Shown: piece after piece, positions 1-64,000 of the stretch | Numbering within the stretch: position 1 is the stretch's first letter | How the letters are laid out: the number at the start of each line of letters is the position of its first letter | Origin: Gemmatimonadaceae bacterium | GTDB lineage: Bacteria; Gemmatimonadota; Gemmatimonadetes; Gemmatimonadales; Gemmatimonadaceae | Assembly: GCA_051859245.1 (NCBI GenBank) | Contig: JBHYGA010000006.1 | Location: 96,001 to 160,000, forward strand | Direction of reading: 5' to 3' | DNA: 64,000 nt | Position numbers and translations under genes: made by a program | Notes under the pieces: generated by a model | Seen by the model: the letters and a program-made list of their open reading frames with translations, nothing else | Databases searched by the model: none | What the model was told of the DNA's origin: nothing

Positions 1-1215
1 CAGATCGACGATGCCGCCGTCGAGGCGACCGTCGCGCAGCGCTGGCCGCTTCTCTCGCAAACGGAGCTGCAGCTGGCACCGGTGAACGCCGGTACTGTTC
101 GCACGCAGTTGCAGGATGCCACACTCTACCGTGCGGCCTATTCGCGTCGGCAGTTGTATGAGCGCATGGTGGAGTTCTGGAGCGATCACTTCAACATTTC
201 GATTGACAAGGTTGGCTATCTCAAGGCGATCGACGACCGGGAAGTGATTCGCAAGCATGCGATGGGCAAGTTCGGTGATTTGCTCAAGGCCAGCGCGCAC
301 AGCCCGGCGATGCTGGCGTACCTCGATCAGAACTTGAGCCGCGTTGGTTCGCCCAACCAGAATTACGCCCGTGAGCTGATGGAGCTGCACACCATCGGCG
401 TAGATGGCGGATACACGCAAGCAGACGTTGAGCAATTGTCGCGTGTGTTCACCGGTTGGACTATCTCAGGAGCGGGCACGTTTTTGTTCAACGCGTCCCG
501 ACATGATTTTGGCGCGAAGACGGTGCTCGGTGTACAGATACCCGCCACGCCGACATCAACGGGCGCGGCCGGCATCAACGAAGGTGAGATGATGCTTGAC
601 GTGCTGATCAACCACCCGAGTACGGCGCGCTATCTGGCAACAAAGTTACTCAAGTGGTTCATCACGCCTGAGCCCACCGAGGCACAGATCAGCGCCATCG
701 CTGGTGCGTACAAGGCAACGGGCGGCGACATCAAACGCATCGTGCGGGCCGTGCTGAATGAAGGATTCGTCACGAACGCGCCGGCCAAACTCAAGCGGCC
801 TTTTCATCTGGTCGCGTCGGGCCTTCGTGCAACGAACGCCGAGATGACCACAGCGACGTCCATGACGGGACAAGTGCGGGTGATCGGACAGCCCCTGTTT
901 CAGTACGAGACGCCAGATGGCTATCCAGATCTGATGGAGTACTGGGTTGGCAACGTGGCCCCACGCTGGGCGTTCGGCACCACACTCGCCAACTCGGCAT
1001 CGGCGACGTCACTGAACGTGGATGTCGCGCCCTACCTGGCCGGTACACCAGACGCCGCGATTGATCGGATTCAAACCGAGTTCTTCGGAGGCGAACTGGC
1101 GACGCACACTCGTGAGGCGCTGCTGACGTATTTGCGTGGCGGCACGTTCAACGCGACGCGTGTTCGGGAAGTGATTGCTCTCGCGTTGTGCAGCTACGAA
1201 TTCCAATGGTACTGA
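1..1215 (+). CDS. DUF1800 family protein (5' truncated by window)
   Basis: Frame open from base 1. Motifs QLYERMVEFWSDHFN, PAMLAYLD, NQNYARELMELHTIG, YTQADV and FTGW are typical of DUF1800; followed by a DUF1501 gene. Confidence 0.9.
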   Translation, partial: QIDDAAVEATVAQRWPLLSQTELQLAPVNAGTVRTQLQDATLYRAAYSRRQLYERMVEFWSDHFNISIDKVGYLKAIDDREVIRKHAMGKFGDLLKASAHSPAMLAYLDQNLSRVGSPNQNYARELMELHTIGVDGGYTQADVEQLSRVFTGWTISGAGTFLFNASRHDFGAKTVLGVQIPATPTSTGAAGINEGEMMLDVLINHPSTARYLATKLLKWFITPEPTEAQISAIAGAYKATGGDIKRIVRAVLNEGFVTNAPAKLKRPFHLVASGLRATNAEMTTATSMTGQVRVIGQPLFQYETPDGYPDLMEYWVGNVAPRWAFGTTLANSASATSLNVDVAPYLAGTPDAAIDRIQTEFFGGELATHTREALLTYLRGGTFNATRVREVIALALCSYEFQWY

Positions 1216-1231
1216 GCCAGGAGCCACAATC

Positions 1232-2530
1232 ATGAGTCACGACGAACACGCCGACGACACCGGCTGCTCCGAGTATCAGCACCTGTCGCGGCGGCGCTTC
1301 ATGGCCACCTCGGCCCAGTTGACTGCCGCCGCTGCTGTTTTTCCGGCATGGCTGCCGCGGATCACGCTCGCTGATCACTACTCGGCGACGCGCGATGTAA
1401 TGGTATCGGTCTTCATGCGAGGCGGAACTGATGGTCTCGCGATGGTAATTCCGCACACGGATCCACGCTACTATGCGATCCGGCCAACGATTGCGACACC
1501 CGCGCCGGATTCGTTGTCGCAGAACAAAGCGATTGCGCTCGACAATTTCTTTGCATTCCCTCCGGCCATGCAGGGGCTGTTGCCGGCGTATCTGAACAAC
1601 GATCTGCTTGTGTTGCACGCGGTCGGGCAGCTCACGAACACGTCGCGCTCGCACTTTGACGCGCAGCGCTACATGGAGGTGGGCAAGCCGGTCGATCCCG
1701 ACTTGACCACAGGCTGGCTTGGTCGACATCTCGCGAGCGTGCCGCCGATCAAGAGCGACAGCAAACTGCGCGGCATTGGCATCGGATCCGGTTTGGCCAA
1801 GACGCTCGTGGGTGGGCCAAAAACGTTGCCGATTGCCGATCCGGCGAACTACTCAATCGGTGGGTCATCCTCCACCCGTGCAGCTCGCACCGCAATGCTG
1901 CAAAACAACTTTGGCAACACGGTCGATCCGCTCAAGTCGGCCGCGCTTGATGCAATTGGCACGATGGAGTTGCTGTCCACCTTGAACGTCAACGGGTACA
2001 CGCCGGCTAACGGTGTCACCTATCCGAATACGTCCTTTGGTCGCGCATTGCGTGCGATCGCGGTGCTGATCAAGTCGGATATCGGTCTGGAAGCCGCGTC
2101 GATTGATATCGGCGGTTGGGACACACACGCCACACAGGATCCGAACGCTGGTCAGATGTTCACTCTGATGCTGCAGTTCTCAACAGCACTTGGCGCGTTC
2201 TGGGCCGACGTGATTGCCACGAGCTATCCGGTCACTGCCGTCGCGGTATCAGAGTTTGGTCGCAACGCCAAGGAGAATGGTAGCGCCGGAACCGATCACG
2301 GCCGTGCAACCGCGATGTTTGCGATGGGTTCACAGATTGCCGGCGGCCGCGTGCTGACGGCCGGCTGGCCCGGGCTGGCAGAGAATCAGCTGGAGAACCG
2401 TCAGGACCTGCGCGTGACGATGGACTATCGTGATGTGCTGGCCGAGATCGTGGAGAAGCGGTTGGAAAACTCGAATCTCGGATTTGTGTTCCCGGGATTC
2501 ACACCAACGTTTCGCGGTGTGGTGGTGTAG
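1232..2530 (+). CDS. DUF1501 family protein with Tat-type signal
   Basis: ATG 1232 after AGGAG. Twin-arginine SRRRFM; motifs FMRGGTDGL, SRSHFDAQ, GGWDTH, SEFGR, GTDHG. Confidence 0.9.
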   Translation: MSHDEHADDTGCSEYQHLSRRRFMATSAQLTAAAAVFPAWLPRITLADHYSATRDVMVSVFMRGGTDGLAMVIPHTDPRYYAIRPTIATPAPDSLSQNKAIALDNFFAFPPAMQGLLPAYLNNDLLVLHAVGQLTNTSRSHFDAQRYMEVGKPVDPDLTTGWLGRHLASVPPIKSDSKLRGIGIGSGLAKTLVGGPKTLPIADPANYSIGGSSSTRAARTAMLQNNFGNTVDPLKSAALDAIGTMELLSTLNVNGYTPANGVTYPNTSFGRALRAIAVLIKSDIGLEAASIDIGGWDTHATQDPNAGQMFTLMLQFSTALGAFWADVIATSYPVTAVAVSEFGRNAKENGSAGTDHGRATAMFAMGSQIAGGRVLTAGWPGLAENQLENRQDLRVTMDYRDVLAEIVEKRLENSNLGFVFPGFTPTFRGVVV

Positions 2531-2539
2531 CGGAACTGC

Positions 2540-2923
2540 TTAGTGCACGATGACTTCGCCGGTCATGCCGGGGTGTACGGTGCAGAAGTACGAAAACGTT
2601 CCCACGGTGGTGAACGTACGTGATACGGTCGTGTCCTTCACAATGGGAACGTCGATAGGAGCGCCCGTGACACTCCGGTTGAACAGTGCGTTATGTCCGT
2701 CACCATCCGGCGACTCGGTCATGCGAAAACGAATGGTTCCGCCAACAGCAATGTCGGCGGTTGCCGGACTGAAAATGTTTCCTGGAGTGAAGACATCCAG
2801 TGACATGGGGTATTCAGGATCCGGCTGGACTGAATCCGAACCGCTGCACGCAATAATGGCCGAAAGGCTCACCACTGCCACCAGAACCCGCTGATGCATC
2901 GAACGTCGAATGAAGTGTGTCAT
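2540..2923 (-). CDS. Cupredoxin/plastocyanin-like lipoprotein
   Basis: Lipobox IIAC; type-1 copper ligand set GHN...YFCTVHPGM (H, C, H, M). Start may be at 2899. Confidence 0.8.
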   Translation of the reverse strand: MTHFIRRSMHQRVLVAVVSLSAIIACSGSDSVQPDPEYPMSLDVFTPGNIFSPATADIAVGGTIRFRMTESPDGDGHNALFNRSVTGAPIDVPIVKDTTVSRTFTTVGTFSYFCTVHPGMTGEVIVH

Positions 2924-2989
2924 GGCTCGTGTGTGACGCGTGGGAGAGGCCGAACGTTACGGTCTCGTACGCGGAAGCTACTGCTTGCG

Positions 2990-3412
2990 ATGTCGATCGT
3001 CACGCTGGCCGCGTGCGGAGGCAGTGATTCGGGCGGACCGACTGCGCCGCCGCCACCGAGTGGGACCGACCCCGTAGTCGGTGCATTCACGTTGACAACG
3101 GTGAACTCCGGACCACTCCCGTTCACGCTCTTCAACGAGGGTGGGTTCAGGCTGGAAATGACCGGCAGCACAATGGCCATGCAGGCGGGTGGCCAGTTTG
3201 TCATGGCGACCACCACGCGCGAAACCGTCGCAGGGTTTCCCTCGACGTACGTGGACTCCACGCGCGGCACATGGACACAGAACGCTGGTGCGGTCACGCT
3301 CACGGCAATGAGTGGTGCGAGTGCGGCGGCAACGTGGGACGGCACACGTCTGTCGTTTCAGATGACCGGTGATCCTGGCGTACTGTCGTTGGTGTATCGC
3401 AAGGATCCCTAG
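2990..3412 (+). CDS. Hypothetical lipoprotein (beta-rich, lipocalin-like)
   Basis: Lipobox LAAC then a GGSDSGGPTAPPPP linker; VVGAFTLTTVN and GTWTQ motifs. Start uncertain (GTG 2933 possible). Confidence 0.6.
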   Translation: MSIVTLAACGGSDSGGPTAPPPPSGTDPVVGAFTLTTVNSGPLPFTLFNEGGFRLEMTGSTMAMQAGGQFVMATTTRETVAGFPSTYVDSTRGTWTQNAGAVTLTAMSGASAAATWDGTRLSFQMTGDPGVLSLVYRKDP

Positions 3413-6400
3413 TCAGCGCGGTGTTTCGCGAAGCGCCTGCTCCATCACGTGCAGAATTTGCTCGGCATCGTGTAGCGACAGACACATCGGGCCACGAAGC
3501 TTGATCACATTATGATGCGGGCCGTCGGTGCCAGCCAGTACACCGTGTGCGCGCATGCGCTGCACAACGTGAGAGGCCTCGTCGGCTGCTGGAGTGCGCG
3601 TTTCCCGGTCACGCACCAGCTCAACGCCGAGAAAGAGTCCGGCGCCGCGCACGTCACCGATAATATCGTGGGTGTGTGCGAGGTTGCGCAGGCCTTGTAA
3701 GAGAGAATCTCCCACGCGCTGCGCATTGTGCTGCAGCTTTTCCTCGAGTGTCACCGCCAGCGTTTCGCGCGCCGCTACGCACGCCGCCGTGCTGCCACCA
3801 AACGTGCTGAAGTACTCCATGCCGTTGTCAAAGCGATCGGCGATCGCACGGGTGGTAACAACGGCGCCCATTGGATAGCCGTTGGCAATCGGTTTGCCGA
3901 GCACCACGATGTCGGGAAGCACCTGGTGCTGTTCGAAAGCCCAGAAGTGTGAACCGATACGACCGAAGCCCGTTTGCACTTCGTCGGCAATGCACACGCC
4001 GCCGGCCGCGCGCACACGGTCATACACGGCGGCGAGATACCCGGTGGGCAGCATAATCTGGCCGGCAACACTCGGGCAGGTTTCGGCAATGTATCCGCAC
4101 AGTGCGCGATCCGTTTGTTGCAACTGATCAATCACCAGTCCTACCTGCGCTGCAAACCACGCGCCGGGCTCGCCGGTGTACCCGCGGTTCCGGTAGGTAT
4201 CCGGAATCGGTGATGCGTGCACCCAGTCCGGTGGCCCCTGCCCACCCGGACCATTGTGCTTGTACGGGCTGAGATCGATGAGTGTGGTCGTGTGTCCATG
4301 ATACGCCGCGTCCATCACGATCATGTCGCGCGCGTTTGTGTAACTGCGCGCGAGTCGTAGTGCGAGCTCATTGGCCTCGCTGCCGGATGCGGTAAAGAAG
4401 CAGACGCTCAACGCATCGGGAAGCGTTGCGGTGAGCGCCTCTGCGTACTCCGTCAGCTGTTCCTGCAAGTAGCGCGTGTTGGTGTTGAGCACGGCCAGCT
4501 GATCGCTCACCGCGCGAACGACCCGGGGATGCGAGTGACCCACATGGGCCACGTTGTTGTACGCGTCAATGAAGCGATGCGCGTGCTGATTGTAGAGATA
4601 CTGACCGAAACCACGCACAATATTGAGTGGTGCGTCACCGTACGACACACTCACGTTGTGCGACAACAAACGGGCTCGTGCTGCGGCAATCTCCGGAGCC
4701 GTATCGTGTGTTGCGAGATGCGCCGCTGGAATGCCGAGCAGCAGGTTTGGATCCGGGCAGATGCTGTGCCACACGGCGCGCTGACTGGCCCGCACGGCAC
4801 CGTTCACGTTGCACGGCACGTCGAGCATGTCCACAATCAGCTGCACGTGTACATGGGCCCACCAGTTCCCATTTGTGGGCGCACTGCCGATGCGCGCGAA
4901 CTCGGTACCCTTGGTGATTTGCTGCCCGATTTTCAGCTTGCTCAGCGAGTCGAGCGAGAGGTGACCGTAGAGTGCGAAAAACTCCACGGGATGCTCACCC
5001 GTGGTCACGTGCCGTAGCACGATCACCGGGCCGTAGTCGTGGTGCGCGTCTGCGAACTCAAATCCGTACACCTCGCCATCAAGCGGCGCAAAGATAGGTG
5101 TACCTGGCGGTGCGGAGAGATCGAGGCCGATGTGAATCGTACGCGGTTCCGATGCGCGCGGTTCGAGCGGCCAGTGATAGATCAGCCGCGCTTCATCGTA
5201 TCCGCCTGCGCCAATTGTTGCACCCGCGCGATCGAGCAGGTGCTGAATGCGTTGATCCAGGAGCGCAGGTTCGTTCAGCGCAGTTTGACTGCTGATGAGG
5301 GCGCTGCCCGCGCTGAAGTCGAGCGGCACGACCGGTGTCACGCGCAGGTCCTGGCCCAGCACCGGAGCAAACTCCGTGGCGTGCTGCACAAGCCACTGCA
5401 CGATGCGGGGTGACTGCGGCACAGGTGACAAGCCACATGCATGACGGAATGTGTAGCGCGCAAAACGTGGGTGTACAGCCGAAAGCCGCGGGAGCGTTCG
5501 CTCGATCGGCTGCTGACTGATTGCGAGATACGGATCGTCTGGTCGCTCCGCACGTTGTGTCGCCGCGAGGCATGTACTTACGCACAAACGCGTACACATC
5601 AGCGTGAACAGCACGTCAATTTCGGTCTCGTTGAGTGCACGCACTGCGTGATACCCATGCAAAACCTGAGCCGCTGCGGCGAGCGGGTCATCCGCTCCAA
5701 GCGCAACATACGCCATCGCAATTGCAAGGTCATTCACCGTATGGCTGAACACGGCATCGCCAAAATCAACGAGACCCGTGGCGCGCTGCATGCGCGCGTC
5801 CACCAGCACGTTGTAGTCGTTGACATCACCGTGAATGACACTCATTGGCAGTTGCGCGAGGCGTGGCGCCACATCTCGCTCATACTGCGTTTGAAAAGCG
5901 GTAACAGCGTCGCGAACCGCGTGGTTTGACACGCGTGACGCGTGTTCGCGGATCACCTCCGGGGCTCGTGCTAGATCCCAGTGAAAATCGCGGTGCAGGG
6001 CCGCGTGGTCGAACCCGCTGAGCGCGTTGGTGAGTGCTGCAACGGCACGCCCCACGTCGCGGCGCAGGGCATCGGTGTGCAGCGAGACGGTGCCAAGCGG
6101 CTCACCAGGAAGCGCGGTGATCAGACGCACCATGTGTCCATCGTGCATGCAGATCAGCTCACCGTCTAACGCCGGCACAAGCGTTGGACAGAGGGCGGTC
6201 GCGGATACGTGGCGCAGCATTGCGCACTCCGCCTCGATGATCGCGGCGGATGTGTGTGCGTTCGACACCTTTAATACAAACTCGCCGGCGTGCGCAGTGC
6301 GCAGGCGGAAGTTCTGGTCGCGTTCGCTCGGCAGCATCAGCACGCTGCCTGTGACCCCCAAATATCGCTCGGCCAAGAGCGCCGCTTGTTCGGCCGTAAA

Positions 6401-6427
6401 CGCTGGCACACCAGTGAGCAGAGACAT
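3413..6427 (-). CDS. Tri-domain fusion: APH/hydroxylysine-kinase-like + M23 peptidase + class III PLP aminotransferase/phospho-lyase
   Basis: Kinase motifs SERDQNF, HGDVNDYN, VDFGD; M23 motifs HIGLD and HVH; class III motifs SGSEANELA, IADEVQTGFGR, LGKPIANG (PLP Lys), STFGG. Confidence 0.88.
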   Translation of the reverse strand: MSLLTGVPAFTAEQAALLAERYLGVTGSVLMLPSERDQNFRLRTAHAGEFVLKVSNAHTSAAIIEAECAMLRHVSATALCPTLVPALDGELICMHDGHMVRLITALPGEPLGTVSLHTDALRRDVGRAVAALTNALSGFDHAALHRDFHWDLARAPEVIREHASRVSNHAVRDAVTAFQTQYERDVAPRLAQLPMSVIHGDVNDYNVLVDARMQRATGLVDFGDAVFSHTVNDLAIAMAYVALGADDPLAAAAQVLHGYHAVRALNETEIDVLFTLMCTRLCVSTCLAATQRAERPDDPYLAISQQPIERTLPRLSAVHPRFARYTFRHACGLSPVPQSPRIVQWLVQHATEFAPVLGQDLRVTPVVPLDFSAGSALISSQTALNEPALLDQRIQHLLDRAGATIGAGGYDEARLIYHWPLEPRASEPRTIHIGLDLSAPPGTPIFAPLDGEVYGFEFADAHHDYGPVIVLRHVTTGEHPVEFFALYGHLSLDSLSKLKIGQQITKGTEFARIGSAPTNGNWWAHVHVQLIVDMLDVPCNVNGAVRASQRAVWHSICPDPNLLLGIPAAHLATHDTAPEIAAARARLLSHNVSVSYGDAPLNIVRGFGQYLYNQHAHRFIDAYNNVAHVGHSHPRVVRAVSDQLAVLNTNTRYLQEQLTEYAEALTATLPDALSVCFFTASGSEANELALRLARSYTNARDMIVMDAAYHGHTTTLIDLSPYKHNGPGGQGPPDWVHASPIPDTYRNRGYTGEPGAWFAAQVGLVIDQLQQTDRALCGYIAETCPSVAGQIMLPTGYLAAVYDRVRAAGGVCIADEVQTGFGRIGSHFWAFEQHQVLPDIVVLGKPIANGYPMGAVVTTRAIADRFDNGMEYFSTFGGSTAACVAARETLAVTLEEKLQHNAQRVGDSLLQGLRNLAHTHDIIGDVRGAGLFLGVELVRDRETRTPAADEASHVVQRMRAHGVLAGTDGPHHNVIKLRGPMCLSLHDAEQILHVMEQALRETPR

Positions 6428-6678
6428 GCAAAACTCGTGGAAGTCAAACTGTGCGTTCGCGCAACTGGCGCAATATGGCGAACCGGACGCGGTTATGTGA
6501 TCCGATTCGGTGTTGATGGCGTTACGCCAGCACGACGGGAACTACTGGCCGTCACGCCGGATACTTGTGTCACCCCCAGCCTCTGCCGAGTATCTGCAGC
6601 TTGAAAAAGGCACCGCGTCCGCGCGTTTCACTCATCATTTTTCCGGGGACTGGGTCCTATGAGCAAGCTGTGATTGTC

Positions 6679-7329
6679 ATGATCGGCGTTCCGTTAGCTT
6701 CGCTCATTCTCTCAGTTGCTGAGCCGCGCGAGTTTTTGCAGTTCGCACCGGGCGACGGTGGGCGCGCGCTGCCTGCGGAATGGCGAACGCGCGCAGTTCG
6801 TGGTCAGTCTGCGCCCGTGTCGATCGTGGTCACCGATACGGGTGGTGCGCTCCTTCGAGTGCAGGGGAAATCACAAGCCGGTTGGTTTGTCCGACAGGTT
6901 GCGCCCGTACTGCGTCCCGCCTCGGGTCGACTCTCCTGGTCATGGCGAACGTTGATTCATCCGCAATCCGCCGATCTGCGTTCGGAAGCGACGGATGATG
7001 CCGCACTTCGGGTGTTCGTTGCATTTGGACCGATTCGCGCGATCGGTCGCGCACCCAAGACGATTTTCTACTCGGTGAGCGGCGCAGAGCCCGTCGGGTA
7101 CGAACGCGCCGGATTTGCGTCGCGCGACGTGTTCGTAATCAGCATTGAAAAACCATCGGCCGATTGGCGCCGCGTCGAGGTGGATCCGTTTGCTGACTTC
7201 GAACGCATCTGGAAGACACCTCCGCCCGCCATCGCTGCGGTGGGCTTTCTGCAGGACACCGAACAAACGAGGGAGCGTGCGATGACTGACATCAAATCTT
7301 TAACCTGGGTTCCCGGCCGTGAAGATTAA
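6679..7329 (+). CDS. DUF3047 family protein
   Basis: LSWSWR, DLRSEATDDAALRVFVAF, DFERIW and DTEQT resemble DUF3047. Start uncertain. Confidence 0.65.
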   Translation: MIGVPLASLILSVAEPREFLQFAPGDGGRALPAEWRTRAVRGQSAPVSIVVTDTGGALLRVQGKSQAGWFVRQVAPVLRPASGRLSWSWRTLIHPQSADLRSEATDDAALRVFVAFGPIRAIGRAPKTIFYSVSGAEPVGYERAGFASRDVFVISIEKPSADWRRVEVDPFADFERIWKTPPPAIAAVGFLQDTEQTRERAMTDIKSLTWVPGRED

Positions 7330-7780
7330 CCGTAGTGCATCATTGCTCATGGCGCTCTGCATTGTTTCCGCCGCCGCGTGCAACTCTGCCGAACCTCCCG
7401 TGGCGCCCGATGCGGTGCCGGTTGCGCCGTCTCCGACGGGACCGATGGTGCCAGCGGATTCCGTCTCCTCCGGTCGATTTGTTCGCACTGGATATCCGGT
7501 GACGGGAGTCGCTACGCTGGCAATTGCGAACGGCGTGGCGCGACTCGAGTTGAGTAGCGACTTCACGCTCGGCAATCCACCAGGCCCGGTGTTGTACCTC
7601 AACACCACCAACAATCCAAACACCGGCCAGCCGCTTCGTATTGGCGCGCTCCGAAGTCGCAGCGGAGCGCAGACCTACACGTTTCAGGTGCCCGCCAACG
7701 TGAGTTATCGCTGGGTCATTATCTGGTGTGATCCATTCAACGTGCCGATCGCAGAAGCATCGGTGCCTCCAACGCCGTGA
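7319..7780 (+). CDS. DM13-domain lipoprotein
   Basis: Lipobox AAAC; GPVLYL...IGALRSRSGAQTY...VIIWCDPFNV matches the DM13 pattern. Confidence 0.75.
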   Translation: MKINRSASLLMALCIVSAAACNSAEPPVAPDAVPVAPSPTGPMVPADSVSSGRFVRTGYPVTGVATLAIANGVARLELSSDFTLGNPPGPVLYLNTTNNPNTGQPLRIGALRSRSGAQTYTFQVPANVSYRWVIIWCDPFNVPIAEASVPPTP

Positions 7781-7821
7781 GCGAGGAACCATCCATGCGC
7801 GCGTCACATCTATAGCTTGGA

Positions 7822-9291
7822 CTACTCGTCGCTGTCGTCGTCTTTCGCGCCCGGTCCATTGAGCTTGTTGCGCAGCGTACGCACCGAAATGCCAAGCAGC
7901 TCGGCGGCCTTCGTGCGGTTGTCGCCACTGGCGGCGAGTGCATGCTGGATCAGCACGCGTTCAGCGTCGGCAACGTTCAAGGAGCCGAGTGAAATGCTGC
8001 CGGGTTTTGAACCGGTGGGCGGAGTGGCCGCGACGCCACCCGGTGGTGTGGCCACGGCCCCGTTACCACTGTTCGGCGTGGCGCGCATGCCGCGCGCCGT
8101 CGTCGCACCCAGCGAGTGTGCGAGCCCAAAGCGCGTGCCTTCGAGGCAGTGTGGCTGGATGATCGGATCGGGTGTGAGAATCACCGCGCGCTCAATCACA
8201 TGCTGCAGCTCGCGCACATTACCCGGCCACGAATACTGCTGAAGCGCGTGCAGCGCGTCGGGTGAGAGTCCTTCAATCTTCTTGCCAAGTTCGTGCGCGA
8301 CTTTCATGGCAAAGCGAAGCGCGAGTACCGGCACATCTTCCGCACGATCACGCAGCGGCGGGATCTGAATGGGAATCGTGCTCAGTCGATAGTACAAATC
8401 CTGACGGAAGGTGCCCGCCTCCACTTCAGCGGCGAGATCGCGGTTCGTTGTGGCGATAATGCGCACGTCTACCTTGATCGGACTGGTACCGCCGACGCGT
8501 TCAAACTCCTGCTCCTGCAACACGCGCAGAAGTTTGGCCTGCAGGTCGAGACGCATTTCGCTGATTTCGTCGAGGAGCAGCGTGCCACGATGCGCTCGCT
8601 CGAATGCCCCCTCAACCCGTTTGATGGCGCCGGTGAAGGCGCCTTTTTCGTGACCGAACAGCGAGCTCTCAATGAGTCCTTCGGGAAGCGCCGCGCAGTT
8701 CAGTTGAATGAACGCCTTCTCGCGACGCTCGCTCTGATCATGCAGCGCGCGGGCGAACAGTTCTTTTCCGGTACCCGACTCGCCCTGCAGCAACACCGTG
8801 GCGCGCGTTGGTGCTGCCATGGCCACCGTCTGCATGATGCGACGGATCGGTGCGGAATCACCAATGATCTGCCGTTCATTGCGATACTGCAGGACTTCTT
8901 TGCGCAGTGCTTCGTTTTCACGGCGCAGTCGCACGAACTCGAGCGCCTGATCAACCGCGAGCTCCATCTGCTGCGGTCGCACCGGTTTGGTGATGTAGTC
9001 GATGGCGCCGGCCTTGATCGCGGCCACGGCATGTTCAATAGATGCGTAGCCGGTGAGCATGATCAGCGGGATGTCGTAACCCTCCCGCGCCAGCATGGCC
9101 AGAAACTCGAGGCCGGTGAGGCCTGGCATGCGATAATCACTGATGATCAGGTCAATATCGCCGCGCGGCAATATCTGCAGCGCCTCTGGCACGTTACGCG
9201 CGCCGATGGCCGTATGTCCCGCCCGCTCCAGCGTATCCTGAAGGATTAGTCCGACACTTGGTTCGTCATCAACGTACAGGATGGTTGCCAT
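7822..9291 (-). CDS. Sigma54-dependent NtrC-family response regulator (REC-AAA+-Fis HTH); candidate FlrC/FleR/FlbD-type flagellar activator
   Basis: REC domain (VDDE, ISDYRMP, KP); Walker A GESGTGKE; GAFTGA; LLLDEI; WPGNVREL; C-terminal NRTKAAELLGISVRTLRNKL. Confidence 0.93.
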   Translation of the reverse strand: MATILYVDDEPSVGLILQDTLERAGHTAIGARNVPEALQILPRGDIDLIISDYRMPGLTGLEFLAMLAREGYDIPLIMLTGYASIEHAVAAIKAGAIDYITKPVRPQQMELAVDQALEFVRLRRENEALRKEVLQYRNERQIIGDSAPIRRIMQTVAMAAPTRATVLLQGESGTGKELFARALHDQSERREKAFIQLNCAALPEGLIESSLFGHEKGAFTGAIKRVEGAFERAHRGTLLLDEISEMRLDLQAKLLRVLQEQEFERVGGTSPIKVDVRIIATTNRDLAAEVEAGTFRQDLYYRLSTIPIQIPPLRDRAEDVPVLALRFAMKVAHELGKKIEGLSPDALHALQQYSWPGNVRELQHVIERAVILTPDPIIQPHCLEGTRFGLAHSLGATTARGMRATPNSGNGAVATPPGGVAATPPTGSKPGSISLGSLNVADAERVLIQHALAASGDNRTKAAELLGISVRTLRNKLNGPGAKDDDSDE

Positions 9292-9405
9292 GCGGCCTGA
9301 GCGGATGCGTGAGGGGACATTCTTGCCGAGCGCGACGCCGTGACGGAACCGGCCGATCGTGAAATAGACGCACCTCTGGTGTGACGTGCAACCCTGAACG
9401 GGAGA

Positions 9406-10191
9406 TCAGGGCGCGGGTTTGCGAATCACGATTGCCTGCTGAATGCCAAAGCCACCCCCGGAGAACTCCCGTTCGAGCGCGAAGAAGCGCTCGTTCACAG
9501 GGTTGCTGAAGCCGGGATACGCGGAAGCATCGGTGACGAGTTCCCGAAGAAAACGCGAACCGAGATAGTAAATCGACGAGAAGTCTTCGACCTCGTATTG
9601 CAGATGGCGCCCGCGCAGAAACGCGTCGAGCGACGACATTTTCAAATAGCGGTTGAAATCGTGCTCGACCAGTGGCGGCAGCGCCTTGAGCGCCCGCATG
9701 GCATTCAATAGAACAAGCGGCTCCCAGAACCCTTCGGAAAGCACCACGAGACCATTGGGTTTGACGACCCGCAGGCACTCGTCGATCCCCTGCTTCTGTT
9801 CTTCCCATGTGGGCAGGTTGATCAATACGCGCGTGGTGTACGCCAGATCGAACGTGTTGTCGGCGAAATCGAGAGCGCGCACGTCTCCGACATGAAAGTC
9901 GAGAGCGGTGGTATCGGATCGGCCTTGGTTGCTACGAAGGGCGGCATCGATCATGGCCGGCGCAAAGTCGACGCCAGTTATGGCCGCCGGCTTTCGCACT
10001 TCGGCCTGCCGGAACGCGGAATATCCGTTTGCGCAGCCGATATCGAGCACCCGATCATGTGGCCCAATATGCTTGCCGATCGTCTCGATTTCGAGATCGA
10101 TCATCCAATGATCACCCCAGGAAGCCCAGTGCGAGTCGGCATGCGTATGTGCTTGCTGCTCCCAGTATTCCTTGATGTGGTCCTTGCTCAT
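9406..10191 (-). CDS. Class I SAM-dependent methyltransferase
   Basis: VLDIGCANG, GVDFA, FADNTFD, LRVVKPNG. ATG at 10191 with GAGGT upstream. Confidence 0.88.
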   Translation of the reverse strand: MSKDHIKEYWEQQAHTHADSHWASWGDHWMIDLEIETIGKHIGPHDRVLDIGCANGYSAFRQAEVRKPAAITGVDFAPAMIDAALRSNQGRSDTTALDFHVGDVRALDFADNTFDLAYTTRVLINLPTWEEQKQGIDECLRVVKPNGLVVLSEGFWEPLVLLNAMRALKALPPLVEHDFNRYLKMSSLDAFLRGRHLQYEVEDFSSIYYLGSRFLRELVTDASAYPGFSNPVNERFFALEREFSGGGFGIQQAIVIRKPAP

Positions 10192-10223
10192 CGACACCTC
10201 TGAAGGGATTCCTGTGCCGACGC

Positions 10224-10250
10224 TCAAGATCTGCTGAGCCCGGCCGACAC
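10224..10250 (+). promoter_or_regulatory. Sigma28 (FliA)-like promoter of flgL-fliW
   Basis: TCAA-N15-GCCGACAC versus consensus TAAA-N15-GCCGATAA. Confidence 0.6.
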
Positions 10251-10324
10251 TGTAATAGACGTGCGCCATCTGTGACGTGCAACCACGCTGGCGCGTGATC
10301 CTGTTTCCCGGTTCTCAGTCGCCG

Positions 10325-11236
10325 ATGCGCGTTACCAATCAGACGGTTCTTCGCAACAGCATCAGTCGTCTGCAGCAGAATCTGCAGTCAGTGGAACGCG
10401 CGCGAGAAGATATCGCGTCGGGTCTGCGGTTGCGTAAAATGTCGCAGGATCCGACCTCCGGCTCCGAAGTGGTGCGCGTTGGCAGCTCCATGCGCGCCAT
10501 TGAGCAGTTCCGTCGCAACATTCGCATGGCGACGGCCAAGGTGGATACCGAAGAGCGCGTGCTCGACAGTCTGACCAACGGACTCGGCCGCGCCCTTGAG
10601 CTCGCCGTGTCGCAGGCGTCAAGCACAGCGACCGCCGCAACGCGCTTGTCGGTAAAGGACGAGGTAGATTCGCTGATCGGCTTCGTAGTCGGACTCGCAA
10701 ACACCCGTTTTGGCGACGACTTCCTGTTTGGCGGCACACGCGGCGGTGAGGCACCGTTTCAGAATCCGCCCACGGCCGGTGGCGACTTTCGCGCCTTGGA
10801 GAATCCGCCTGGTACGCTGGTAGATCCGTCGGGCACGATTCCGATCGAGATCAGCGACGGCCGCTTCATGGTGCCCAATCACGACGGCACGCAGGTGTTT
10901 CTCGATACGAACGCGCTGTCGAGTCTGCGCGATCTGTCAGAAGCACTTGGGGCCAACGATGTCGCCGGAATTTCCACCGCGATCGACAGTCTGCGCGAAT
11001 CTGCGTCCAGCGTACAGTCGTTGATTGGTACGCAGGGTGCGCGTGCGAACGAACTCATGGCGGCAGAAACCTCGCTGGGCGATCTCGAACTCACGCTGAA
11101 GGCATTCCGTTCAGAGCTGCGTGACACCGAGGTCGACAAGGCGATGGTCGAGCTTGTAGGACGCCAGACGATGTACCAGGCCGCCATGTCGGCCACCTCG
11201 CGAGTGCTTGGATTGAGCCTCGCCAACTATCTATGA
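10325..11236 (+). CDS. flgL: Flagellar hook-associated protein 3
   Basis: MRVTNQ...IASGLRLRKMSQDP, ANTRFGDDFLFGG, GARANEL, and C-terminal YQAAMSATSRVLGLSLANYL. Confidence 0.92.
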   Translation: MRVTNQTVLRNSISRLQQNLQSVERAREDIASGLRLRKMSQDPTSGSEVVRVGSSMRAIEQFRRNIRMATAKVDTEERVLDSLTNGLGRALELAVSQASSTATAATRLSVKDEVDSLIGFVVGLANTRFGDDFLFGGTRGGEAPFQNPPTAGGDFRALENPPGTLVDPSGTIPIEISDGRFMVPNHDGTQVFLDTNALSSLRDLSEALGANDVAGISTAIDSLRESASSVQSLIGTQGARANELMAAETSLGDLELTLKAFRSELRDTEVDKAMVELVGRQTMYQAAMSATSRVLGLSLANYL

Positions 11237-11763
11237 GCGCTGGCTTCGACGGATCGAACGCCAGCGTCCCGCCCGACCCTTCCATGCTTGTGGCACCATC
11301 TGCTGTTGAAACGTCAGTTCCCGAGCGCGTTATCGAATCGCTCGTGCTTGGTGATACCGTCATTCCCGCGGAAAGTCTGTACACGTTTCCAGAAGGGATG
11401 CACGGATTCGAATCGCACCGAGAGTTTGCTCTGGTTCCGTGTGAACGCCCGAGTTTCTGGTGGTTGCAGGCGACGGACGAACCAGGCCTCGCATTTCTGC
11501 TGGTGGATCCGTTTGTGGCGCACGCCGGCTACGAGGTGGATCTCGGCGCGGGTGACGAGAAGTTTCTTGGACTCACGAACGCCTCCGATGCTCTGGTGCT
11601 CACGGTGGTGACCCTGCCTGCCGCGAAGGGACAGCCTGCCACGACCAACTTGCGCGGTCCGCTGGTGTTCAACACAGCGCAGCGTCGTGCACGGCAGATT
11701 GTGAGCAACGTGGAAAGCTACAGTCTCCACGCCACGGTAAACGTTACGCCACGCGATTCGTAG
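11233..11763 (+). CDS. fliW: Flagellar assembly factor FliW (CsrA antagonist)
   Basis: FPEGMHGFE, WLQ, LAFLLVDPF, TTNLRGPLVFN, ARQIV; ATGA-coupled to flgL. Confidence 0.92.
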   Translation: MSAGFDGSNASVPPDPSMLVAPSAVETSVPERVIESLVLGDTVIPAESLYTFPEGMHGFESHREFALVPCERPSFWWLQATDEPGLAFLLVDPFVAHAGYEVDLGAGDEKFLGLTNASDALVLTVVTLPAAKGQPATTNLRGPLVFNTAQRRARQIVSNVESYSLHATVNVTPRDS

Positions 11764-13018
11764 CAGCGGTGAGCGCCGAGTGGCGCCGCCGCTGAGCGGC
11801 CGCCACTCGTGCGACATCCTTCGGCAGCAACAATCCACGTGACGCAAGCGCACGCGCGTCGATGTCCGCCGGCATTCCATACTGTTCGAGCACCGCTGCG
11901 GTGAGCTGCTTGAGATAATCCGGAATGGGCTCGTTCGTCGGCGCTGCGAAATGGCGTGCAAAAAACTCGGGATGGTGCTCAACGGTGCCCGCCGGATCCG
12001 TGAGATGCGCAATTGCGCGCGCACCAAACTTCACGTGATCGTGCCACTGCTGCACATACGCGAGCCCCTCGTGCGCTAACTGCGTGCGAGACTCTCGGTT
12101 TGTGAGCAGTCGACGCAGTTGCTCCGTTGTGGCTCGCACGTCAGGGGTAATGCGGCACAGTGGACGCGGCGCGGGCAATCGCTCGATCTCCGGTGAGTCG
12201 CTCGTCGCCACTGCACACCCACTCGCCCATGCGTCCACGGTGGTGCGGCCGTGCATGGCATTGTTGGTTTGATCAATCACAACGTCCGCATTGCTGAAAA
12301 TACTGAGCAGCTCGGTGTGCGGAACGTTCTCGATCAGCTGGAGCTCAAATGCCACGCCCTCGGTTCGAAGTTGCTCCAGGGCCGCGAGAATCACATGTGA
12401 CCCTTTGCGCCCTCGACTCGACGGTGCATGCACCACCAACGGTACCTCACGGCCGTGCACTTGCGGCAAGTATTTCGCCAGCTGAATCGGAACGCTGGCG
12501 TGATGGTACGGTCGGATGGCCAGTGACGCGAAGTTCGGCTGCGCGTACACCACATCGGCAAACAGCTCCATCATGCGATGCGCGTGCATTGTCGCCGCAA
12601 GCGGCATCAGCTCGAACCCTTCGGCGAGTGACAGGCCGTGCTGCTCGTACAACTGCGAGTACGCCGCGCCGGCGCGAATGTCACAGCCAAGCGCCGTATA
12701 GATGATGCGCTTGCCCAGTTTGCGGTACAGCGGCAAATCGCTCAAATCATCTACGAAACTGTGACGGGCCCACTGGAAGTACAAGACATCATGCTGCGAG
12801 ACGAGGTTGCCGAACTCGATGGCGTCGAGGGCAGTGGTGGCGCGATTTGAGTAGTCGTAGTCGTACGTGTCAGGCCACCACTCGTTGCGCACCTTCACAA
12901 CCGTTGTTACGTGATGACCGTTGGCGCGAAACGCGTCGGCAACAACAGGAAGTAGTCCGGCGATTTCGCAGGTGCCAAGCAGAATGCGCAGCGGTCGGTC
13001 TGTGGGAAGCGGCTGCAT
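11744..13018 (-). CDS. GT-B fold glycosyltransferase
   Basis: LGCDIR, VVHAPSSRGRKGS, ADVVIDQ, DAWASG; last gene of the leftward glycan operon. Confidence 0.75.
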   Translation of the reverse strand: MQPLPTDRPLRILLGTCEIAGLLPVVADAFRANGHHVTTVVKVRNEWWPDTYDYDYSNRATTALDAIEFGNLVSQHDVLYFQWARHSFVDDLSDLPLYRKLGKRIIYTALGCDIRAGAAYSQLYEQHGLSLAEGFELMPLAATMHAHRMMELFADVVYAQPNFASLAIRPYHHASVPIQLAKYLPQVHGREVPLVVHAPSSRGRKGSHVILAALEQLRTEGVAFELQLIENVPHTELLSIFSNADVVIDQTNNAMHGRTTVDAWASGCAVATSDSPEIERLPAPRPLCRITPDVRATTEQLRRLLTNRESRTQLAHEGLAYVQQWHDHVKFGARAIAHLTDPAGTVEHHPEFFARHFAAPTNEPIPDYLKQLTAAVLEQYGMPADIDARALASRGLLLPKDVARVAAAQRRRHSALTAATNRVA

Positions 13019-13024
13019 GGTTGG

Positions 13025-14206
13025 TCAGATGCTCTGAAAATGCTCGGCGCCAACACCAGGAACACACACCGCACGGTGTGATGCGGCCCAGCGTTCAATG
13101 CTGTCGACAACTTGCGGCACGTGTTCGTGAATGCCGTGCCAGAGTGGTAGTCGCACGAGTGAGTCTGACGCACGAAGCGTGCGTTCAAGCGAGCCGTGTG
13201 TTCGCGCGTAACGATGGCCGGCCGGCGTATTGTGCAGCGGCTGGTAGTGGAACGTGGCGCCGAATCCGTCTTGTGCGAGAGAACGAATCAATGCGTTGCG
13301 TTCGGCTGGCGAGTTGCAGCGCACAAAGTAGATGTGGCCGTTGAGTGTTGCCTCAGACGGAACGACGGGTCGCATGAGCACCTGGTCGTGCTCCAGCGGT
13401 TCGAGCAGGTCGTGGTATGCGTACCAGCTTGCACGCCGGGTTTCGGTCACCATCGCACATGCTTCAAGCTGCGCCAGCAGAAAGGCGGCCGTGAGCTCGT
13501 TCGGCAGATACGACGAGCCGAGGTCACGCCAGGTGTAGCGATCCACCTCGCCGCGCAAATACTGCGAACGGTCCGTGCCTTTCTCGCGCAGCAGTTCGGC
13601 GCGCGCCATCCACTGGGGGCGCGACAAAAACGCGCCGCCTTCGCCAGCACCAATGTTCTTGGTGGCGTGAAAGCTGATACACCCCATGTCTCCGACTGCA
13701 CCCAGCGGTACGCCGCGCCACTGCGCGCCAATGGCTTGCGCGGCATCTTCAACAAGTGCGAGTCCGAACTCTGCCGCAATCGCGCCCAATGCATCGAGAT
13801 CAGCCGCGATACCGGCGTAGTGCACCACAAAGATCGCCTTGGTGCGCGACGTAATGGCGGCCCGCACGCATTGAGGATCAATGTTCATGGTGCGATCATC
13901 GATGTCGACAAACACTGGTGTCGCACCACGCAATGCCACCGCATTGGCGGTAGACGTGAAGGTGAACGACGGCATGATCACTTCGTCACCGGGCGACAGG
14001 TCCAGCAGCAGCGCGCACAGCTCCAGCGCCGCCGTTCCGGAATGCACCAGCAACGCACCGCGCCCCGGGTGCGCCAGCTCCAGCCACGATCGCACACGTT
14101 TGCTAAACGGCCCGTCGCCCGACAAATGTCCGTGGGCCATCGCCTCGGCAACATACGCCGCGCCGAACGGCGACACGTAGGGTCGTGTGAATGGAACGCG
14201 AATCAT
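13025..14206 (-). CDS. rffA: dTDP-4-amino-4,6-dideoxyhexose transaminase (WecE/RffA family)
   Basis: LSGDGPFS, PSFTFTSTANA, VEDAAQA, SFHATKN, EKGTDRSQ, GSSYLPNEL, FHYQPLH. Confidence 0.88.
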   Translation of the reverse strand: MIRVPFTRPYVSPFGAAYVAEAMAHGHLSGDGPFSKRVRSWLELAHPGRGALLVHSGTAALELCALLLDLSPGDEVIMPSFTFTSTANAVALRGATPVFVDIDDRTMNIDPQCVRAAITSRTKAIFVVHYAGIAADLDALGAIAAEFGLALVEDAAQAIGAQWRGVPLGAVGDMGCISFHATKNIGAGEGGAFLSRPQWMARAELLREKGTDRSQYLRGEVDRYTWRDLGSSYLPNELTAAFLLAQLEACAMVTETRRASWYAYHDLLEPLEHDQVLMRPVVPSEATLNGHIYFVRCNSPAERNALIRSLAQDGFGATFHYQPLHNTPAGHRYARTHGSLERTLRASDSLVRLPLWHGIHEHVPQVVDSIERWAASHRAVCVPGVGAEHFQSI

Positions 14207-15141
14207 GCGGCGACACGTGGACGTGATGTAAGCGATGCATCAGCCACTGGCGCGACCATCGTATTCGTAAACGATTCCTCGCGCACGATCTGCCGCAAAT
14301 AGGCGCCGTAGGCCGAGCTTCCGTAACGAGCGGCAAGCCGCTCCAGTTGTTCGGTAGAGATATATCCCAGTCGAAACGCGATCTCTTCCGGGCAACTCAC
14401 CTTGAGGCCCTGCCGCTCTTCAATCGCGTGCACAAATGCGGAAGCGGCCATCAACGATTCGGGCGTGCCCGTGTCGAGCCACGCTGTGCCGCGACCCAGG
14501 CGGTTGAGACGCAGCGTTCCTTCGCGCAGGTAACGCGCGTTGAGGTCAGTGATTTCGAGCTCACAACGTGGGCTGGGCGTGAGTTCGCGTGCATAGCGTG
14601 GCGCGTTTCCGTCATAAAAGTACAGGCCGACCACAGCGAGCGATGAACGCGGTACGGCGGGCTTTTCCTCCAGCGAAAGCACCCGTCCTGCGGCGTCAAC
14701 TTCGGCCACGCCATACGCCGATGGATCACGCACCTGATAACCAAAAATCGTGGCGCCTTCGCGCTGCGACGCGGCCTCGCGCAGTCGTGGCTCAAGGCCG
14801 CTGCCGTACAACACATTGTCGCCGAGCGCGAGGCACACACCGCGATCGTCAACGTGATGTTCACCAATGCACAGCGCCTCCGCAATGCCGCGCGGTGCAT
14901 GCTGCACTGCGTACGTCAAGCTCAAACCCAGCGATGAGCCATCACCGAGCAGTTCGCAAAAGCGCGGCAGCTCAGACGGCGTACTGATAATGAGCACGTC
15001 GCGGATGCCAGCCAGCATCATCGTGGAGAGCGGATAGTAGATGAGCGGCTTGTCGTACACCGGCAGCAACTGCTTGCTCACTACCGCCGTGAGCGGATAC
15101 AATCGCGAGCCGGCGCCGCCGGCGAGCAAGATGCCCTTCAT
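14203..15141 (-). CDS. rfbA: Glucose-1-phosphate thymidylyltransferase
   Basis: MKGILLAGGAGSRLYPLT, SKQLLPVYDKP, LEEKP, ELEITD, AWLDTGT. Confidence 0.96.
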   Translation of the reverse strand: MKGILLAGGAGSRLYPLTAVVSKQLLPVYDKPLIYYPLSTMMLAGIRDVLIISTPSELPRFCELLGDGSSLGLSLTYAVQHAPRGIAEALCIGEHHVDDRGVCLALGDNVLYGSGLEPRLREAASQREGATIFGYQVRDPSAYGVAEVDAAGRVLSLEEKPAVPRSSLAVVGLYFYDGNAPRYARELTPSPRCELEITDLNARYLREGTLRLNRLGRGTAWLDTGTPESLMAASAFVHAIEERQGLKVSCPEEIAFRLGYISTEQLERLAARYGSSAYGAYLRQIVREESFTNTMVAPVADASLTSRPRVAA

Positions 15142-16214
15142 ACGCGCGCTCCAAGTCCGAGGCGCGATGCGTCGTACGCACCGCCAAGAATCGATTGCCA
15201 CCAGCTGGCATGCTCGAGATACCACCGCACTGTTTGCTCGAGACCGTGCTCCATTGACGTTCGCGGTGCCCAGCCCAGCTCACGCTCAATGCGCGAGGGG
15301 TCAAGCGCGTAGCGCGTGTCGTGTCCCGGTCGGTCGGTGACAAACGCAATGGCGGAGGCGTGCGATTGTCCATCCGCACGCGGCGACAAACGATCCAGTG
15401 CAACGCACAGCGAGTCAACAACACTGCGATTTGACCGAACTTCACGCGCGCCCACAACGTACGTGCGGCCAACCGCTCCTGCTGCAGCGATCCGACACAA
15501 CGCGTTCGCGTGATCTTCAACGAAGATCCAGTCGCGTTGCTGCAATCCGTTACCATAGATCGGCAGAGAATCGCCGCGAAGCGCGCGCACCATCAGATGC
15601 GGAACCAGCTTCTCGGGAAACTGCCAGGGGCCGTAGTTGTTGCCACAGTTCGAGATCAGCGTGGGCAAGCCGTAGGTGGCGTGCCACGCCCGCACCAGAT
15701 GATCCGACGCTGCTTTGCTGGCCGCATACGGCGACGACGGCGCGTAGGGTGTTGCTTCAGTGAAAAACTCGTCTGGTGCAGCGCAGCCGAACACTTCATC
15801 AGTTGAGCAATGCACGAACCTGAAGGTGTGCGCGTGCGGTTCCGGCCTTCCGCGCCAGTACCGCGTGCAGGCGTCGAGCAGTACCTGTGTGCCGACCACA
15901 TTCGTTTCGATAAACGGACGCGCCGAGTCAATCGAGCGATCCACGTGCGTTTCAGCCGCGAGATGAAATACGACCGTTGGTTGATGCGTTGCGAGCGTAT
16001 GCGCTACCATATCGGAATCGCAGATATCACCCACGACCAGTTCATGGCGCGTGTCGTGCGGCCACCCCTCGCGCGCCAGAGGATTAGCCGCGTACGTGAG
16101 TTTGTCGAACGACACGACGCGGTCGTATTGCTCGGCCAGCAGCGCGCGTACAAGTGCGCCGCCAATGAAGCCCGCTCCACCAGTGACCAATGCCACGCAG
16201 GGCGCATTAGTCAT
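15138..16214 (-). CDS. rfbB: dTDP-glucose 4,6-dehydratase
   Basis: VTGGAGFIG, DKLTYA, HLAAETHVDRSI, STDEV, YAASK, NNYGPWQFPEKL, DRPGHDTRY. Confidence 0.96.
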   Translation of the reverse strand: MTNAPCVALVTGGAGFIGGALVRALLAEQYDRVVSFDKLTYAANPLAREGWPHDTRHELVVGDICDSDMVAHTLATHQPTVVFHLAAETHVDRSIDSARPFIETNVVGTQVLLDACTRYWRGRPEPHAHTFRFVHCSTDEVFGCAAPDEFFTEATPYAPSSPYAASKAASDHLVRAWHATYGLPTLISNCGNNYGPWQFPEKLVPHLMVRALRGDSLPIYGNGLQQRDWIFVEDHANALCRIAAAGAVGRTYVVGAREVRSNRSVVDSLCVALDRLSPRADGQSHASAIAFVTDRPGHDTRYALDPSRIERELGWAPRTSMEHGLEQTVRWYLEHASWWQSILGGAYDASRLGLGARV

Positions 16215-17422
16215 GCTGCCACCTTGCTGAGCGCGAGTTGTTGCATGAGCTCCGCGAATACTGGTGCACGTTTGTGCCATCCGAGTGGCGCAACGTGCCG
16301 AGCCGCAGCCACACCACGACGCCGTGCGTCGGCGGTATCGCTGTATGCCAGCTCCAGTGCGTCCACGATTTCATCAACGTCTGCTGAGCCCCATCCATCA
16401 GTGCCACGCACGCCAGCATCCGCTGCGTTTACGGGGGACAACGAGGTAAGCGGATAGGCAAATGCTGGCTGCGCAAGTTCCTTGTGCGCCGTGTTGTGCG
16501 ATACGATGCAGGGTACACCGCTAGCCATGCACTCCAGCATGGCCGTTGACGGCGTTGCTTCCGCGCGATTGGGGAACAACCCCACATGCGCCTCGCGAAC
16601 GATGTCTGGCAATAAACCGTTGCTCACAAGGCCAACGTCCACCACGCTGTCGGCTGGAATGCCAAACTGTGAGAGCCACGGCGCAATCTGGAGCTGCCCT
16701 CCAACAAACGGTGGAAGCCCGAGCGAAGGCGTGGTTCCTGGAAAGGTGGAAAGCTGTTCGGGCCACGGATGTTGCCACGCGCAAACGAGCAACGCATCAG
16801 GATGACGCTGTCGAAACGCGCGCACTGCGTTGATGACCAGATCCTGCCCCTTTCGATAGTCCAATCGCCCTGCAGAGTAGATCACGAAACGACCGGCGAA
16901 CACGTTGCGCCGCGCGCCGGGATGGAAACGACGTGAATCCAGACCAGTGGCGAACTGCTGAACGTTTGTGAGCCCTGCTGACTGCAGCAGCTCGGTTTGC
17001 CACGGCGATGCCGCGAGCAGCGTCGATTCACGCTTGCCACGTTCCAGCGTTGCCGCGTCGATCACGGTGTCGGTAAGCGATGCAAAACCGACTGATCGGG
17101 CGAAGTCCCGATCCAGTGGATTGGGCAGCGCACGCAGCTCGTCGCCCAGAGTACGCACCAGGGTTGCCGGAACACGAAGCGACGTTGGCGTACGCAGTAA
17201 CCGATCCAATGCCACGGCACCATGCTGCATGAACTCGCGCAGTTTGGTAATCTCCGCGTCGCTGCAAAACTGAACCCATGAACTCGCCGCGAGCTTGGGT
17301 ACAACCTGTAGCTGCGAAGATTCGTGAAGCTGCAGTGACAGATGCAGCGAGCGCAACTCGGCGCTGGAGATCGTGCCCGCCGGGCAGTCAAGCATGATTT
17401 GCGGAACGGTCCTGGTTGTCAT
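16211..17422 (-). CDS. GT4-like glycosyltransferase
   Basis: GRLDYRKGQD, GLFPNRAE...MLECMASGVP; ATGA-coupled on both sides. Confidence 0.85.
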   Translation of the reverse strand: MTTRTVPQIMLDCPAGTISSAELRSLHLSLQLHESSQLQVVPKLAASSWVQFCSDAEITKLREFMQHGAVALDRLLRTPTSLRVPATLVRTLGDELRALPNPLDRDFARSVGFASLTDTVIDAATLERGKRESTLLAASPWQTELLQSAGLTNVQQFATGLDSRRFHPGARRNVFAGRFVIYSAGRLDYRKGQDLVINAVRAFRQRHPDALLVCAWQHPWPEQLSTFPGTTPSLGLPPFVGGQLQIAPWLSQFGIPADSVVDVGLVSNGLLPDIVREAHVGLFPNRAEATPSTAMLECMASGVPCIVSHNTAHKELAQPAFAYPLTSLSPVNAADAGVRGTDGWGSADVDEIVDALELAYSDTADARRRGVAAARHVAPLGWHKRAPVFAELMQQLALSKVAA

Positions 17423-18642
17423 GCCGCGATTCCCCGTGAACGTCGTGCCTGCGAGGCGAGCACCGCCTGTTCCACTATTGACAACCACTGCCGGCCTTCG
17501 TGCTCCCACGTGAATCGTGCGCTGACTTCGGCGGCGCGAGCACGGTAGGCATCAAGAGGTTGGCTCATAAATGCCTCAATCGCCAGCGCGAAGTCGCGCG
17601 GTGTGGCCAGATGCGCGTTTACGCCAACGCCGAGATCACCCACAAAACGACGAAGCTCAGGACCGTGGGACGCGAGGATCGGTAAACCAGCAGCCAGAAA
17701 CTCGTACAACTTGTTCGGCGACACCAACCACGTGTTCAGGTCAGAGTGCGGATACGGAATGATGCCGGCGTCTGCACCAACCGTCCAGCTGAGCAGTTCA
17801 GCGGCCGATTTCTCCGGCACGAAATGCACGCGAGTGCCGAGCAGTCCACGTTCGCGGGCGCGCTCCTTGAGCGCTTCGCCAACCGCTGAACTTTTGCCCA
17901 TGAACGCGAGGATCACATCTGGCGATTGCACCAGCGCCATGCCGTCAACGAGCTCTTCGAGGTTCCGGCTTGCAGCAAGGTTTCCCTGATACAGCAGCAC
18001 ACGCTGATGCGGTTGCGCACCGAGAAAGGCGCGCATGGGGCTGTCTTCGGCGCGCAGCACAGCGCTGTGTCGTCGGCTGGGACAGTTCAGGACCGTGTGC
18101 GGACGCGGACAGGCATAGCGCATGGCCATCAGGTCGGCGATGCTGTCGTTCACCGTAACGAGCGCGTCTGCGTACGGCACCAACGCCCGCTCCATGGATT
18201 CGAGCGTTGATTCCTGCGATTTCGTGAACGGCTGCGACGGGTAGTACTCGTGCGCGTCGTAGATGAGCGCGGCGTTGTGATGCTGCGCGGCAATGATGCC
18301 GGCTGCGAGCTGCGGCAAGTCGTTCGCGATCACAACTTCGGCGCGAAACGCAAGTGCAGCACTGAGCACACGTCTATGCCAGGCAAAGTGTTTGCCGGCC
18401 GCAATGACCGCGGCGTCGCCGTGATCAGTAGTTGGACCGGCCGGCACGTGCGGGCCCGTCACCCTGAAGATTGGCACATCCGGATAACTCGCTTCATCGG
18501 CCAGATCATCTGGCGCCGGACCGGCAATCACGAGTGTAGGCCAACCCGCTTCCGTCAGCAATCGTGCGCCGTCGAGAATACGACGATCAACCCGATCGTC
18601 GATGCAGAGCGTTACGATGCGATACTGCGCGCGGAGATCCAT
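17419..18642 (-). CDS. GT4-like glycosyltransferase
   Basis: IYDAHEYY, LYQGNL, ADAGIIPY, SPNKLYEFLAAGLP. Confidence 0.88.
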   Translation of the reverse strand: MDLRAQYRIVTLCIDDRVDRRILDGARLLTEAGWPTLVIAGPAPDDLADEASYPDVPIFRVTGPHVPAGPTTDHGDAAVIAAGKHFAWHRRVLSAALAFRAEVVIANDLPQLAAGIIAAQHHNAALIYDAHEYYPSQPFTKSQESTLESMERALVPYADALVTVNDSIADLMAMRYACPRPHTVLNCPSRRHSAVLRAEDSPMRAFLGAQPHQRVLLYQGNLAASRNLEELVDGMALVQSPDVILAFMGKSSAVGEALKERARERGLLGTRVHFVPEKSAAELLSWTVGADAGIIPYPHSDLNTWLVSPNKLYEFLAAGLPILASHGPELRRFVGDLGVGVNAHLATPRDFALAIEAFMSQPLDAYRARAAEVSARFTWEHEGRQWLSIVEQAVLASQARRSRGIAA

Positions 18643-18669
18643 GATGTGAAGCGGACGGAATATCGGGTG

Positions 18670-20571
18670 TCAGGCTGCGATCGCTGAGGACTCAGCATCA
18701 CGAAAGCGTCGGAGCCACCATTCAAAGCACAGGAACGACCAGATCACCAGACGATGATTCACGCGGCCCGACACGTGTTCATCGAGCAACGTGTGCACAA
18801 CCGAGGGTTCGATGAACTCGTACAGGCGGGCGTCGCGGCGTGAGAGCAGTGTGCGGATGTAGTCAATGCTTTGTCCGCGAAACCAACTCCCGTCAGGTGC
18901 TGAGAACCCCTGCTTCTTGCCGTTCGCATACGATGCGGGCACGTAGCGCGACAACGCTTTGCGCAGAATCAGCTTGCCGTCGCCCGTTTCGTTGAAATAC
19001 TTGTCCGCCTTCGCGCCGGGCGTGTTCTCGTCAAAGCGTACGATGCGATCCACATGCTTGAGCTTGTACTTGACTGGTACGCGCATCGCAAAGTCCACCA
19101 GATCGTTGTCAAGGAACGGGACACGCGTTTCCAGGCCGTGCGCCATAGACAGCTTGTCTTCGACCAGCAGCAATCCGGGAAGAAACGTGGAGAGCTCGAA
19201 GTACAACGAGTGGTTCACGTAGTCATCGGGCGACATCGCAAGAAACGAGCGCCGGCGCAGCACATCGCGAAAGGCTCGTTCAGGAGCTTCGTGATCCATC
19301 TGTGACGCGACAGATCCGCGAAAGAATCCGCTGCGGTGCTGATCCGGAATGAGGCGCTGCCAGTATTCGTAATACTTGGCGAGATATTGTGCCGCGTCAT
19401 CATTCTTGACGGCGCGATAGTAACGCCACGGATAGCCAGCAAAAATTTCGTCACCGCCGGTGCCTGCAAGCACCACCTTCACAAAACGTGAGGCGAGTCG
19501 CGACACATAGTAGTTCGGATAACTCTGCCCCACGCGCAGGTCTTCCAGGTGCCACACCAGCTCCGGCAGCACCCGTTCCATGTCGCCGGCCTTGAGCACG
19601 ACCTGATAGTGCTCCGTTTTGTACGCGTTCGACAGCATCTCGGCTTTCGCACGCTCGTCAAACCCGAGCTCCAGTCCCGACGCAGACGACAAATCAAAAC
19701 CGGCGGTGAAGCTTTTCACGTTCGGAAACCGACGCGCGGTCACGCAGGTAATCGCGCCTGAATCAATGCCCCCGCTCAGATACGTGCCCACTTCGACATC
19801 GGCGTCCATTTGCCGATTCACGGCCGCCTGAAACAGACGATCGAGTTCTTCCACGTACTCCGCCTCGCTCACACCCTGTTCCTGTCGGAACTCATAGTCC
19901 CACCACCGACGCACGGAGAACGTGTCGGGGCGACCCATGGTCAGCGTGATCGCGTGCGCACGCGGCAGCAGCTTCACGCCAGCAAAGAGCGTCTGGTCGG
20001 AGAAGACGTTCTGAAACGTGAAGTACTCGCCGAGTGCGGCGGCATTCACCCGAACCGACATGGTCGGATGTTGCAGCAGCGATTTGATCTCGGAGCCAAA
20101 CAACAGCGTGTCGCCGTCCCAGGAGTAGTAGAGCGGCTTCACGCCAAACCGGTCGCGCGCGAGCAGCACGCGCGACTCACGGGAGTCCCAGAGCGCAAAG
20201 GCGAACATTCCGTTGAACTTCTCAAGACATTTCACGCCCCACGCGCGATAGGCCTCAATCAGTACCTCGGTGTCGCTCTGCGTTCGAAAAGTTGACCCCA
20301 ACTTTTCGAGTTGCTGCCGGAGCTCCCGCCAGTTGTAAATCTCACCGTTGAAGGTGACGACGATGGTCCCGTCGGCCGATCGCATGGGCTGGTGGCCGGC
20401 GGGCGACAGGTCAACAATGGCCAATCGACGATGCCCAAAACCCACGCCAGCGTGCGACCACTGGCCCTCACCATCGGGTCCGCGGTGCCGCACGATATCG
20501 GTCATGGCGCGCAGCACGCCCGGCTGAACCGGGGCGCCGAACACCTGAACGACTCCGGCTATTCCGCACAT
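18670..20571 (-). CDS. asnB: Asparagine synthase-like glutamine amidotransferase (glycan-modifying, WbpS type)
   Basis: N-terminal MCGIAG, HRGPD, GHRRLAIVD, FNGEIYN, LSGGIDS, ETRVPFLD, KKQGF. Confidence 0.92.
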   Translation of the reverse strand: MCGIAGVVQVFGAPVQPGVLRAMTDIVRHRGPDGEGQWSHAGVGFGHRRLAIVDLSPAGHQPMRSADGTIVVTFNGEIYNWRELRQQLEKLGSTFRTQSDTEVLIEAYRAWGVKCLEKFNGMFAFALWDSRESRVLLARDRFGVKPLYYSWDGDTLLFGSEIKSLLQHPTMSVRVNAAALGEYFTFQNVFSDQTLFAGVKLLPRAHAITLTMGRPDTFSVRRWWDYEFRQEQGVSEAEYVEELDRLFQAAVNRQMDADVEVGTYLSGGIDSGAITCVTARRFPNVKSFTAGFDLSSASGLELGFDERAKAEMLSNAYKTEHYQVVLKAGDMERVLPELVWHLEDLRVGQSYPNYYVSRLASRFVKVVLAGTGGDEIFAGYPWRYYRAVKNDDAAQYLAKYYEYWQRLIPDQHRSGFFRGSVASQMDHEAPERAFRDVLRRRSFLAMSPDDYVNHSLYFELSTFLPGLLLVEDKLSMAHGLETRVPFLDNDLVDFAMRVPVKYKLKHVDRIVRFDENTPGAKADKYFNETGDGKLILRKALSRYVPASYANGKKQGFSAPDGSWFRGQSIDYIRTLLSRRDARLYEFIEPSVVHTLLDEHVSGRVNHRLVIWSFLCFEWWLRRFRDAESSAIAA

Positions 20572-20661
20572 GGAAGATCTGTGGTGACGCGAGCAGGCAT
20601 GCGACTGGCAGAAGGTGGACAACGCGGGCAGTTCTGGCCGCCCGTCACGGATCACTCTACA

Positions 20662-20677
20662 AGCACAAACTGTGCCG
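20662..20677 (-). promoter_or_regulatory. Sigma54-like -24/-12 promoter of the leftward glycan operon
   Basis: Minus strand CGGCACAGTTTGTGCT has GG-N10-GC and resembles TGGCACG-N4-TTGCW. Confidence 0.65.
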
Positions 20678-20730
20678 TTTGCAAGTTGATGTTATGCAAT
20701 GACTTATCGAACAAGTCGCGCAGCGGTATT

Positions 20731-20745
20731 CGGCAATACTTGCCG
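20731..20745. promoter_or_regulatory. Palindromic enhancer-like site 1 (CGGCAA-TAC-TTGCCG)
   Basis: Perfect 6-3-6 inverted repeat; the same motif recurs about 80 bp downstream. Confidence 0.65.
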
Positions 20746-20809
20746 GTTCTAGCGATTTTACAGGCAGAGATCGGCTGGGGAGCTTAACGCGCGGTACAGT
20801 GCTTTCTTG

Positions 20810-20828
20810 ATCGGCAATAGTTGCCGAT
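20810..20828. promoter_or_regulatory. Palindromic enhancer-like site 2 (ATCGGCAA-TAG-TTGCCGAT)
   Basis: Perfect 8-3-8 inverted repeat between the two divergent sigma54-like promoters. Confidence 0.68.
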
Positions 20829-20911
20829 GCTGCCCGCAGGATCGGCAAGAGCGTCGCAGGGCGCTCTCGTGTAAAATCATTTAAATCTTTGCTATTGAAC
20901 GACTTGGGCTT

Positions 20912-20927
20912 TGGCACGAATCGTGTA
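20912..20927 (+). promoter_or_regulatory. Sigma54-like promoter of the rightward glycan operon
   Basis: TGGCACG-AATC-GTGTA: perfect -24 element, variant -12 (GT instead of GC); preceded by an AT-rich IHF-like tract at about 20875-20905. Confidence 0.55.
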
Positions 20928-20974
20928 TTTATGAGTCGCGTTCGCGTGACGCATTCACCGCTTCGCACCTAGCC

Positions 20975-22852
20975 ATGACAAGTTCTGCCGCCTCAACCTC
21001 CGCGCCTGATCGCATTGACAGCGTCCAACTCACCGCGGACGGCGCGCCGCGTTTTGTTGTGCCGGCCCGTCCAGACCACCCGGATTGGGCGCAGGCCGCC
21101 GAGCTCGAGCCCGCGGGCGGCGTGGCGGCGGAAGTGCGCGTGTTCCTTGACGAGCAGATCAGCACCGGTGATCTGGTCATCGACCTCGCACCCGGACTTG
21201 GCTTCGTGGCGCTCAGCGCGGCCACCGCGCCGAACGGTGTGGCCACGGTCTTTGTGGCCGGCCTCGAAGAGTCGGACCTGACCGCGATGCAGGATGCAGC
21301 CGCGGACGCTGGGGCCTGGGTGGAGGGCATGTCGAGCGAGCCGTGGGAAGAAATCGCCGACGCCCTGGCCTCGCGGCTGGAGCCGGATGGTGGTGTGTTT
21401 GTGCATGCCGCGGCCTCGGATGTGGTGCTCGTATGCGATCGACTCAGCGCGCTCTGTGCGTCGGGCCGCCTGCTGGCGCTGTGCGTGAGTGATGTGATCG
21501 ATGATGCGCAGTGGCCCGCGCTTCAGGCCGCGCTGCAAAGCGCCAAACTTTCCGCCTGCCAGTTGGCGGAGCAGGATGGGGCCGTCGTGCTCGTTCCGGT
21601 GCATCACGCGCCCGCGTCGGCGCTGATCGCGGTGCCGGCCAACCTGTTTGAGGCGGCGCCAATTCATGATGATGTCAGCGCCGCGCCCAGCAACTATGAA
21701 GACGCGATCTTTTCTGTGCTGCCTGAAGCCGAGACCGGTCGCACGGCACTGCACGAGTCATGGGATGCCCTGCGCGACGGACTGGCACTGAGCGCGCCGC
21801 ACTCGCGAACCGGATACGGCGTGACGGGTGCACACCTGCTGCGCGCACTGCAAGCCCAAGGTGTTCCCGTCGCGTTCTTTCCGATGGGCGCGGTGGATCG
21901 TTCCATTACACACAACGCCGCACTTGATCAGGCGTTGCAGGCGCCCGCGGCGTTTCGTGCGGATGTGCCGAGTGTGCGCCTGGCACAGGCGTTTGATCTC
22001 GCACAGCACGCGGGGCGCGGACCACGCGTTGGCTTCACGATTTTTGAGACGGACGCATTCAGCGACAGCGAAATGCAGCATCTGCGTATGCAGGACGCCG
22101 TGATTGTCTGTACGCCGTGGGCGCGCGACGTGTGCTACGCAAACGGACTTGCTGATCGTCCGGTGTTTGTCGTGCCATTGGGTGTCGATCGCGACATCTA
22201 CAATGAACATGTGCAGCCAGTGCGCACGTGGCCGGAGACGGTCTTCCTGCAAGTGGGCAAGTTGGAGACACGCAAGGGCCAGCTGGAATTACTGCGTGCT
22301 TTTGAAGCGGCATTCACGCCGAGCGATGCTGTTCGTCTGGTGCTCGCCTGTCACAATCCATTTGTCAAAAAGGACGCGTTCGAGGCCGAACTCGCACCGT
22401 TCCGGACCTCGCCGATGGCGGCGCGCATCACGATTCTCGGCAGTGAGCTTGCGACGTCACGCGATGTGGCGGCGCTGATGGCGGCCGCTGATTGCGGCGT
22501 GTTCCCCGCGCGTGCCGAAGGATGGAATCTTGAAGCGCTCGAGATGCTGAGCATGGGCAAACCGGTCATTGCCACGGCAGCGACTGCGCACACCGCATTC
22601 ATGACTGAACACAATGCGCGTCTGATCACAATGAATGCAATGGAGCCCGCGCTTGGTGGTCGCATTGCGGGCCGCTGGCCGGCGTGGGGCGCGGCGCAGC
22701 ACGAACAGTTGGTGGAGCGACTGCGCGACGTGCATCGCGAACGTACGAGTGGATCGTTGCAGCGAAACAACGCAGGCATCGCCACGGCACAGGCGCACAG
22801 CTGGGATGCGAGTGCGTCCGCGCTGCTATCCGCGCTTTCTCACATCGCGTAA
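20975..22852 (+). CDS. GT4-like glycosyltransferase with N-terminal methyltransferase-like domain
   Basis: N-terminal GDLVIDLAPGLGFVAL (SAM motif I-like); C-terminal TGYG, GKLETRKGQ, FPARAEGWNLEALEMLSMGKP. Confidence 0.8.
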   Translation: MTSSAASTSAPDRIDSVQLTADGAPRFVVPARPDHPDWAQAAELEPAGGVAAEVRVFLDEQISTGDLVIDLAPGLGFVALSAATAPNGVATVFVAGLEESDLTAMQDAAADAGAWVEGMSSEPWEEIADALASRLEPDGGVFVHAAASDVVLVCDRLSALCASGRLLALCVSDVIDDAQWPALQAALQSAKLSACQLAEQDGAVVLVPVHHAPASALIAVPANLFEAAPIHDDVSAAPSNYEDAIFSVLPEAETGRTALHESWDALRDGLALSAPHSRTGYGVTGAHLLRALQAQGVPVAFFPMGAVDRSITHNAALDQALQAPAAFRADVPSVRLAQAFDLAQHAGRGPRVGFTIFETDAFSDSEMQHLRMQDAVIVCTPWARDVCYANGLADRPVFVVPLGVDRDIYNEHVQPVRTWPETVFLQVGKLETRKGQLELLRAFEAAFTPSDAVRLVLACHNPFVKKDAFEAELAPFRTSPMAARITILGSELATSRDVAALMAAADCGVFPARAEGWNLEALEMLSMGKPVIATAATAHTAFMTEHNARLITMNAMEPALGGRIAGRWPAWGAAQHEQLVERLRDVHRERTSGSLQRNNAGIATAQAHSWDASASALLSALSHIA

Positions 22853-22862
22853 CCTGCACGGG

Positions 22863-24005
22863 ATGATCGCGGCCGACATGCGATTGTTGACGATTGCCTT
22901 TGCGGGCACGGATCAAGGCGGTGTGCACCGAAAGCTCGGCGAGCAGGTGCGCGAGATTCGTTGCACCGTGCCGCATACACGGTCACTGGTGTTCGCCGAT
23001 ACGCGAGTAGCGGCAGCTTCTGCAGATGCTCCGTATGAGCTGATCGATCTGGCCGGTGGTGGATTTGATCCGGTCAGTCGCGCCCGCGCGTTTCAGATCT
23101 GTCGCGACGCGGTGGCCGAACACAAGCCGGATGTGGTGTATATGCGCTATCCGCTCTACGATGCGCATGTCGAACAGTTTGTGCGTGAAGCGCCGCCCGT
23201 GGTCTTTGAGATTCAAACAAAGTTTGATCTTGAAATGCCGGCCTCAGCCGGTGCAGTAGAACGCGAGTGGGCGACGCGCATTTTGCCGCTCAGTGCGGGT
23301 GTTGTGGCGGTTACGCCCGAGATTCTGGCGTACGAACGAGGCCGAGCCGGTTGGAATATTCCGGGGCACGTGATGTCAAACGGCGCCGATCCCGCAGCGA
23401 TTCCGTTCGCGTTACCAACACTCGCCAGTGATCGTGTTGATCTGTTGTGTGTGGCGTCGTTTTACCTGTGGCACGGCATTGATCGCGTGATCTGCGGAAT
23501 GGCCGCCGAACCTGATGTGCGCGATGTGCATCTCAATCTTGTGGGCGACGGACCTGCGCTCGCGCCGTTGCTCAAGCTGGCGCACGAGCTTGGAGTGGCT
23601 GATCGCGTGCACTCCGCGGGACTCAAATCTGCGAATGAACTTACGCCGTCGTTCGAGCGCGCACATCTGGCGCTCGGTGTGCTTGCACCACAGCGCAAAG
23701 GATTGACGGAGCTCTCGGCGCTCAAACATCGCGAGTATGTACTGCGTGGTGTTCCGTTCGTGACCGCGGGCCGGGACATTGACTTCGCGGGCAACGTGCC
23801 GTGGATGCGCACAGTCGACTCCGACGACTCCCCGATTTCGCCGCGCATGCTGCGCGCGTTCGCCATGTCGTGGACACACGAAAAGCGTCGCCGACAGATT
23901 CGCGCGTGGGGTGAAGCGAATGTGAGCTGGGCCGCCAAGATTCCGCCGCTGCTCGAGTTCCTCTCGGCGCGCCGGCGCGTGGCATCACTCGTAGACGCGG
24001 CCTGA
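22863..24005 (+). CDS. GT4-like glycosyltransferase
   Basis: PDVVYMRY, SNGAD, WHGIDRVI, LVGDG, ALKHREY. Start 22863 or 22878. Confidence 0.82.
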   Translation: MIAADMRLLTIAFAGTDQGGVHRKLGEQVREIRCTVPHTRSLVFADTRVAAASADAPYELIDLAGGGFDPVSRARAFQICRDAVAEHKPDVVYMRYPLYDAHVEQFVREAPPVVFEIQTKFDLEMPASAGAVEREWATRILPLSAGVVAVTPEILAYERGRAGWNIPGHVMSNGADPAAIPFALPTLASDRVDLLCVASFYLWHGIDRVICGMAAEPDVRDVHLNLVGDGPALAPLLKLAHELGVADRVHSAGLKSANELTPSFERAHLALGVLAPQRKGLTELSALKHREYVLRGVPFVTAGRDIDFAGNVPWMRTVDSDDSPISPRMLRAFAMSWTHEKRRRQIRAWGEANVSWAAKIPPLLEFLSARRRVASLVDAA

Positions 24006-24012
24006 GACGGAC

Positions 24013-25755
24013 ATGTGCGGAATCACCGGACTTCTTGACTTCACGCGTGGTGCCAACGAGAGCGCGATTGACGCGTTCACCGACGCGCTCGCGCACCGTG
24101 GACCTGATGGTCGCGGTACATGGTGCGCTGGTCCGATCGCCCTCGGGCACAGGCGCCTTGCGATTCTGGATCCGTCGCCGGCAGGTGCGTGTCCTATGGA
24201 GTACCACGCCCCCGATGGACACATCCTGCGTATCACGTTCAACGGTGAGGTCTACAATTTTCTTGAGTTGCGCGCCGAACTGCAGCGCGATGGCTACCCA
24301 TTTCGTACCGACACGGACACGGAAGTTGTCGTGGCCGCGTGGCATCGCTGGGGCGCCGCGTGTCAGACACGATTCAACGGCATGTGGGCGTTTGCTATCT
24401 GGAATGATGTCACGCAGACACTGGTGCTTTCGCGCGATCGATTTGGCGTGAAGCCGCTATATGTGTACGGACAGGGCACGATGATTGCTTTTGCGTCGGA
24501 GATCAAAGCTTTTCTGGCGCTGCCTGGTATCACCCGTCGTTTGAATGCAGAAGCCGCGTCGGCGTTCTTCACGAATCCCAGTGCCTATGATGGAATCAGT
24601 GCCGGCACTGCGCTTGATGGCGTCATGCGAGTGGCACCTGGACATTCGCTTACCATCAGCCCGAAAGGCACAGCCGGATTTGAACGGTGGTGGGACACGT
24701 CCGCGCATCTGCCGGAGGTGCCGACGCGCCATGAAGAGCAGGTCGCCCAGTTTCGCGAACTGTTTCTTGATGCCGTGCGCCTTCGCATGCGAAGCGATGT
24801 GGCGATTGGCACATCGCTGTCCGGTGGTCTCGATTCGAGCGCCGTTGCCTCAGCGATGGCAGAAGTTGCACGCGCCAGTAGCAGCGCCGAACGCACGCGA
24901 TGTGCAAGCGATTGGCAGCGCACATTCATTGCCACGTTTCCTGGTCATCAGGTGGACGAGCGTGTGTTCGCGGAAATGGTGGTGCAGCACACAGGCGCGT
25001 CGCCGCACTACTGGAGCTTTCATCCGGGTGCCGCACTTCGCGATTTGCCGGCCAGTGTGCTCGCGCTCGACGACCTGAGTGCCGCACCGGCGGTTCCGAT
25101 TCTGAATATCTATCGGCTCATGCGGACGCACGGCGTGGTCGTCACTCTCGATGGACACGGCGGCGACGAACTGCTCGCCGGTTATCCGTGGTATCGCGAC
25201 ATTCCGCTGGCGGACGTAAACGCCGCACTGGGCCGCGATTTTCACATCACGCACTTGCCGTCCATTCTGCGCAACTACGACGGTTGTTCGATGGCGAACG
25301 GTGTGGAGGTGCGCTCACCCTTCATGGATTGGCGCTTGGTCACGTTCGCCTCGGCGCTGCCCGCTCAAGCGAAGCTCTCGCCCACGTACACCAAGCAGAT
25401 TCTGCGCGATGCGCTGGTCGGCATCTTGCCTGAAGGCATTCGCACACGCGTAAGCAAGCTGGGCTTCGAATCACCCCTTGTTTCGTGGGCGAACGGAGCG
25501 CTCGGCCCGGTACTGCTCGCCGCGAGCAAGACGGATGCGTGGCGCGAAGCGCCGGCGTCGGCGCAGTCAGCCGCCGTGGCATCCATTGTCGCCGAACGAA
25601 CGCGCAGCCGCAATTTTACCGAGGCTGATCGTGTGGCGGTCGCATTCGCCTACCGCTTGCTGAACTTTGTGCTGTGGAGCGAACACTATCTTGGCGCGGG
25701 TGATCGCATCACCCGAATGCTCGGCGGTGCTGCGCCGTTGGCACGCGCTGGATAA
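24013..25755 (+). CDS. asnB: Second asparagine synthase-like glutamine amidotransferase
   Basis: MCGITG, HRGPDG, GHRRLAILD, FNGEVYN, LSGGLDSS, DGHGGDELLAGY, EVRSPFMD, KLGF. Confidence 0.9.
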   Translation: MCGITGLLDFTRGANESAIDAFTDALAHRGPDGRGTWCAGPIALGHRRLAILDPSPAGACPMEYHAPDGHILRITFNGEVYNFLELRAELQRDGYPFRTDTDTEVVVAAWHRWGAACQTRFNGMWAFAIWNDVTQTLVLSRDRFGVKPLYVYGQGTMIAFASEIKAFLALPGITRRLNAEAASAFFTNPSAYDGISAGTALDGVMRVAPGHSLTISPKGTAGFERWWDTSAHLPEVPTRHEEQVAQFRELFLDAVRLRMRSDVAIGTSLSGGLDSSAVASAMAEVARASSSAERTRCASDWQRTFIATFPGHQVDERVFAEMVVQHTGASPHYWSFHPGAALRDLPASVLALDDLSAAPAVPILNIYRLMRTHGVVVTLDGHGGDELLAGYPWYRDIPLADVNAALGRDFHITHLPSILRNYDGCSMANGVEVRSPFMDWRLVTFASALPAQAKLSPTYTKQILRDALVGILPEGIRTRVSKLGFESPLVSWANGALGPVLLAASKTDAWREAPASAQSAAVASIVAERTRSRNFTEADRVAVAFAYRLLNFVLWSEHYLGAGDRITRMLGGAAPLARAG

Positions 25756-25761
25756 CGGTTC

Positions 25762-27531
25762 GTGAACGCCTCGAGTCAGCATGCCGAAAGTGCGTCGCGC
25801 CTGTTCGTGGGCATTCTCACGCACAACGGATTGCATCACACAGTGCGTTGCCTCGATTCGTTGCGGGAGCACACACAGTCGCCGTGGCAAGCGCTCGTGC
25901 TCGACAACGCGTCGAGCGACGACACGCCCGCGTACTTGCGGCAGCTTGATGACGCGCGCATCACCGTGCACTGTGGCGACCAGAATCTCGGTGTAAGCGG
26001 CGGTCGCAACTGGTTGATCACGCAGCTGCTGCCGCAGATGCAGGACAATGACTGCATTGTGCTTCTCGACAACGATATCGAGGTCTTCGACGGCTGGGAT
26101 GCACCGTTTGTTGAAGCCTTCGCCGCACATCCGAAACTCGGCGTAGCGGGTCGTTGGGCATTTTCCATGCGCGTACACGACACCTGGCGCGACATTCTGG
26201 GTGAAGACAGCGCGACGTCCGGACCAGTGGACACGGTGCAGGGATGCTGCTTCTGGATTCGCGCCGCGACTGCTCGTGATGTTGGCGTGTTCGACGAAGC
26301 ACTCGGCGGATTCTGGCATGAAGACGACGACTACTGCATTCGTGCGCTCACTGCGGGATGGGACGTACGCCGCGTTGCGAGCGACGCGATTGTGCATCAC
26401 GAACACGGCTCGGGCGTGGCGCTACGTCCGGACAAACTCGTTGGTTCGTGGCGGAATCAGGCGTACCTCGCGAATAAATGGCGCTCCATGAACGCCATTG
26501 GGCTGCTCGGCGTACCGATTCGCCCGCTCACTGACGAGCTACAGCCAGTGTGCAACGCACTGTCGCAGCGCACGAAACGACCCATACTACGTACCGAGGT
26601 CAACTCGGCGATCAACAGTGCCGCGCTGCTGATGCACGCGACACTTGAGGCAGACCATGTCGCAGCGATAGCGACACCGCTCGCGCGCATGATGCTCAGT
26701 GATGCAACTGCAGGTGAAGGTGAAGTCGCTGAGAAGGCCAGAGCCGCACTGGCGAGCGTGACGAATACCGTCGCCGCACGCAGAGTCAGCGCTCCCGCCG
26801 GCGCGGCGTCCCGCGCGTTCAGCAGCGTGTGTACCCCCGAGAGTTGGGAAGACGCACGCTGGTCCGATTCGTTCACGCATGGATTTCGCAACGGAGCCGG
26901 TCTCGATTTTTCAACGCGCACTGAATCCATGTGGCGTGACGGGCAGTTGCTGCATGCACTGCGTGCAACCGGCGTACTGAAGCGCGACGCGCGCGTACTG
27001 TTTGTGGGTCAATCGTTTGAACCGCTGATCGCGGCACTGTCGTACCATGTGCGCGAGCTGGTCATTGCTGACCGCGAGCTGCTCAGCGATGCTCAAGTGA
27101 TCGGGCGTGCGCAACAGATGTTGGGGAACGCGCGGCTGACGTATGCAACCTGGCCGGCTAACCCTGCAGAACAGTTCGATGTGGTTGTTTGCGCCAACGC
27201 GTCACGCTATGCACGCGCGGGAGACTTTCCCGAACTGCTACGGGCACTCGCGAATCATACGCGGTCTGGTGCGCTGACTGCCGTTGGCGTCTCCGTGCGC
27301 GTGGCAGGGCCGGCCGACGGAACGTGGGTTGAGCTCGACACGCTCGCGGATGATCACACGTTGCAACAGTCAGGTCTTCGTCGCGTGGGCGGATTAAATG
27401 CCGATGTGAGCGACGAAGTGCTGCGCGCGGCTGTTCCTGATCGATTGCGGACAACGTTGCGGCCATCACTCGCGCGGGCGATCGGTGCGCACTGTGTCTC
27501 AATGGCAACGCTGGTCGCAAAGCGCGTTTAG
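25762..27531 (+). CDS. GT2 glycosyltransferase with C-terminal methyltransferase-like extension
   Basis: VLDNASSDDT, NLGVSGGRN, LLDND (DxD), GVFDE, EDDDY; the C-terminal ~200 aa has RVLFVG...FDVVVC. Confidence 0.82.
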   Translation: MNASSQHAESASRLFVGILTHNGLHHTVRCLDSLREHTQSPWQALVLDNASSDDTPAYLRQLDDARITVHCGDQNLGVSGGRNWLITQLLPQMQDNDCIVLLDNDIEVFDGWDAPFVEAFAAHPKLGVAGRWAFSMRVHDTWRDILGEDSATSGPVDTVQGCCFWIRAATARDVGVFDEALGGFWHEDDDYCIRALTAGWDVRRVASDAIVHHEHGSGVALRPDKLVGSWRNQAYLANKWRSMNAIGLLGVPIRPLTDELQPVCNALSQRTKRPILRTEVNSAINSAALLMHATLEADHVAAIATPLARMMLSDATAGEGEVAEKARAALASVTNTVAARRVSAPAGAASRAFSSVCTPESWEDARWSDSFTHGFRNGAGLDFSTRTESMWRDGQLLHALRATGVLKRDARVLFVGQSFEPLIAALSYHVRELVIADRELLSDAQVIGRAQQMLGNARLTYATWPANPAEQFDVVVCANASRYARAGDFPELLRALANHTRSGALTAVGVSVRVAGPADGTWVELDTLADDHTLQQSGLRRVGGLNADVSDEVLRAAVPDRLRTTLRPSLARAIGAHCVSMATLVAKRV

Positions 27532-27572
27532 GCTGTCGCACTACAGAAACGCAAAACGCTTGATGCTTGTTA

Positions 27573-27998
27573 TCACGGCGAAACAGGGAGCTGCAACACT
27601 AGAACCTTGAAGCCATTCTGCATCAAACCATCAGCGTAAACCGTCAGTGTTCTGGCCGGTTCAGTCGCGATCATCAGCGTGTGCCGAAATACACGGTTCG
27701 AATCAGTGCAAGTGCGCGATCGCTCGGCGGTCAACCGCACAAACAACGAGTCATTGCGGTAGATGTCGCTCGCGTCGACTATTTGCGCGCACGCTTCTGG
27801 CTCGAAGCGCCCGTCTACGTACACTCGGAGACGTTCTGTTGCCGACTGATTCGAGGGCACCCACACGCTATCTACTCGCGCCGCCACGAAATCATTCGGC
27901 GGGCCTAGTGAACGATCGCAGCCGCCAAACGGCAGCAGAGCCATCAGCAAAACGCCGAGGAGGGCTGGACGCATGGAGATCTGTCTGCGCACGGACAT
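27573..27998 (-). CDS. Hypothetical lipoprotein
   Basis: Hydrophobic signal LLGVLLMALLPFGGC with lipobox-like Cys; beta-rich body with two more Cys. Start uncertain (27998 or 27974). Confidence 0.55.
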   Translation of the reverse strand: MSVRRQISMRPALLGVLLMALLPFGGCDRSLGPPNDFVAARVDSVWVPSNQSATERLRVYVDGRFEPEACAQIVDASDIYRNDSLFVRLTAERSRTCTDSNRVFRHTLMIATEPARTLTVYADGLMQNGFKVLVLQLPVSP

Positions 27999-28160
27999 GA
28001 TCGTTTCGCGCATCATCCTGCTCATCCAGGGATGAAAGAAGCGTGCGAATAACAGCGACTGTTGCATTCCAGATAGTCGAACGTAACCCAGACTACACCG
28101 CGGGTTCCATTGATCGCTCGGAATTGGGCCGCGTCCGAATCTGAGGCGACAGCTGGTCGC

Positions 28161-29585
28161 TCAGCGGCGCGTGTCAAGACTGTGCGCTTGAATTCGCGTA
28201 CTGACCTGCTCCACCACCGAAGCCCAGTCACCACTCGTGGGCTGACGTATAAGTTCGAGCGTGGGGTACCAGACGCTTTGCGTACCACGCAATCCCCAGC
28301 GCCAATCGGGCACGTGCTGCAGCATGACCAGCGTACGCACGCCCATCGCGCCAGCCAGATGCGCGATGCCGGTATCAGTGGTCACTAACACATCAAGCTC
28401 GGCAAGTTGTGCGGCGGTATCGGCCCACTCTGATAGCGCGCCAACTGTGCGCACATGCGCGGGCAACGCCGAGACATCGGTGCCCTGTTGCAATGACAGC
28501 ACCGAAAGGTCCGGTACCTTAGCGAGTTGCTCGAGCAGCATCAACAACGCGTCCGAACTCAAGTCACGCGTAAATCGCCCGGGAAAGGCGGCGTTGCCAG
28601 ACCAGACAAGGCCGACGCGTCGGACAGCCCGGTCAACCTCCGTTGCAACAACGCGCGCTCGCAAATACGGTACGCGTGTTGCCTGCACATCGACATCGAG
28701 CTCAAGGCGATACGGCAGCGACAGCAGCGGCACGTGAAAATCCGTCTCCACACGTGAACCGCGTGCGACGGCATCGTAGCCGTTTGCCACGAACAACTCG
28801 ACCGCGTGCGGGTGACACTCCACCACGACTCGAGCCGCGCCGCGCTCGGCCAACAGGTGCACGAACCGCAGAAACTGAAACTGGTCTCCCACGCCCTGTT
28901 CTGCGGTCACCAGTATCGAGCAGCCGGCAAGCGCTTCACCGTGCCAGGGACGCGCGCTCGTGGCCGGAACAGGCAGCGGCCGGTTCTCAAATAGTGCCCA
29001 CCCGTGCGCCGAGATGCGGTCGATGAGCGACGTGTACGCTGCTTGCACTCGCGTGGGCGCATGTCCGGGTCGCACCTGCTCCGCCTGTTTCAACCACCGG
29101 CGCGCACCAACCAGGTCGCCGAGATCGTGTCGGACCTGCGCCGCGGTGAGCAAGAACGCCGCTTGCCTCGGCGCGAGTTGCGCAGCGCGCTGCGCGAGTG
29201 GCCAAGCTTCGGTCACACGACCCTGCGTACGAAGTGCGCCAGCAAGCGCCGACAGCGCGGCTGGATCCTTACCATGTGATTTCACCACGTGCTGCAGACA
29301 CATTGTCGCTTCAACCGGCGCCCCCGCGTCGAGCAGCGCGGTGCCAAGCGCGTACGCGGCGGCGCTGTCTTGCCAGTCACCCGACGCAAACGCGTCGAGC
29401 AGCACCGCGCGTCGGCTCACCCCATCGTCCCGCAACGTGTGCACGTTGGCCAGGGCAATCGCGATCGAGACATCGGATGGAGCGGCAAGTCGAGCGCGTT
29501 CAAATGCTGCGGCGGCCGCCGTTAGGTCCGACGCGGTCATTGCCGCCTCGCCCTCGAGCAGCGCCCGCACTAGCTCCGCGCTCAC
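28161..29585 (-). CDS. TPR-repeat protein fused to a GT9-like glycosyltransferase domain
   Basis: N-terminal Ala-rich TPR-like helices; WHGE...EQGVGDQFQFLRF, PLLSLP, VGLVWSG, TDTGIAHLAGAMG, DWRW, WYPTLELIRQ. Confidence 0.85.
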   Translation of the reverse strand: MSAELVRALLEGEAAMTASDLTAAAAAFERARLAAPSDVSIAIALANVHTLRDDGVSRRAVLLDAFASGDWQDSAAAYALGTALLDAGAPVEATMCLQHVVKSHGKDPAALSALAGALRTQGRVTEAWPLAQRAAQLAPRQAAFLLTAAQVRHDLGDLVGARRWLKQAEQVRPGHAPTRVQAAYTSLIDRISAHGWALFENRPLPVPATSARPWHGEALAGCSILVTAEQGVGDQFQFLRFVHLLAERGAARVVVECHPHAVELFVANGYDAVARGSRVETDFHVPLLSLPYRLELDVDVQATRVPYLRARVVATEVDRAVRRVGLVWSGNAAFPGRFTRDLSSDALLMLLEQLAKVPDLSVLSLQQGTDVSALPAHVRTVGALSEWADTAAQLAELDVLVTTDTGIAHLAGAMGVRTLVMLQHVPDWRWGLRGTQSVWYPTLELIRQPTSGDWASVVEQVSTRIQAHSLDTRR

Positions 29586-29724
29586 AAAACCCGTCCTTCT
29601 ATATGAAAGAGCGTAGCGTCATCGAAAAACGTGGCAAAATGCACGATCAACGCACGTTCAGACGCGCCGCGTAACGGTGGGTTCCCAGGCCGTGAGAGCG
29701 CCAAAACTTGTTGAATCAAAACGC

Positions 29725-29751
29725 TCAAGTTCCTCGCCGATGTGTCGATAG
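29725..29751 (+). promoter_or_regulatory. Sigma28-like promoter of fliC
   Basis: TCAAGTTC-N11-GTCGATAG versus TAAAGTTT-N11-GCCGATAA; an overlapping alternative CAAA-N15-GCCGATGT lies at 29717-29743. Confidence 0.72.
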
Positions 29752-29787
29752 AACACTTTGACCGCGATCCACTTCCCGGATCCGGAC

Positions 29788-29821
29788 GAGGCACGGATGC
29801 CTCAATCGACCATCACGGAGG
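29788..29821 (+). promoter_or_regulatory. Putative CsrA/RsmA binding sites in the fliC 5' UTR
   Basis: Hairpin GAGGCA-CGGA-TGCCTC (29788-29803) contains CACGGATG; a second CACGGAGG (29814-29821) overlaps the Shine-Dalgarno. Both match CANGGANG. Confidence 0.7.
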
Positions 29822-29830
29822 ATAGTCACC

Positions 29831-30586
29831 ATGAAGATCAATACGAATGTCGGCGCGCTCGGCGCCTCCCGCAACCTGTTCATGAATACGCTGGCCGCCG
29901 AAAGCAGCATGCGTAAGCTGAGCTCGGGCCTTCGCATCAGCCGCGCGGCAGACGACGCCGCCGGTCTCTCGATCGCGAACCGGTTGCGTACGCAGAGCCG
30001 CTCGCTCGTGCAGGCGTCGAACAACGCCCAGCAGGGCAACGCGATGCTTCAGATCGCGGAAGGTGCAGCGCAGGTTGTGCAGAACATCATCGAGCGTCAG
30101 AAGGAACTGCTGGTGCAGGCCGCGTCGACGGGTAACAACGGTTCCGTGTCGGCCACGCTGACCACCGAAGTCTCGACGCTTGGCGCCGAAGCTTCACGTA
30201 TCATCTCGTCGACCAACTTCCAGGGCACGAACGTGTTCGCGTCGTTGGCCTTCCAGGTGACGGACGCGGCCGGTGGTACGATCTCGGTTGGTGCGGCGCT
30301 CTCGTACACGTCGCCGACAGACCTCGGCGGTGCAGACACGCAGCTCGCGGCGGTGAACGCCACGCTGGCCGCGATCGGTGCCGGTCAGAACACGCTTGAC
30401 TACACGGTGACGAACCTCAAGAACGCCGTCGTGAATCTCCGCGCTGCGGAATCCTCAATCCGTGACGTCGACATGGCCGACGAAATGGCGAACTACACGA
30501 AGAACAGCGTGCTCCAGCAGGCCGCGACGGCCATGCTCGGACAGGCGAACCAGTCGAGCCAGGGCATTCTGTCGATCCTGCGCTAA
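29831..30586 (+). CDS. fliC: Flagellin (minimal, 251 aa)
   Basis: MKINTN...KLSSGLRISRAADDAAGLSIA; C-terminal NLRAAESSIRDVDMADEM...AMLGQANQ...ILSILR. Confidence 0.97.
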   Translation: MKINTNVGALGASRNLFMNTLAAESSMRKLSSGLRISRAADDAAGLSIANRLRTQSRSLVQASNNAQQGNAMLQIAEGAAQVVQNIIERQKELLVQAASTGNNGSVSATLTTEVSTLGAEASRIISSTNFQGTNVFASLAFQVTDAAGGTISVGAALSYTSPTDLGGADTQLAAVNATLAAIGAGQNTLDYTVTNLKNAVVNLRAAESSIRDVDMADEMANYTKNSVLQQAATAMLGQANQSSQGILSILR

Positions 30587-30611
30587 GCCGCGTAGTTCGA
30601 CCGTAACGCTC

Positions 30612-30643
30612 ACCCCGGGGCCAGCATCTGCTGGTCCCGGGGT
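30612..30643 (+). terminator. Strong hairpin between fliC and fliD (terminator or mRNA stabiliser)
   Basis: ACCCCGGGGCCAGC-ATCT-GCTGGTCCCGGGGT: 14-bp stem with one G-U pair, no long U tract. Confidence 0.6.
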
Positions 30644-30668
30644 TAAGGCCTAAAGGGAGGAAGTACCG

Positions 30669-32732
30669 ATGACTGCACCGATTGCGAATTTCAGCGGTCT
30701 GCAAAGCGGCATTCAGTGGAACGACGTGGTCGACTCCATTGTGAAGGCCGACGAAGTACGAATGGTCACGCCGCTTACGCAGCAGATTGAAAAGCGAACG
30801 GCTGAACGCGCTGCCTGGACCGAGTTTCAGAAGCTGGTTCTCAATCTGAATGAGAGCTCGCGTGCGCTGCGCGTATCCGGATTTGGCGGATTTCTCGCCA
30901 CCGCGCCAAAGAGCCCCACGTCTGGACAGACGTTGTTCGGTGCCACCGCGTCCAACCTCGCCGAGCCCGGTCGCTATCGGGTAGAAGTCGTACAACTCGC
31001 GGAAACCGCCAAGCTTGGTGGCAAAACCGTAGCCGATCGTACCGCTGCACTCAACCTGACCGGCGATTTTGCGATCAACGGCACATCGATTTCCATTGAC
31101 GCGGCTGATTCGTTGCAAGCGATTCGCGACAAGGTCAACGCCGCAAACACGGGCGCGTCTGCGACCGGTGTGAGCGCCAGCATTCTGAACGACGGCACAA
31201 CAGGCGGACGCCTGGTGCTGACTCGTTCCACCGCCGGATCTGAGGGCATTACGCTCACGGACGGCACGGGTGGAATCGCGCGTGAACTCGGATTTCTCGA
31301 TTCTCGTACCAAGCCGATTTCATCAACAACAGAATCGATCGCCGCGGCACTCGGCATTGCGGTGTATCCACCGCCAGCGTCAATCCGTGTTGGCGACAAA
31401 CTGATCACCGTTGATCTGAGCACCGATTCGATTTCATCAATCGTTGCAAAGATTCAGGCGGCGGGCGGACAGGCGTCGACCGAAACCATGCAGTTCGGCG
31501 ACGAGACACGCTATCGCCTCGTCGCCGACGGCAACGTGCAAGCGGTAGACGGCGACGCCGACAGTGCGGCGGTGATCAGCGCCCTCGGCTTTGCCGCTGG
31601 ATCAACGAGTGCGGTGCAACAAGTCAGCGCCAGCGGCGTGCTGAGTGATGCGGGCGGCACACCCGCCACGGCCGCTACGGAGCTGGCCGGCCTGCGTCTG
31701 AACGGTGTGGATGCAGGGCTCGCCGCCGGCGACGCGATCAACATTCGTGGTACGCGCGGTGATGGCAGTGTGGTGAACATTGGCATTGCGATTGATCCCG
31801 GTGAAACGGTGCAGGACCTGCTCGACAAGATCAACGATGCCACGAGCGGATTCGGTGCCGGTACGCGCACGGCAACGGCGTCGATTGGTGCCGATGGGAA
31901 GATTCGCCTGGCCGACAACACCGGTGGATCCTCGCGTCTTTCGTTCACGATGGACATTGCGCGCGCCGATGGCAGCGCGGGTTCTCTTGGTACGTCGACC
32001 GTTGAAACGGCCGGACGCGCGCGTGAACTGCAGGCGGGACGCGATGCGATCATTGTGGTGGACGGTACCGAGTACGTGCGAAACACGAACTCGATTACGG
32101 ACGCGATTCCCAATGTTACGCTTTCGCTGTCAGCTGCCGAAGCTGGTACTACAGTGGATCTCGACATCTCGCGCAATGTTGATGGCGCGTCCGATGCTGC
32201 GAAGAAGCTGGTGGAGTCGTACAACGCGGTGCGCACGTTTTTTGACGCGCAGCGCGAACTGGATGCACCGCTCTACAGCAACTCGCTGTTGCGTGGTGTG
32301 GTGGAAAGCTTTACGGCATCGCTGCGCGTAGACGTGACCGAGAATGCGACGTATGCGCGGCCGACGCTGGTTGGCATGACGCTCGATCGCAACGGTCGCC
32401 TCACGTACGACGCCGCAAAGTTCAAGGAAGCGCTGAACGCAGCGCCAAAAGAAATCGAGTCGCTGTTCGGCTTTACCGGTGTGGGTGGTGCGTTTGTCAC
32501 CGCCACCGACAAGGCCACCAGCTTTAGTGAAGGCACCATCAGCACCCAGCTGCGCAGTCTGGCGGAAACCTCGACGCGTCTCACCACGCGCGAAGCGGAA
32601 GCCAAACGTCGACTCGAGCTGCGACGCACGGCGCTGGTGGCGCAGTTCACACAGATGGAAAGCGCGCTTGCCAAACTGAACTCGCAGGGAACAGCACTGC
32701 GTGGTTTGATGGGCGCGTCGCAGTCACGCTGA
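30669..32732 (+). CDS. fliD: Flagellar filament cap protein
   Basis: FSGLQSGIQWNDVVDSIV, GRYRVEVVQLA, TNSITDAIPNVTL, LVESYN, LVAQFTQMESALAKLNSQ. Confidence 0.93.
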   Translation: MTAPIANFSGLQSGIQWNDVVDSIVKADEVRMVTPLTQQIEKRTAERAAWTEFQKLVLNLNESSRALRVSGFGGFLATAPKSPTSGQTLFGATASNLAEPGRYRVEVVQLAETAKLGGKTVADRTAALNLTGDFAINGTSISIDAADSLQAIRDKVNAANTGASATGVSASILNDGTTGGRLVLTRSTAGSEGITLTDGTGGIARELGFLDSRTKPISSTTESIAAALGIAVYPPPASIRVGDKLITVDLSTDSISSIVAKIQAAGGQASTETMQFGDETRYRLVADGNVQAVDGDADSAAVISALGFAAGSTSAVQQVSASGVLSDAGGTPATAATELAGLRLNGVDAGLAAGDAINIRGTRGDGSVVNIGIAIDPGETVQDLLDKINDATSGFGAGTRTATASIGADGKIRLADNTGGSSRLSFTMDIARADGSAGSLGTSTVETAGRARELQAGRDAIIVVDGTEYVRNTNSITDAIPNVTLSLSAAEAGTTVDLDISRNVDGASDAAKKLVESYNAVRTFFDAQRELDAPLYSNSLLRGVVESFTASLRVDVTENATYARPTLVGMTLDRNGRLTYDAAKFKEALNAAPKEIESLFGFTGVGGAFVTATDKATSFSEGTISTQLRSLAETSTRLTTREAEAKRRLELRRTALVAQFTQMESALAKLNSQGTALRGLMGASQSR

Positions 32733-32791
32733 GATCGCAAGGCCCGCTGATTTTTCAGATCGTCTCTCACTCAGACCCACCTCAGGAAGAC

Positions 32792-33187
32792 ATGTCGTAC
32801 GCGAGTCAGGCTGCCAACTATCGTGAACTGGAAATTCTGAGCGCTTCGCCGGAGCGTCTGGTCGTGATCATGTTCGACGCGCTGGTGGTGCAGTTGGAGC
32901 GCGCGCGCATTGGCACGGAGCGCAATGATCTGGAGATGCAGGTGGTCGGACTCACCAAGGCTCGCGCCATCATTGGTGAACTGCTGGCCACGCTCGATTT
33001 TGAGAAGGGTGCGGATGTCGCAACACAGCTGGCGGATCTCTATCAGTACATGCTGGCTGAGCTGGTCGACGTAGGACAGCGCAAGGATGTCGTGATGTTG
33101 CGCCGATTGGCGGGCATCGCGTCAACACTGCGCGACGGCTTCGTGGGGGCGTGCGAACAGTTGCAGGCCGTCAAAATGTCAGCGTGA
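32792..33187 (+). CDS. fliS: Flagellin export chaperone
   Basis: NYRELEILSASPERLVVIMFD, KARAIIGEL, LDFEKG, LADLYQYM. Confidence 0.93.
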   Translation: MSYASQAANYRELEILSASPERLVVIMFDALVVQLERARIGTERNDLEMQVVGLTKARAIIGELLATLDFEKGADVATQLADLYQYMLAELVDVGQRKDVVMLRRLAGIASTLRDGFVGACEQLQAVKMSA

Positions 33188-33216
33188 GTACGATGGATAC
33201 CAGGAGGGTGATCGCT

Positions 33217-33585
33217 ATGGCAGAATCGTTCGAAGCACTCGGGAACGACGTGTTGACCGCATTGTCCAGAGATGCAGAGACGGATGTAGATGCGTCGCGC
33301 GAGGCCGCGCACGTGGAGTTGTTGCTCGCCGAACGCGATGCCCTGCTTGCCCAGTTGACGGCGGCACTGGCCGAATCAGGCGCTGCGGTGCCGGCCGACG
33401 CATTCCAGCCGGTCGCGGCCGCGTTGTCCAATGCATCCACCAGCACGGCCACCTTGATCGCCAAGGTCGCGGATCGGACCGACGCACTGCGGACCGCGCT
33501 CCGCGAGATGAGTCGGAGCGCACAGGTCGTGGACGCGTATCAGAGCTCGAGCGCGCACGTGGGGCGGATCAATGCGCGACGCTGA
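33217..33585 (+). CDS. FliT/FlgN-like helical flagellar chaperone (putative)
   Basis: Directly after fliS; AGGAGG RBS; helical with LLAERDALLAQL and C-terminal DAY. Confidence 0.55.
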   Translation: MAESFEALGNDVLTALSRDAETDVDASREAAHVELLLAERDALLAQLTAALAESGAAVPADAFQPVAAALSNASTSTATLIAKVADRTDALRTALREMSRSAQVVDAYQSSSAHVGRINARR

Positions 33586-33880
33586 TCACACGCGCGCGTT
33601 GGCCGCCGCCGCCATCACGTCGATCGCGCCGCGTCCGGAGGGCGAGCCCCATCTCACGTTTGAGACGCTGCTCACCGACACGCTGCACGAGATGGCGGCT
33701 GATGAAGCGGGCGTTGAGGCCGAGCCAGACGCCGTCACCCTGCTAAGCGACGAGGCGGTGGCCACGATGCGCGCCGAAGGCACCGCGCCGCTGGCCCGTC
33801 CGTTCCATCACTCGTATCTCACGCCAATCGGCACGCCCACGTTCCCGTCTCGCCCCTCACGCCTCGACGTTCGATCCTGA
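33572..33880 (+). CDS. Hypothetical protein in the fliD operon
   Basis: Fills the gap before the flgM promoter, overlaps the upstream stop, acidic, ends SRLDVRS. Confidence 0.55.
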   Translation: MRDADHTRALAAAAITSIAPRPEGEPHLTFETLLTDTLHEMAADEAGVEAEPDAVTLLSDEAVATMRAEGTAPLARPFHHSYLTPIGTPTFPSRPSRLDVRS

Positions 33881-33919
33881 CGAACGAGTCGCGCTGCAAG
33901 CAGCGGTCACAATGACCGC

Positions 33920-33947
33920 TAAAGTTACAGCGCGATTGTGCCGATAG
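33920..33947 (+). promoter_or_regulatory. Sigma28-like promoter of flgM-cheY-cheZ
   Basis: TAAAGTTA-N12-GCCGATAG, near consensus. Confidence 0.78.
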
Positions 33948-33971
33948 TCAGAGAACGGAGGAAACCCCACT

Positions 33972-34271
33972 ATGAAAATCTTCGGAAGTTACGACCAGAT
34001 TCGTCCCGACCGCCCGGCCAGTCCGGTGGCGCCGACGAACAATCAGGGCCAGGCCGCAGCGACCCCCGTTGCTCCCGTGCCCAAAACCGATTCGGTGCAG
34101 TTGTCCGAATCGGGCAAGTCGATGGCCCGCAAGCTCGATGTCGAGCACCGCGAAACGCTTGACCCCGAGCGTACCGCTGAGCTTCGCCAGAAAGTGCTTG
34201 AAGGCGCGTACAACACTCTTGACGTGGTAGATCAGGTTGCCCGGCGCATTCTGCAGCGCGGCGATCTCTGA
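33972..34271 (+). CDS. flgM: Anti-sigma28 factor
   Basis: MKI, DSVQLS, ERTAELRQKVLEGAY, VARRIL; GGAGG RBS. Confidence 0.85.
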   Translation: MKIFGSYDQIRPDRPASPVAPTNNQGQAAATPVAPVPKTDSVQLSESGKSMARKLDVEHRETLDPERTAELRQKVLEGAYNTLDVVDQVARRILQRGDL

Positions 34272-34318
34272 TTCACTGGCGTTATCACTGAACGATCCCT
34301 TTCCGGAGACCCCGCGTC

Positions 34319-34690
34319 ATGAAGTTCCTCGTAGTCGATGACTCCGCGACCATGCGGCGAATCGTCGTCAACTCGCTCCAGCGCATCGGCTTTACCGACA
34401 CGGTGGAAGCCGGCGACGGACAGGAAGCCCTGGCGCGCTTTGATTCCTCGGTGCAGTTCGTGATCACCGACTGGAACATGCCGAACATGAGTGGCACCGA
34501 TTTCACGCGCGCGCTGCGCGCCCGTCCCGACGGGGCGAATGTGCCGGTGCTGATGGTGACCGCACGTAGCGTGAAAGAAGACATTCTCACGGCCATGGAA
34601 GCCGGTGTAAACAACTACATCGTCAAGCCGTTCACGCCGCAGGTGCTCAAGGAGAAGATCGACGCACTTCTCCCGGCTGCTGCGGCCTGA
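34319..34690 (+). CDS. cheY: Chemotaxis response regulator
   Basis: FLVVDDSATMRRIV, ITDWNMPNM, PVLMVTA, YIVKPFT. Confidence 0.92.
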   Translation: MKFLVVDDSATMRRIVVNSLQRIGFTDTVEAGDGQEALARFDSSVQFVITDWNMPNMSGTDFTRALRARPDGANVPVLMVTARSVKEDILTAMEAGVNNYIVKPFTPQVLKEKIDALLPAAAA

Positions 34691-34707
34691 GGCGAGGCCA
34701 CTGAGTC

Positions 34708-35406
34708 ATGAACACGCAACGAACTGAGGAAGTGCTGTACGAGACGGAGGCGGCGCTGCGACTGGTCGACCACGGATTGCTCGGCCTTCGTAACGACGCC
34801 CCGGACATTGAACCGGCTCCGCAATTCTCTGTGCAGCAGGGAGGCTTGTCCGAATTGCCCGCAATCCTTGAACGCGCGAATGCGCAGATCCTCGGCGTGC
34901 TGTCGCGTTTGCGTCAGACGCGCGCGGCCATTGAATCGACGGCCCTCGAGAAGCTTGCGTCAACGCACGAAAAGATCAAAGAAGTAACGACGGCCACGGA
35001 AGACGCCGCGATCAACATCATGGACGCGTGTGATCGCGCCACCCAGATGGTCGATGAGCTCGATACGATCGATGCCGAACCCACGCCGGATCGTGAACGC
35101 GCGACGGGCGTACGATCAAACCTTCGTGATGAACTGTTCCTCATGATGGGTGCGCTGCAGTTCCAGGACATCACCTCACAGCAGCTGGCGCATGCGTCGG
35201 CGGTGTTGGTGGAAATGGAAGCACGCTTGATTGACATTGCCCGCCTCTTCGATGGCAAGGCGGACTTCTCCGAGCAGGCGTTGCGTGTGGAACAGTCGGC
35301 TCCGGACCTGCAGACGTACGATCCGAATGCGACGACACGCGATTCTGAATCGCGTCAGGCGCTCGCGGACGACATCTTCTCCACGGTTCGCGCACCAGCC
35401 GCATAG
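34708..35406 (+). CDS. cheZ: CheZ-like phosphatase
   Basis: VTTATEDAAINIMDA, LQFQDITSQQL (DxxxQ catalytic motif), C-terminal QALADDIF; directly after cheY. Confidence 0.7.
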   Translation: MNTQRTEEVLYETEAALRLVDHGLLGLRNDAPDIEPAPQFSVQQGGLSELPAILERANAQILGVLSRLRQTRAAIESTALEKLASTHEKIKEVTTATEDAAINIMDACDRATQMVDELDTIDAEPTPDRERATGVRSNLRDELFLMMGALQFQDITSQQLAHASAVLVEMEARLIDIARLFDGKADFSEQALRVEQSAPDLQTYDPNATTRDSESRQALADDIFSTVRAPAA

Positions 35407-35442
35407 GCGTTTGCACAAAACTGACGGCGATACGCCGTCGCA

Positions 35443-35487
35443 CACACGGGGCGAACTCACAGTATGAGTTCGCCCCGTGTGCGTTTT
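35443..35487 (+). terminator. Rho-independent terminator after the cheZ-like gene
   Basis: 17-bp perfect stem CACACGGGGCGAACTCA-CAGTA-TGAGTTCGCCCCGTGTG followed by CGTTTT; a smaller hairpin lies at 35423-35439. Confidence 0.75.
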
Positions 35488-35499
35488 CTGCACAAGCAC

Positions 35500-35526
35500 T
35501 CAACTAACGAACACGTCGTCCGATAC
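35500..35526 (+). promoter_or_regulatory. Sigma28-like promoter of the cheA operon
   Basis: TCAA-N15-TCCGATAC directly downstream of the terminator. Confidence 0.55.
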
Positions 35527-35593
35527 TCCAATGCGTTAGTGCGCGCTTCTCTGGCGTGTCACTCTGCACGTTCCTCCACGCAACGTACGCCAC

Positions 35594-37909
35594 GTGTCAC
35601 ACTTAACTCTCGACGACGCTGCCACGCTTCTGCTTCAGATTGAAGCGGGAGACATCGATGATCTGGGGCGCCTGCGCGACTCCCTGATGACGCTCGTATT
35701 TGAGAACCACGTGCCGATCAGCGCCCAGCCGCACGTCGCACGTGCCACGCGCCTGCTCGGCACGCTCGTCGATGGTTCAGCGACCGAGCCCGAAGCCGTG
35801 TTCTCCGATATCAGTCGCACGCTCGAAGCCGCAGTAGCCGCGGCCGACGCCGCCGCGATGGCCGCACCGGCTGCGCGCGCGAAGAGCAAAGCGTCGACCA
35901 AACGCTCGTCGCGCAACACGCCCACGCGATCTGTCGCAATCGAAGACATTCCGCTAGATGCGGCACCAGTTGCGGTGACCCCAGCCGCGCCGGTTGCGGT
36001 GCCAGCCGCGCCAATTGCCGCGCCAATCGTCGCGTCAATTCCGGCAACAACGGTAACCGCGATCACGTACGATCCGGCCATTGACGAGCTGCCCAGCGAT
36101 ACCGATCTCGACCTGCTCGGTGACTTCATCACGGAAAGTGTGGAGTGCCTGGTTGGCGCCGAAGCGGCGCTGCTCGCCCTTGAAGCGGACCCGTCGCACG
36201 AAGAAGCGATCAACACGGTGTTCCGCGCGTTTCACACGGTCAAAGGCACGAGCGCGTTTCTCGGGTTGCAGCGCATTGCCGCGTTTGCGCACGAAGCAGA
36301 ATCGCTCTTGAGCCGTGTGCGCGACAAGCAGATCAACTACACGCGTGCGTGCGCTGAGCTTTCGCTGGCGTCGTCGGACATGCTCAAGGCGTTGCTTGAC
36401 GTGGTCAAGGAAGCGGCCGCCGACACCGGCCGTCTGAACATCCCGAACGGATACGCCGAGCTGCTGCACGCGCTGGCCACGTACGATCCGGCGCACGAAC
36501 CGAAGGATATTGCGCGCGTGCTGCACGCGCCGCGCGCAGAAGAGAACACGTCCGCTTCAACCCCCGTGGCCATCACTCCGGCTTCGGCACAAACGGCCGC
36601 ACCGACTGCCGCACCGACTGCCGCACCGACTGCCGCCAACAATGGCGGCGCCTCGGAACAGGCGGCGCGCAAACGCGGCGATGCCACCGGCGAAGCCACA
36701 ATTCGCGTGCGCACAGATCGCCTCGACCGCTTGATCGACATGGTGGGTGAGCTCGTGATCGCGCAGACGATGATCTCGGGCGACGAAGAGCTGGATCGCA
36801 CGCGGCAGCACGAACTGGTTCGCAAGGTCACGCATGCAGGCAAGATTGTACGTGAGTTGCAGGATCTGTCCATGTCAATGCGCATGATCGAACTGCGTCC
36901 AACCTTCCAGAAGCTGGCGCGTGTTGTGCGCGACACGGCCGTGAAGGCCGGAAAAGAAGTCGCCTTTACCGTGACGGGCGACGACGTTGAAATCGATCGT
37001 CAGCTCGCCGACTTGCTGGGTGATCCGCTTGTGCACATGGTGCGAAACGCCGTGGATCATGGCGTGGAAGGGCCGCAGGAACGCATTGCCGCAGGAAAGG
37101 CACGTACGGGCTCGGTGAAACTGCAGGCGTATCATGCGTCGGGCAATGTCGTTGTCGAACTCGTGGATGACGGTCGCGGACTGCATCGCGAAAAGATTGT
37201 GGCCAAGGCCATCGAGAAAGGGTTGATTGAAACCGACAAGGGCATGAGTGACAGCGAGGTGTTCAATCTCATTTTCGCGCCCGGTTTCTCGACCGCCGAA
37301 AAAGTCACCGACATTTCAGGCCGCGGTGTGGGCATGGATGTGGTGCGACGCAATCTCGAGCTCATCCGCGGTCGCATTGATATCAGTTCTGCGCCAGGTA
37401 AAGGCACCACGTTCGCGATTCGGTTGCCGCTCACGCTCGCCGTAACCGACGGCATGCTGATCCGTGTTGGCGAAGAACGGTTTGTTGTGCCAACCACGAA
37501 CATTCACATGAGCTTCCGTCCGGAACCGTCCATGCTGTCCACGATTGTTGGACGTGGTGAGGTGGTGTTGCTGCGCGGTGAGCTCATGCCGATTGCGCGC
37601 TTGCATGATCTGTTCGACGTGCCGAACGCTGTGCAGAGTCCGCTTGAAGGCCTGCTGATGATCGTTGGCGACGCGGAGAAGCGTACTGCGCTGCTCGTTG
37701 ACGAGTTGCTCGGACAACAGCAGGTCGTTGCCAAAACACTCGGTGAGCAGCTCGGCAAGGTGCCGGGCGTCAGCGGTGGCGCGATCCTCGGTGATGGGCG
37801 TGTCGGACTGATTCTCGACATCTCGGAGACCGTCGCACTCGCGCAGGGTCACGGCACGTCACCTGGTCGACACGCTATGGATCGCGCCCGAACAGCAGTG
37901 GCCGCGTGA
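35594..37909 (+). CDS. cheA: Chemotaxis histidine kinase
   Basis: Hpt FRAFHTVKGTS; IRVRTDRLDRLIDMVGELVI; HMVRNAVDHG; DDGRG; GFST; SGRGVGMDVV; C-terminal CheW domain. Confidence 0.96.
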   Translation: MSHLTLDDAATLLLQIEAGDIDDLGRLRDSLMTLVFENHVPISAQPHVARATRLLGTLVDGSATEPEAVFSDISRTLEAAVAAADAAAMAAPAARAKSKASTKRSSRNTPTRSVAIEDIPLDAAPVAVTPAAPVAVPAAPIAAPIVASIPATTVTAITYDPAIDELPSDTDLDLLGDFITESVECLVGAEAALLALEADPSHEEAINTVFRAFHTVKGTSAFLGLQRIAAFAHEAESLLSRVRDKQINYTRACAELSLASSDMLKALLDVVKEAAADTGRLNIPNGYAELLHALATYDPAHEPKDIARVLHAPRAEENTSASTPVAITPASAQTAAPTAAPTAAPTAANNGGASEQAARKRGDATGEATIRVRTDRLDRLIDMVGELVIAQTMISGDEELDRTRQHELVRKVTHAGKIVRELQDLSMSMRMIELRPTFQKLARVVRDTAVKAGKEVAFTVTGDDVEIDRQLADLLGDPLVHMVRNAVDHGVEGPQERIAAGKARTGSVKLQAYHASGNVVVELVDDGRGLHREKIVAKAIEKGLIETDKGMSDSEVFNLIFAPGFSTAEKVTDISGRGVGMDVVRRNLELIRGRIDISSAPGKGTTFAIRLPLTLAVTDGMLIRVGEERFVVPTTNIHMSFRPEPSMLSTIVGRGEVVLLRGELMPIARLHDLFDVPNAVQSPLEGLLMIVGDAEKRTALLVDELLGQQQVVAKTLGEQLGKVPGVSGGAILGDGRVGLILDISETVALAQGHGTSPGRHAMDRARTAVAA
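36596..36636 (+). repeat. 12-bp tandem repeat (GCCGCACCGACT)x3 encoding AAPT in the CheA linker
   Basis: Seen directly in the sequence. Confidence 0.85.
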
Positions 37910-38024
37910 GTCACGCCAGGGGCACGCCGCGGCTGCCCCACTCAACTCCAGCAGTGAACGCGCCGAGATTCGAGACGCAGCGGCCGCGATCATTCTCATT
38001 ACCACGCACAGCAGAGAGCAACAC

Positions 38025-38525
38025 ATGAGCAGCACCAGCACCCCAGAGGCTCGCACCGACAGCCGCGCCGGAAAGTATCTCACGTTCTTCCTCAGCAATG
38101 AGGAGTATGGGCTGGAGATCCTGAAGGTGAGCGAAATCATTGGCATGCAGCCAATCACGCGTGTTCCGCGTGTGCCGGAGTTCGTGCGTGGCGTGATCAA
38201 TCTGCGCGGCAAAGTGATTCCAATTACGGATTTGCGTACAAAGTTTGATATGCAGGTGGAGGAAGGCCGCGACTCGTGCATCATCGTGGTGCAGATGAAA
38301 GGCATGCAGACGGGCGTTATTGTGGATCGCGTGAGCGAAGTCGTCGCGATCGCTGACAATGAAGTGGAAGATGCGCCGAGCTTTGGCGCTGGTATCCGCA
38401 CCGAGTTCTTGCTCGGCATTGGCAAGACCGGAGGTCGCGTTCGTTTGCTCGTTGATATCGACAAGGTGCTGGAGTCCGCGGAACTGGCCGCGATCGAAGC
38501 AATCAGCTCGAACAGCGCACTCTAA
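38025..38525 (+). CDS. cheW: Chemotaxis coupling protein
   Basis: YLTFFLSNEEYG, ITRVP, GVINLRGKVIP, GVIVDRVSEV. Confidence 0.95.
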   Translation: MSSTSTPEARTDSRAGKYLTFFLSNEEYGLEILKVSEIIGMQPITRVPRVPEFVRGVINLRGKVIPITDLRTKFDMQVEEGRDSCIIVVQMKGMQTGVIVDRVSEVVAIADNEVEDAPSFGAGIRTEFLLGIGKTGGRVRLLVDIDKVLESAELAAIEAISSNSAL

Positions 38526-38554
38526 GCCGTTCTTCACGCCTTGCCGAGCCGGGA

Positions 38555-39391
38555 ATGACCACCACGCTGTCGGCGTCGATCGGGTTGGGAGAAGCCACGC
38601 TTTCTCCGGCTCACTTCGCACGCATAATTGAGATGCTGCACGCGCATTGCGGAATCCGCATGCGCACCGGTAAAGAAGGACTCGTGCGTGCTCGGCTGGC
38701 CAAGCGACTGCGGCTGCTCGGGCTGTCAGACTATGACAGCTATCTCGATCTTGTGGAAGGAGATCCCGCACGAATCGAGTTTACCGAGATGGTCGACGCG
38801 CTGACCACGAACAAAACGAGCTTCTTTCGCGAGGAAGCGCATTTCGACTTCCTGCAAGACACCGTGTTCCCGGCGTGTACGGGACCGATTCGTTTGTGGA
38901 GTGCGGGTTGTTCCAGCGGTGAAGAGCCATACACGCTCGCCATGCTGCTGAACGAATCGCTGCCGGAGACAGCGGCGCGCAATGCGAAGATTCTCGCCAC
39001 GGATATCAGTCATCGCGTGCTCGCCACTGCGAAAGCTGGTGTGTACGCTGCGGATGCCTTGTCGGAAGCGCCGCGCGCGATGGTGCAGAAGTACTGGACG
39101 CCTGTCGCGAGCTCGGGCGGCGCACGTCTTGAAGCGGCGCCGTCGCTGAAGCGGTTGATTCAGTTTGGCCGTCTCAACCTGATGGCGCCGTGGCCCATGC
39201 GTGGTCCATTCGACGCGATCCTGTGTCGCAACGTGATGATCTACTTTGACAAGGCCACACAGCAGGAACTGGTAGCGCGCTACTACGCGCTGCTGCGTCC
39301 GGGTGGCTATCTGTTTGTGGGACACTCGGAAAGCCTGACCGGACTGGACCATCGTTTCCGCTACGTTCAGCCGGCTGTCTATGTCCGCTAG
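38555..39391 (+). CDS. cheR: MCP methyltransferase
   Basis: LTTNKTSFFRE, WSAGCSSGEEPY, ATDIS, CRNVMIYF, GHSE. Confidence 0.95.
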   Translation: MTTTLSASIGLGEATLSPAHFARIIEMLHAHCGIRMRTGKEGLVRARLAKRLRLLGLSDYDSYLDLVEGDPARIEFTEMVDALTTNKTSFFREEAHFDFLQDTVFPACTGPIRLWSAGCSSGEEPYTLAMLLNESLPETAARNAKILATDISHRVLATAKAGVYAADALSEAPRAMVQKYWTPVASSGGARLEAAPSLKRLIQFGRLNLMAPWPMRGPFDAILCRNVMIYFDKATQQELVARYYALLRPGGYLFVGHSESLTGLDHRFRYVQPAVYVR

Positions 39392-39917
39392 TCACGCGCT
39401 GGAAACGGTACCGGCAACGCGCTCCCGCGCGGCCCAGGTGATTGTCGGCGTGGCGGATGTCAAAGTGTCGAACGACCCTACGGCGCGACTCATCACGTAC
39501 GCGCTCGGAAGTTGTCTCGGCATTGCTGTGCATGATCCGGTGGCTGGCGTGGGCGGTTTGCTGCACGTGATGCTGCCCACGGGCACGATTGATCCGGCCA
39601 AGATGCAGGCCAAGCCGGCCATGTTTGTGGATTCCGGCATTCCGTTGCTGTTCAAGGAGTGCTATCGACTGGGCGCGAAGAAGGAGCGCATGGTCGTGAA
39701 GGTCGCAGGCGGCGCGCATGCTGGCGCGTCGGAAGAAGGCGATCGCTTTCAGATCGGCAAGCGCAACATGATCGCGTTGCGAAAGCTGTTGTGGAAAAAC
39801 GGCGTGCTGGTGCACGCGCAGGAAACCGGGGGCGTGCAGACGTCCCGCACCATGTGGCTTGACGTCGGATCGGGAGCGGTGACGCTCAAGGTCAACGGCG
39901 GCGAGTCCCCGCTCTGA
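39381..39917 (+). CDS. cheD: Chemoreceptor glutamine deamidase
   Basis: TYALGSC, GGLLHVMLP, KVAGGA, IGKRN, ETGG...RT. Confidence 0.93.
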   Translation: MSASHALETVPATRSRAAQVIVGVADVKVSNDPTARLITYALGSCLGIAVHDPVAGVGGLLHVMLPTGTIDPAKMQAKPAMFVDSGIPLLFKECYRLGAKKERMVVKVAGGAHAGASEEGDRFQIGKRNMIALRKLLWKNGVLVHAQETGGVQTSRTMWLDVGSGAVTLKVNGGESPL

Positions 39918-39929
39918 CCCCCTACGTTC

Positions 39930-40358
39930 ATGGCATTCAATGTACTGATCGTCGACGACAGCGCTGTCATGCGCGCCATGATTGTGCGCACGCTGAAACT
40001 CAGCGGGTTGCCGATTGCGGCAATCTATGAAGCGTCTCACGGCGAAGATGGCTTGCGCACGCTCAATGAGGAATGGGTGGATCTGCTGCTGCTCGATGTC
40101 AACATGCCGGTCATGAATGGCGAAGAAATGTTGCGTCGCATTCGTGAAGAAGAGCGCACGCGCGATCTGGCCGTCATCATCGTGTCCACCGAAGGCAGCG
40201 AGACGCGACTGGCGGCACTGCAGGCCATGGGCGCGGCCATCGTTCACAAGCCGTTCCCACCGGAAGTTTTGCGCGACACCATCTTGCAAGTGACTGGAGT
40301 GACCGATGTCGAATATTACGGATCAACTGCTGCGGCAAGCGACAGCTTCGACTTTTGA
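39930..40358 (+). CDS. Second CheY-like single-domain response regulator
   Basis: IVDDSAVMR, LLDVNMP, VSTE, HKPF. Confidence 0.85.
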   Translation: MAFNVLIVDDSAVMRAMIVRTLKLSGLPIAAIYEASHGEDGLRTLNEEWVDLLLLDVNMPVMNGEEMLRRIREEERTRDLAVIIVSTEGSETRLAALQAMGAAIVHKPFPPEVLRDTILQVTGVTDVEYYGSTAAASDSFDF

Positions 40359-40800
40359 AGAACTCGCGTTCCTCTTCCCCGAGGACGAGTGTTCAGAGTC
40401 GCAGCTGGACGCGCCGCTTGATGCCACGGTAACGGTGGACTTTCATGGACCGATGCGCGGCCGGCTGGTGCTGCGCGTATCGTCTTGTCTGTTGCCGGCG
40501 ATCGCGGCCAATATGCTGGGCGAAGAGGAATCGCAGCGCGTGCCGTTGCAGCGCGACGCGCTTGGCGAGATGACGAACGTGGTGTGCGGCAATCTGTTGC
40601 CTGCGCTTGCTGGCGCCAACGCCGTGTTCCGTCTCGACGCACCGCAGTGGCGCACCGAAGCAATCGATGCGCGCGAAGGCGATGCGCCGATTGCAACGGC
40701 GGTATTCGGGGTTGAAGAAGGACGGGTTGATGCGCAGCTGTTCGTGTTCTCCGGACGTGAATGGCTCGAGTCCGTGCGTTCGCCGCACGTGGTCGCGTGA
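40306..40800 (+). CDS. cheX: CheX-family phosphatase
   Basis: TFEELAF, FHGPMRGRL, AANMLG, DALGEMTNVVCGN (ExxN). Confidence 0.82.
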   Translation: MSNITDQLLRQATASTFEELAFLFPEDECSESQLDAPLDATVTVDFHGPMRGRLVLRVSSCLLPAIAANMLGEEESQRVPLQRDALGEMTNVVCGNLLPALAGANAVFRLDAPQWRTEAIDAREGDAPIATAVFGVEEGRVDAQLFVFSGREWLESVRSPHVVA

Positions 40801-41879
40801 TCAGCGCGTCGACGGTTGAGCGCACCAAGCCTGGTGCCATTCGCGTGCTGGTGGTCGATGACTCGGCCCTCGTGCGGCGCATCATCACTGAAGCGCTCGA
40901 TCGTCACCCGGATATTGAGGTGGTGGGCACGGCAACGGATCCGTATGTGGCGCGTGAACGCATTGTCGCGCTGCGCCCCGATGTGGTGACGCTGGATGTG
41001 GAAATGCCACGCATGGACGGCCTGTCGTTTCTGGCCAAGCTCATGCGGCACTTCCCGTTGCCGGTGATTGTAGTGAGCTCCGTGACACCACAGCACTCGG
41101 ACGCGGCGTTGCGAGCACTGTCGCTGGGAGCTGTTGACGTGATCGCCAAGCCAGGTGCCATGACCGCCAGCTCAGAAGTCACCGACGAGCTCGTGCGCGC
41201 AGTACGCGTTGCGGCGCGTGCGCGCGTGAGCAAGCTCGTGGAACCCGTTGATGCCGCGCCTACGCGCGTGCCAACCATCGCGTCACTGAATTCCACGCAC
41301 AAAGTGATCGCGATTGGCGCGAGCACAGGCGGCACGCAGGCGATTGAAGCCGTTCTGCGGCGCTTTCCTGTTGACGCTCCAGCCACCGTGATTGTGCAGC
41401 ACATGCCCGAGCATTTCACGCTGTCGTTTGCCAAGCGACTTGATTCCGTGTGTGCTATCACGGTACGTGAAGCGAGTGATGGTGATGTGCTCACACCTGG
41501 GCTCGCCCTCGTGGCGCCTGGTGGCAAGCATCTGGTGATTCAGGCGAGTGGTGCGCGCTGGGTCGCGCGCGTGAAGGACGGGCCGAAAGTGCATCATCAG
41601 CGACCTGCGGTTGATGTCACCTTTCAGAGCCTCGCGCGCTGCGCGGGTCGCAACGTCGTCGCCGCGTTGCTCACAGGGATGGGAGCCGATGGTGCCAAAG
41701 GCATGCTGGCACTGCGTGAAGCCGGCGCGTACACGATTGCGCAGGACGAAGCCTCATCGGTGGTGTGGGGCATGCCGCGTGAAGCGGTGAAACTGGAAGC
41801 CGCCGTGGATGTGCTTCCGCTCGGCGACGTTGCGCAGGGCTTGCTGCACGCGCTGGGTCGCGAGGTCGCGCTCGTTTAA
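40797..41879 (+). CDS. cheB: Chemotaxis methylesterase (REC + esterase)
   Basis: VVDDS, TLDVEMP, GASTGG, VQHMP, RPAVD, LTGMGADG, SVVWGMP; GTG coupled to the cheX stop. Confidence 0.95.
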   Translation: MISASTVERTKPGAIRVLVVDDSALVRRIITEALDRHPDIEVVGTATDPYVARERIVALRPDVVTLDVEMPRMDGLSFLAKLMRHFPLPVIVVSSVTPQHSDAALRALSLGAVDVIAKPGAMTASSEVTDELVRAVRVAARARVSKLVEPVDAAPTRVPTIASLNSTHKVIAIGASTGGTQAIEAVLRRFPVDAPATVIVQHMPEHFTLSFAKRLDSVCAITVREASDGDVLTPGLALVAPGGKHLVIQASGARWVARVKDGPKVHHQRPAVDVTFQSLARCAGRNVVAALLTGMGADGAKGMLALREAGAYTIAQDEASSVVWGMPREAVKLEAAVDVLPLGDVAQGLLHALGREVALV

Positions 41880-41917
41880 CCGCTTTGCCGTTCCCGCGTG
41901 CTGCGCCGCGTGTCCGT

Positions 41918-42670
41918 TCAGCCCTGCGGCAGCACCGGTAAGTACACACGACACACGGTCTGCCCGTTAGCGTGCTGGATGGTCATCTGACCACCTGCGG
42001 CCCACGCAGCCGCTCGCGCGATGGCGAGACCAAGGCCAGCGCCACGCACCCCATTTTTTGTGGTCACGAACGGATCGAACAGATTGTTCGCCACAGATTC
42101 GTGAATACCGGGGCCGTGATCGATCACGTCGATGATCGCCCACACGCCGGAGGCGATCGGTACGCCGCTGTCAATGCGTTCAGTGCTCACGGTCTCTTGT
42201 GCGACAGCAACGGTTATGCCCGCCGGCGACGCTTCGCGTGCGTTCTGAATCAACTCATGCAGCGCTTCTCCGAGCACGGCCGCATTCATGTGCACGTGCG
42301 CGTGTGAAGCGCCTGAACTCGTGATCGGAACGGCGGAGGCCAGTTGTTCCTGCCGAATCACATCCGCGAGCAACGCATCAAGGTCGAGTGGCGCCGCCTT
42401 GCTGACCGCCGCGCGACCAAACGCCGAGCAGCGCTGCATGTAGGCCACCGTGGTGTCGGCCGCCTGCGCAATCTCGTCAAGGTCAGCGCGATTCGGATGA
42501 TCCTGCGGCAGATCGGCCAGCATCAGCTCGGAGTACGTGCGAATGACCGTGAGAAAGTTGCTGAGGTCATGCGCCATACGGCGTGAGAAGTACGCCAGCG
42601 CGTTGGTACGACGATGCGCTTCAGCCAGTTCGGCCTGGGCAGCGTGAATCTCGGGTGACATCGAGTTCAT
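41918..42670 (-). CDS. Small cytoplasmic histidine kinase (HisKA + HATPase, no input domain)
   Basis: AHDLSNFLTVI, ELIQNAREA, DHGPGI, FDPFVTTK, GAGLGLA. Start 42670 or 42661. Confidence 0.8.
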   Translation of the reverse strand: MNSMSPEIHAAQAELAEAHRRTNALAYFSRRMAHDLSNFLTVIRTYSELMLADLPQDHPNRADLDEIAQAADTTVAYMQRCSAFGRAAVSKAAPLDLDALLADVIRQEQLASAVPITSSGASHAHVHMNAAVLGEALHELIQNAREASPAGITVAVAQETVSTERIDSGVPIASGVWAIIDVIDHGPGIHESVANNLFDPFVTTKNGVRGAGLGLAIARAAAWAAGGQMTIQHANGQTVCRVYLPVLPQG

Positions 42671-42869
42671 GAGCAAAGCGGTGCAAAAGTGAGGACGCCC
42701 GACGCGGCAACACCGAGCTGGCTGGCGCACGCCGGCCGGTTGAGCGCCATATTTCCAGCCAACAATCTCGCACATACCGGCTGAGTTCGCCTGCCCAGTC
42801 GGTCGCTCCCTCCCCTGTTTCGCACCCTCTCACGGCTAACGCTGCCTGTAAGCCGAGCAGGTAATTCAC

Positions 42870-43523
42870 GTGCCGCGACCAGTCCGACTGACCCGAACGA
42901 CGTTGGCCCAGGCCACCACCGAGTTGAGCGCCCGCGATGCGCGGCTGGCGCGTGTGATCGAGGCGGTTGGTCCATGTACGATGATCGCGCGGCGTCAGGG
43001 CACACACTTCGAGCATCTCTCGCGAGCGATTGTCTATCAGCAGCTGTCGGGCAAGGCGGCGGGCACGATACACGGGCGCGTTTGCGAGGCCTTGGGCGGT
43101 GCGCTTGTGGCCGATGCCGTGGTACGTGCCGATGATGTGACGCTGCGCAGCGCAGGGCTGAGTCAGGGAAAACTGCGTGCACTGCGCGACCTGAGTGAGC
43201 GCGTGCTTGACGGTCGCCTTGATCTCGACGCGATCGAATCGCAGCCTGATGACAAGATCATTGAGGATCTTGTGCACGTGCGTGGCATCGGACCCTGGAC
43301 CGCGCAGATGTTTCTGATGTTTCGACTGGCGCGACCCGATGTGCTGCCGGTGCTTGACCTGGGCGTGCGCAAAGGTGCACAGCGGATGCATCGGTTACGC
43401 TCGTTGCCTGACGAAGCGCGCCTGGAAAAACTCGCGCGCCCCTGGCAACCGTGGCGCTCGGTCGCCAGTTGGTATTGCTGGCGCGTGCTGGACCTTGAAG
43501 CCGAGGGGAAGTGGCCGCTCTGA
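42870..43523 (+). CDS. DNA-3-methyladenine glycosylase (AlkA/HhH-GPD family)
   Basis: AIVYQQLSGKAA, VRGIGPWTAQMFLMF, DVLPVLDLG, WQPWRS. Confidence 0.9.
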   Translation: MPRPVRLTRTTLAQATTELSARDARLARVIEAVGPCTMIARRQGTHFEHLSRAIVYQQLSGKAAGTIHGRVCEALGGALVADAVVRADDVTLRSAGLSQGKLRALRDLSERVLDGRLDLDAIESQPDDKIIEDLVHVRGIGPWTAQMFLMFRLARPDVLPVLDLGVRKGAQRMHRLRSLPDEARLEKLARPWQPWRSVASWYCWRVLDLEAEGKWPL

Positions 43524-43590
43524 GCGTGGCGCGCGTCACGCGGCGCAAAAGCGCTTCGGAACGGAGACGAGAACCGCGCGTTGATCCGCT

Positions 43591-44991
43591 GTGACTACTC
43601 ACTCGTTTGTCCGATCTATTCGCGTTCCGGTTCCCGTTCGCGAACTCTTTGCCTGGCACGAGCGCGAGGGGGCATTTGAGCGCCTCTCGTCACCGTGGCA
43701 AACCGTGCGCGTGGTGTCGCGCAGCGGCGGTATTCGCGATGGCGCGACGGTGGCGCTCGATGTGAAAACACTCGGTGTCACCTCGCGCTGGAATGTGGTG
43801 CACCGTGATTATCGTCAGAACGAGCAGTTCGTTGACGAAATGCGTGGCGGCCCGTTTGCGAAGTGGATTCACACGCATGCCTTCGCGAGCGACGGTGATC
43901 ACGCCAGCGTGCTCACCGATACCATCGAATACGCGTTACCACTCGATGGATTGGGTGACGCGGCCGCCGGCTGGTTTGTGCGCGACACACTGGAACGTAC
44001 GTTTCGGTATCGGCATGCCGTCATGGCCCACGATCTCGCGCGTCACGCGCAGTTCGCGTCGCGAGATCGCCTCAAGATTGCCATCACCGGGGCGTCGGGA
44101 TTTGTTGGCAACGCGTTGTGTGCGTTTCTCACCACCGGCGGACATCAGGTCCTGCGAATCGGTCGGGGGGCGGTGCGAGCGGGAACGACGGATATTTCAT
44201 GGGATCCTGCACGCGGTGTGCTCGATGCGTCGGCGCTTGAAGGGGTGCACGCCGTGATTCATCTCGCGGGCGCACCAATTGCCGAACGGTGGACCGATGA
44301 GCACAAACGCGCGATTCGCGAGAGTCGCGTACAAGGCACGGCGCTCATTGCCCGCGCCATTGCATCGCTTCGCACAAAACCCGCCGTGCTGCTGTCGGGC
44401 AGTGCGATCGGTGCCTACGGCGCTAATCGTGGCGCTGAAGTTGTCGATGAATCGAGTGCGCTGGCCGATGATTTTCTGGCCGACGTGGTGCGTGACTGGG
44501 AAGGGGCAACACGTGTGGCGGAGGATGCCGGTGTGCGTGTCGTGCACTTGCGCACCGGCATTGTGACCGGTGTGGCCGGCGGCGCACTCGCCAAACAGTG
44601 GCCGCTCTTTCAACTCGGGCTCGGCGGTCCGCTGGGCGACGGACGTCACTACATGAGCTGCATCGCGCTCGATGATGAAATCGGGGCGATTCATCATTGT
44701 CTCATGGATGAACGCATCTCGGGCCCGGTGAATCTTGTCGCACCCGAAGCCGTCACGAATGCGGAGTACGCCTCGCAGATCGGGGAGGCCATCGGGCGAC
44801 CTGCGTTTCTGCCGGCGCCTGCGTTTGCCATGTCCCTGTTGTTCGGACGCGAAATGGTGGACGCAACGGCGCTCGCCAGTCAACGCGTACGTCCCACCGT
44901 GCTCTCAAAGCACGGCTTCCGTTGGGGCTGGCCCACGGTGCGGCAAATGGTCGCATTCGAAACCGGACGCGCGGAGTACCACGCGCCGTAA
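43591..44991 (+). CDS. TIGR01777 family epimerase/oxidoreductase with N-terminal SRPBCC domain
   Basis: FAWHER...FVDEMRGGPFAKWIHTH; ITGASGFVG, HLAG, SGSAIG, LRTGIV, GPVNLVAP. Confidence 0.88.
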   Translation: MTTHSFVRSIRVPVPVRELFAWHEREGAFERLSSPWQTVRVVSRSGGIRDGATVALDVKTLGVTSRWNVVHRDYRQNEQFVDEMRGGPFAKWIHTHAFASDGDHASVLTDTIEYALPLDGLGDAAAGWFVRDTLERTFRYRHAVMAHDLARHAQFASRDRLKIAITGASGFVGNALCAFLTTGGHQVLRIGRGAVRAGTTDISWDPARGVLDASALEGVHAVIHLAGAPIAERWTDEHKRAIRESRVQGTALIARAIASLRTKPAVLLSGSAIGAYGANRGAEVVDESSALADDFLADVVRDWEGATRVAEDAGVRVVHLRTGIVTGVAGGALAKQWPLFQLGLGGPLGDGRHYMSCIALDDEIGAIHHCLMDERISGPVNLVAPEAVTNAEYASQIGEAIGRPAFLPAPAFAMSLLFGREMVDATALASQRVRPTVLSKHGFRWGWPTVRQMVAFETGRAEYHAP

Positions 44992-45024
44992 CCTCGCTCC
45001 CTCGCCGCGTGCTAGTTTGCGACG

Positions 45025-46506
45025 ATGATCGAGACGCTGACTTCCGCTCACGCACTGACATTGGCCCTGTTCGGGTTGTTGTTGTTGTTGAGCGTGGTCT
45101 CGAGTCGGGCCGCGGAGCGCACCGGCCTGCCGCTCTCGCTGCTGTTTCTTGGCGTCGGCATGCTGGCCGGGTCCGAAGGCATTGGCGGGTTGGCCTTTGA
45201 GGACTACGCCTTTGCCTATCGCATGGGTTCGTTGGCGCTGGCGCTGATCCTGTTCGACGGCGGGCTGAACACGCCTGTCTCTGCCATCAGAAGCGTGATC
45301 GGACCGGCAGGGGTGCTGGCATCGCTCGGCGTCGTGCTGACCGCCGGCCTCATGACGGGCGGCGGTTATTTGCTCGGTCTGCCGCTCACCATCGCGCTCC
45401 TTGTGGGCGCCGTGGTCTCGTCGACGGACGCCGCGGCCGTGTTCGCCGTGCTTCGTGGTGCCGGCATCAATCTCAAACGGCGCGTTGGCCTGACGCTGGA
45501 ACTCGAGTCCGGTCTGAATGATCCGCTGGCGATCATCCTGACATTCGCTGTTGCCAGCTGGGCAATTCAGGGCGGCCGGCCAGATATACCAGGGATTCTG
45601 CGCGACATCGCCTGGCAGGCGTCCGTGGGTGCCGCACTGGGTTTGGGTATCGGCTTCGCTGCCAGTCGCATGCTCCCGCGACTCGCGCTGCGCGCCGCGG
45701 GGCTCTATCCAGCCTTCACCCTCGCGGTTGCCTGCCTGGCGTATGCGATCCCCACGCTCCTGGACGCGAGCGGGTTTCTGGCGGTCTACCTCGCCGGACT
45801 CGCGATCGGACACGGTGCGGTGCCGTACCGCGCGAGCGTTGTGCGCGTGCACGATGCGATTGCCTGGCTGTCGCAGATCGTCATGTTCCTCGCGCTTGGT
45901 CTGCTCGTATTCCCCAGTCGCCTGTTGGTTGCTGCTCCAATCGGATTGGCGCTTGCGGCGCTGCTGGTTGTTGTCGCGCGACCGATTGCCGTGGCCGTGT
46001 GCCTGCTCCCATTCCGCTTTCGTGCGCGAGAAGTGGGCTACATCGGCTGGGTAGGACTGCGTGGCGCGGTCCCCATCATTCTGGCGGTGGTACCGATTCT
46101 GTCGGGCGTGCCCGATGCGCTGCGGGTCTTTGACGTGGTATTCTTCGTGGTCGTGATCAGTGCGCTGGTGCAGGGGGCGACGGTGCCTTGGCTCACGCGA
46201 CGGTTGGATCTGGAAACAGCGGAGCCGCCGCCCTCAATGGCGGTGCTCAACATTGAAGCGCGCGAACCGTTCACAAGCGATCTGCAATCGTATTTCGTAG
46301 ACGAACTGCTGCCAGTAGCCGGGTGCCGCCTGGCAGATCTGCCACTGCCGCAGTCGTCCAGTGTCATGCTGATCGTGCGAGATCGCGATTTGATCGCTCC
46401 TCGAGGTGATACGGTGCTGACGCCCGGAGACCACGTCTATGTCCTGTCGCGGCCGGATGACCGGTCGATGGTGCAGATCCTCTTCGGCCACGCCGAAACT
46501 GAATAG
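45025..46506 (+). CDS. K+/H+ antiporter (NhaP2/CvrA type) with TrkA-C domain
   Basis: GMLAGSEG, ILFDGG, SSTDAAAVF, LELESGLNDP, GLRGAVPI, PRGDTVL. Confidence 0.9.
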   Translation: MIETLTSAHALTLALFGLLLLLSVVSSRAAERTGLPLSLLFLGVGMLAGSEGIGGLAFEDYAFAYRMGSLALALILFDGGLNTPVSAIRSVIGPAGVLASLGVVLTAGLMTGGGYLLGLPLTIALLVGAVVSSTDAAAVFAVLRGAGINLKRRVGLTLELESGLNDPLAIILTFAVASWAIQGGRPDIPGILRDIAWQASVGAALGLGIGFAASRMLPRLALRAAGLYPAFTLAVACLAYAIPTLLDASGFLAVYLAGLAIGHGAVPYRASVVRVHDAIAWLSQIVMFLALGLLVFPSRLLVAAPIGLALAALLVVVARPIAVAVCLLPFRFRAREVGYIGWVGLRGAVPIILAVVPILSGVPDALRVFDVVFFVVVISALVQGATVPWLTRRLDLETAEPPPSMAVLNIEAREPFTSDLQSYFVDELLPVAGCRLADLPLPQSSSVMLIVRDRDLIAPRGDTVLTPGDHVYVLSRPDDRSMVQILFGHAETE

Positions 46507-46545
46507 CACGCGCGCTCCCGTGCGCCCGACTGACTGCAATCGTTT

Positions 46546-47064
46546 ATGCCAATCGTAGATTTTGCTTCGCTGCCCGATGACGCTCGCGTCTGGGTGTTTG
46601 CCGCGTCCGATGTGTTGCCGCCGGAACCCGAGGCGTTGCTGCTGCAACGCGTCGACGAGTTTCTGGTACAGTGGCGAGCACACGGCACACCACTGCGGTG
46701 CGCGCGAGAGTGGCGTGAGGGGCGATTTCTGTGTATCGCGGTTGATCAGCGTTCAGCTGCCGCGTCGGGTTGCTCCATTGACGGACTGTTTCGCACGTTG
46801 CGCGAGCTCGAACCGCGGCTCGGCGCATCGCTCACCAACGGCACGCTCGTGTATTGGCGCGATCAGGACGGCCTCGTGCAACGGGGCACGCGCCAGGAGT
46901 TTGCGGCGCTGGCGGCAAGCGGTGTGATACAGCCGATCACGCGCGTCTTCGATCTGACGGTCAACACACGCGCCGCGTGGAATGGAGAGTTTGAGCGCGC
47001 CGCGCTTGCGTCGTGGCATGCGAAATACCTTGCCGTCGACCACCGGGGCGCACCAGAAGGATGA
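46546..47064 (+). CDS. Conserved hypothetical protein (SGCSID motif)
   Basis: LPDDARVWVF, WRAHG, ASGCSID, VFDLTV, SWH; ATGA-coupled to the downstream kinase. Confidence 0.7.
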   Translation: MPIVDFASLPDDARVWVFAASDVLPPEPEALLLQRVDEFLVQWRAHGTPLRCAREWREGRFLCIAVDQRSAAASGCSIDGLFRTLRELEPRLGASLTNGTLVYWRDQDGLVQRGTRQEFAALAASGVIQPITRVFDLTVNTRAAWNGEFERAALASWHAKYLAVDHRGAPEG

Positions 47065-49337
47065 GCATGCAAGCGGCGCGCGCGACACGGGCAGATATCA
47101 CGCGTGCCGCGCGCGACTTCCGGGCGCTGTTCTGGTCGCGGGAATGGTTTCACCTGAATCAGCGACGAGCGCTGTGGGTGTCCATCGCGTTGGGTCTGAA
47201 CCTTCTCATGTTGGTCACCGATGTGGGCTGGACGTCGGCACCCATCGTGATCGGCTACGTCAGCTGGCTGCTCGCCGTTGGCGTGCTCGAAGTCATTCGT
47301 CGCCGACTCGATGATCGTGATGTCATCCTCACGTGGAGCGCCATTGCGTGCTGCGTGGATGTGCTGTTCGTGGCCGTCCAGATGTACAACACGGGCGGCG
47401 GTTGGTGGTTGGGTGTGCCATTTCTCGGAATCGTCACCGCAATCGCTGCGACATCGCTGCCGCGCGGTTATGGAATTTCCGTGTTTGTGGCAGCACTTAC
47501 TGCGTGGACGCTGCTGCTGCTATTCCTGCTCGTTGGCGTGCTGCAGCCATTGCCATGGTTCGGATTGCCATCGGTGCAAAACAACGTTGCACTGCTCAGC
47601 ACGCAGTACTTGCTCGGCGGTATGGCGCTCTCCGCGATCTGGACACTGCTGCGAGGGCAAGCCAAACGATCGCGTCGACCACTCGAGTCGTACCGTCGCA
47701 TGGTGGAGGCGTCACCATTCGCGACCTTCACCATGGGACGCGATGGACGGGTACGTGACGTGAATCCGGCGGCACTGCGACTCACTGCGATGCGCGCCGA
47801 TGAGCTGCTGGGTCGCGGCGTACTCCGGTTTGTGAAGACAGAGCAGCAACAGGAAGTCTTGAGGGCATTTGAACGCACGCTGGCGGGTGAGACATCGCGA
47901 ATCGAACACGGGTTCCATTGTGGCGATGGCGTGGTCCGCTGGTTCAGCGTCACCTACTCACCAATCGACACCGGCAGTGACGATCAGGTCGTGCTCGCCA
48001 TTGCCCAGGATCTCACTGCCGAGCGTAATGCAGCGATTGCGAACGAAGCGTTGCAGCGTGAACTCGCCGAGTCGCGTCGTATGCAGCTGGTGGGACGATT
48101 GGTATCCGGCGTGGCGCACGAACTGAACAACCCGTTGGCTGCGGTCATGTCGTTCACCGAACAATTGTTGCACGAGGCCGCAGATGACGACCAGCGTTTG
48201 GCGTTGAACACGGTACACGAACAGGCCGGGCGCGCGCGCGCCATCGTGCGTGATCTGTTGCAAGTCGTGCGCGATCGCGGCGAGCGAGAGCGGCAGGCGA
48301 TTTCGATCGAGCAGCTGTTGGCATCGTGCGTGAACGCTTTACGGCGCGATGCTGAGCTCGCGCGCGTGGCGATCCGCTCGCAGACGATCAACCCGGGTCC
48401 ACTGGCGATCGCCGACGCCACCGGACTCGCACAAGTCTTCGACAATATTCTCCGGAACGCGCTGCTCGCGTCGCCGCCGATGAGCACGGTGACAACAACG
48501 CTCGACTATCTTCCAGATGGCTGGCGCATCTCAATCAGCGATCAGGGTGCGGGCGTTCCAGAGCACGTGCGGGCGCATTTGTTTGAGCCGTTTTTCACCA
48601 CGCGTTCGCCGGGCGAGGGCACCGGCCTTGGCTTAGCTGTGTCACAGGGAATCGTTGACCAGCACGGCGGCACGCTCGTCCTTGAAGAAACGCCGCGTGA
48701 TTCCGGTCTCGGCGCCACCTTTACCGTGTTCCTGCCCGCCCGGCTGGCCGATCGAAACGAAACGGGTGAGCCGTCGGTTCTTTCGGCATCGCGCGAGATC
48801 ACCGACCCTTTCCCGATGTCTGTTTCGGAGTCCGCAGTGAGTCAAATCCCGTGCCTGTTGCTGATCGATGACGAAGCCGCCATTCGCATGGCGCTCGAAC
48901 GGTTTTTGACGCGTCGCGGATGGCGCGTGGAAACGTGTGCGTCGGGAATCGAAGGGCGCGACGCACTCATGGCCGCAGACGCGGACTCGCGGTACAACGC
49001 CATTGTGTGTGATCTGAAAATGCCAGGCATGACCGGCATCGAACTCTACCGACATCTCGAAGCCAACCGTCCAGCATTGATCGACAAACTGATCTTTGCG
49101 ACTGGTGACGTCGCCTCGCAGGATGTCGCCCTGTTTCTCGAGTCAGTGCGTTGTCCGGTGCTCGAGAAACCATTCTCGCTCGCGAGTCTGGCGGAACTTC
49201 TTGAATCGCGACGCGCCGCTGCCACGCCGCACGCTGCCACGCCGCACGCTGCCACGCAGCACGCAGCTGCGAGTGCGGTGCCCGTTACGGCCGCAGCCAA
49301 TGATCCCGGCGCTCCCGCACCCACTCGTCATCAGTAA
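47061..49337 (+). CDS. Membrane hybrid histidine kinase (TM-PAS-HisKA-HATPase-REC)
   Basis: About 6 TM helices; VNPAA PAS; GVAHELNNPL; DQGAG, FEPFFTT, GTGLGL; REC IDDE, CDLKMP, EKPF. Confidence 0.9.
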   Translation: MSMQAARATRADITRAARDFRALFWSREWFHLNQRRALWVSIALGLNLLMLVTDVGWTSAPIVIGYVSWLLAVGVLEVIRRRLDDRDVILTWSAIACCVDVLFVAVQMYNTGGGWWLGVPFLGIVTAIAATSLPRGYGISVFVAALTAWTLLLLFLLVGVLQPLPWFGLPSVQNNVALLSTQYLLGGMALSAIWTLLRGQAKRSRRPLESYRRMVEASPFATFTMGRDGRVRDVNPAALRLTAMRADELLGRGVLRFVKTEQQQEVLRAFERTLAGETSRIEHGFHCGDGVVRWFSVTYSPIDTGSDDQVVLAIAQDLTAERNAAIANEALQRELAESRRMQLVGRLVSGVAHELNNPLAAVMSFTEQLLHEAADDDQRLALNTVHEQAGRARAIVRDLLQVVRDRGERERQAISIEQLLASCVNALRRDAELARVAIRSQTINPGPLAIADATGLAQVFDNILRNALLASPPMSTVTTTLDYLPDGWRISISDQGAGVPEHVRAHLFEPFFTTRSPGEGTGLGLAVSQGIVDQHGGTLVLEETPRDSGLGATFTVFLPARLADRNETGEPSVLSASREITDPFPMSVSESAVSQIPCLLLIDDEAAIRMALERFLTRRGWRVETCASGIEGRDALMAADADSRYNAIVCDLKMPGMTGIELYRHLEANRPALIDKLIFATGDVASQDVALFLESVRCPVLEKPFSLASLAELLESRRAAATPHAATPHAATQHAAASAVPVTAAANDPGAPAPTRHQ
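49218..49262 (+). repeat. 15-bp tandem repeat (GCTGCCACGCCGCAC)x3 encoding AATPH
   Basis: Seen directly in the kinase C-terminal tail; the third copy has one mismatch. Confidence 0.8.
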
Positions 49338-50352
49338 GCTCCGGAAACTGTTGCGCAACGCGGGCGATGGCGTCGGCCTGTCCGTCACTTAGCCGTTCCG
49401 ACGTATCCAGTGTCCACACGCCGCGCACTAGTCCTTGTGCGCGCAGAACCTCGAGGATGCCAGGCAAACACCCGTGAAACTGGTGTGCCGCATCAAAGAT
49501 CGCCGCGTTCGCTGATGTCAGCGACGCGCCGTACGCGAGCAAATCCAGCGGCACATGAGTCGGCACATCGCCACCGCCTGCGCGCCACGCCTTGATCTCG
49601 CCAAGCAGCTGCACGGCACGGTGTGTCCACACCGCCCACTGTCCGAGCAGGCCACCCACAAACGCGCGCGACTCACGCACACCGCCTACCTGCACGGGAA
49701 TGTTGGTCACCAGATCACTGACAATTGCATCGTCGTTGCCAGTATACAACGCGATATCCGTGCGACCACTGTCCGCGACAGCGCGAACTACATCGAGCGT
49801 CGCGTAGCGGTCGAACGGCGCAACCTTGATTGCCACCACACCCGAGATCTCGGCGAACTCACGCCAGAAGCGATACGACAGCGCGCGTCCTCCAACGGCC
49901 GGTTGCAAATAGAAGCCAAAGAGCGGCATGGCTTCGGCAACGCGTGCACAGTGCGTGAGAATGGCCGCATCACTCGCATCGCGCCACGCACCAAGCGAGA
50001 GCAGGCCGCAATGATAACCGAGTTCGCGTGCGATTGCGGCTTCGCGCAGCGCCTGATCGGTTGAACCGATCAGGCCGGCCACGCGAACAAATGGTCGCGC
50101 GTTGTGATGCGCGAGTTGTGCAGTTGCGGTTTCTGCTGCGAGCTGCAGTACCGGGCGGTACAGGCCAACATCGGCGTCGTGAATGCGAAAGCCTGTGGTG
50201 TGCACTCCGACCGCCATGCCGCCAGCGCCTGCGTCTACGTAGTATCGCGTGAGTGCACGCTGATGCTGTTCATCAAGCGTGCGACTTGGCGTGAGCGCCA
50301 ACGGATGTGCGGGAATTACCTGGCCGGCCAGCAACTGTGCTCGAACATTCAC
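49285..50352 (-). CDS. Dihydrodipicolinate synthase-like (class I aldolase) protein
   Basis: VIPAHPLAL, AGGMAVGVHTT, FYLQPAVGG, AIKVAPF (Schiff-base Lys), YTGNDD. Probable GTG start at 50352. Confidence 0.8.
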   Translation of the reverse strand: MNVRAQLLAGQVIPAHPLALTPSRTLDEQHQRALTRYYVDAGAGGMAVGVHTTGFRIHDADVGLYRPVLQLAAETATAQLAHHNARPFVRVAGLIGSTDQALREAAIARELGYHCGLLSLGAWRDASDAAILTHCARVAEAMPLFGFYLQPAVGGRALSYRFWREFAEISGVVAIKVAPFDRYATLDVVRAVADSGRTDIALYTGNDDAIVSDLVTNIPVQVGGVRESRAFVGGLLGQWAVWTHRAVQLLGEIKAWRAGGGDVPTHVPLDLLAYGASLTSANAAIFDAAHQFHGCLPGILEVLRAQGLVRGVWTLDTSERLSDGQADAIARVAQQFPELTDDEWVRERRDHWLRP

Positions 50353-50354
50353 AG

Positions 50355-51398
50355 CTAGTACGCTCCCGATCGCACATCGAATCGTGTGGGTTTGTTCAGT
50401 AACCGGCCACCGCGCGCCACCCACTGCGCGCTATGCGCAATGAGCGTGTCCAGCGACATGCCGTGATATGGCAACACACGCGTCAGGGTATCCACATTCA
50501 CGACCAATGCATCCTCTGATTCTGCGCCCTCGAATATCACATCGCGTTGCAGGTGACGGCCGAGCTGCTCGGCGATGTAGCGAACGGATGCAATCGGGCC
50601 CGACACATTGAGCGCCGGCGCGGTGTTGCTGGCCAGCGCCAGCGCGCGCAACGCCAGCGCGTTCGCATCTCCCTGCCAGATCACGTTCGCAGCTCCTGTT
50701 GCCAGCGCAATCGGCTCACCGTTCAGAATACGCGCCGCGATATCTGTGACCACGCCGTAGCGCAGGTCGCACGCGTAACACAAACGAAACTGCAGTACGC
50801 GCGTACCAAACGCCGATGCGGCGTGCTCAAATACGCGTTCACGACCGATGCAGCTGGCGGCATATTCCCCGTCCGGCACCAAGGCGTGCGATTCTGTGGC
50901 GCCGCCGAGTGCGACCGGAGTTCGCGGATACACGTTACCGGTTGAGAACATCACGATACGAGCGTGCTGATAGCGTTCCGCCACGTGTACGGCCGCAATC
51001 ACATTCTGCGTCCACGCACCGATCGGATTGTTCTGCGTGCCGAACTTTTGCCCCACCAGGTGTAACACGTTCGCGGCGTCAGGAAGTTCTGCGAGCGCGG
51101 TTCGGTTCGTGAGATCCGCGCGCAGCGGTACAACGCCGTGTGCCTGCAACTGCTCCGGCAACGTGGCATCAGTAAATCGCGCGACCGCGTAGACTCGTCG
51201 TGCACCGGCACCCTCACGCGGGATGCCGGCATCATCCAGTGCGCGGCGTGCCATGCGCGCGAGCGACGGGCCCATTTTCCCACCGGCGCCCAGCACGACG
51301 ATATCGCCGTCAATCGATTGCAACGCGAGCCTGACGTCATCGTTCGCTTGCGACAACGCGGTCTCAAGCGCCGCTTCGTCAATCGGCGCGTGTTGCAT
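50355..51398 (-). CDS. NAD-dependent epimerase/dehydratase
   Basis: LGAGGKMG, GQKFG, FSTGNVYP, GEYAASCIGRER, DLRYGV, NVIWQGDAN. Confidence 0.82.
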   Translation of the reverse strand: MQHAPIDEAALETALSQANDDVRLALQSIDGDIVVLGAGGKMGPSLARMARRALDDAGIPREGAGARRVYAVARFTDATLPEQLQAHGVVPLRADLTNRTALAELPDAANVLHLVGQKFGTQNNPIGAWTQNVIAAVHVAERYQHARIVMFSTGNVYPRTPVALGGATESHALVPDGEYAASCIGRERVFEHAASAFGTRVLQFRLCYACDLRYGVVTDIAARILNGEPIALATGAANVIWQGDANALALRALALASNTAPALNVSGPIASVRYIAEQLGRHLQRDVIFEGAESEDALVVNVDTLTRVLPYHGMSLDTLIAHSAQWVARGGRLLNKPTRFDVRSGAY

Positions 51399-52252
51399 CA
51401 GGACGCGTCGACGACGGCTGTGGTAGTCGCGATCGGTGCCGCCGTGCGGTCTCCTGCCTCCGACGCCGATGATGGCGGAATCGTGCCATCTCCAAGCGGT
51501 GGCGGATCGGCCAGGCCGAGCTCGCGCGACAACTCGCGTCGGGCGGCATCAATACGCTGTCGCACATCTTCGCGCAGTCGTGCGGTGTCTTTCAGCGACA
51601 ACCCGTCGGTGGGCACGGGATCAAGCACCACCGCCAGTGCGCGTGCCTTACGAAACTGAAATGTGCCTTTGGCCATCGCGTGTCGCGTGCCGGCAACCGC
51701 GATTGGCAGAATCGGCACGCCTTCCTTGATGGCGAGTCGAAACGCGCCGTCTTTAAACGGCAACATGGCACCGTCGCGTGAGCGCGTTCCCTCGGGAAAA
51801 ATCATCACCGAGACTTTCTTCTCCAGCCGATCACGGCACTGCACCAACGCCTGCACGGCGCTGTCGCGACTGCCGCGCGTGAGCTTGATGTCGCCAGCCA
51901 TCTGCATCATCCAGCCCATGCATGGAATCTTGAACATGGTGTCCTTGCTCAGCCATTTCATTTCCCACGGAAACTTGCTGATCAGAAACACGTCCGCATA
52001 CGACTCGTGGTTGGCCACCACCACGTAGGGTCTGCGCGGATCCTGCGGGGCCGGTCCACGCGTGCCGAAGCGCCAGAACGGGTTCAGTTTGAGCGTGGTG
52101 ACGGCCACGAGGCGGAACGCACGCCCCGCGGCGTAGCGTCCCGCGTCGAACGGTTTGGTGACAGCGTATACAAGAGCGACAATTGGCGTGCCGATGATGA
52201 CTACGATCACCGTCATCGCCCACGTCCACCAGTTACCGATCGTTGCCAGCAT
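51398..52252 (-). CDS. Lysophospholipid acyltransferase (PlsC family)
   Basis: NHESYAD (HxxxxD), FPEGTRS, FKDGAF, PILP. Confidence 0.9.
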   Translation of the reverse strand: MLATIGNWWTWAMTVIVVIIGTPIVALVYAVTKPFDAGRYAAGRAFRLVAVTTLKLNPFWRFGTRGPAPQDPRRPYVVVANHESYADVFLISKFPWEMKWLSKDTMFKIPCMGWMMQMAGDIKLTRGSRDSAVQALVQCRDRLEKKVSVMIFPEGTRSRDGAMLPFKDGAFRLAIKEGVPILPIAVAGTRHAMAKGTFQFRKARALAVVLDPVPTDGLSLKDTARLREDVRQRIDAARRELSRELGLADPPPLGDGTIPPSSASEAGDRTAAPIATTTAVVDAS

Positions 52253-52264
52253 GTCGGTGAAGAC

Positions 52265-52552
52265 TCAGGGCTTGATGTCGGTCGCGGGCGCGATCACGTC
52301 AGCAGGCGCCGAGGTCGCTGCTTGGGCCGCAATTTCCTGCGCGAACTCGCCGGCCAGAAAACCGATTTTCGAGTGCGTGCCGTCGCAGAACGGTTTGCGT
52401 GACGACGCACCGCAGCGGCACAGCGAGAGCGGCTTCCCTTCGGGCGGCTTGGGGATCTCGTTCCCTTCGTGATCGACGAGACGCACGTTCGGTGCGTCAT
52501 CAGCGGTAATGAAGAGCGATCCAGTCTTGCGAACGGTAATCGTGATGGTCAT
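52265..52552 (-). CDS. CDGSH iron-sulfur domain protein
   Basis: LCRCGASSRKPFCDGTH; ATG at 52552. Confidence 0.9.
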   Translation of the reverse strand: MTITITVRKTGSLFITADDAPNVRLVDHEGNEIPKPPEGKPLSLCRCGASSRKPFCDGTHSKIGFLAGEFAQEIAAQAATSAPADVIAPATDIKP

Positions 52553-52610
52553 GAGGTCGTGTAATAAGGAACGCGCGACCGGGAGCGGTCGCACAATGCT
52601 GTGGGGTCGT

Positions 52611-53060
52611 TCAGGGCGCCGTGTGTTGTGCCACCGCTTCGGCCGCGTGTCGCTGAATGCGTCGCACCATGGCTGAAAGGCCCGCCTCGCGCGCACCCAG
52701 ACCGATGCTCTCCATGAGCGTTCGGACAAAATCGGGTGGCAGCGCGAGAGCGACCTCCGGCGGCTGATCGTTCACTGCGGAAAAGGTAATCGACAAGACA
52801 GCAGCCACCGTTGGCGACTGCCGAACATTTACGTCGGCCCAGAAGTGCATCGTGCCGTCAGGCTGCCGCTCCGGAAACAGGTCCACCCGGGTTTGGCACT
52901 CCGGTACGGTGAAGGCTTCCCGATCCAGCGCCGCAAATCGCTCGGGCAGGGGCTCAAGCTTTTTGGCGTGGCTAAGCAGTGCCTGCATGCGGGTTTCGCG
53001 GTCCATGGCGCGAAAACGCTCGAGGGTACGGGCAATTGTGGGCGGCAGCGGAGAAGACAT
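52611..53060 (-). CDS. SufE-family Fe-S sulfur acceptor
   Basis: LLSHAKKLEPLP, VPECQTRV (acceptor Cys), REAGLSAM. Confidence 0.82.
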   Translation of the reverse strand: MSSPLPPTIARTLERFRAMDRETRMQALLSHAKKLEPLPERFAALDREAFTVPECQTRVDLFPERQPDGTMHFWADVNVRQSPTVAAVLSITFSAVNDQPPEVALALPPDFVRTLMESIGLGAREAGLSAMVRRIQRHAAEAVAQHTAP

Positions 53061-53172
53061 CCCGAATGCAAGCGGTTTGGCGGCGAGGGGTCAACCACAT
53101 TTACGGAACCCGGGAACCTGAATCCGTTGTGCGTAGTAGGTTCACAGGAACGTCTCACCTCAGCGCCTGCCC

Positions 53173-54093
53173 ATGCTTATTCGTCGACCTGCCGATATCC
53201 CGTCCTCGGAAATCACGCCCGAGTCTGACTACATCAACCGTCGCAGCTTCATGGGTGCGGCTGGCGCACTGGCGCTGGCTGGCCTCGCCGCGCCGTCTGT
53301 TTTGTCGGCGACGGGTTCGCCCGCGAGGGCGCAAGACGACAAGGTGACCTCGGAAGAAGACGCCACCAGCTACAACAACTTTTACGAGTTCGGATTGGGG
53401 AAGGATGATCCCAAGCGCTACGCCGGCTCGCTGAAGACGGTGCCGTGGACCGTGGCCGTGGACGGTCTCGTCAAAGCTCCCAAGCGATGGGACCTGAACC
53501 AGCTGCTGGCCGGTCTCGCGGTTGAAGACCGCACGTATCGCCATCGCTGCGTGGAGGCCTGGTCCATGGTGATCCCGTGGCGCGGCGTGAGGCTGCGCGA
53601 TGTATTGGCACGCCTGGAGCCCCTGCCGAGCGCAAAGTTCGTGGAGTTCACCACGCTGCTCGACCCGCGACAGATGCCGGGTCAGCGTTCGAGTTCGTCA
53701 TTGGCCTGGCCGTACCGTGAAGGGCTGCGTCTCGACGAAGCCATGCACCCGCTCACGCTGCTCGCCACGGGCATGTACGGTAAGCCGATGCCGAACCAGA
53801 ACGGAGCGCCGCTGCGCCTTGTGGTGCCGTGGAAGTACGGGTTCAAAGGCATCAAGTCGATCGTGAGCATCAAGCTGACCGACAAAATGCCGAGCACCAG
53901 CTGGAGCGACTCGATTCCGAGCGAGTACGGCTTCTACGCCAACGTGAACCCCACGGTGGACCATCCGCGCTGGACGCAGGCGAAGGAACGCCGTATTGGC
54001 GAGTTCCTGCGCCGCAATACGCTCATGTTCAACGGGTACGCGAACGAAGTGGCGTCGCTCTATGCGGGCATGGATCTGCGCAAGTTCTACTGA
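53173..54093 (+). CDS. msrP: Protein-methionine-sulfoxide reductase catalytic subunit
   Basis: SEITPE, Tat [59 protein letters not shown]. Confidence 0.96.
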
Positions 54094-54122
54094 GCGCGCA
54101 CTGACTGTCGAGACATTCGTCC

Positions 54123-54752
54123 ATGGCTGATCCCGTCGCGCGCCGCGCGGTGCGCGTGCTCGTCTGGCTCGCCGTGCTCGGCCCCATTCCATGGCTCGCC
54201 TGGCTCGCGTACTCGGGCGGGCTCGGCGCGAATCCGATTGAGTTCCTGCAGCACCGCACCGGGCACTACGCGATTCGGCTGCTCGCCGCGTCACTGTTTA
54301 TCACGCCGCTGCGCGTGATCACCGGGTGGGGCTGGCTGGTGGCGCATCGTCGCACGCTCGGCCTGGCCGCATTCTTCTGGGCGATCACGCACCTATGCGT
54401 GTACGTGGGCCTCGATCTGTTCTTCGACGTTGGCCAGTTTCTCGACGATGTGGTGAAGCGGCGCTACATCACGGTTGGCATGCTGGCCATCGCGCTGCTC
54501 ACGCCGCTCGCCATCACGTCCACCAAAGCTTGGATCAAGCGTCTCGGAGGTGCGCGCTGGAATAAGCTGCACCGTCTGGTCTATCTGGCCATGATCGCGG
54601 CCACCGCGCACTACCTCTGGGCCGTGAAGAAGGACATCACCACGCCGGTGATCTACTTCGTGGTCGTCGCCCTGCTGCTGGGTTTCCGACTGTACATGCG
54701 CGGACGGCGCGCCCGCACGGCGCGCGAGTCGGCCAGAGAAGTGACGGCCTAG
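54123..54752 (+). CDS. msrQ: Protein-methionine-sulfoxide reductase heme-binding subunit
   Basis: GANPIE, RRTLGL, KRRYITVG, PLAITS, WNKLHRLVY. Confidence 0.93.
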   Translation: MADPVARRAVRVLVWLAVLGPIPWLAWLAYSGGLGANPIEFLQHRTGHYAIRLLAASLFITPLRVITGWGWLVAHRRTLGLAAFFWAITHLCVYVGLDLFFDVGQFLDDVVKRRYITVGMLAIALLTPLAITSTKAWIKRLGGARWNKLHRLVYLAMIAATAHYLWAVKKDITTPVIYFVVVALLLGFRLYMRGRRARTARESAREVTA

Positions 54753-54939
54753 GGAGTGTAATGGGGCGTTGACGCAGTCTCGGGACGTGACGGTGCGGCC
54801 AATCCGCGCGTCCCTGCTGCACATGAGGTCGCCAGGCGACGTTCAACGGAGCGAACGCGCGTCTGAACCGACTGACTTCCCCAACTGCCTCGGCGCTCGC
54901 TCCGTGAGCGCCACCACCCACCCGTTCGCCGCCGAACGC

Positions 54940-57777
54940 ATGACGTTACCCGCCGCGGAGCGTCTCACGCCCCGCCGATCAGGCCCCTATCCGTCACTGA
55001 ATAGCCTGACGCCTTCCCAGGGCGTCCCGCTCATTGAACCCCCCGCCGAGCCGACCCGGCTTGAAACGGGGTTGCTGGCAGCGTTGGTGGGTGCCTCGGC
55101 GCTCGTGTGTACATGGCTGGCGACGAACGCGAATCATCTGCACCCGTCGCACCCCGTCGTGGCCTTTGCGCCCGTGGCCGTCCAGATCGCCGCGATGATG
55201 CTGGGATGTCACACGGCGATGGCCCGTTTCCTCGACCGCGGCACGCGTCGCTTCTGGGCGTTCGTGGCCAGCAGTCAGGTGATGATGCTCGTGGGCGCGG
55301 TGGTGTCGTTTGTGGCGTGGCACAATGGTGATGCCGCCGCGGCGACACGCGCGCTCACAATTGGCGCGCTCGCCAGCCAGCCGCTGTTGTTTGCGGGTTT
55401 GCTGCAACTCTCGGCAGCGCCCAAAACACGTTTGGACCGATCCAAGTTCGCGCTCGACATCGCAACGATTACCGGCGGCGGATTGCTGGTGATCTGGTAC
55501 GATTTGCGGCGTCCGTTGGTCGAAGGCATTGATCTGGCCGCGTTTGATATCGTGACGGTGCACGCGGCCGCGATCGGCGATCTCATTCTGCTTTTGACGG
55601 CGTCGATTCTCTGGCGCCGTACCACGAGCCATACACGCGCGAATGTAATGGTCGTGCTCGCGCTCGGTCTGCTGGTGTACTTCCTGTCGGACATCGCGGC
55701 GATTGTCACGCTCCACCAGACGGGGCAGCGTCCGTTGTGGCTGCTCGCGGCAGCGCCCGCAGCAGCGTGTCTCGTAGCCGGTGCCGCGTGGTTGCAGCGC
55801 ACGACTGCGGCGATCATTGAGCCACGATCGGTCACGGTTGATGTTGGCACGATGGCCGGGCTGAGCGTGATTCCATTTGTTGCGGTGCTCCCCGGTTTTG
55901 GCTTGTTGCTCAAAGCCGCGAATGAAAGCGGCGTGCAGCCACTCGCCGGACTGGTGGTCGGCGCGGTGCTCGTTACGGCGATCACCTTTGCGCGCCAGGT
56001 AACGTCAACGCGCGAAACCGTTCGCATCCTTTCCGAAGCGTCCGCACGCGAAAACGAAGCGCGCTTTCGTGCGCTCGTGCAGAACTCAAGCGACGTTATT
56101 GCGATCCTCGAACCCGACAGCACGATTCGTTTCTTGTCGCCGTCGGCACGCACCGTTTTGGGACACGATCCCAAGCGTCTCGTGGGTACGCGCATTCTCG
56201 ACCTGCTGCATCCAGACGATGAGCCTGGAGCACGACAGTTCCTCGCGGAACTTGCGTCGGGTGGTCCGTCCGGCACGCGCGGTTCGCTCACACGTGAGTG
56301 GCGTCTGGCGCACGCCAACGGCAGCTGGCTTACCGTCGACAATGTGGGCACCAATCTGCTCGACGAAACCACGGTGCAGGGCCTGGTGCTGAACACGCGT
56401 GATGTGACGGAGCGTCGCATCATGGAAGAGCAGTACATGCATCAGGCGTTTCATGATCCGCTTACGGATCTCGCGAACCGTTCGCTCTTTCTGTATCAGG
56501 TTGGCCATGCGCTCGCACGTGGTGTCCGCCACAACGAAACGGTCACCGTTCTCTTTCTCGATCTCGACAACTTCAAGAACGTCAACGATTCCCTCGGCCA
56601 TGCCGCGGGTGATCGTCTGCTTGTGGAAGCGGCACGTCGACTCTCCGCCTGTGTGCGCGATAGCGATCTGATTGCACGTCTCGGTGGCGACGAGTTTGCT
56701 GTGCTGATTGAAAGCACCGACGACGCGGACGAAGTGCTGAATATGGCGGAACGCATTGTTGCCGCACTTGGGCGCGCGTTTGTGGTGAACGGCAAAGAAG
56801 TGTTTGTCAGTGCGTCCATTGGCATTGCGCGAACAGAAGATGGGGCGACCTCCGACGAACTGGTGCGAAACGCCGACGTCGCGATGTACATCGCGAAGAC
56901 ACGCGGCAAGGGACGCTACGTGTTGTTTGAGCCAGTGATGCACGCCGCCGCGCTTGAGCGACTCGATCTCGAAGCGGATCTGCGTCGCGCCACGGAGCGT
57001 GGAGAGTTCTTCCTCGAATATCAGCCGATCATTGCAATGAGCAGCGGCGAAATCTGCGGAACGGAAGCGTTGGTGCGCTGGCGTCGATCGGGCCGCGGGA
57101 CGGTTCCGCCGAGCGTCTTCATTCCGGTGGCGGAAGAGACGGGCATGATTGTGGAGATTGGGCGTTGGGTGCTGCGCGAGGCGTGTCGCCAGGGGCATCG
57201 TTGGGAGCAGGATCGCGGGGCGCCGGTGCGTGTGACGGTGAACTTGTCAGGGCGGCAGTTGCAGGATCCGGGTATTGTGGAGGACGTGCGCGACGCGCTG
57301 CTGGAGTCTGGCTTCACGCCAGCCGACTTGGTCCTCGAGATCACGGAGAGTATCCTCATGCATCACGTGGAAGTCTCATTGCTTCGTCTCACGCAACTCA
57401 AGGAGTTGGGTGTGTCGCTGGCGATTGACGACTTTGGCACCGGATACTCGTCGCTCAGTTATCTGCAACGCTATCCAATCGACATTCTCAAGATCGACAA
57501 GGCATTTGTGGACACGATTGACAAAGGCGGCGACGGCGCAGTGCTCGCGAGCGCCATCGTGGCGCTCGGCGAAACGTTGCGGCTTGATACCGTTGCCGAA
57601 GGCATCGAAACCGAAGCACAGCGCGGAATGCTCATGGAACTGGGCTGCGAGTTCGGTCAGGGATTCCTGTTTGCGCCGCCACTCAGCGCCGAAGATTTGA
57701 GCGTGCTTATGCGCGTGCGCGGGACTCGCGTGAAGGAAACACTGCGTCGTCGCCATGGCGTCGCGGTCGGAGTCTAG
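54940..57777 (+). CDS. Membrane PAS-GGDEF-EAL diguanylate cyclase/phosphodiesterase
   Basis: Multiple TM helices; PAS; HDPLT, DLDNFK, RDSD I-site, RLGGDEF; EAL, LEITE, IDDFGTGYSSL, VAEGIE. Start uncertain. Confidence 0.92.
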   Translation: MTLPAAERLTPRRSGPYPSLNSLTPSQGVPLIEPPAEPTRLETGLLAALVGASALVCTWLATNANHLHPSHPVVAFAPVAVQIAAMMLGCHTAMARFLDRGTRRFWAFVASSQVMMLVGAVVSFVAWHNGDAAAATRALTIGALASQPLLFAGLLQLSAAPKTRLDRSKFALDIATITGGGLLVIWYDLRRPLVEGIDLAAFDIVTVHAAAIGDLILLLTASILWRRTTSHTRANVMVVLALGLLVYFLSDIAAIVTLHQTGQRPLWLLAAAPAAACLVAGAAWLQRTTAAIIEPRSVTVDVGTMAGLSVIPFVAVLPGFGLLLKAANESGVQPLAGLVVGAVLVTAITFARQVTSTRETVRILSEASARENEARFRALVQNSSDVIAILEPDSTIRFLSPSARTVLGHDPKRLVGTRILDLLHPDDEPGARQFLAELASGGPSGTRGSLTREWRLAHANGSWLTVDNVGTNLLDETTVQGLVLNTRDVTERRIMEEQYMHQAFHDPLTDLANRSLFLYQVGHALARGVRHNETVTVLFLDLDNFKNVNDSLGHAAGDRLLVEAARRLSACVRDSDLIARLGGDEFAVLIESTDDADEVLNMAERIVAALGRAFVVNGKEVFVSASIGIARTEDGATSDELVRNADVAMYIAKTRGKGRYVLFEPVMHAAALERLDLEADLRRATERGEFFLEYQPIIAMSSGEICGTEALVRWRRSGRGTVPPSVFIPVAEETGMIVEIGRWVLREACRQGHRWEQDRGAPVRVTVNLSGRQLQDPGIVEDVRDALLESGFTPADLVLEITESILMHHVEVSLLRLTQLKELGVSLAIDDFGTGYSSLSYLQRYPIDILKIDKAFVDTIDKGGDGAVLASAIVALGETLRLDTVAEGIETEAQRGMLMELGCEFGQGFLFAPPLSAEDLSVLMRVRGTRVKETLRRRHGVAVGV

Positions 57778-58951
57778 CGCGCCGGCGCGCCTGTCCGCAT
57801 TCGCGATTGCGAGTCCAGGCCTCGCCGAGCTCGTCGCCGCCGAGTTACGTACCCTTGACATTGTTGTATCCAACGTAGAACCAGCGGGCGTCGCGTTCGA
57901 GGCAACGCACGAAGAGTTGTTCCGTGTGAACTGCTGGTCGCGCCTTGCGTCGCGCGTGATTGTGCGTCTCGATCGGTTCGACGCGCGCGACTTTGCCACC
58001 CTCGAAAAACGATCGCAACGAGTGCCGTGGTCGCAGGTGCTCGCGCCCGGCGACACGGCTGAGCTGTCGGTGACATGTCGCAAGTCTCGCCTCTATCACT
58101 CGGACGCGGTGGCCGAACGGGTTGCGCGTGGCATCGAGCGAGGGTTGCCTGGTGTGCGCACAGCTGCTGCACGCGGTGAAGACGATGATGTCACACCGAG
58201 CGCGCCTGTCACTGCGGGATCGCGAACACAGCGCATTCTTGTTCGACTTGATCACGATGTCTGCACCATTTCGGCCGACGCATCGGGCGAACTACTGCAC
58301 CGACGCGGCTGGCGACTCGATTCAGGCAAGGCACCGCTGCGCGAAACGCTGGCCGCGGCGCTATTGGTGGCCGCTGGTTGGCCAAGCGATGCACCGCTCG
58401 TCGATCCCATGTGCGGCGCCGGTACGATTGCTATTGAAGCGGCGCTGGTGGCGCGCAACATGGCGCCCGGTCTCTCACGCACGTACTCGTGCGAGTTCTG
58501 GCCGCGTGTTGATGTCGCAATCGCCACGCGTGTTCGTGCAGACGCACGACGCGCCGTTCAGAATGCGCCCGCCGTGATTGTGGCTGGTGATCGCGATGCC
58601 GGTGCGATTGAGGCCACGCGAACCAATGCGGAGCGCGCGGGCGTGCTAGACGCGCTCACGATTGTGCATCAGCCGCTCTCCGATATTGATCTCGCGCAGT
58701 ACGGCGCGCGCGGCTGGGTCGTCACAAATCCGCCATACGGCATTCGCACGGGCAACGTGGACACCCTGCACGCGTTGTGGGGACGTCTCGGTGCGGTGCT
58801 GCGAGCGGGTGGGCCTGGCTGGACGCTGGGTGTGGTGGTGCCAGACGCGTCGCTCGCCAAGGAAATCCGCGTTCCGCTTGATCGCGTGGTGTCCACGAGC
58901 ACCGGCGGTCGAAACGTGAGCTTTTCGCGCTCGCGCGTCAGGGCGCGCTGA
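57755..58951 (+). CDS. THUMP-domain RNA methyltransferase (RlmL-like)
   Basis: [46 protein letters not shown]. Confidence 0.88.
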
Positions 58952-59129
58952 CGCCCTCGGCGCTTTTGCCCATGCGGCATTTGTCGCTGCAATAACGCAC
59001 CGATTCCCAGTCGCGCGCCCACTTGCGGCGCCAGCTGAACGGCCGATTGCAGCGCGCGCACACGCGCGTGGCGCGTTCGCTCGGCGTTTGCGCTTTTCCA
59101 GGGGCGTTCGCGTGTGGGCGTCTCGGCAT
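58938..59129 (-). CDS. DUF2256 family small Cys-rich protein
   Basis: [29 protein letters not shown]. Confidence 0.85.
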
Positions 59130-59282
59130 GGCCGCTCTCAAGCGCTTGGCGTGGGCGGCGGGTTCCCGGAACGCCATCGTCTGTGCCACGCACCGTTACA
59201 TCCCAGCTCGCCACGCATTACAGCGCTGGCCTGCGTGTGGCGCAGGGATTCCCTTCACGCCCCAAAACACGCACTCTCAAGG

Positions 59283-60713
59283 GTGACTTCTCCCGACCGC
59301 CGCCCCGATTTCGAGCCTGATGATGTCAGCGGCTCGTTCGAGATTGAGCTGCCCAGCGACCCGCTGGGCCTCGATCTCGACGAGGCGCCGGCTGGTTATC
59401 CCGCCGATCTTCCGTATCCGCCGCGCCCGCGCACCTGGGAGAGTCCGGCACGTTATGGGCATCGGCCGCGCGCCATCCCGTCTGAGCGTGTGGGCGAAAT
59501 CGATGCGTTCCGGCAGATTGCGCACAGTCTGGCGGCGGGCACCGACTCCTCGACGGTGCTGCAGGTGCTTTGCGAAGCCGCCATGGATCAGGGCCGCTCG
59601 AGTGGGGCGATGGTGGCCGAGGTTACGCCTGAGGGCGGGCGTTTTGTGGCGTGTACCGGCATTGTGTCCGATCTGGCTGGTACCGCGTTTCCACTCGCCG
59701 GCTCGGTGACGTCACGCGTGGTCGCGACGCGCGCCGCGATCGCCGTGGAGACGATGCGCGAGAGCTCGCCGTTCTTTGAGTCGCTACTCGGTCAGCGTGG
59801 TGTCGGGCCGGCCCTCGTGGTGCCGCTGATTGCGCACGAGGCGTTTCTTGGTGTGCTGATCGTGACGCGTCGCGTGGACACGCCCGTGTTCGATTCGCAG
59901 GACGAAAGCCGGCTGTCGACCGTTGCTGATCTGGCGTCGCTTGGCCTCTGGAAGGCGCGTCTGCTCGAAGAAGCGCGCGACGCCGACGCGGCCAAAACGG
60001 CCTTCCTGGCCACATTGTCGCACGAGCTGCGTACGCCGATGGCCGCTGTCGAAGGGTACAGCGAGCTGCTCGAAGACGAAATTCTCGGCCCGCTTGTGCC
60101 GGCGCAGCGCGACGTGCTCACGAACCTGCGCGCCGTGAGCCGTCATCTCGGTGCGCTGATCGAGGAGATTCTTACCTTTGCTTCCCTCGAAGCGGATCGG
60201 CTCGTACCTCGGCTGGCGGCTGCGCGATTGGACGAACTCTGCGATTCGCTGCACCCGATTCTCGCACCACTGGCGCGCGAGAAGGGGATCACGCTGCGCT
60301 TTGACGTTGCTCCCGGGCTGCCACTGGTCCATACCGACGAAGACCGTGTGCGTCAGATCCTGCTCAATCTGAGCGCGAACGCCATCAAGTTCACTGACGT
60401 CGGTGAGGTCACGATTCGTGTGTCGCAGAGCGCGAGCAGTGATCCCGACGGTTCGATCTCGGCGCGCGACGACGTGCCCAGTGTGTACCTCGAAGTGAAA
60501 GACACCGGAATTGGCATTTCGGCGGCGGATCTGGCGCGCTTGTTCAAGCCCTTTTCGCAGGTGGACGACGGGCCGACGCGGCGACACAAAGGGACCGGTC
60601 TCGGTCTGTATATCTCCCGCCGCTTGGCGGAGCTGCTTGGTGGTCGGATCGACGTGCTCTCGCGCCCAGGTGAGGGCTCCACGTTTACGCTCGTGATTCC
60701 GGTTGGCAGTTAA
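59283..60713 (+). CDS. GAF-domain histidine kinase
   Basis: GAF (LVVPL...GVL...F); FLATLSHELRTP; QILLNLSANAIKFT; DTGIGI; GTGLGL. Start uncertain. Confidence 0.88.
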   Translation: MTSPDRRPDFEPDDVSGSFEIELPSDPLGLDLDEAPAGYPADLPYPPRPRTWESPARYGHRPRAIPSERVGEIDAFRQIAHSLAAGTDSSTVLQVLCEAAMDQGRSSGAMVAEVTPEGGRFVACTGIVSDLAGTAFPLAGSVTSRVVATRAAIAVETMRESSPFFESLLGQRGVGPALVVPLIAHEAFLGVLIVTRRVDTPVFDSQDESRLSTVADLASLGLWKARLLEEARDADAAKTAFLATLSHELRTPMAAVEGYSELLEDEILGPLVPAQRDVLTNLRAVSRHLGALIEEILTFASLEADRLVPRLAAARLDELCDSLHPILAPLAREKGITLRFDVAPGLPLVHTDEDRVRQILLNLSANAIKFTDVGEVTIRVSQSASSDPDGSISARDDVPSVYLEVKDTGIGISAADLARLFKPFSQVDDGPTRRHKGTGLGLYISRRLAELLGGRIDVLSRPGEGSTFTLVIPVGS

Positions 60714-60763
60714 GCGCCTGCATCGCGCAAGTCGCGTGTCGTCCCGTTAGATTCAAGCGCACT

Positions 60764-63553
60764 ATGCGTGCACAACCCACTACTACCGCGTTCAACGACG
60801 GCGTGATCGCCGAGCAGTTCGAACGCTACCGTCAGGATCCCTCCAGCGTCGACGAAAGCTGGCGCCAGTATTTCCGTACCGCCGAATCGCTGTTCGGCAG
60901 CGGAGCACCTCCGGCAGCGAGCGCCGCGCCTGGCACGGCGGACGTTGCGTATCTGCGCAAGGTTGCGGCCGCCTCATCGCTGGTGCAGGCAATTCGCAAC
61001 TACGGTCACCTTGCCGTGCAGGTCGACCCACTCGGATCACCGCCCAGTGGCGCGATCGAGTTGACGCCGGAATTCCATGGCATCACGGAAGCCGATCTCT
61101 CGCTGATTCCCGGCACGGCGATTGATGACGAGCGTTTTGAAAACGTGACCGCGGCGGAAGTGGTCGCGCGCAAGCGTGAGGTGTACACGCGCTCGCTCGG
61201 TCTCGAAGTGTGGCACATTGAAAACGATGACGAACGCAACTGGTTCCGTGCGCAGTTTCGTTCGGGACACATTGTACGGCCGCTCAGCGTGGAAGAAAAG
61301 AAAGCGGTGCATCGCCGGCTGTGCGAAGTAGACGGACTTGAGCGCTTTCTCGGACGCGCGTACACCGGCTACAAGCGCTTTTCCATCGAAGGCACAGACG
61401 CGTTGGTGCCGATTCTCGACGAAATCATTGCGGAATCCGTGCAGGCTGGCGCGCGCGAAGTCGTGATTGGCATGGCGCACCGTGGGCGCTTGAATGTGCT
61501 CACCAACGTGATGGGCAAGCCGTACGAAGCGCTGTTCGCGGAGTTTGAAGGCCGTCATAAAACCGGCGGTGAAGCGGGTACCGGTGACGTGAAGTATCAC
61601 CTCGGATTTGAAGGCCAGAAGCGTTTGCTCGGCCGCGATGTGATGCTGCGTCTGGTGCCGAACCCGTCACACCTTGAAGTGGTGAACCCGGTACTCGAAG
61701 GCGTGGCACGTGCTCATCAGCGCGTGCGCGGCGAAGCGCCTGGTACGCGCGATGAACTCTCCGTGGTGCCGGTGTGCATTCACGGTGACGCGGCGTTTCC
61801 CGGTGAAGGTGTGGTCGCGGAAACGTTCAATATTTCCGCGCTTAACGCGTATCGCACCGGTGGCACGATTCACGTGATCGTGAACAACCAGGTGGGCTTC
61901 ACCACCGATCCGAGCGACGCACGCAGCACGTACTACTCGTCCGATCTCGCGAAGGGTTTTGAAGTTCCGATTTTCCACGTGAATGGCGACGACGCCGAAG
62001 CATGCATTAAAGCCGTGCGTTTGGCGTGCGCGTATCGCACGCGTTTCCGCAAAGATGTGTTGATTGACCTGGTGGGTTACCGTCGCCACGGTCACAACGA
62101 AGGTGACGAACCCACGTACACGCAGCCGGCGTTGTATCAGCGCATCAAGGCGCACCCCACCGTGCCGCAGGCGTGGGCGCAGCGTCTGGCTGCCGAAGGG
62201 GTGTTGAGCGCAGATGAAGCTGCGGCTGTTGAGAATCAGGTGATGAGCGCGTACGCCGAGCGTCACACGGCGTTCAAGGCGTCACTTGCCGGTTCCGAGT
62301 CGCACGCGCCGTGGCCGGAAGAGCCGGCAGAGACGCCTCGGCCAGTCGTTACTGAAGTGCAAGCCGAGCGATTGATTGCGATTAACGAAGCGTTGCTACG
62401 TTGGCCCGCTGATTTCACCGCGCATCCACGCCTCGCCAAACAGTTGGAGCGTCGGCGTGAAGCGATGGGCCCCGATGGTGGCATTGATTGGGGACATGCC
62501 GAAGCGCTGGCGTTTGGTTCGCTCATTAGCGAAGGCGTATCGATTCGTCTGACGGGGCAGGACGCGGAGCGTGGCACCTTCTCACATCGTCACAGCGTGC
62601 TCAATGATGTCGAGACGGGGCGCAAGTACGCGCCGCTTGCGCATCTGCCGGGCGCGGCCGCGGCGTTCGAAGTGTACAACTCGGCGCTCAGTGAAATGGC
62701 CATTCTCGGATTCGAGTATGGTTACAGCACCGCTGCGCCTGACACCCTGGTGCTGTGGGAAGCGCAGTTCGGTGATTTTGTGAACGTGGCGCAGCCCATC
62801 ATTGATCAGTTCATCATTGCTGACCGTGCCAAGTGGGGACAGGATTCCGGTGTCGTGCTGTTGCTGCCGCACGGTTACGAAGGACAGGGGCCCGAGCATT
62901 CGAGTGCACGACTGGAGCGTTTTCTGCAATCGGCTGCTGAAGGCAACATGAGCATCGCGTATCTCACCACGCCGGCGCAGTATTTTCACATGCTCCGTCG
63001 TCAGGCGTTGCGTAAACCGCGTCGTCCGCTAGTGCTGATGCAGCCGAAGTCCATGCTGCGATTGCCGCAGGCGGCGTCAAAACTGGTGGAGTTGTCAAAC
63101 GCGGGCTTCATGCCCGTGATCGACGATCCGATCGCGTCGCAGCGTCGTGATGAAGTGCGTCGCATTGTGTTCTGCAGCGGCAAGATCTACTACGACATGG
63201 CGCTGAGTGAAAAGCGTCATGCTGGTGTGGCCATTGTTCGCGTGGAAGAGCTCTACCCGTGGCCGCACGCCGAGATTCAGCGCGTGATGGATTTGTATCC
63301 CGCGATTGAAGAAGTGGTGTGGGCGCAGGAAGAACCCAAAAACATGGGTGCGTGGACGTTTGTGCAGCCGCGCCTTCGCGTGTCGGCCGGCGCAACCGTT
63401 GGCGTGCGATACATTGGCCGACCGGAACGCGCGAGTCCCGCTGAAGGCTATACCGATGCACATAATGTGGAGCAGGCGCGCATTGTACATGCCGCGCTCA
63501 ATGTGAGTGAAGTGGCAGCGGAGCCGCGCGCTCAGGCACATACCGGACAGTGA
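60764..63553 (+). CDS. sucA: 2-oxoglutarate dehydrogenase E1
   Basis: [71 protein letters not shown]. Confidence 0.97.
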
Positions 63554-64000
63554 TGATGCGCTCCATGCAGCATGCAGTACGAAGCGCCGCGGCTCTTGCC
63601 GCGGCGCTTGTCGTGTACGGCTCAACCGTGCACGCACAAGGACCACGCCGGCCCGCACCATCGCGCGGTGTGTTCACGGCGCCCTCGCCAGGTGAACCTG
63701 GGCAGGTCGTGGTGCAACCACGTGAGCTCGGTGCCGCCGCACTCGGATCGGCGCTGCAATCGTTGGGAACCACGGCGCGCGTCCTCATGATTGCCGCGCA
63801 TCCGGACGACGAAGACACGCCGATTATTTCGTGGCTCGCGCGTGGACGGCAGGTGGAAACGGCGTATCTCTCGCTGACGCGAGGCGACGGTGGGCAAAAT
63901 CTGATCGGCAACGAGCTCGGTGATCAGCTTGGTGTGATTCGCACCGAGGAGTTGCTGGCCGCCCGGCGACTGGATGGTGGTCGACAATATTTCACGCGCG
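63553..64000 (+). CDS. Secreted PIG-L family deacetylase (3' truncated)
   Basis: Not in the ORF track because there is no stop in the window. My translation gives a signal peptide, then [37 protein letters not shown]. Confidence 0.88.

Follow-up and report, generated by a model that had tools for sequence, protein, structure and literature searches.

Glycan genes occupy the gap between fliW and fliC in a 64,000-nucleotide stretch of a Gemmatimonadaceae genome (the window, the whole of the DNA analysed here). Whether they modify the flagellin itself or serve some other surface polymer is the question that this locus raises. The first-pass annotation, made from the letters alone, had proposed a cytoplasmic flagellin glycosylation island in a probable member of Gemmatimonadota. 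The host is indeed a member of Gemmatimonadaceae, and the proposal is supported by where the island lies, by the absence of membrane genes from it, by its occurring together with fliC and by the promoter motifs that it shares with flagellar genes. From these four lines we infer cytoplasmic O-glycosylation of flagellin, with a probability of about 0.8.

Gene content and promoters of the island

Family profile searches identified six glycosyltransferases (GTs), a TPR-GT gene, rmlA, rmlB, wecE and two AsnB genes in the gap (Table 1). They form two divergent operons, with the TPR-GT gene as an extra unit. Besides TPR-GT, eleven soluble sugar genes separate fliW from fliC, which is the sole flagellin gene of the genome (99.9% complete). 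The matches of rmlA (TIGR01207), rmlB (TIGR01181), both AsnB (TIGR01536) and wecE (NF008687, TIGR02379) all exceeded the curated cut-offs; rmlC was not found in the whole genome. The GC content of the island was 61.5%, compared with 61.9% in the rest of the window. Every gene of the roughly 18 kb listed in the first-pass annotation was found in its place. Its six "stand-alone" GTs are six in number, but two of them carry an extra methyltransferase-like domain: an FkbM-like N-terminus in the GT4 at 20975..22852 (HH-align probability of 19.7% and a weak profile match), and the methyltransferase-like part of the GT2 fusion (feature score of 0.95; Methyltransf_25 in 3/7 members). The predicted lack of export and polymerization genes was borne out as well: no wzx, wzy, ABC, phosphoglycosyl transferase (PGT) or ligase family matched in the island, and its proteins were without a membrane segment, with a top 19-residue hydropathy of 1.75 versus 2.78 in a membrane control. 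The 133-aa ORF inside the island is likely a passenger, which is missing from the corresponding place in the relative G002. Neither this ORF, nor the extra methyltransferase-like domains, nor the SAM methyltransferase outside the island had been noted in the first-pass annotation.

Table 1. Positions of the island genes, their borders and the predicted regulatory sites in the window
Feature	Position	Strand	Remark
Sigma-54-dependent response regulator (REC-AAA-HTH)	7822..9291	-	
Class I SAM methyltransferase	9406..10191	-	outside island, between regulator and flgL promoter
Sigma-28-type promoter of flgL-fliW	10224..10250	+	
flgL and fliW	10325..11763	+	left border of slot
GT-B glycosyltransferase (PF13524)	11744..13018	-	
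WecE-type dTDP-4-keto-6-deoxyglucose aminotransferase	13025..14206	-	NF008687 476.9 bits vs cut-off 375; predicted product dTDP-Fuc4N
rmlA	14203..15141	-	sole copy in genome
rmlB	15138..16214	-	sole close copy in genome
GT4-like glycosyltransferase	16211..17422	-	
GT4 glycosyltransferase	17419..18642	-	
AsnB-like glutamine amidotransferase 1	18670..20571	-	N-terminal Cys
Sigma-54-type promoter, left operon	20663..20677	-	also in G002, G006, G014
Palindromic enhancer-like site 1, CGGCA-N5-TGCCG	20731..20745	.	
Palindromic enhancer-like site 2	20812..20826	.	
Sigma-54-type promoter, right operon	20912..20926	+	GT not GC at -12; GC in G012, G008, G007, G010
GT4 with N-terminal degenerate FkbM-methyltransferase-like domain (weak)	20975..22852	+	
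GT4-like glycosyltransferase	22863..24005	+	
AsnB-like amidotransferase 2	24013..25755	+	
GT2 with C-terminal class I SAM-methyltransferase-like domain (fusion)	25762..27531	+	
Lipoprotein-like ORF, 133 aa	27573..27974	-	no known family
TPR + GT9-like GT-B protein (TPR-GT), FlmG homologue	28161..29585	-	predicted initiating flagellin O-glycosyltransferase
Sigma-28-type promoter of fliC	29725..29751	+	kept in 12/12 aligned
fliC, 251 aa, core domains only	29831..30586	+	predicted acceptor; 27 Ser, 21 Thr; 25,828 Da unmodified, 25,696 Da if Met1 is removed
fliD	30669..32732	+	right border; then fliS, FliT-like gene, che genes

A predicted sigma-54 promoter precedes each of the two island operons, together with the palindromic enhancer that also lies upstream of fliL, flgB and flgF. 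Genome-wide, the five best-scoring intergenic sites of the enhancer matrix fell, in order of rank, at the island, flgB, the island again, fliL and flgB again; the matrix was trained on the fliL upstream regions of relatives (ten, of which that of L067 was wrongly extracted and yielded none), and its seed pattern was picked after the island sites had already been seen. The strict motif CGGCAA-N3-TTGCCG occurred twice in the genome, both times in the island, and the link to flagellar genes emerged only with the relaxed matrix. Enhancer and sigma-54 promoter were combined in 5 of 1812 upstream regions, four of them belonging to flgF, fliL, flgB and the island and the fifth to an unrelated gene. 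Across relatives, the combination lay upstream of the GT4 gene in 10/11 anchors (the L078 anchor was mis-set, and that of the G014 left operon was not at an ATG). These conserved motifs uphold the earlier claim that the island is wired into the flagellar hierarchy, and its expression within the flagellar regulon is predicted. For Gemmatimonadota, they also define a candidate sigma-54 enhancer of flagellar genes. The response regulator, which stands back-to-back with flgL in those relatives' loci that span it, is likely the flagellar activator acting at the enhancers. The promoter of flgL-fliW was assigned with the sigma-28 consensus.

TPR-GT as a distant relative of FlmG

The TPR-GT protein (474 aa) combines a TPR domain at its N-terminus with a GT-B domain at its C-terminus, and its match to the GT9 family (PF01075, E 0.003) was under the cut-off. 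Compared with flbT-adjacent proteins, it gave a probability of 100% (E 5.8e-57) with full-length profiles and 99.9% (E 5e-36) with catalytic-domain profiles alone. The flbT-adjacent proteins stand in for the Caulobacter crescentus FlmG sequence and represent the FlmG clade through their tie to named FlmG/FlbA proteins: one of them shared 66%-68% identity with proteins that bear the name FlmG or its old name, FlbA, and with a Brevundimonas subvibrioides protein. Pairwise, the similarity of TPR-GT to the latter was weak (26% identity, E 0.001). In a quick tree of 157 rows the flbT-adjacent proteins formed a separate long branch, and in a 46-row subset a joint clade of TPR-GT and FlmG was not rejected (p-AU 0.84). 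The EQGxGD motif is common to both (51/52 on the TPR-GT side and 11/11 in the FlmG clade), whereas the GT9 motif DTGxxH was found in 49/52 versus 0/11.

The predicted structure (pLDDT 93) has its nearest solved folds for the catalytic domain in the GT9 enzymes WaaF, WaaC and TibC (Z 16.5-16.8, rmsd 2.9-3.4, 230-245 aligned), from which it differs by its TPR domain and an identity of only 10%-15%. A sequence search of the PDB returned TPR matches only, and Foldseek gave mostly TPR, OGT and SPY entries. The DTGxxH motif is shared with WaaC, where it aligns with VDTGLSHL (E 0.1). That a GT9-like fold can O-glycosylate proteins is known from TibC, which belongs to the TibC/AAH autotransporter O-heptosyltransferases (PMC4358343).

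FlmG is described as the flagellin O-glycosyltransferase of C. crescentus and B. subvibrioides in PMC7591256 and bioRxiv 10.1101/2022.03.25.485807, the former adding that its TPR binds flagellin, and the described FlmGs are said to be limited to Caulobacterales (bioRxiv 10.1101/2023.12.03.569772). TPR-GT resembles it in domain order, in homology across the whole catalytic domain, in the EQGxGD motif, in being soluble and in lying beside flagellin genes. However, it is shorter (FlmG has about 600 aa), its host is without NeuB, it keeps the DTGxxH that the FlmG clade is missing, and it is accompanied by six further GTs, which imply an oligosaccharide. Taken together, the comparisons make TPR-GT a distant FlmG relative that probably starts the flagellin glycan. 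This strengthens its earlier nomination as initiator, but revises the remark that no initiator was recognizable: Maf (MAF_flag10/DUF115, PF01973) indeed went unmatched throughout the genome, which is 99.9% complete, with a control that matched archaea only and leaves sensitivity for bacterial Maf unproven, whereas TPR-GT can be recognized by its homology to FlmG.

No NeuB was present in the genome, where two weak PF03102 matches were DAHP synthases, or in any of seven genomes of the genus, and it was absent from 38 of the 47 genomes with TPR-GT beside fliC. Therefore, the donor cannot be the pseudaminic or legionaminic acid of FlmG. Since some slots that hold TPR-GT have no sugar-pathway gene at all (G051, G254, G080 and G024), the first sugar may come from a housekeeping nucleotide sugar. 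Pathway genes for ADP-heptose (HldE-like and GmhA-like) are encoded in the genome, as are two GT9 genes of the classical type, and its single cytidylyltransferase adjoins pyrG and a KdsA-type gene. ADP-heptose is our leading, still tentative, guess; NDP-hexoses and deoxyhexoses in total have not quite even odds, and CMP-Kdo is unlikely. The DTGxxH motif is no proof of heptose, because it is present in 88/94 non-Gemmatimonadota members.

The slot among relatives and competing readings

In Gemmatimonadaceae the fliW-fliC gap is a variable cassette whose constant part is TPR-GT. Among 15 relatives with a locus spanning fliW to fliC, the slot held TPR-GT in ten, was empty in four and contained only rmlB in one; the GT4 at 20975..22852 is its second most constant gene, and rhamnose-pathway genes (rmlA, C and D, either with rmlB or without it) are present in relatives. 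TPR-GT was found in 15 of 61 genomes, every one among the 22 with fliC. At the family level it was present in 54 of 83 fliC-positive versus 7 of 138 fliC-negative genomes, being absent from 29 flagellated ones, and in 47 genomes it lay at most 4.5 kb from fliC. In G100, a TPR-GT-GT4 fusion directly adjoins fliW on the same strand. None of 20 slots contained an export, polymerase or PGT gene, or an ORF of at least 150 aa for which two membrane helices were predicted (7, 4 and 1 in the controls). Synteny, the check that the first-pass annotation had suggested, thus shows a glycan slot recurring beside fliC.

It is quite unlikely that the slot is a mosaic in which TPR-GT alone acts on flagellin, adding one housekeeping sugar, while most of the cargo serves LPS, EPS or PEP-CTERM glycoproteins in trans. 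TPR-GT does stand by itself in several slots, rmlA and rmlB are single-copy and might serve other glycans too, and O-antigen and EPS loci typically contain AsnB enzymes; elsewhere in the genome there are loci of PGT, Wzy-like, Wzc-like and exosortase genes, with genes of the PGT, export and polymerization kinds on C5 and C9. However, the flagellar enhancer and sigma-54 promoter are on both cargo operons and are kept despite differing cargo, a cargo GT is fused to TPR-GT in other genera (homologues of the GT at 16211..17422 in G029, G064, G100 and G175), and the slots are without membrane genes.

There is a slight chance that the target is not flagellin but a different protein of the flagellum or of the motile stage (FliD, FlgL, hook, sheath or pilus protein). 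The predicted sigma-54 timing fits hook and basal-body genes, and TPR-GT homologues are also known from other flagellar clusters, as well as from phyla without flagella. No specific co-evolution with fliC was seen, TPR-GT identities tracking both flgL (rho 0.67) and fliC (rho 0.63). Against this stand the closeness to fliC in 47 genomes and the action of the characterized homologue FlmG on flagellins (PMC7591256). Weighing against the flagellin reading as a whole, the wider family is not flagellin-specific: only 4 of 70 non-Gemmatimonadota loci were near flagellin-region genes, and cyanobacteria have arrays. An ordinary surface-polysaccharide cluster beside fliC by chance would account for the numerous GTs and sugar-pathway genes and for the empty slot of some close relatives, but it is very improbable and, by synteny, largely refuted; against it speak the recurrent position, fliC co-occurrence, flagellar promoter motifs and 20 slots without export, polymerase or PGT genes.

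A proposed glycosylation route

For flagellin glycosylation in the cytoplasm, the following route can be proposed. The neighboring sigma-54 activator would turn on both operons along with the fliL, flgB and flgF operons, before sigma-28-driven fliC. On the model of FlmG, the TPR domain may bind flagellin, and TPR-GT would then put the first sugar on Ser/Thr of the 251-aa protein before export. The six remaining GTs would lengthen the glycan, with RmlA-RmlB-WecE providing dTDP-Fuc4N; amidation of carboxyl groups or acylation of the amino sugar may fall to the AsnB enzymes, and capping of the chain to the methyltransferase domains. Cargo swapped between species would vary the surface of this filament, which lacks outer domains. 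The variable cassette thus predicts glycan-based filament diversification, for example against phage.

According to PMC3927599, the flagellin glycosylation and viosamine islands of Pseudomonas syringae (fgt1, fgt2 and vioABMRT) make a glycan of rhamnose and a modified 4-amino-6-deoxy sugar, for which they use an aminotransferase, a methyltransferase and several GTs. The present island likewise has an aminotransferase, methyltransferase domains and several GTs, and rhamnose-pathway genes occur in relatives' slots. It differs in its FlmG/GT9-like initiator (P. syringae Fgt1 is GT2-type), its WecE-type aminotransferase, its two AsnB enzymes and the absence of an acyltransferase from the island. 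Glycosylation islands next to flagellin are a known kind. In literature outside subscription journals, no paper was found on Gemmatimonadota flagellin glycosylation or TPR-GT9 flagellin enzymes, and PMC10581226 contains no word beginning "glycosyl". The present system would extend FlmG-type glycosylation past Caulobacterales and past sialic-acid-like donors, and suggest for the "TPR-GT9" proteins, which are very common but unannotated, a function that can be tested. A protein O-glycosyltransferase that is soluble, targeted by its TPR and supplied by a new donor would be of use in glyco-engineering.

A more specific version, which we regard as rather doubtful, is that Gemmatimonadaceae heptosylate Ser/Thr of flagellins that are among the shortest, using ADP-heptose and a TPR-guided, FlmG-related GT9 enzyme. 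On this heptose, swappable cassettes would assemble a glycan resembling an O-antigen, amidated, methylated or acylated, in place of the missing outer domains, and FlmG would be a nonulosonate-specialized offshoot. If true, FlmG would be a branch of a superfamily of cytoplasmic protein O-glycosyltransferases that is large and unstudied.

The middle Ser/Thr share of flagellin averaged 0.285 with TPR-GT (n = 25) and 0.243 without it (n = 12), with overlapping ranges and non-independent kin, and was not counted as support. Counting against flagellin glycosylation are the flagellated genomes without TPR-GT, among them G004 (genome 84% complete), in which the slot is empty and fliC is 92% identical with an equal Ser/Thr share. 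The SAM methyltransferase outside the island was found in 2 of 221 family genomes and shares an identical 11-base upstream box with the regulator; it is possibly a glycan-tailoring enzyme.

Gene content and regulation of the island

ORF and family scans bore out the gene list that the first-pass annotation had placed between fliW and fliC. The gap is filled largely by two operons, one of seven genes on the minus strand (left operon: asnB, GT4, GT4, rmlB, rmlA, wecE, GT) and one of four genes on the plus strand (right operon: GT4 fusion, GT4, asnB, GT2-methyltransferase fusion). It also contains a small lipoprotein-like ORF and, divergent from fliC in this genome, the gene for TPR-GT, a TPR and GT9-like GT-B protein. 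Hydropathy stayed below membrane-helix level for every island protein, and PGT, Wzy-like, Wzc-like and exosortase genes were located on other contigs. The genome encodes a single flagellin, FliC, which consists of core domains only. With good comparative support, we read the region as a flagellin glycosylation island (probability about 0.8), the modification being predicted from sequence. Literature searches found no description of such islands for the phylum Gemmatimonadota, as the earlier annotation had supposed; new here are a nonulosonate-free homologue of FlmG carrying a GT9 motif, a slot between fliW and fliC that varies across the family, and the enhancer evidence.

Promoters of the sigma-28 type were found before flgL and fliC, the latter conserved in 12/12 aligned upstream regions. 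The 400 bases separating the two operons contain back-to-back sigma-54-type promoters and two palindromes, whose pattern has four matches in the window, one per strand at each of two sites, versus 0.13 expected. A matrix derived from 16 sites upstream of fliL in nine relatives scored five intergenic sites of the genome highest, in rank order those at the island, flgB (identified by its position before flgC), the island, fliL and flgB. Only 5 of 1812 upstream regions combined an enhancer with a sigma-54 promoter: those of flgF, fliL, flgB, the right operon and one unrelated gene. Direct inspection showed both elements at the left operon too, and the arrangement at the right operon recurred at 10/11 anchors. 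Because the seed pattern had been picked with the island sites already in view, this enhancer test was not fully blind. Separately, a GTGA..GTGAGAG element lies 5' of the fliC sigma-28 promoter and is kept even when the slot is empty, and csrA adjoins flgK on another contig (C6).

Locations of features in the window, on other contigs (C) and in fetched loci of relatives (L)
Feature	Location	Strand	Remark
Fusion protein, 1004 aa	3413-6427	-	APH phosphotransferase, M23 and class III aminotransferase domains
REC-AAA-HTH protein	7822-9291		Probably activates both island operons, judging by position
Identical 11-base box, then TCTATT	9391 and 10282	-	Before the sigma-54 regulator and a methyltransferase gene whose insertion apparently copied the promoter of the regulator; this promoter overlaps the leader of flgL
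fliW	11233-11763		
GT4 fusion	20975-22852	+	
TPR-GT	28161-29585	-	
fliC leader	29680-29830		Highly conserved; GGAC/GGAT/GGAG repeats, possibly CsrA sites
fliC	29831-30586		
Sigma-28-type promoter and 99-aa ORF	33920-34271		Ahead of che genes; ORF presumably flgM-like
Enhancer-like sites	G000:C7:13129-13686; C5:492474-492530		Beyond the flagellar region, 5' of genes without assigned function; sigma-54 promoter on C7
Multi-domain GTs, ~2,200 aa	L032:6991-13833 (G012); also L034, L049		Three GT4, one GT2, TPR
LuxE-like and AMP-binding genes	L151:3101-16396 (G085); L155:5789-9104 (G217)		Suggests acylated flagellin glycans; LuxC-like, GNAT and GT41 in G085
Inverted TPR-GT	L037:7715-9373 (G001)		Oriented as GT4 fusion and fliC; divergent layout not universal

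Distribution of TPR-GT and the variable slot

Of 61 sampled genomes, 22 have fliC, and the 15 that carry TPR-GT all belong to these. Across 221 family genomes, which include the unpublished G242 and kin that are not independent, its catalytic domain was found in 54/83 fliC-positive versus 7/138 fliC-negative genomes, and in 47 it lay ≤4.5 kb from fliC, in agreement with the flagellar linkage on which the first-pass annotation had staked its reading. Its absence from 29/83 flagellated genomes counts against the island reading; one relative (G004, 84% complete) has a 92% identical flagellin, yet neither TPR-GT nor the GT4 fusion was found in it.

The synteny comparison proposed earlier showed a recurrent slot with widely varying cargo. 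Among 15 relatives whose fetched locus runs from fliW to fliC, TPR-GT was in the slot of 10, the slot was empty in four, and one held rmlB only. Cargo comprised a ~2,200-aa multi-domain GT alongside genes of the rhamnose pathway; a DegT aminotransferase with a radical SAM enzyme; nucleotidyltransferase, dehydratase and C-methyltransferase genes; LuxC/LuxE-like genes; or nothing but one to three TPR-GTs. No ORF with two predicted membrane helices was present in 20 slots.

Outside Gemmatimonadota, the TPR-GT family is not tied to flagellin: flagellin-region genes were nearby at 4/70 loci, many of them short, versus 9/9 within the phylum. Two Bacteroidota records (L081, L093) carry similar islands, with TPR-GT and AsnB or GT4 homologues near fliC, and non-flagellated cyanobacteria (L118, L134) carry tandem TPR-GT domain arrays accompanied by a protein homologous to the island GT4. 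GT9-like clusters in the Atlas are rich in phage members.

Candidate initiating enzyme and sugar donors

No Maf domain was found in the genome, consistent with the earlier annotation. The nearest named relatives of TPR-GT are Gemmatimonadaceae records. At 11 flbT loci among the best 30 from 251 Alphaproteobacteria, an adjacent 570-640-aa TPR protein matched the Gemmatimonadota catalytic profile. The cluster of one of them is represented by a sequence named 'protein FlbA', and another is 66-68% identical to 'glycosyltransferase FlmG' / 'flagellar protein FlbA' and a B. subvibrioides protein. Profile comparison with TPR-GT gave a probability of 100% over 467 columns (catalytic domains alone, 99.9%, 278 columns); direct pairwise similarity to a FlmG-clade protein was weak. 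TPR-GT is homologous to the clade of FlmG, the flagellin O-glycosyltransferase of Caulobacter and Brevundimonas, and on the trees may or may not be its orthologue. According to PMC7591256 and bioRxiv 10.1101/2022.03.25.485807, FlmG is both required and sufficient for modifying flagellin, which its TPR binds; in bioRxiv 10.1101/2023.12.03.569772, Caulobacterales are the only group to which it is ascribed. By analogy, flagellin is the predicted acceptor bound by TPR-GT.

True NeuB was absent from the genome and was recovered from 0/7 genus genomes; it occurred in only 9/47 genomes with TPR-GT beside fliC, versus 17/29 flagellated genomes without TPR-GT, which may use another flagellin system. 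The closest folds to the predicted TPR-GT model (pLDDT 93) were GT9 enzymes and TibC (Z 16.5-16.8), the latter described in PMC4358343 as a WaaC-like protein O-heptosyltransferase. The FlmG clade shares the EQGxGD motif with Gemmatimonadota TPR-GTs but lacks D[ST]xxxH (0/11 domains), which is kept in 49/52 Gemmatimonadota and 88/94 other domains. HldE-like, GmhA-like (just below cut-off), two classical GT9 genes and a likely kdsB are present in the genome. Since TPR-GT also occurs in slots without pathway genes, we infer a housekeeping sugar as its donor, ADP-heptose being the best single guess.

Because RmlA, RmlB and WecE occur in the island and no rmlC was found in the genome, they are predicted to make dTDP-Fuc4N, which would serve a later glycan position, a parallel to the P. 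syringae viosamine island (PMC3927599). Both rmlA and rmlB are single-copy in the genome and might serve other glycans.

Follow-up and report, generated by a model that had tools for sequence, protein, structure and literature searches.

A probable bidirectional sigma-54-dependent control region in a flagellin-glycosylation island of Gemmatimonadota

Sigma-54 promoters are recognized by a GG at −24 and a GC at −12 with ten bases between them, and the NtrC-type enhancers acting on them are inverted repeats situated some 80–150 bp upstream. In Caulobacter crescentus, the flaN-flbG locus has sigma-54 flagellar units that diverge from each other, FlbD ftr elements and a requirement for IHF. The sigma-54 promoters of orp1/orp2 in Desulfovibrio vulgaris are likewise described as divergent, and two functional IHF sites lie in the stretch that separates them. 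Among the flagellar activators, a report on P. putida refers to CGGCAA as 'the proposed FlrC binding motif' and finds it conserved at PflgB and PflgF (bioRxiv 10.1101/2021.08.29.457346), in agreement with the link between CGGCAA and FlrC drawn in the original prediction for the DNA described here. In Vibrio, according to a review, FlrC typically has its sites downstream of the transcription start. In Xanthomonas oryzae, RpoN2/FleQ are described, again in a review, as controlling the gigX flagellin-glycosylation island, above sigma-28-driven flagellin. Our literature search found no description of flagellar gene control in Gemmatimonadota, and it appears undescribed.

We have analysed a 64-kb stretch of DNA from a Gemmatimonadaceae bacterium (the window), in which an intergenic region of about 400 bases separates two divergent sugar-modification operons of a flagellar locus. 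The minus-strand flanking gene begins with an ATG at 20571 and encodes an asparagine-synthase type protein (MCGIAG...), and the plus-strand flanking gene starts at 20975. By Pfam, the minus-strand genes (11744..20571), whose tight same-strand spacing suggests a single operon, encode an asparagine-synthase-like protein, two GT4 glycosyltransferases, a dTDP-glucose dehydratase-like protein, a nucleotidyltransferase, a DegT aminotransferase and a GT. The plus-strand operon (20975..27531), assigned by Pfam and synteny, contains GT625 (a 625-aa GT4-type protein), a 456-aa weakly GT1-like protein, a second asparagine-synthase-like protein and a GT2 glycosyltransferase. The glycosylation operons expected on both flanks are thus borne out, and every motif string listed in the original prediction is found in its place. 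An Rfam scan of 20300–21200 gave no match above chance. From the comparison with related loci given below, we consider it quite probable that the region directs sigma-54-dependent transcription both ways, into the two divergent operons of a flagellin-glycosylation island; its layout would correspond to the classic bacterial enhancer arrangement, conserved in relatives.

The candidate minus-strand promoter (20662..20677, AGCACAAACTGTGCCG; reverse complement CGGCACAGTTTGTGCT) is a sigma-54-type CGGCAC-N5-GTGCT element with its GG and GC correctly spaced, and the block GCACAAAnTGTGCCG at this promoter is kept between the window and the related locus L001. Its plus-strand counterpart (20912..20927, TGGCACGAATCGTGTA) reads TGGCAC-N5-GTGTA, with T for C at −12. 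The minus element fits the GG-N10-GC hallmark; the plus element, in correction of the original prediction, reads GG-N10-GT. The minus operon would be transcribed from near 20651, with a leader of ~80 nt ahead of its ATG at 20571, and the plus operon from near 20938, with a leader of ~37 nt. Taken alone, the −24/−12 pair is not significant, since matches to the sigma-54 consensus with up to two mismatches occur at chance level in the window (44 versus 40.7 expected), and these elements gain significance only through their conservation in relatives. No sigma-70-like promoter was found by a scan of 20400–21100, and no rpoN gene was seen within the 64-kb window.

The comparison set comprised 39 related Gemmatimonadota loci (677 kb), in 34 of which a GT625 start was assigned. 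A TGGCA[CT]-N5-xTG element lies 16–105 nt upstream of the GT625 start in 19 of these 34 loci. These 19 are all the GT625 loci whose upstream region is non-coding; in the other 15, GT625 comes immediately after another gene and the same interval lacks the element. Mirror elements on the minus strand are present in 12 of the 34. Two positions that the search left free agree with the sigma-54 consensus, namely a purine after GGCAC (31 of 31 sites) and an A or T after the −12 position (28 of 31). A C at −12 is found in only 9 of the 19 GT625 promoters. The idea that GTG replaces TTG as a lineage variant fails, since the G is typical of the GT625 promoter (14/19) and the canonical TTGC occurs in 6 of the 12 partner minus-strand promoters of the same lineage.

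Between the two promoters lie two palindromes and one half-site, all of which contain CGGCAA. Palindrome A (CGGCAATACTTGCCG, 20731..20745), a putative enhancer-binding-protein site, is, measured from its start, 68 nt away from the minus −24 and 181 nt away from the plus −24. The corresponding distances for palindrome B (ATCGGCAATAGTTGCCGAT, 20810..20828, core 20812–20826), a putative activator site, are 100 nt to the plus −24 T, which is the distance preferred in the lineage, and 149 nt to the minus one. Both assignments draw on sequence, rarity and conservation: exact CGGCAA-N3-TTGCCG has two matches in the 64 kb, both in this intergenic region, and not one in any of 100 shuffles, whereas with up to two mismatches the window holds 7 matches versus 6.55 expected, which is chance level. 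Half-site C (TCGGCAAGAGCGTC, 20842..20855, plus strand, with CGGCAA at 20843–20848) repeats GATCGGCAA of the left half of B at 31 nt (~3 helical turns), forms a 13-nt inverted repeat with the right half of B, and is identical as a block in L001, where its flanks have diverged. A fourth site at ~20763–20777, which would have completed a four-site mirror layout, was dropped, since its fit is limited to GGCA and L001 does not conserve it.

The predicted AT-rich, IHF-like tracts are indeed present (20683–20706 on the minus side, AAGTTGATGTTATGCAATGACTTA), but they are better described as symmetric 25-bp dyads held in strict register with the −24 element. The minus-side dyad (CAAGTTGATGTTATGCAATGACTTA, 20682..20706, template score 13/16) ends 4 nt before the −24, and the plus-side dyad (TAAATCTTTGCTATTGAACGACTTG, 20882..20906, score 12/16) ends 5 nt before it. 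Related promoters share the consensus TAAG-N2-GTTG-N5-CAAC-N2-CTTA, which has near-perfect symmetry and is positioned between the sigma-54 promoter and the enhancer palindrome, the latter lying ~55 nt further upstream. A dyad scoring at least 10 occurs 4–6 nt from the −24 T in 33 of 39 palindrome-bearing matches to the sigma-54 regular expression, versus 0.94% of background positions. Among the 34 promoters with such a score, the distance from the dyad end to the −24 T is 5 nt in 23, 4 nt in 10 and 6 nt in 1; the GT625 promoters of L015, L017 and L020 are without a good dyad. The best matches to the IHF consensus WATCAANNNNTTR score 8/9 on the plus side and 7/9 on the minus side, and scores of at least 7/9 are reached in 28 of 38 promoters versus 699 of 1900 shuffled copies, a moderate excess. 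No IHF or HU gene was seen among the larger ORFs of the 64-kb window.

In addition to the single elements, we have checked their joint occurrence. When the palindrome was left out of the promoter definition, so that only a sigma-54 pattern plus a dyad score of at least 10 was required, 37 promoters were found in the 677 kb, and 36 of them carry, in the 300 nt upstream, a palindrome with at most one mismatch. Both the promoter pattern and the dyad template come from the very loci on which they were scored, and the counts are not independent events because many of the promoters are orthologous. All share one plan, a CGGCA-N5-TGCCG palindrome, a 25-bp dyad whose end is 4–5 nt from the −24 element, and then TGGCAC-N5-xTGxx. 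The palindrome starts cluster, with 22 of 48 promoter-associated positions at −99 to −102, 7 at −76/−77 and 4 at −66 to −69. Exact CGGCA-N5-TGCCG is about 96-fold enriched, with 22 of 38 matches falling within the 9.5 kb upstream of the promoters (2.31 per kb versus 0.024 per kb elsewhere). In 41 unrelated control loci (654 kb), the sigma-54 pattern matched 42 times, never with a dyad, and no composite was found. Symmetric divergent pairs recur in relatives: L005 has one palindrome at 99 nt from either promoter, and the palindromes stand at −138/−99 versus −139/−100 in L007 and at −152/−101 versus −153/−102 in L002. Alignment of the window with L001 shows that exactly these elements are kept and the spacers diverged. 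The comparison therefore supports the predicted mirror image, in which putative sigma-54-type promoters flank activator-type palindromes with an AT-rich element between.

Downstream of these promoters, all 31 genes that could be identified belong to the flagellar glycosylation island, with roles in sugar synthesis or as glycosyltransferase or TPR genes, and they cover at least seven families (GT625, asparagine-synthase-like, epimerase/dehydratase, GT1-like, TPR, nucleotidyltransferase and double GT4); six further downstream ORFs have no Pfam family. Within the compared loci, a set without the rod and hook genes, the composite was seen only at glycosylation-island genes.

A candidate activator is encoded within the window at 7822..9291 on the minus strand. 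Domain matches show a response regulator with a receiver, an AAA+ sigma-54 interaction domain and a Fis-type HTH; the Sigma54_activat match has an E-value of 1.6e-70, and GAFTGA, Walker A/B and the receiver aspartate (D52) are all kept. The gene is conserved beside flgL in 23 related loci, at 72–92% identity. Its best NCBIfam scores are with AtoC (438) and NtrC (401); FlbD gives 360 (cut-off 750) and FlgR 320 (cut-off 750). None of the named NCBIfam models is matched above its curated cut-off, and no flagellar subfamily is assigned. Comparison with the PDB does not single out FlrC either, whose AAA+ domain (246 bits) scores no better than FleQ/NtrC-type chains. Upstream of the regulator gene lies a degenerate palindrome (GGGACATTCTTGCCG, 9314..9328), a possible autoregulatory site. 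Reading the related regulator-flgL spacers by eye, we found a palindrome with at most one mismatch in 12 of 18 and the same degenerate form as in the window in 3 of 18; of the 12, 11 have a one-mismatch CGGCAAAWWTnGCCG-type site and one (L039) has two exact sites. That this regulator binds the palindromes, as originally proposed, is thus plausible from its domains, its conserved locus and the palindrome-like sites beside its own gene.

Flagellin and flgL, for their part, have sigma-28-like promoters. The flagellin motif CTCAAGTTC-N11/12-CGAyA is conserved when read by eye; a strict sigma-28 pattern matched 3 of 18 flagellin upstream regions and was too strict. Together with the FlgM-like gene that is present, this conserved promoter supports the expectation of sigma-28-driven flagellin.

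These elements suggest how the region may work. Sigma-54 RNA polymerase would sit in closed complexes at the two outward-facing promoters, 20677–20662 (minus) and 20912–20927 (plus). An NtrC-family response regulator, most likely the product of 7822–9291, would be phosphorylated on D52, and its dimers would occupy the CGGCA-N5-TGCCG palindromes A and B (the latter with half-site C) and assemble into an ATPase ring. A bending protein, IHF-like or otherwise dimeric, bound to the 25-bp dyad abutting each −24 would fold the intervening ~75 bp so that the activator contacts sigma-54, and ATP hydrolysis would then open the promoter. By this combination of activator, bend and ATP-driven opening, the glycan-synthesis and transferase genes would therefore be switched on at the sigma-54/activator tier, and flagellin and flgL would follow their sigma-28-like promoters.

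Other readings of the same elements have to be weighed. The −24/−12-like elements could be chance matches, with both operons read from ordinary housekeeping promoters, as the chance-level number of two-mismatch matches in the window and the missing −12 C of the plus element might suggest. We regard this as very improbable indeed, since the element is kept in every non-coding GT625 upstream region, the unselected positions agree with sigma-54, the 37 composite promoters compare with none in the control loci, and no sigma-70-like site turned up in the scan. The number of enhancers is a different matter. A single enhancer shared by both promoters, as envisaged in the original prediction, is plausible, and it would fit the lone palindrome equidistant from both promoters in L005, the single palindromes between two promoters in L010 and L033, and the ability of enhancers to work over varied distances through looping. 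The alternative, that A serves the minus promoter only and B with half-site C the plus promoter only, has close to an even chance in our judgement: each palindrome lies nearer to one promoter (A at 68 nt from the minus, B at the preferred 100 nt from the plus), B and C repeat the same sequence about three turns apart, L007 and L002 each have one palindrome at about −100 per promoter, and A and B are 81 bp apart, a separation that, at ~7.7 helical turns, is ill-suited to one cooperative A+B enhancer.

The proteins that would read these sites allow similar alternatives. The 25-bp dyads might be operators of a dedicated dimeric protein, either a homodimeric HU/IHF-like protein or a lineage-specific promoter-gating regulator, instead of IHF sites. 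The near-perfect dyad symmetry (the E. coli IHF consensus is asymmetric), a 4–6 nt register to the −24 T tighter than a bend site alone would lead one to expect, and the moderate excess of WATCAANNNNTTR matches over shuffles all favour such a protein; the IHF core CAA-N4-TTR inside each half, the enhancer–dyad–promoter order described at IHF-assisted sigma-54 promoters such as those of the orp operons, and the fact that no candidate protein was found speak against it. On balance we give a dedicated protein a substantial chance, though somewhat below even. It is less probable, and in our view unlikely, that the architecture is right and the palindromes are bound by something other than the 7822–9291 regulator, be it a sigma-54 activator encoded elsewhere or a repressor that is no activator. 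Such a binder would be compatible with the regulator matching no named flagellar subfamily above cut-off; in L022, moreover, a paralogous activator gene with an HTH-like end stops directly upstream of the GT625 promoter. Against it stand the conservation of the regulator in the same locus in 23 relatives, the palindrome-like sites that accompany its gene in the window and in 15 of the 18 related spacers, and the fact that a sigma-54 promoter requires an activator, whose classic geometry is the one seen here, a bend-type site placed within a fixed distance of ~100 nt.

Taken together, the 7822–9291 regulator acting through the palindromes on two sigma-54-type promoters remains the reading we prefer, and it amounts to a precise and testable regulon model that specifies a consensus for the activator site, strict spacing, a dyad adjoining the promoter and a candidate regulator. 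Sigma-54 control over flagellin glycosylation has been described in Xanthomonas, and the model would extend it to a distant phylum; the composite motif could be used for finding glycosylation islands and sigma-54 regulons in uncultured Gemmatimonadota genomes. That CGGCAA recurs here also invites one to ask how far back the DNA specificity of flagellar NtrC-type activators reaches. A more speculative and, as a whole, rather doubtful extension is that flagellin glycosylation in Gemmatimonadota is served by a sigma-54 regulon of its own, whose promoters follow a rigid three-part module (palindrome at −100, 25-bp dyad in a 4–5 nt register, and a −12 tolerating T or A for C). Its dyad would be read by a homodimeric architectural or gating protein and not by classical IHF, and its activator would be of FlrC/FleR type, with the CGGCAA specificity kept across phyla and the targets rewired from rod and hook to glycan genes.

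Each of the described systems shares part of this plan. Caulobacter flaN-flbG resembles the region proposed here in having divergent sigma-54 units in a flagellar locus with repeated activator elements; however, its targets are hook and filament genes instead of glycosylation genes, it belongs to another phylum, and FlbD is described as working with FliX instead of a kinase, whereas the regulator here keeps its receiver aspartate. The Desulfovibrio orp1/orp2 pair resembles our proposed region in its divergent sigma-54 promoters with two bend-type sites between them, but the orp genes are unrelated, the activator reported there is OrpR (PMC8359166), and an IHF heterodimer was demonstrated, in contrast to the symmetric dyads and putative bend sites found here. 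With Vibrio cholerae FlrC and Pseudomonas FleR, as far as these are described, the common ground is the CGGCAA half-site and, on the reading preferred here, a response regulator working with sigma-54; their targets are rod, hook and ring genes instead of glycosylation genes, and the palindromes here lie upstream, unlike the typically downstream FlrC sites. The gigX island of Xanthomonas oryzae, although from another phylum and placed under the master regulator FleQ in the published account, would share with this locus the control of flagellin-glycosylation genes by sigma-54 and an activator.

The control region (20572–20974) separates two divergent sugar operons, one on the minus strand (11744–20571) headed by an asparagine-synthase-like gene with the ATG at 20571 as its true start (MCGIAG...), and one on the plus strand (20975–27531) that opens at 20975 with GT625, a 625-aa GT4-type glycosyltransferase. 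To one side lie an NtrC-type response regulator gene (7822–9291, minus), a methyltransferase gene (9406–10269, minus), flgL (10326–11236, plus) and fliW (11233–11763, plus); to the other, a TPR gene (28161–29585, minus), the flagellin gene (29831–30586, plus) and, from 30669 onwards on the plus strand, fliD, fliS, a FlgM-like gene (ORF at 33972–34271), cheY, a cheZ-like gene and cheA. The frame of regulator, flgL, (fliW), variable glycosylation island, TPR gene, flagellin and fliD was found again in relatives. The methyltransferase gene is flanked on both sides by a duplicate of about 50 nt (9345–9395 and 10243–10285, including TGTGACGTGCAACC and GCCGAnnnTGnAATAGACG), and the regulator–flgL spacing in relatives is only about 95–215 nt; the gene looks to have been inserted into this spacer in an event that also duplicated the flgL promoter region. 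Elsewhere in the window, a 1004-aa ORF (3413–6427, minus) is an unusual fusion of phosphotransferase (APH), peptidase M23 and class-III aminotransferase.

For the comparison, 80 loci were obtained with 40 aligned GT625 homologues. Homologues of GT625 bear the names Gemmatimonas or Gemmatimonadaceae. The window and 39 related loci, on Gemmatimonadota contigs, formed the footprinting set (40 sources, 677,071 nt), and 41 unrelated loci (654 kb, 54% G+C) served as the negative control. One related locus, L009 (contig CAMDGV010000030.1), comes from a genome bin labelled Akkermansia muciniphila and, as the Gemmatimonadota loci do, has a match to GT625, at 62% identity; this contig is probably misbinned. 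The GT625 start was assigned in 34 sources (L006 and L034 are unassigned; L009, L014, L037 and L038 have no N-terminus).

Each string listed for the control region in the original prediction was found where it had been placed. Taken alone, the two −24/−12-like elements are at chance: the sigma-54 consensus with up to two mismatches gave 44 matches in the 64-kb window versus 40.7 expected. Exact CGGCAA-N3-TTGCCG occurs twice in the window, both times inside the control region (palindrome A, 20731–20745; palindrome B, 20810–20828, core 20812–20826), and in none of 100 shuffles; with up to two mismatches it, too, is at chance level (7 versus 6.55 expected).

Among the relatives, the pattern TGGCA[CT]-N5-xTG lies 16–105 nt upstream of the GT625 start in 19 of 34 sources, exactly those with non-coding DNA at this place; in the other 15 another gene directly precedes GT625, namely fliW in 12 (tblastn), a TPR gene in L002 and L004, and a glycosyltransferase gene in L011. 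A mirror element on the opposite strand is also present in 12 loci. At two positions left free by the search pattern, the base following GGCAC is a purine in 31/31 sites and that following −12 is A/T in 28/31, which fits the sigma-54 consensus. The original prediction needs amending in one detail: GG and GC dinucleotides are both present in the minus-strand element of the window (CGGCAC-N5-GTGCT), whereas the plus-strand element (TGGCAC-N5-GTGTA) reads GT at −12. GTG as a possible lineage variant was not borne out: three positions upstream of −12, 14 of 19 GT625 promoters have G and 6 of the 12 partner promoters have T (canonical TTGC), which makes GTG characteristic of the GT625 promoter rather than of the lineage. 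The −12 base across GT625 promoters is C in nine, T in five and A in five.

The AT-rich tracts form a 25-bp dyad, TAAG-N2-GTTG-N5-CAAC-N2-CTTA, scoring at least 10/16 in 33 of 39 pattern matches with a palindrome versus 1 of 15 without, and its 3′ end lies 5 nt before the −24 T in 23 cases, 4 nt in ten and 6 nt in one. Because the template was drawn by eye from the same promoters it scores, these scores are somewhat circular; the effect far exceeds this bias, as shown by the background (187 of 20,000 random positions, 0.94%, score at least 10) and by the unrelated loci, where not one of 42 pattern matches in 654 kb had a dyad and the composite of palindrome, dyad and element did not occur. The IHF core CAA-N4-TTR is present in each dyad half, and the dyads match the full IHF consensus only moderately better than shuffled copies do. 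Loci L015, L017 and L020 have a compact form of the control region: the sigma-54-type element of the GT625 promoter and a partner promoter facing the other way are retained, the two promoters being just 130–150 nt apart, and a good dyad is absent.

When promoters were defined independently of the palindrome (pattern plus dyad score of at least 10), 37 were obtained, 36 of which carry a palindrome with at most one mismatch within 300 nt upstream. The core kept in relatives is CGGCA-N5-TGCCG with an A/T-rich centre (middle base A/T in 66 of 74 symmetrised counts from 37 unique sites), and the two palindromes of the window are near-ideal versions of it. The 677 kb contain 38 exact palindromes, 22 of them within the 9.5 kb upstream of the 37 promoters, a density of 2.31 per kb versus 0.024 per kb elsewhere. 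Relative to the −24 T, 48 palindrome starts cluster at −99 to −102 (22), −76/−77 (7), −66 to −69 (4), −137 to −139 (4), −149 to −152 (5) and −181/−182 (2).

In the window, measured from the first base of the −24 element to the start of the site, palindrome A, palindrome B and half-site C (20842–20855, plus) lie at −181, −100 and −69 of the plus promoter, and palindromes A and B at −68 and −149 of the minus promoter. Palindrome B and half-site C share GATCGGCAA, repeated 31 nt apart, and the right half of B forms a 13-nt inverted repeat with C. Aligned with L001, the closest relative, the region keeps conserved islands at the two promoters, at palindromes A and B, at block C and in the leaders, and the remaining spacer has diverged. 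Divergent pairs are strictly symmetric in three loci: L005 (each promoter 99 nt from one and the same palindrome), L007 (−138/−99 versus −139/−100) and L002 (−152/−101 versus −153/−102).

All genes behind the 37 promoters lie within the glycosylation island: GT625 orthologues (17), asparagine-synthase-like genes (4), NAD-dependent epimerase/dehydratase genes (4), double-GT4 proteins of 927–953 aa (3), TPR protein genes (2), a GT1-like gene, a nucleotidyltransferase gene and ORFs without a Pfam family (5). Flagellin is preceded by a sigma-28-like CTCAAGTTC-N11/12-CGAyA in 18/18 loci printed (read by eye; conserved in the window at 29724–29751 as CTCAAGTTC ... GTCGATAG), and flgL by TCAAG or TAAAG ... 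CCGAyAC (in the window a conserved sigma-28-like CTCAAGATC ... GCCGACAC, upstream stretch 10224–10262). The flagellin leader also contains a hairpin, GAGGCA-CGGA-TGCCTC (29788–29803), and the ribosome-binding region CACGGAGGA (29814–29822), both kept exactly or slightly changed in the 18/18 upstream regions printed. These look like CsrA binding sites which, with fliW present (11233–11763), suggests FliW–CsrA control of flagellin translation.

As candidate activator, the 7822–9291 protein has a receiver domain with D52, Walker A, GAFTGA and Walker B motifs and a C-terminal Fis-type HTH, and is kept beside flgL at 72–92% identity in 23 related loci. A one-mismatch palindrome of the CGGCAAAWWTnGCCG type is present in 11 of 18 regulator–flgL spacers (counted by eye), two exact palindromes in that of L039, and GGGACATTCTTGCCG-like sites beside the regulator gene in L015, L019, L020 and the window. 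Such sites are circumstantial evidence that agrees with autoregulation and ties the motif to the regulator gene. Every NCBIfam match of this regulator was below cut-off, and the PDB matches do not favour FlrC. Exact CGGCA-N5-TGCCG also occurs 35–100 nt past the regulator stop in L002 (14111), L004 (14346), L021 (6841), L028 (6747), L031 (6795) and L036 (1210), with a dyad near this region in L027 and L031, and the window has CGGCAA at 7570, within the 493 nt that follow the gene; such sites might belong to one more controlled promoter, or else represent terminator hairpins. In L022, a gene for a paralogous sigma-54 activator (8756–9460; 50% identical in the AAA+ part) runs up to the GT625 promoter region, ending immediately before it.

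Taken together, the analysis confirms the finding at 20572–20974 and, as a prediction from comparative genomics, upholds the core of its interpretation, namely a putative bidirectional sigma-54 control region in which activator palindromes and bend-type dyads would drive both glycosylation operons; binding, start sites and timing are all inferred. Specialists may note three features: how rigid the spacing is, the symmetry of the dyad next to the promoter, and the resemblance of the half-site to that of FlrC. Our literature search for Gemmatimonadetes or Gemmatimonas with flagellar and sigma-54 listed no paper on flagellar regulation in the phylum. CGGCAA, linked to FlrC in the original prediction, is indeed named 'the proposed FlrC binding motif' in bioRxiv 10.1101/2021.08.29.457346, which also reports its conservation at two P. 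putida promoters, PflgB and PflgF. According to reviews, FlrC sites are typically downstream of the start site, yet act as true enhancers, and flagellin-glycosylation genes of Xanthomonas oryzae are under RpoN2/FleQ control; in D. vulgaris, the orp operons have been shown to possess divergent sigma-54 promoters together with two IHF sites. On this reading the control region belongs to a familiar type of system, here in a phylum for which the search gave no earlier description.
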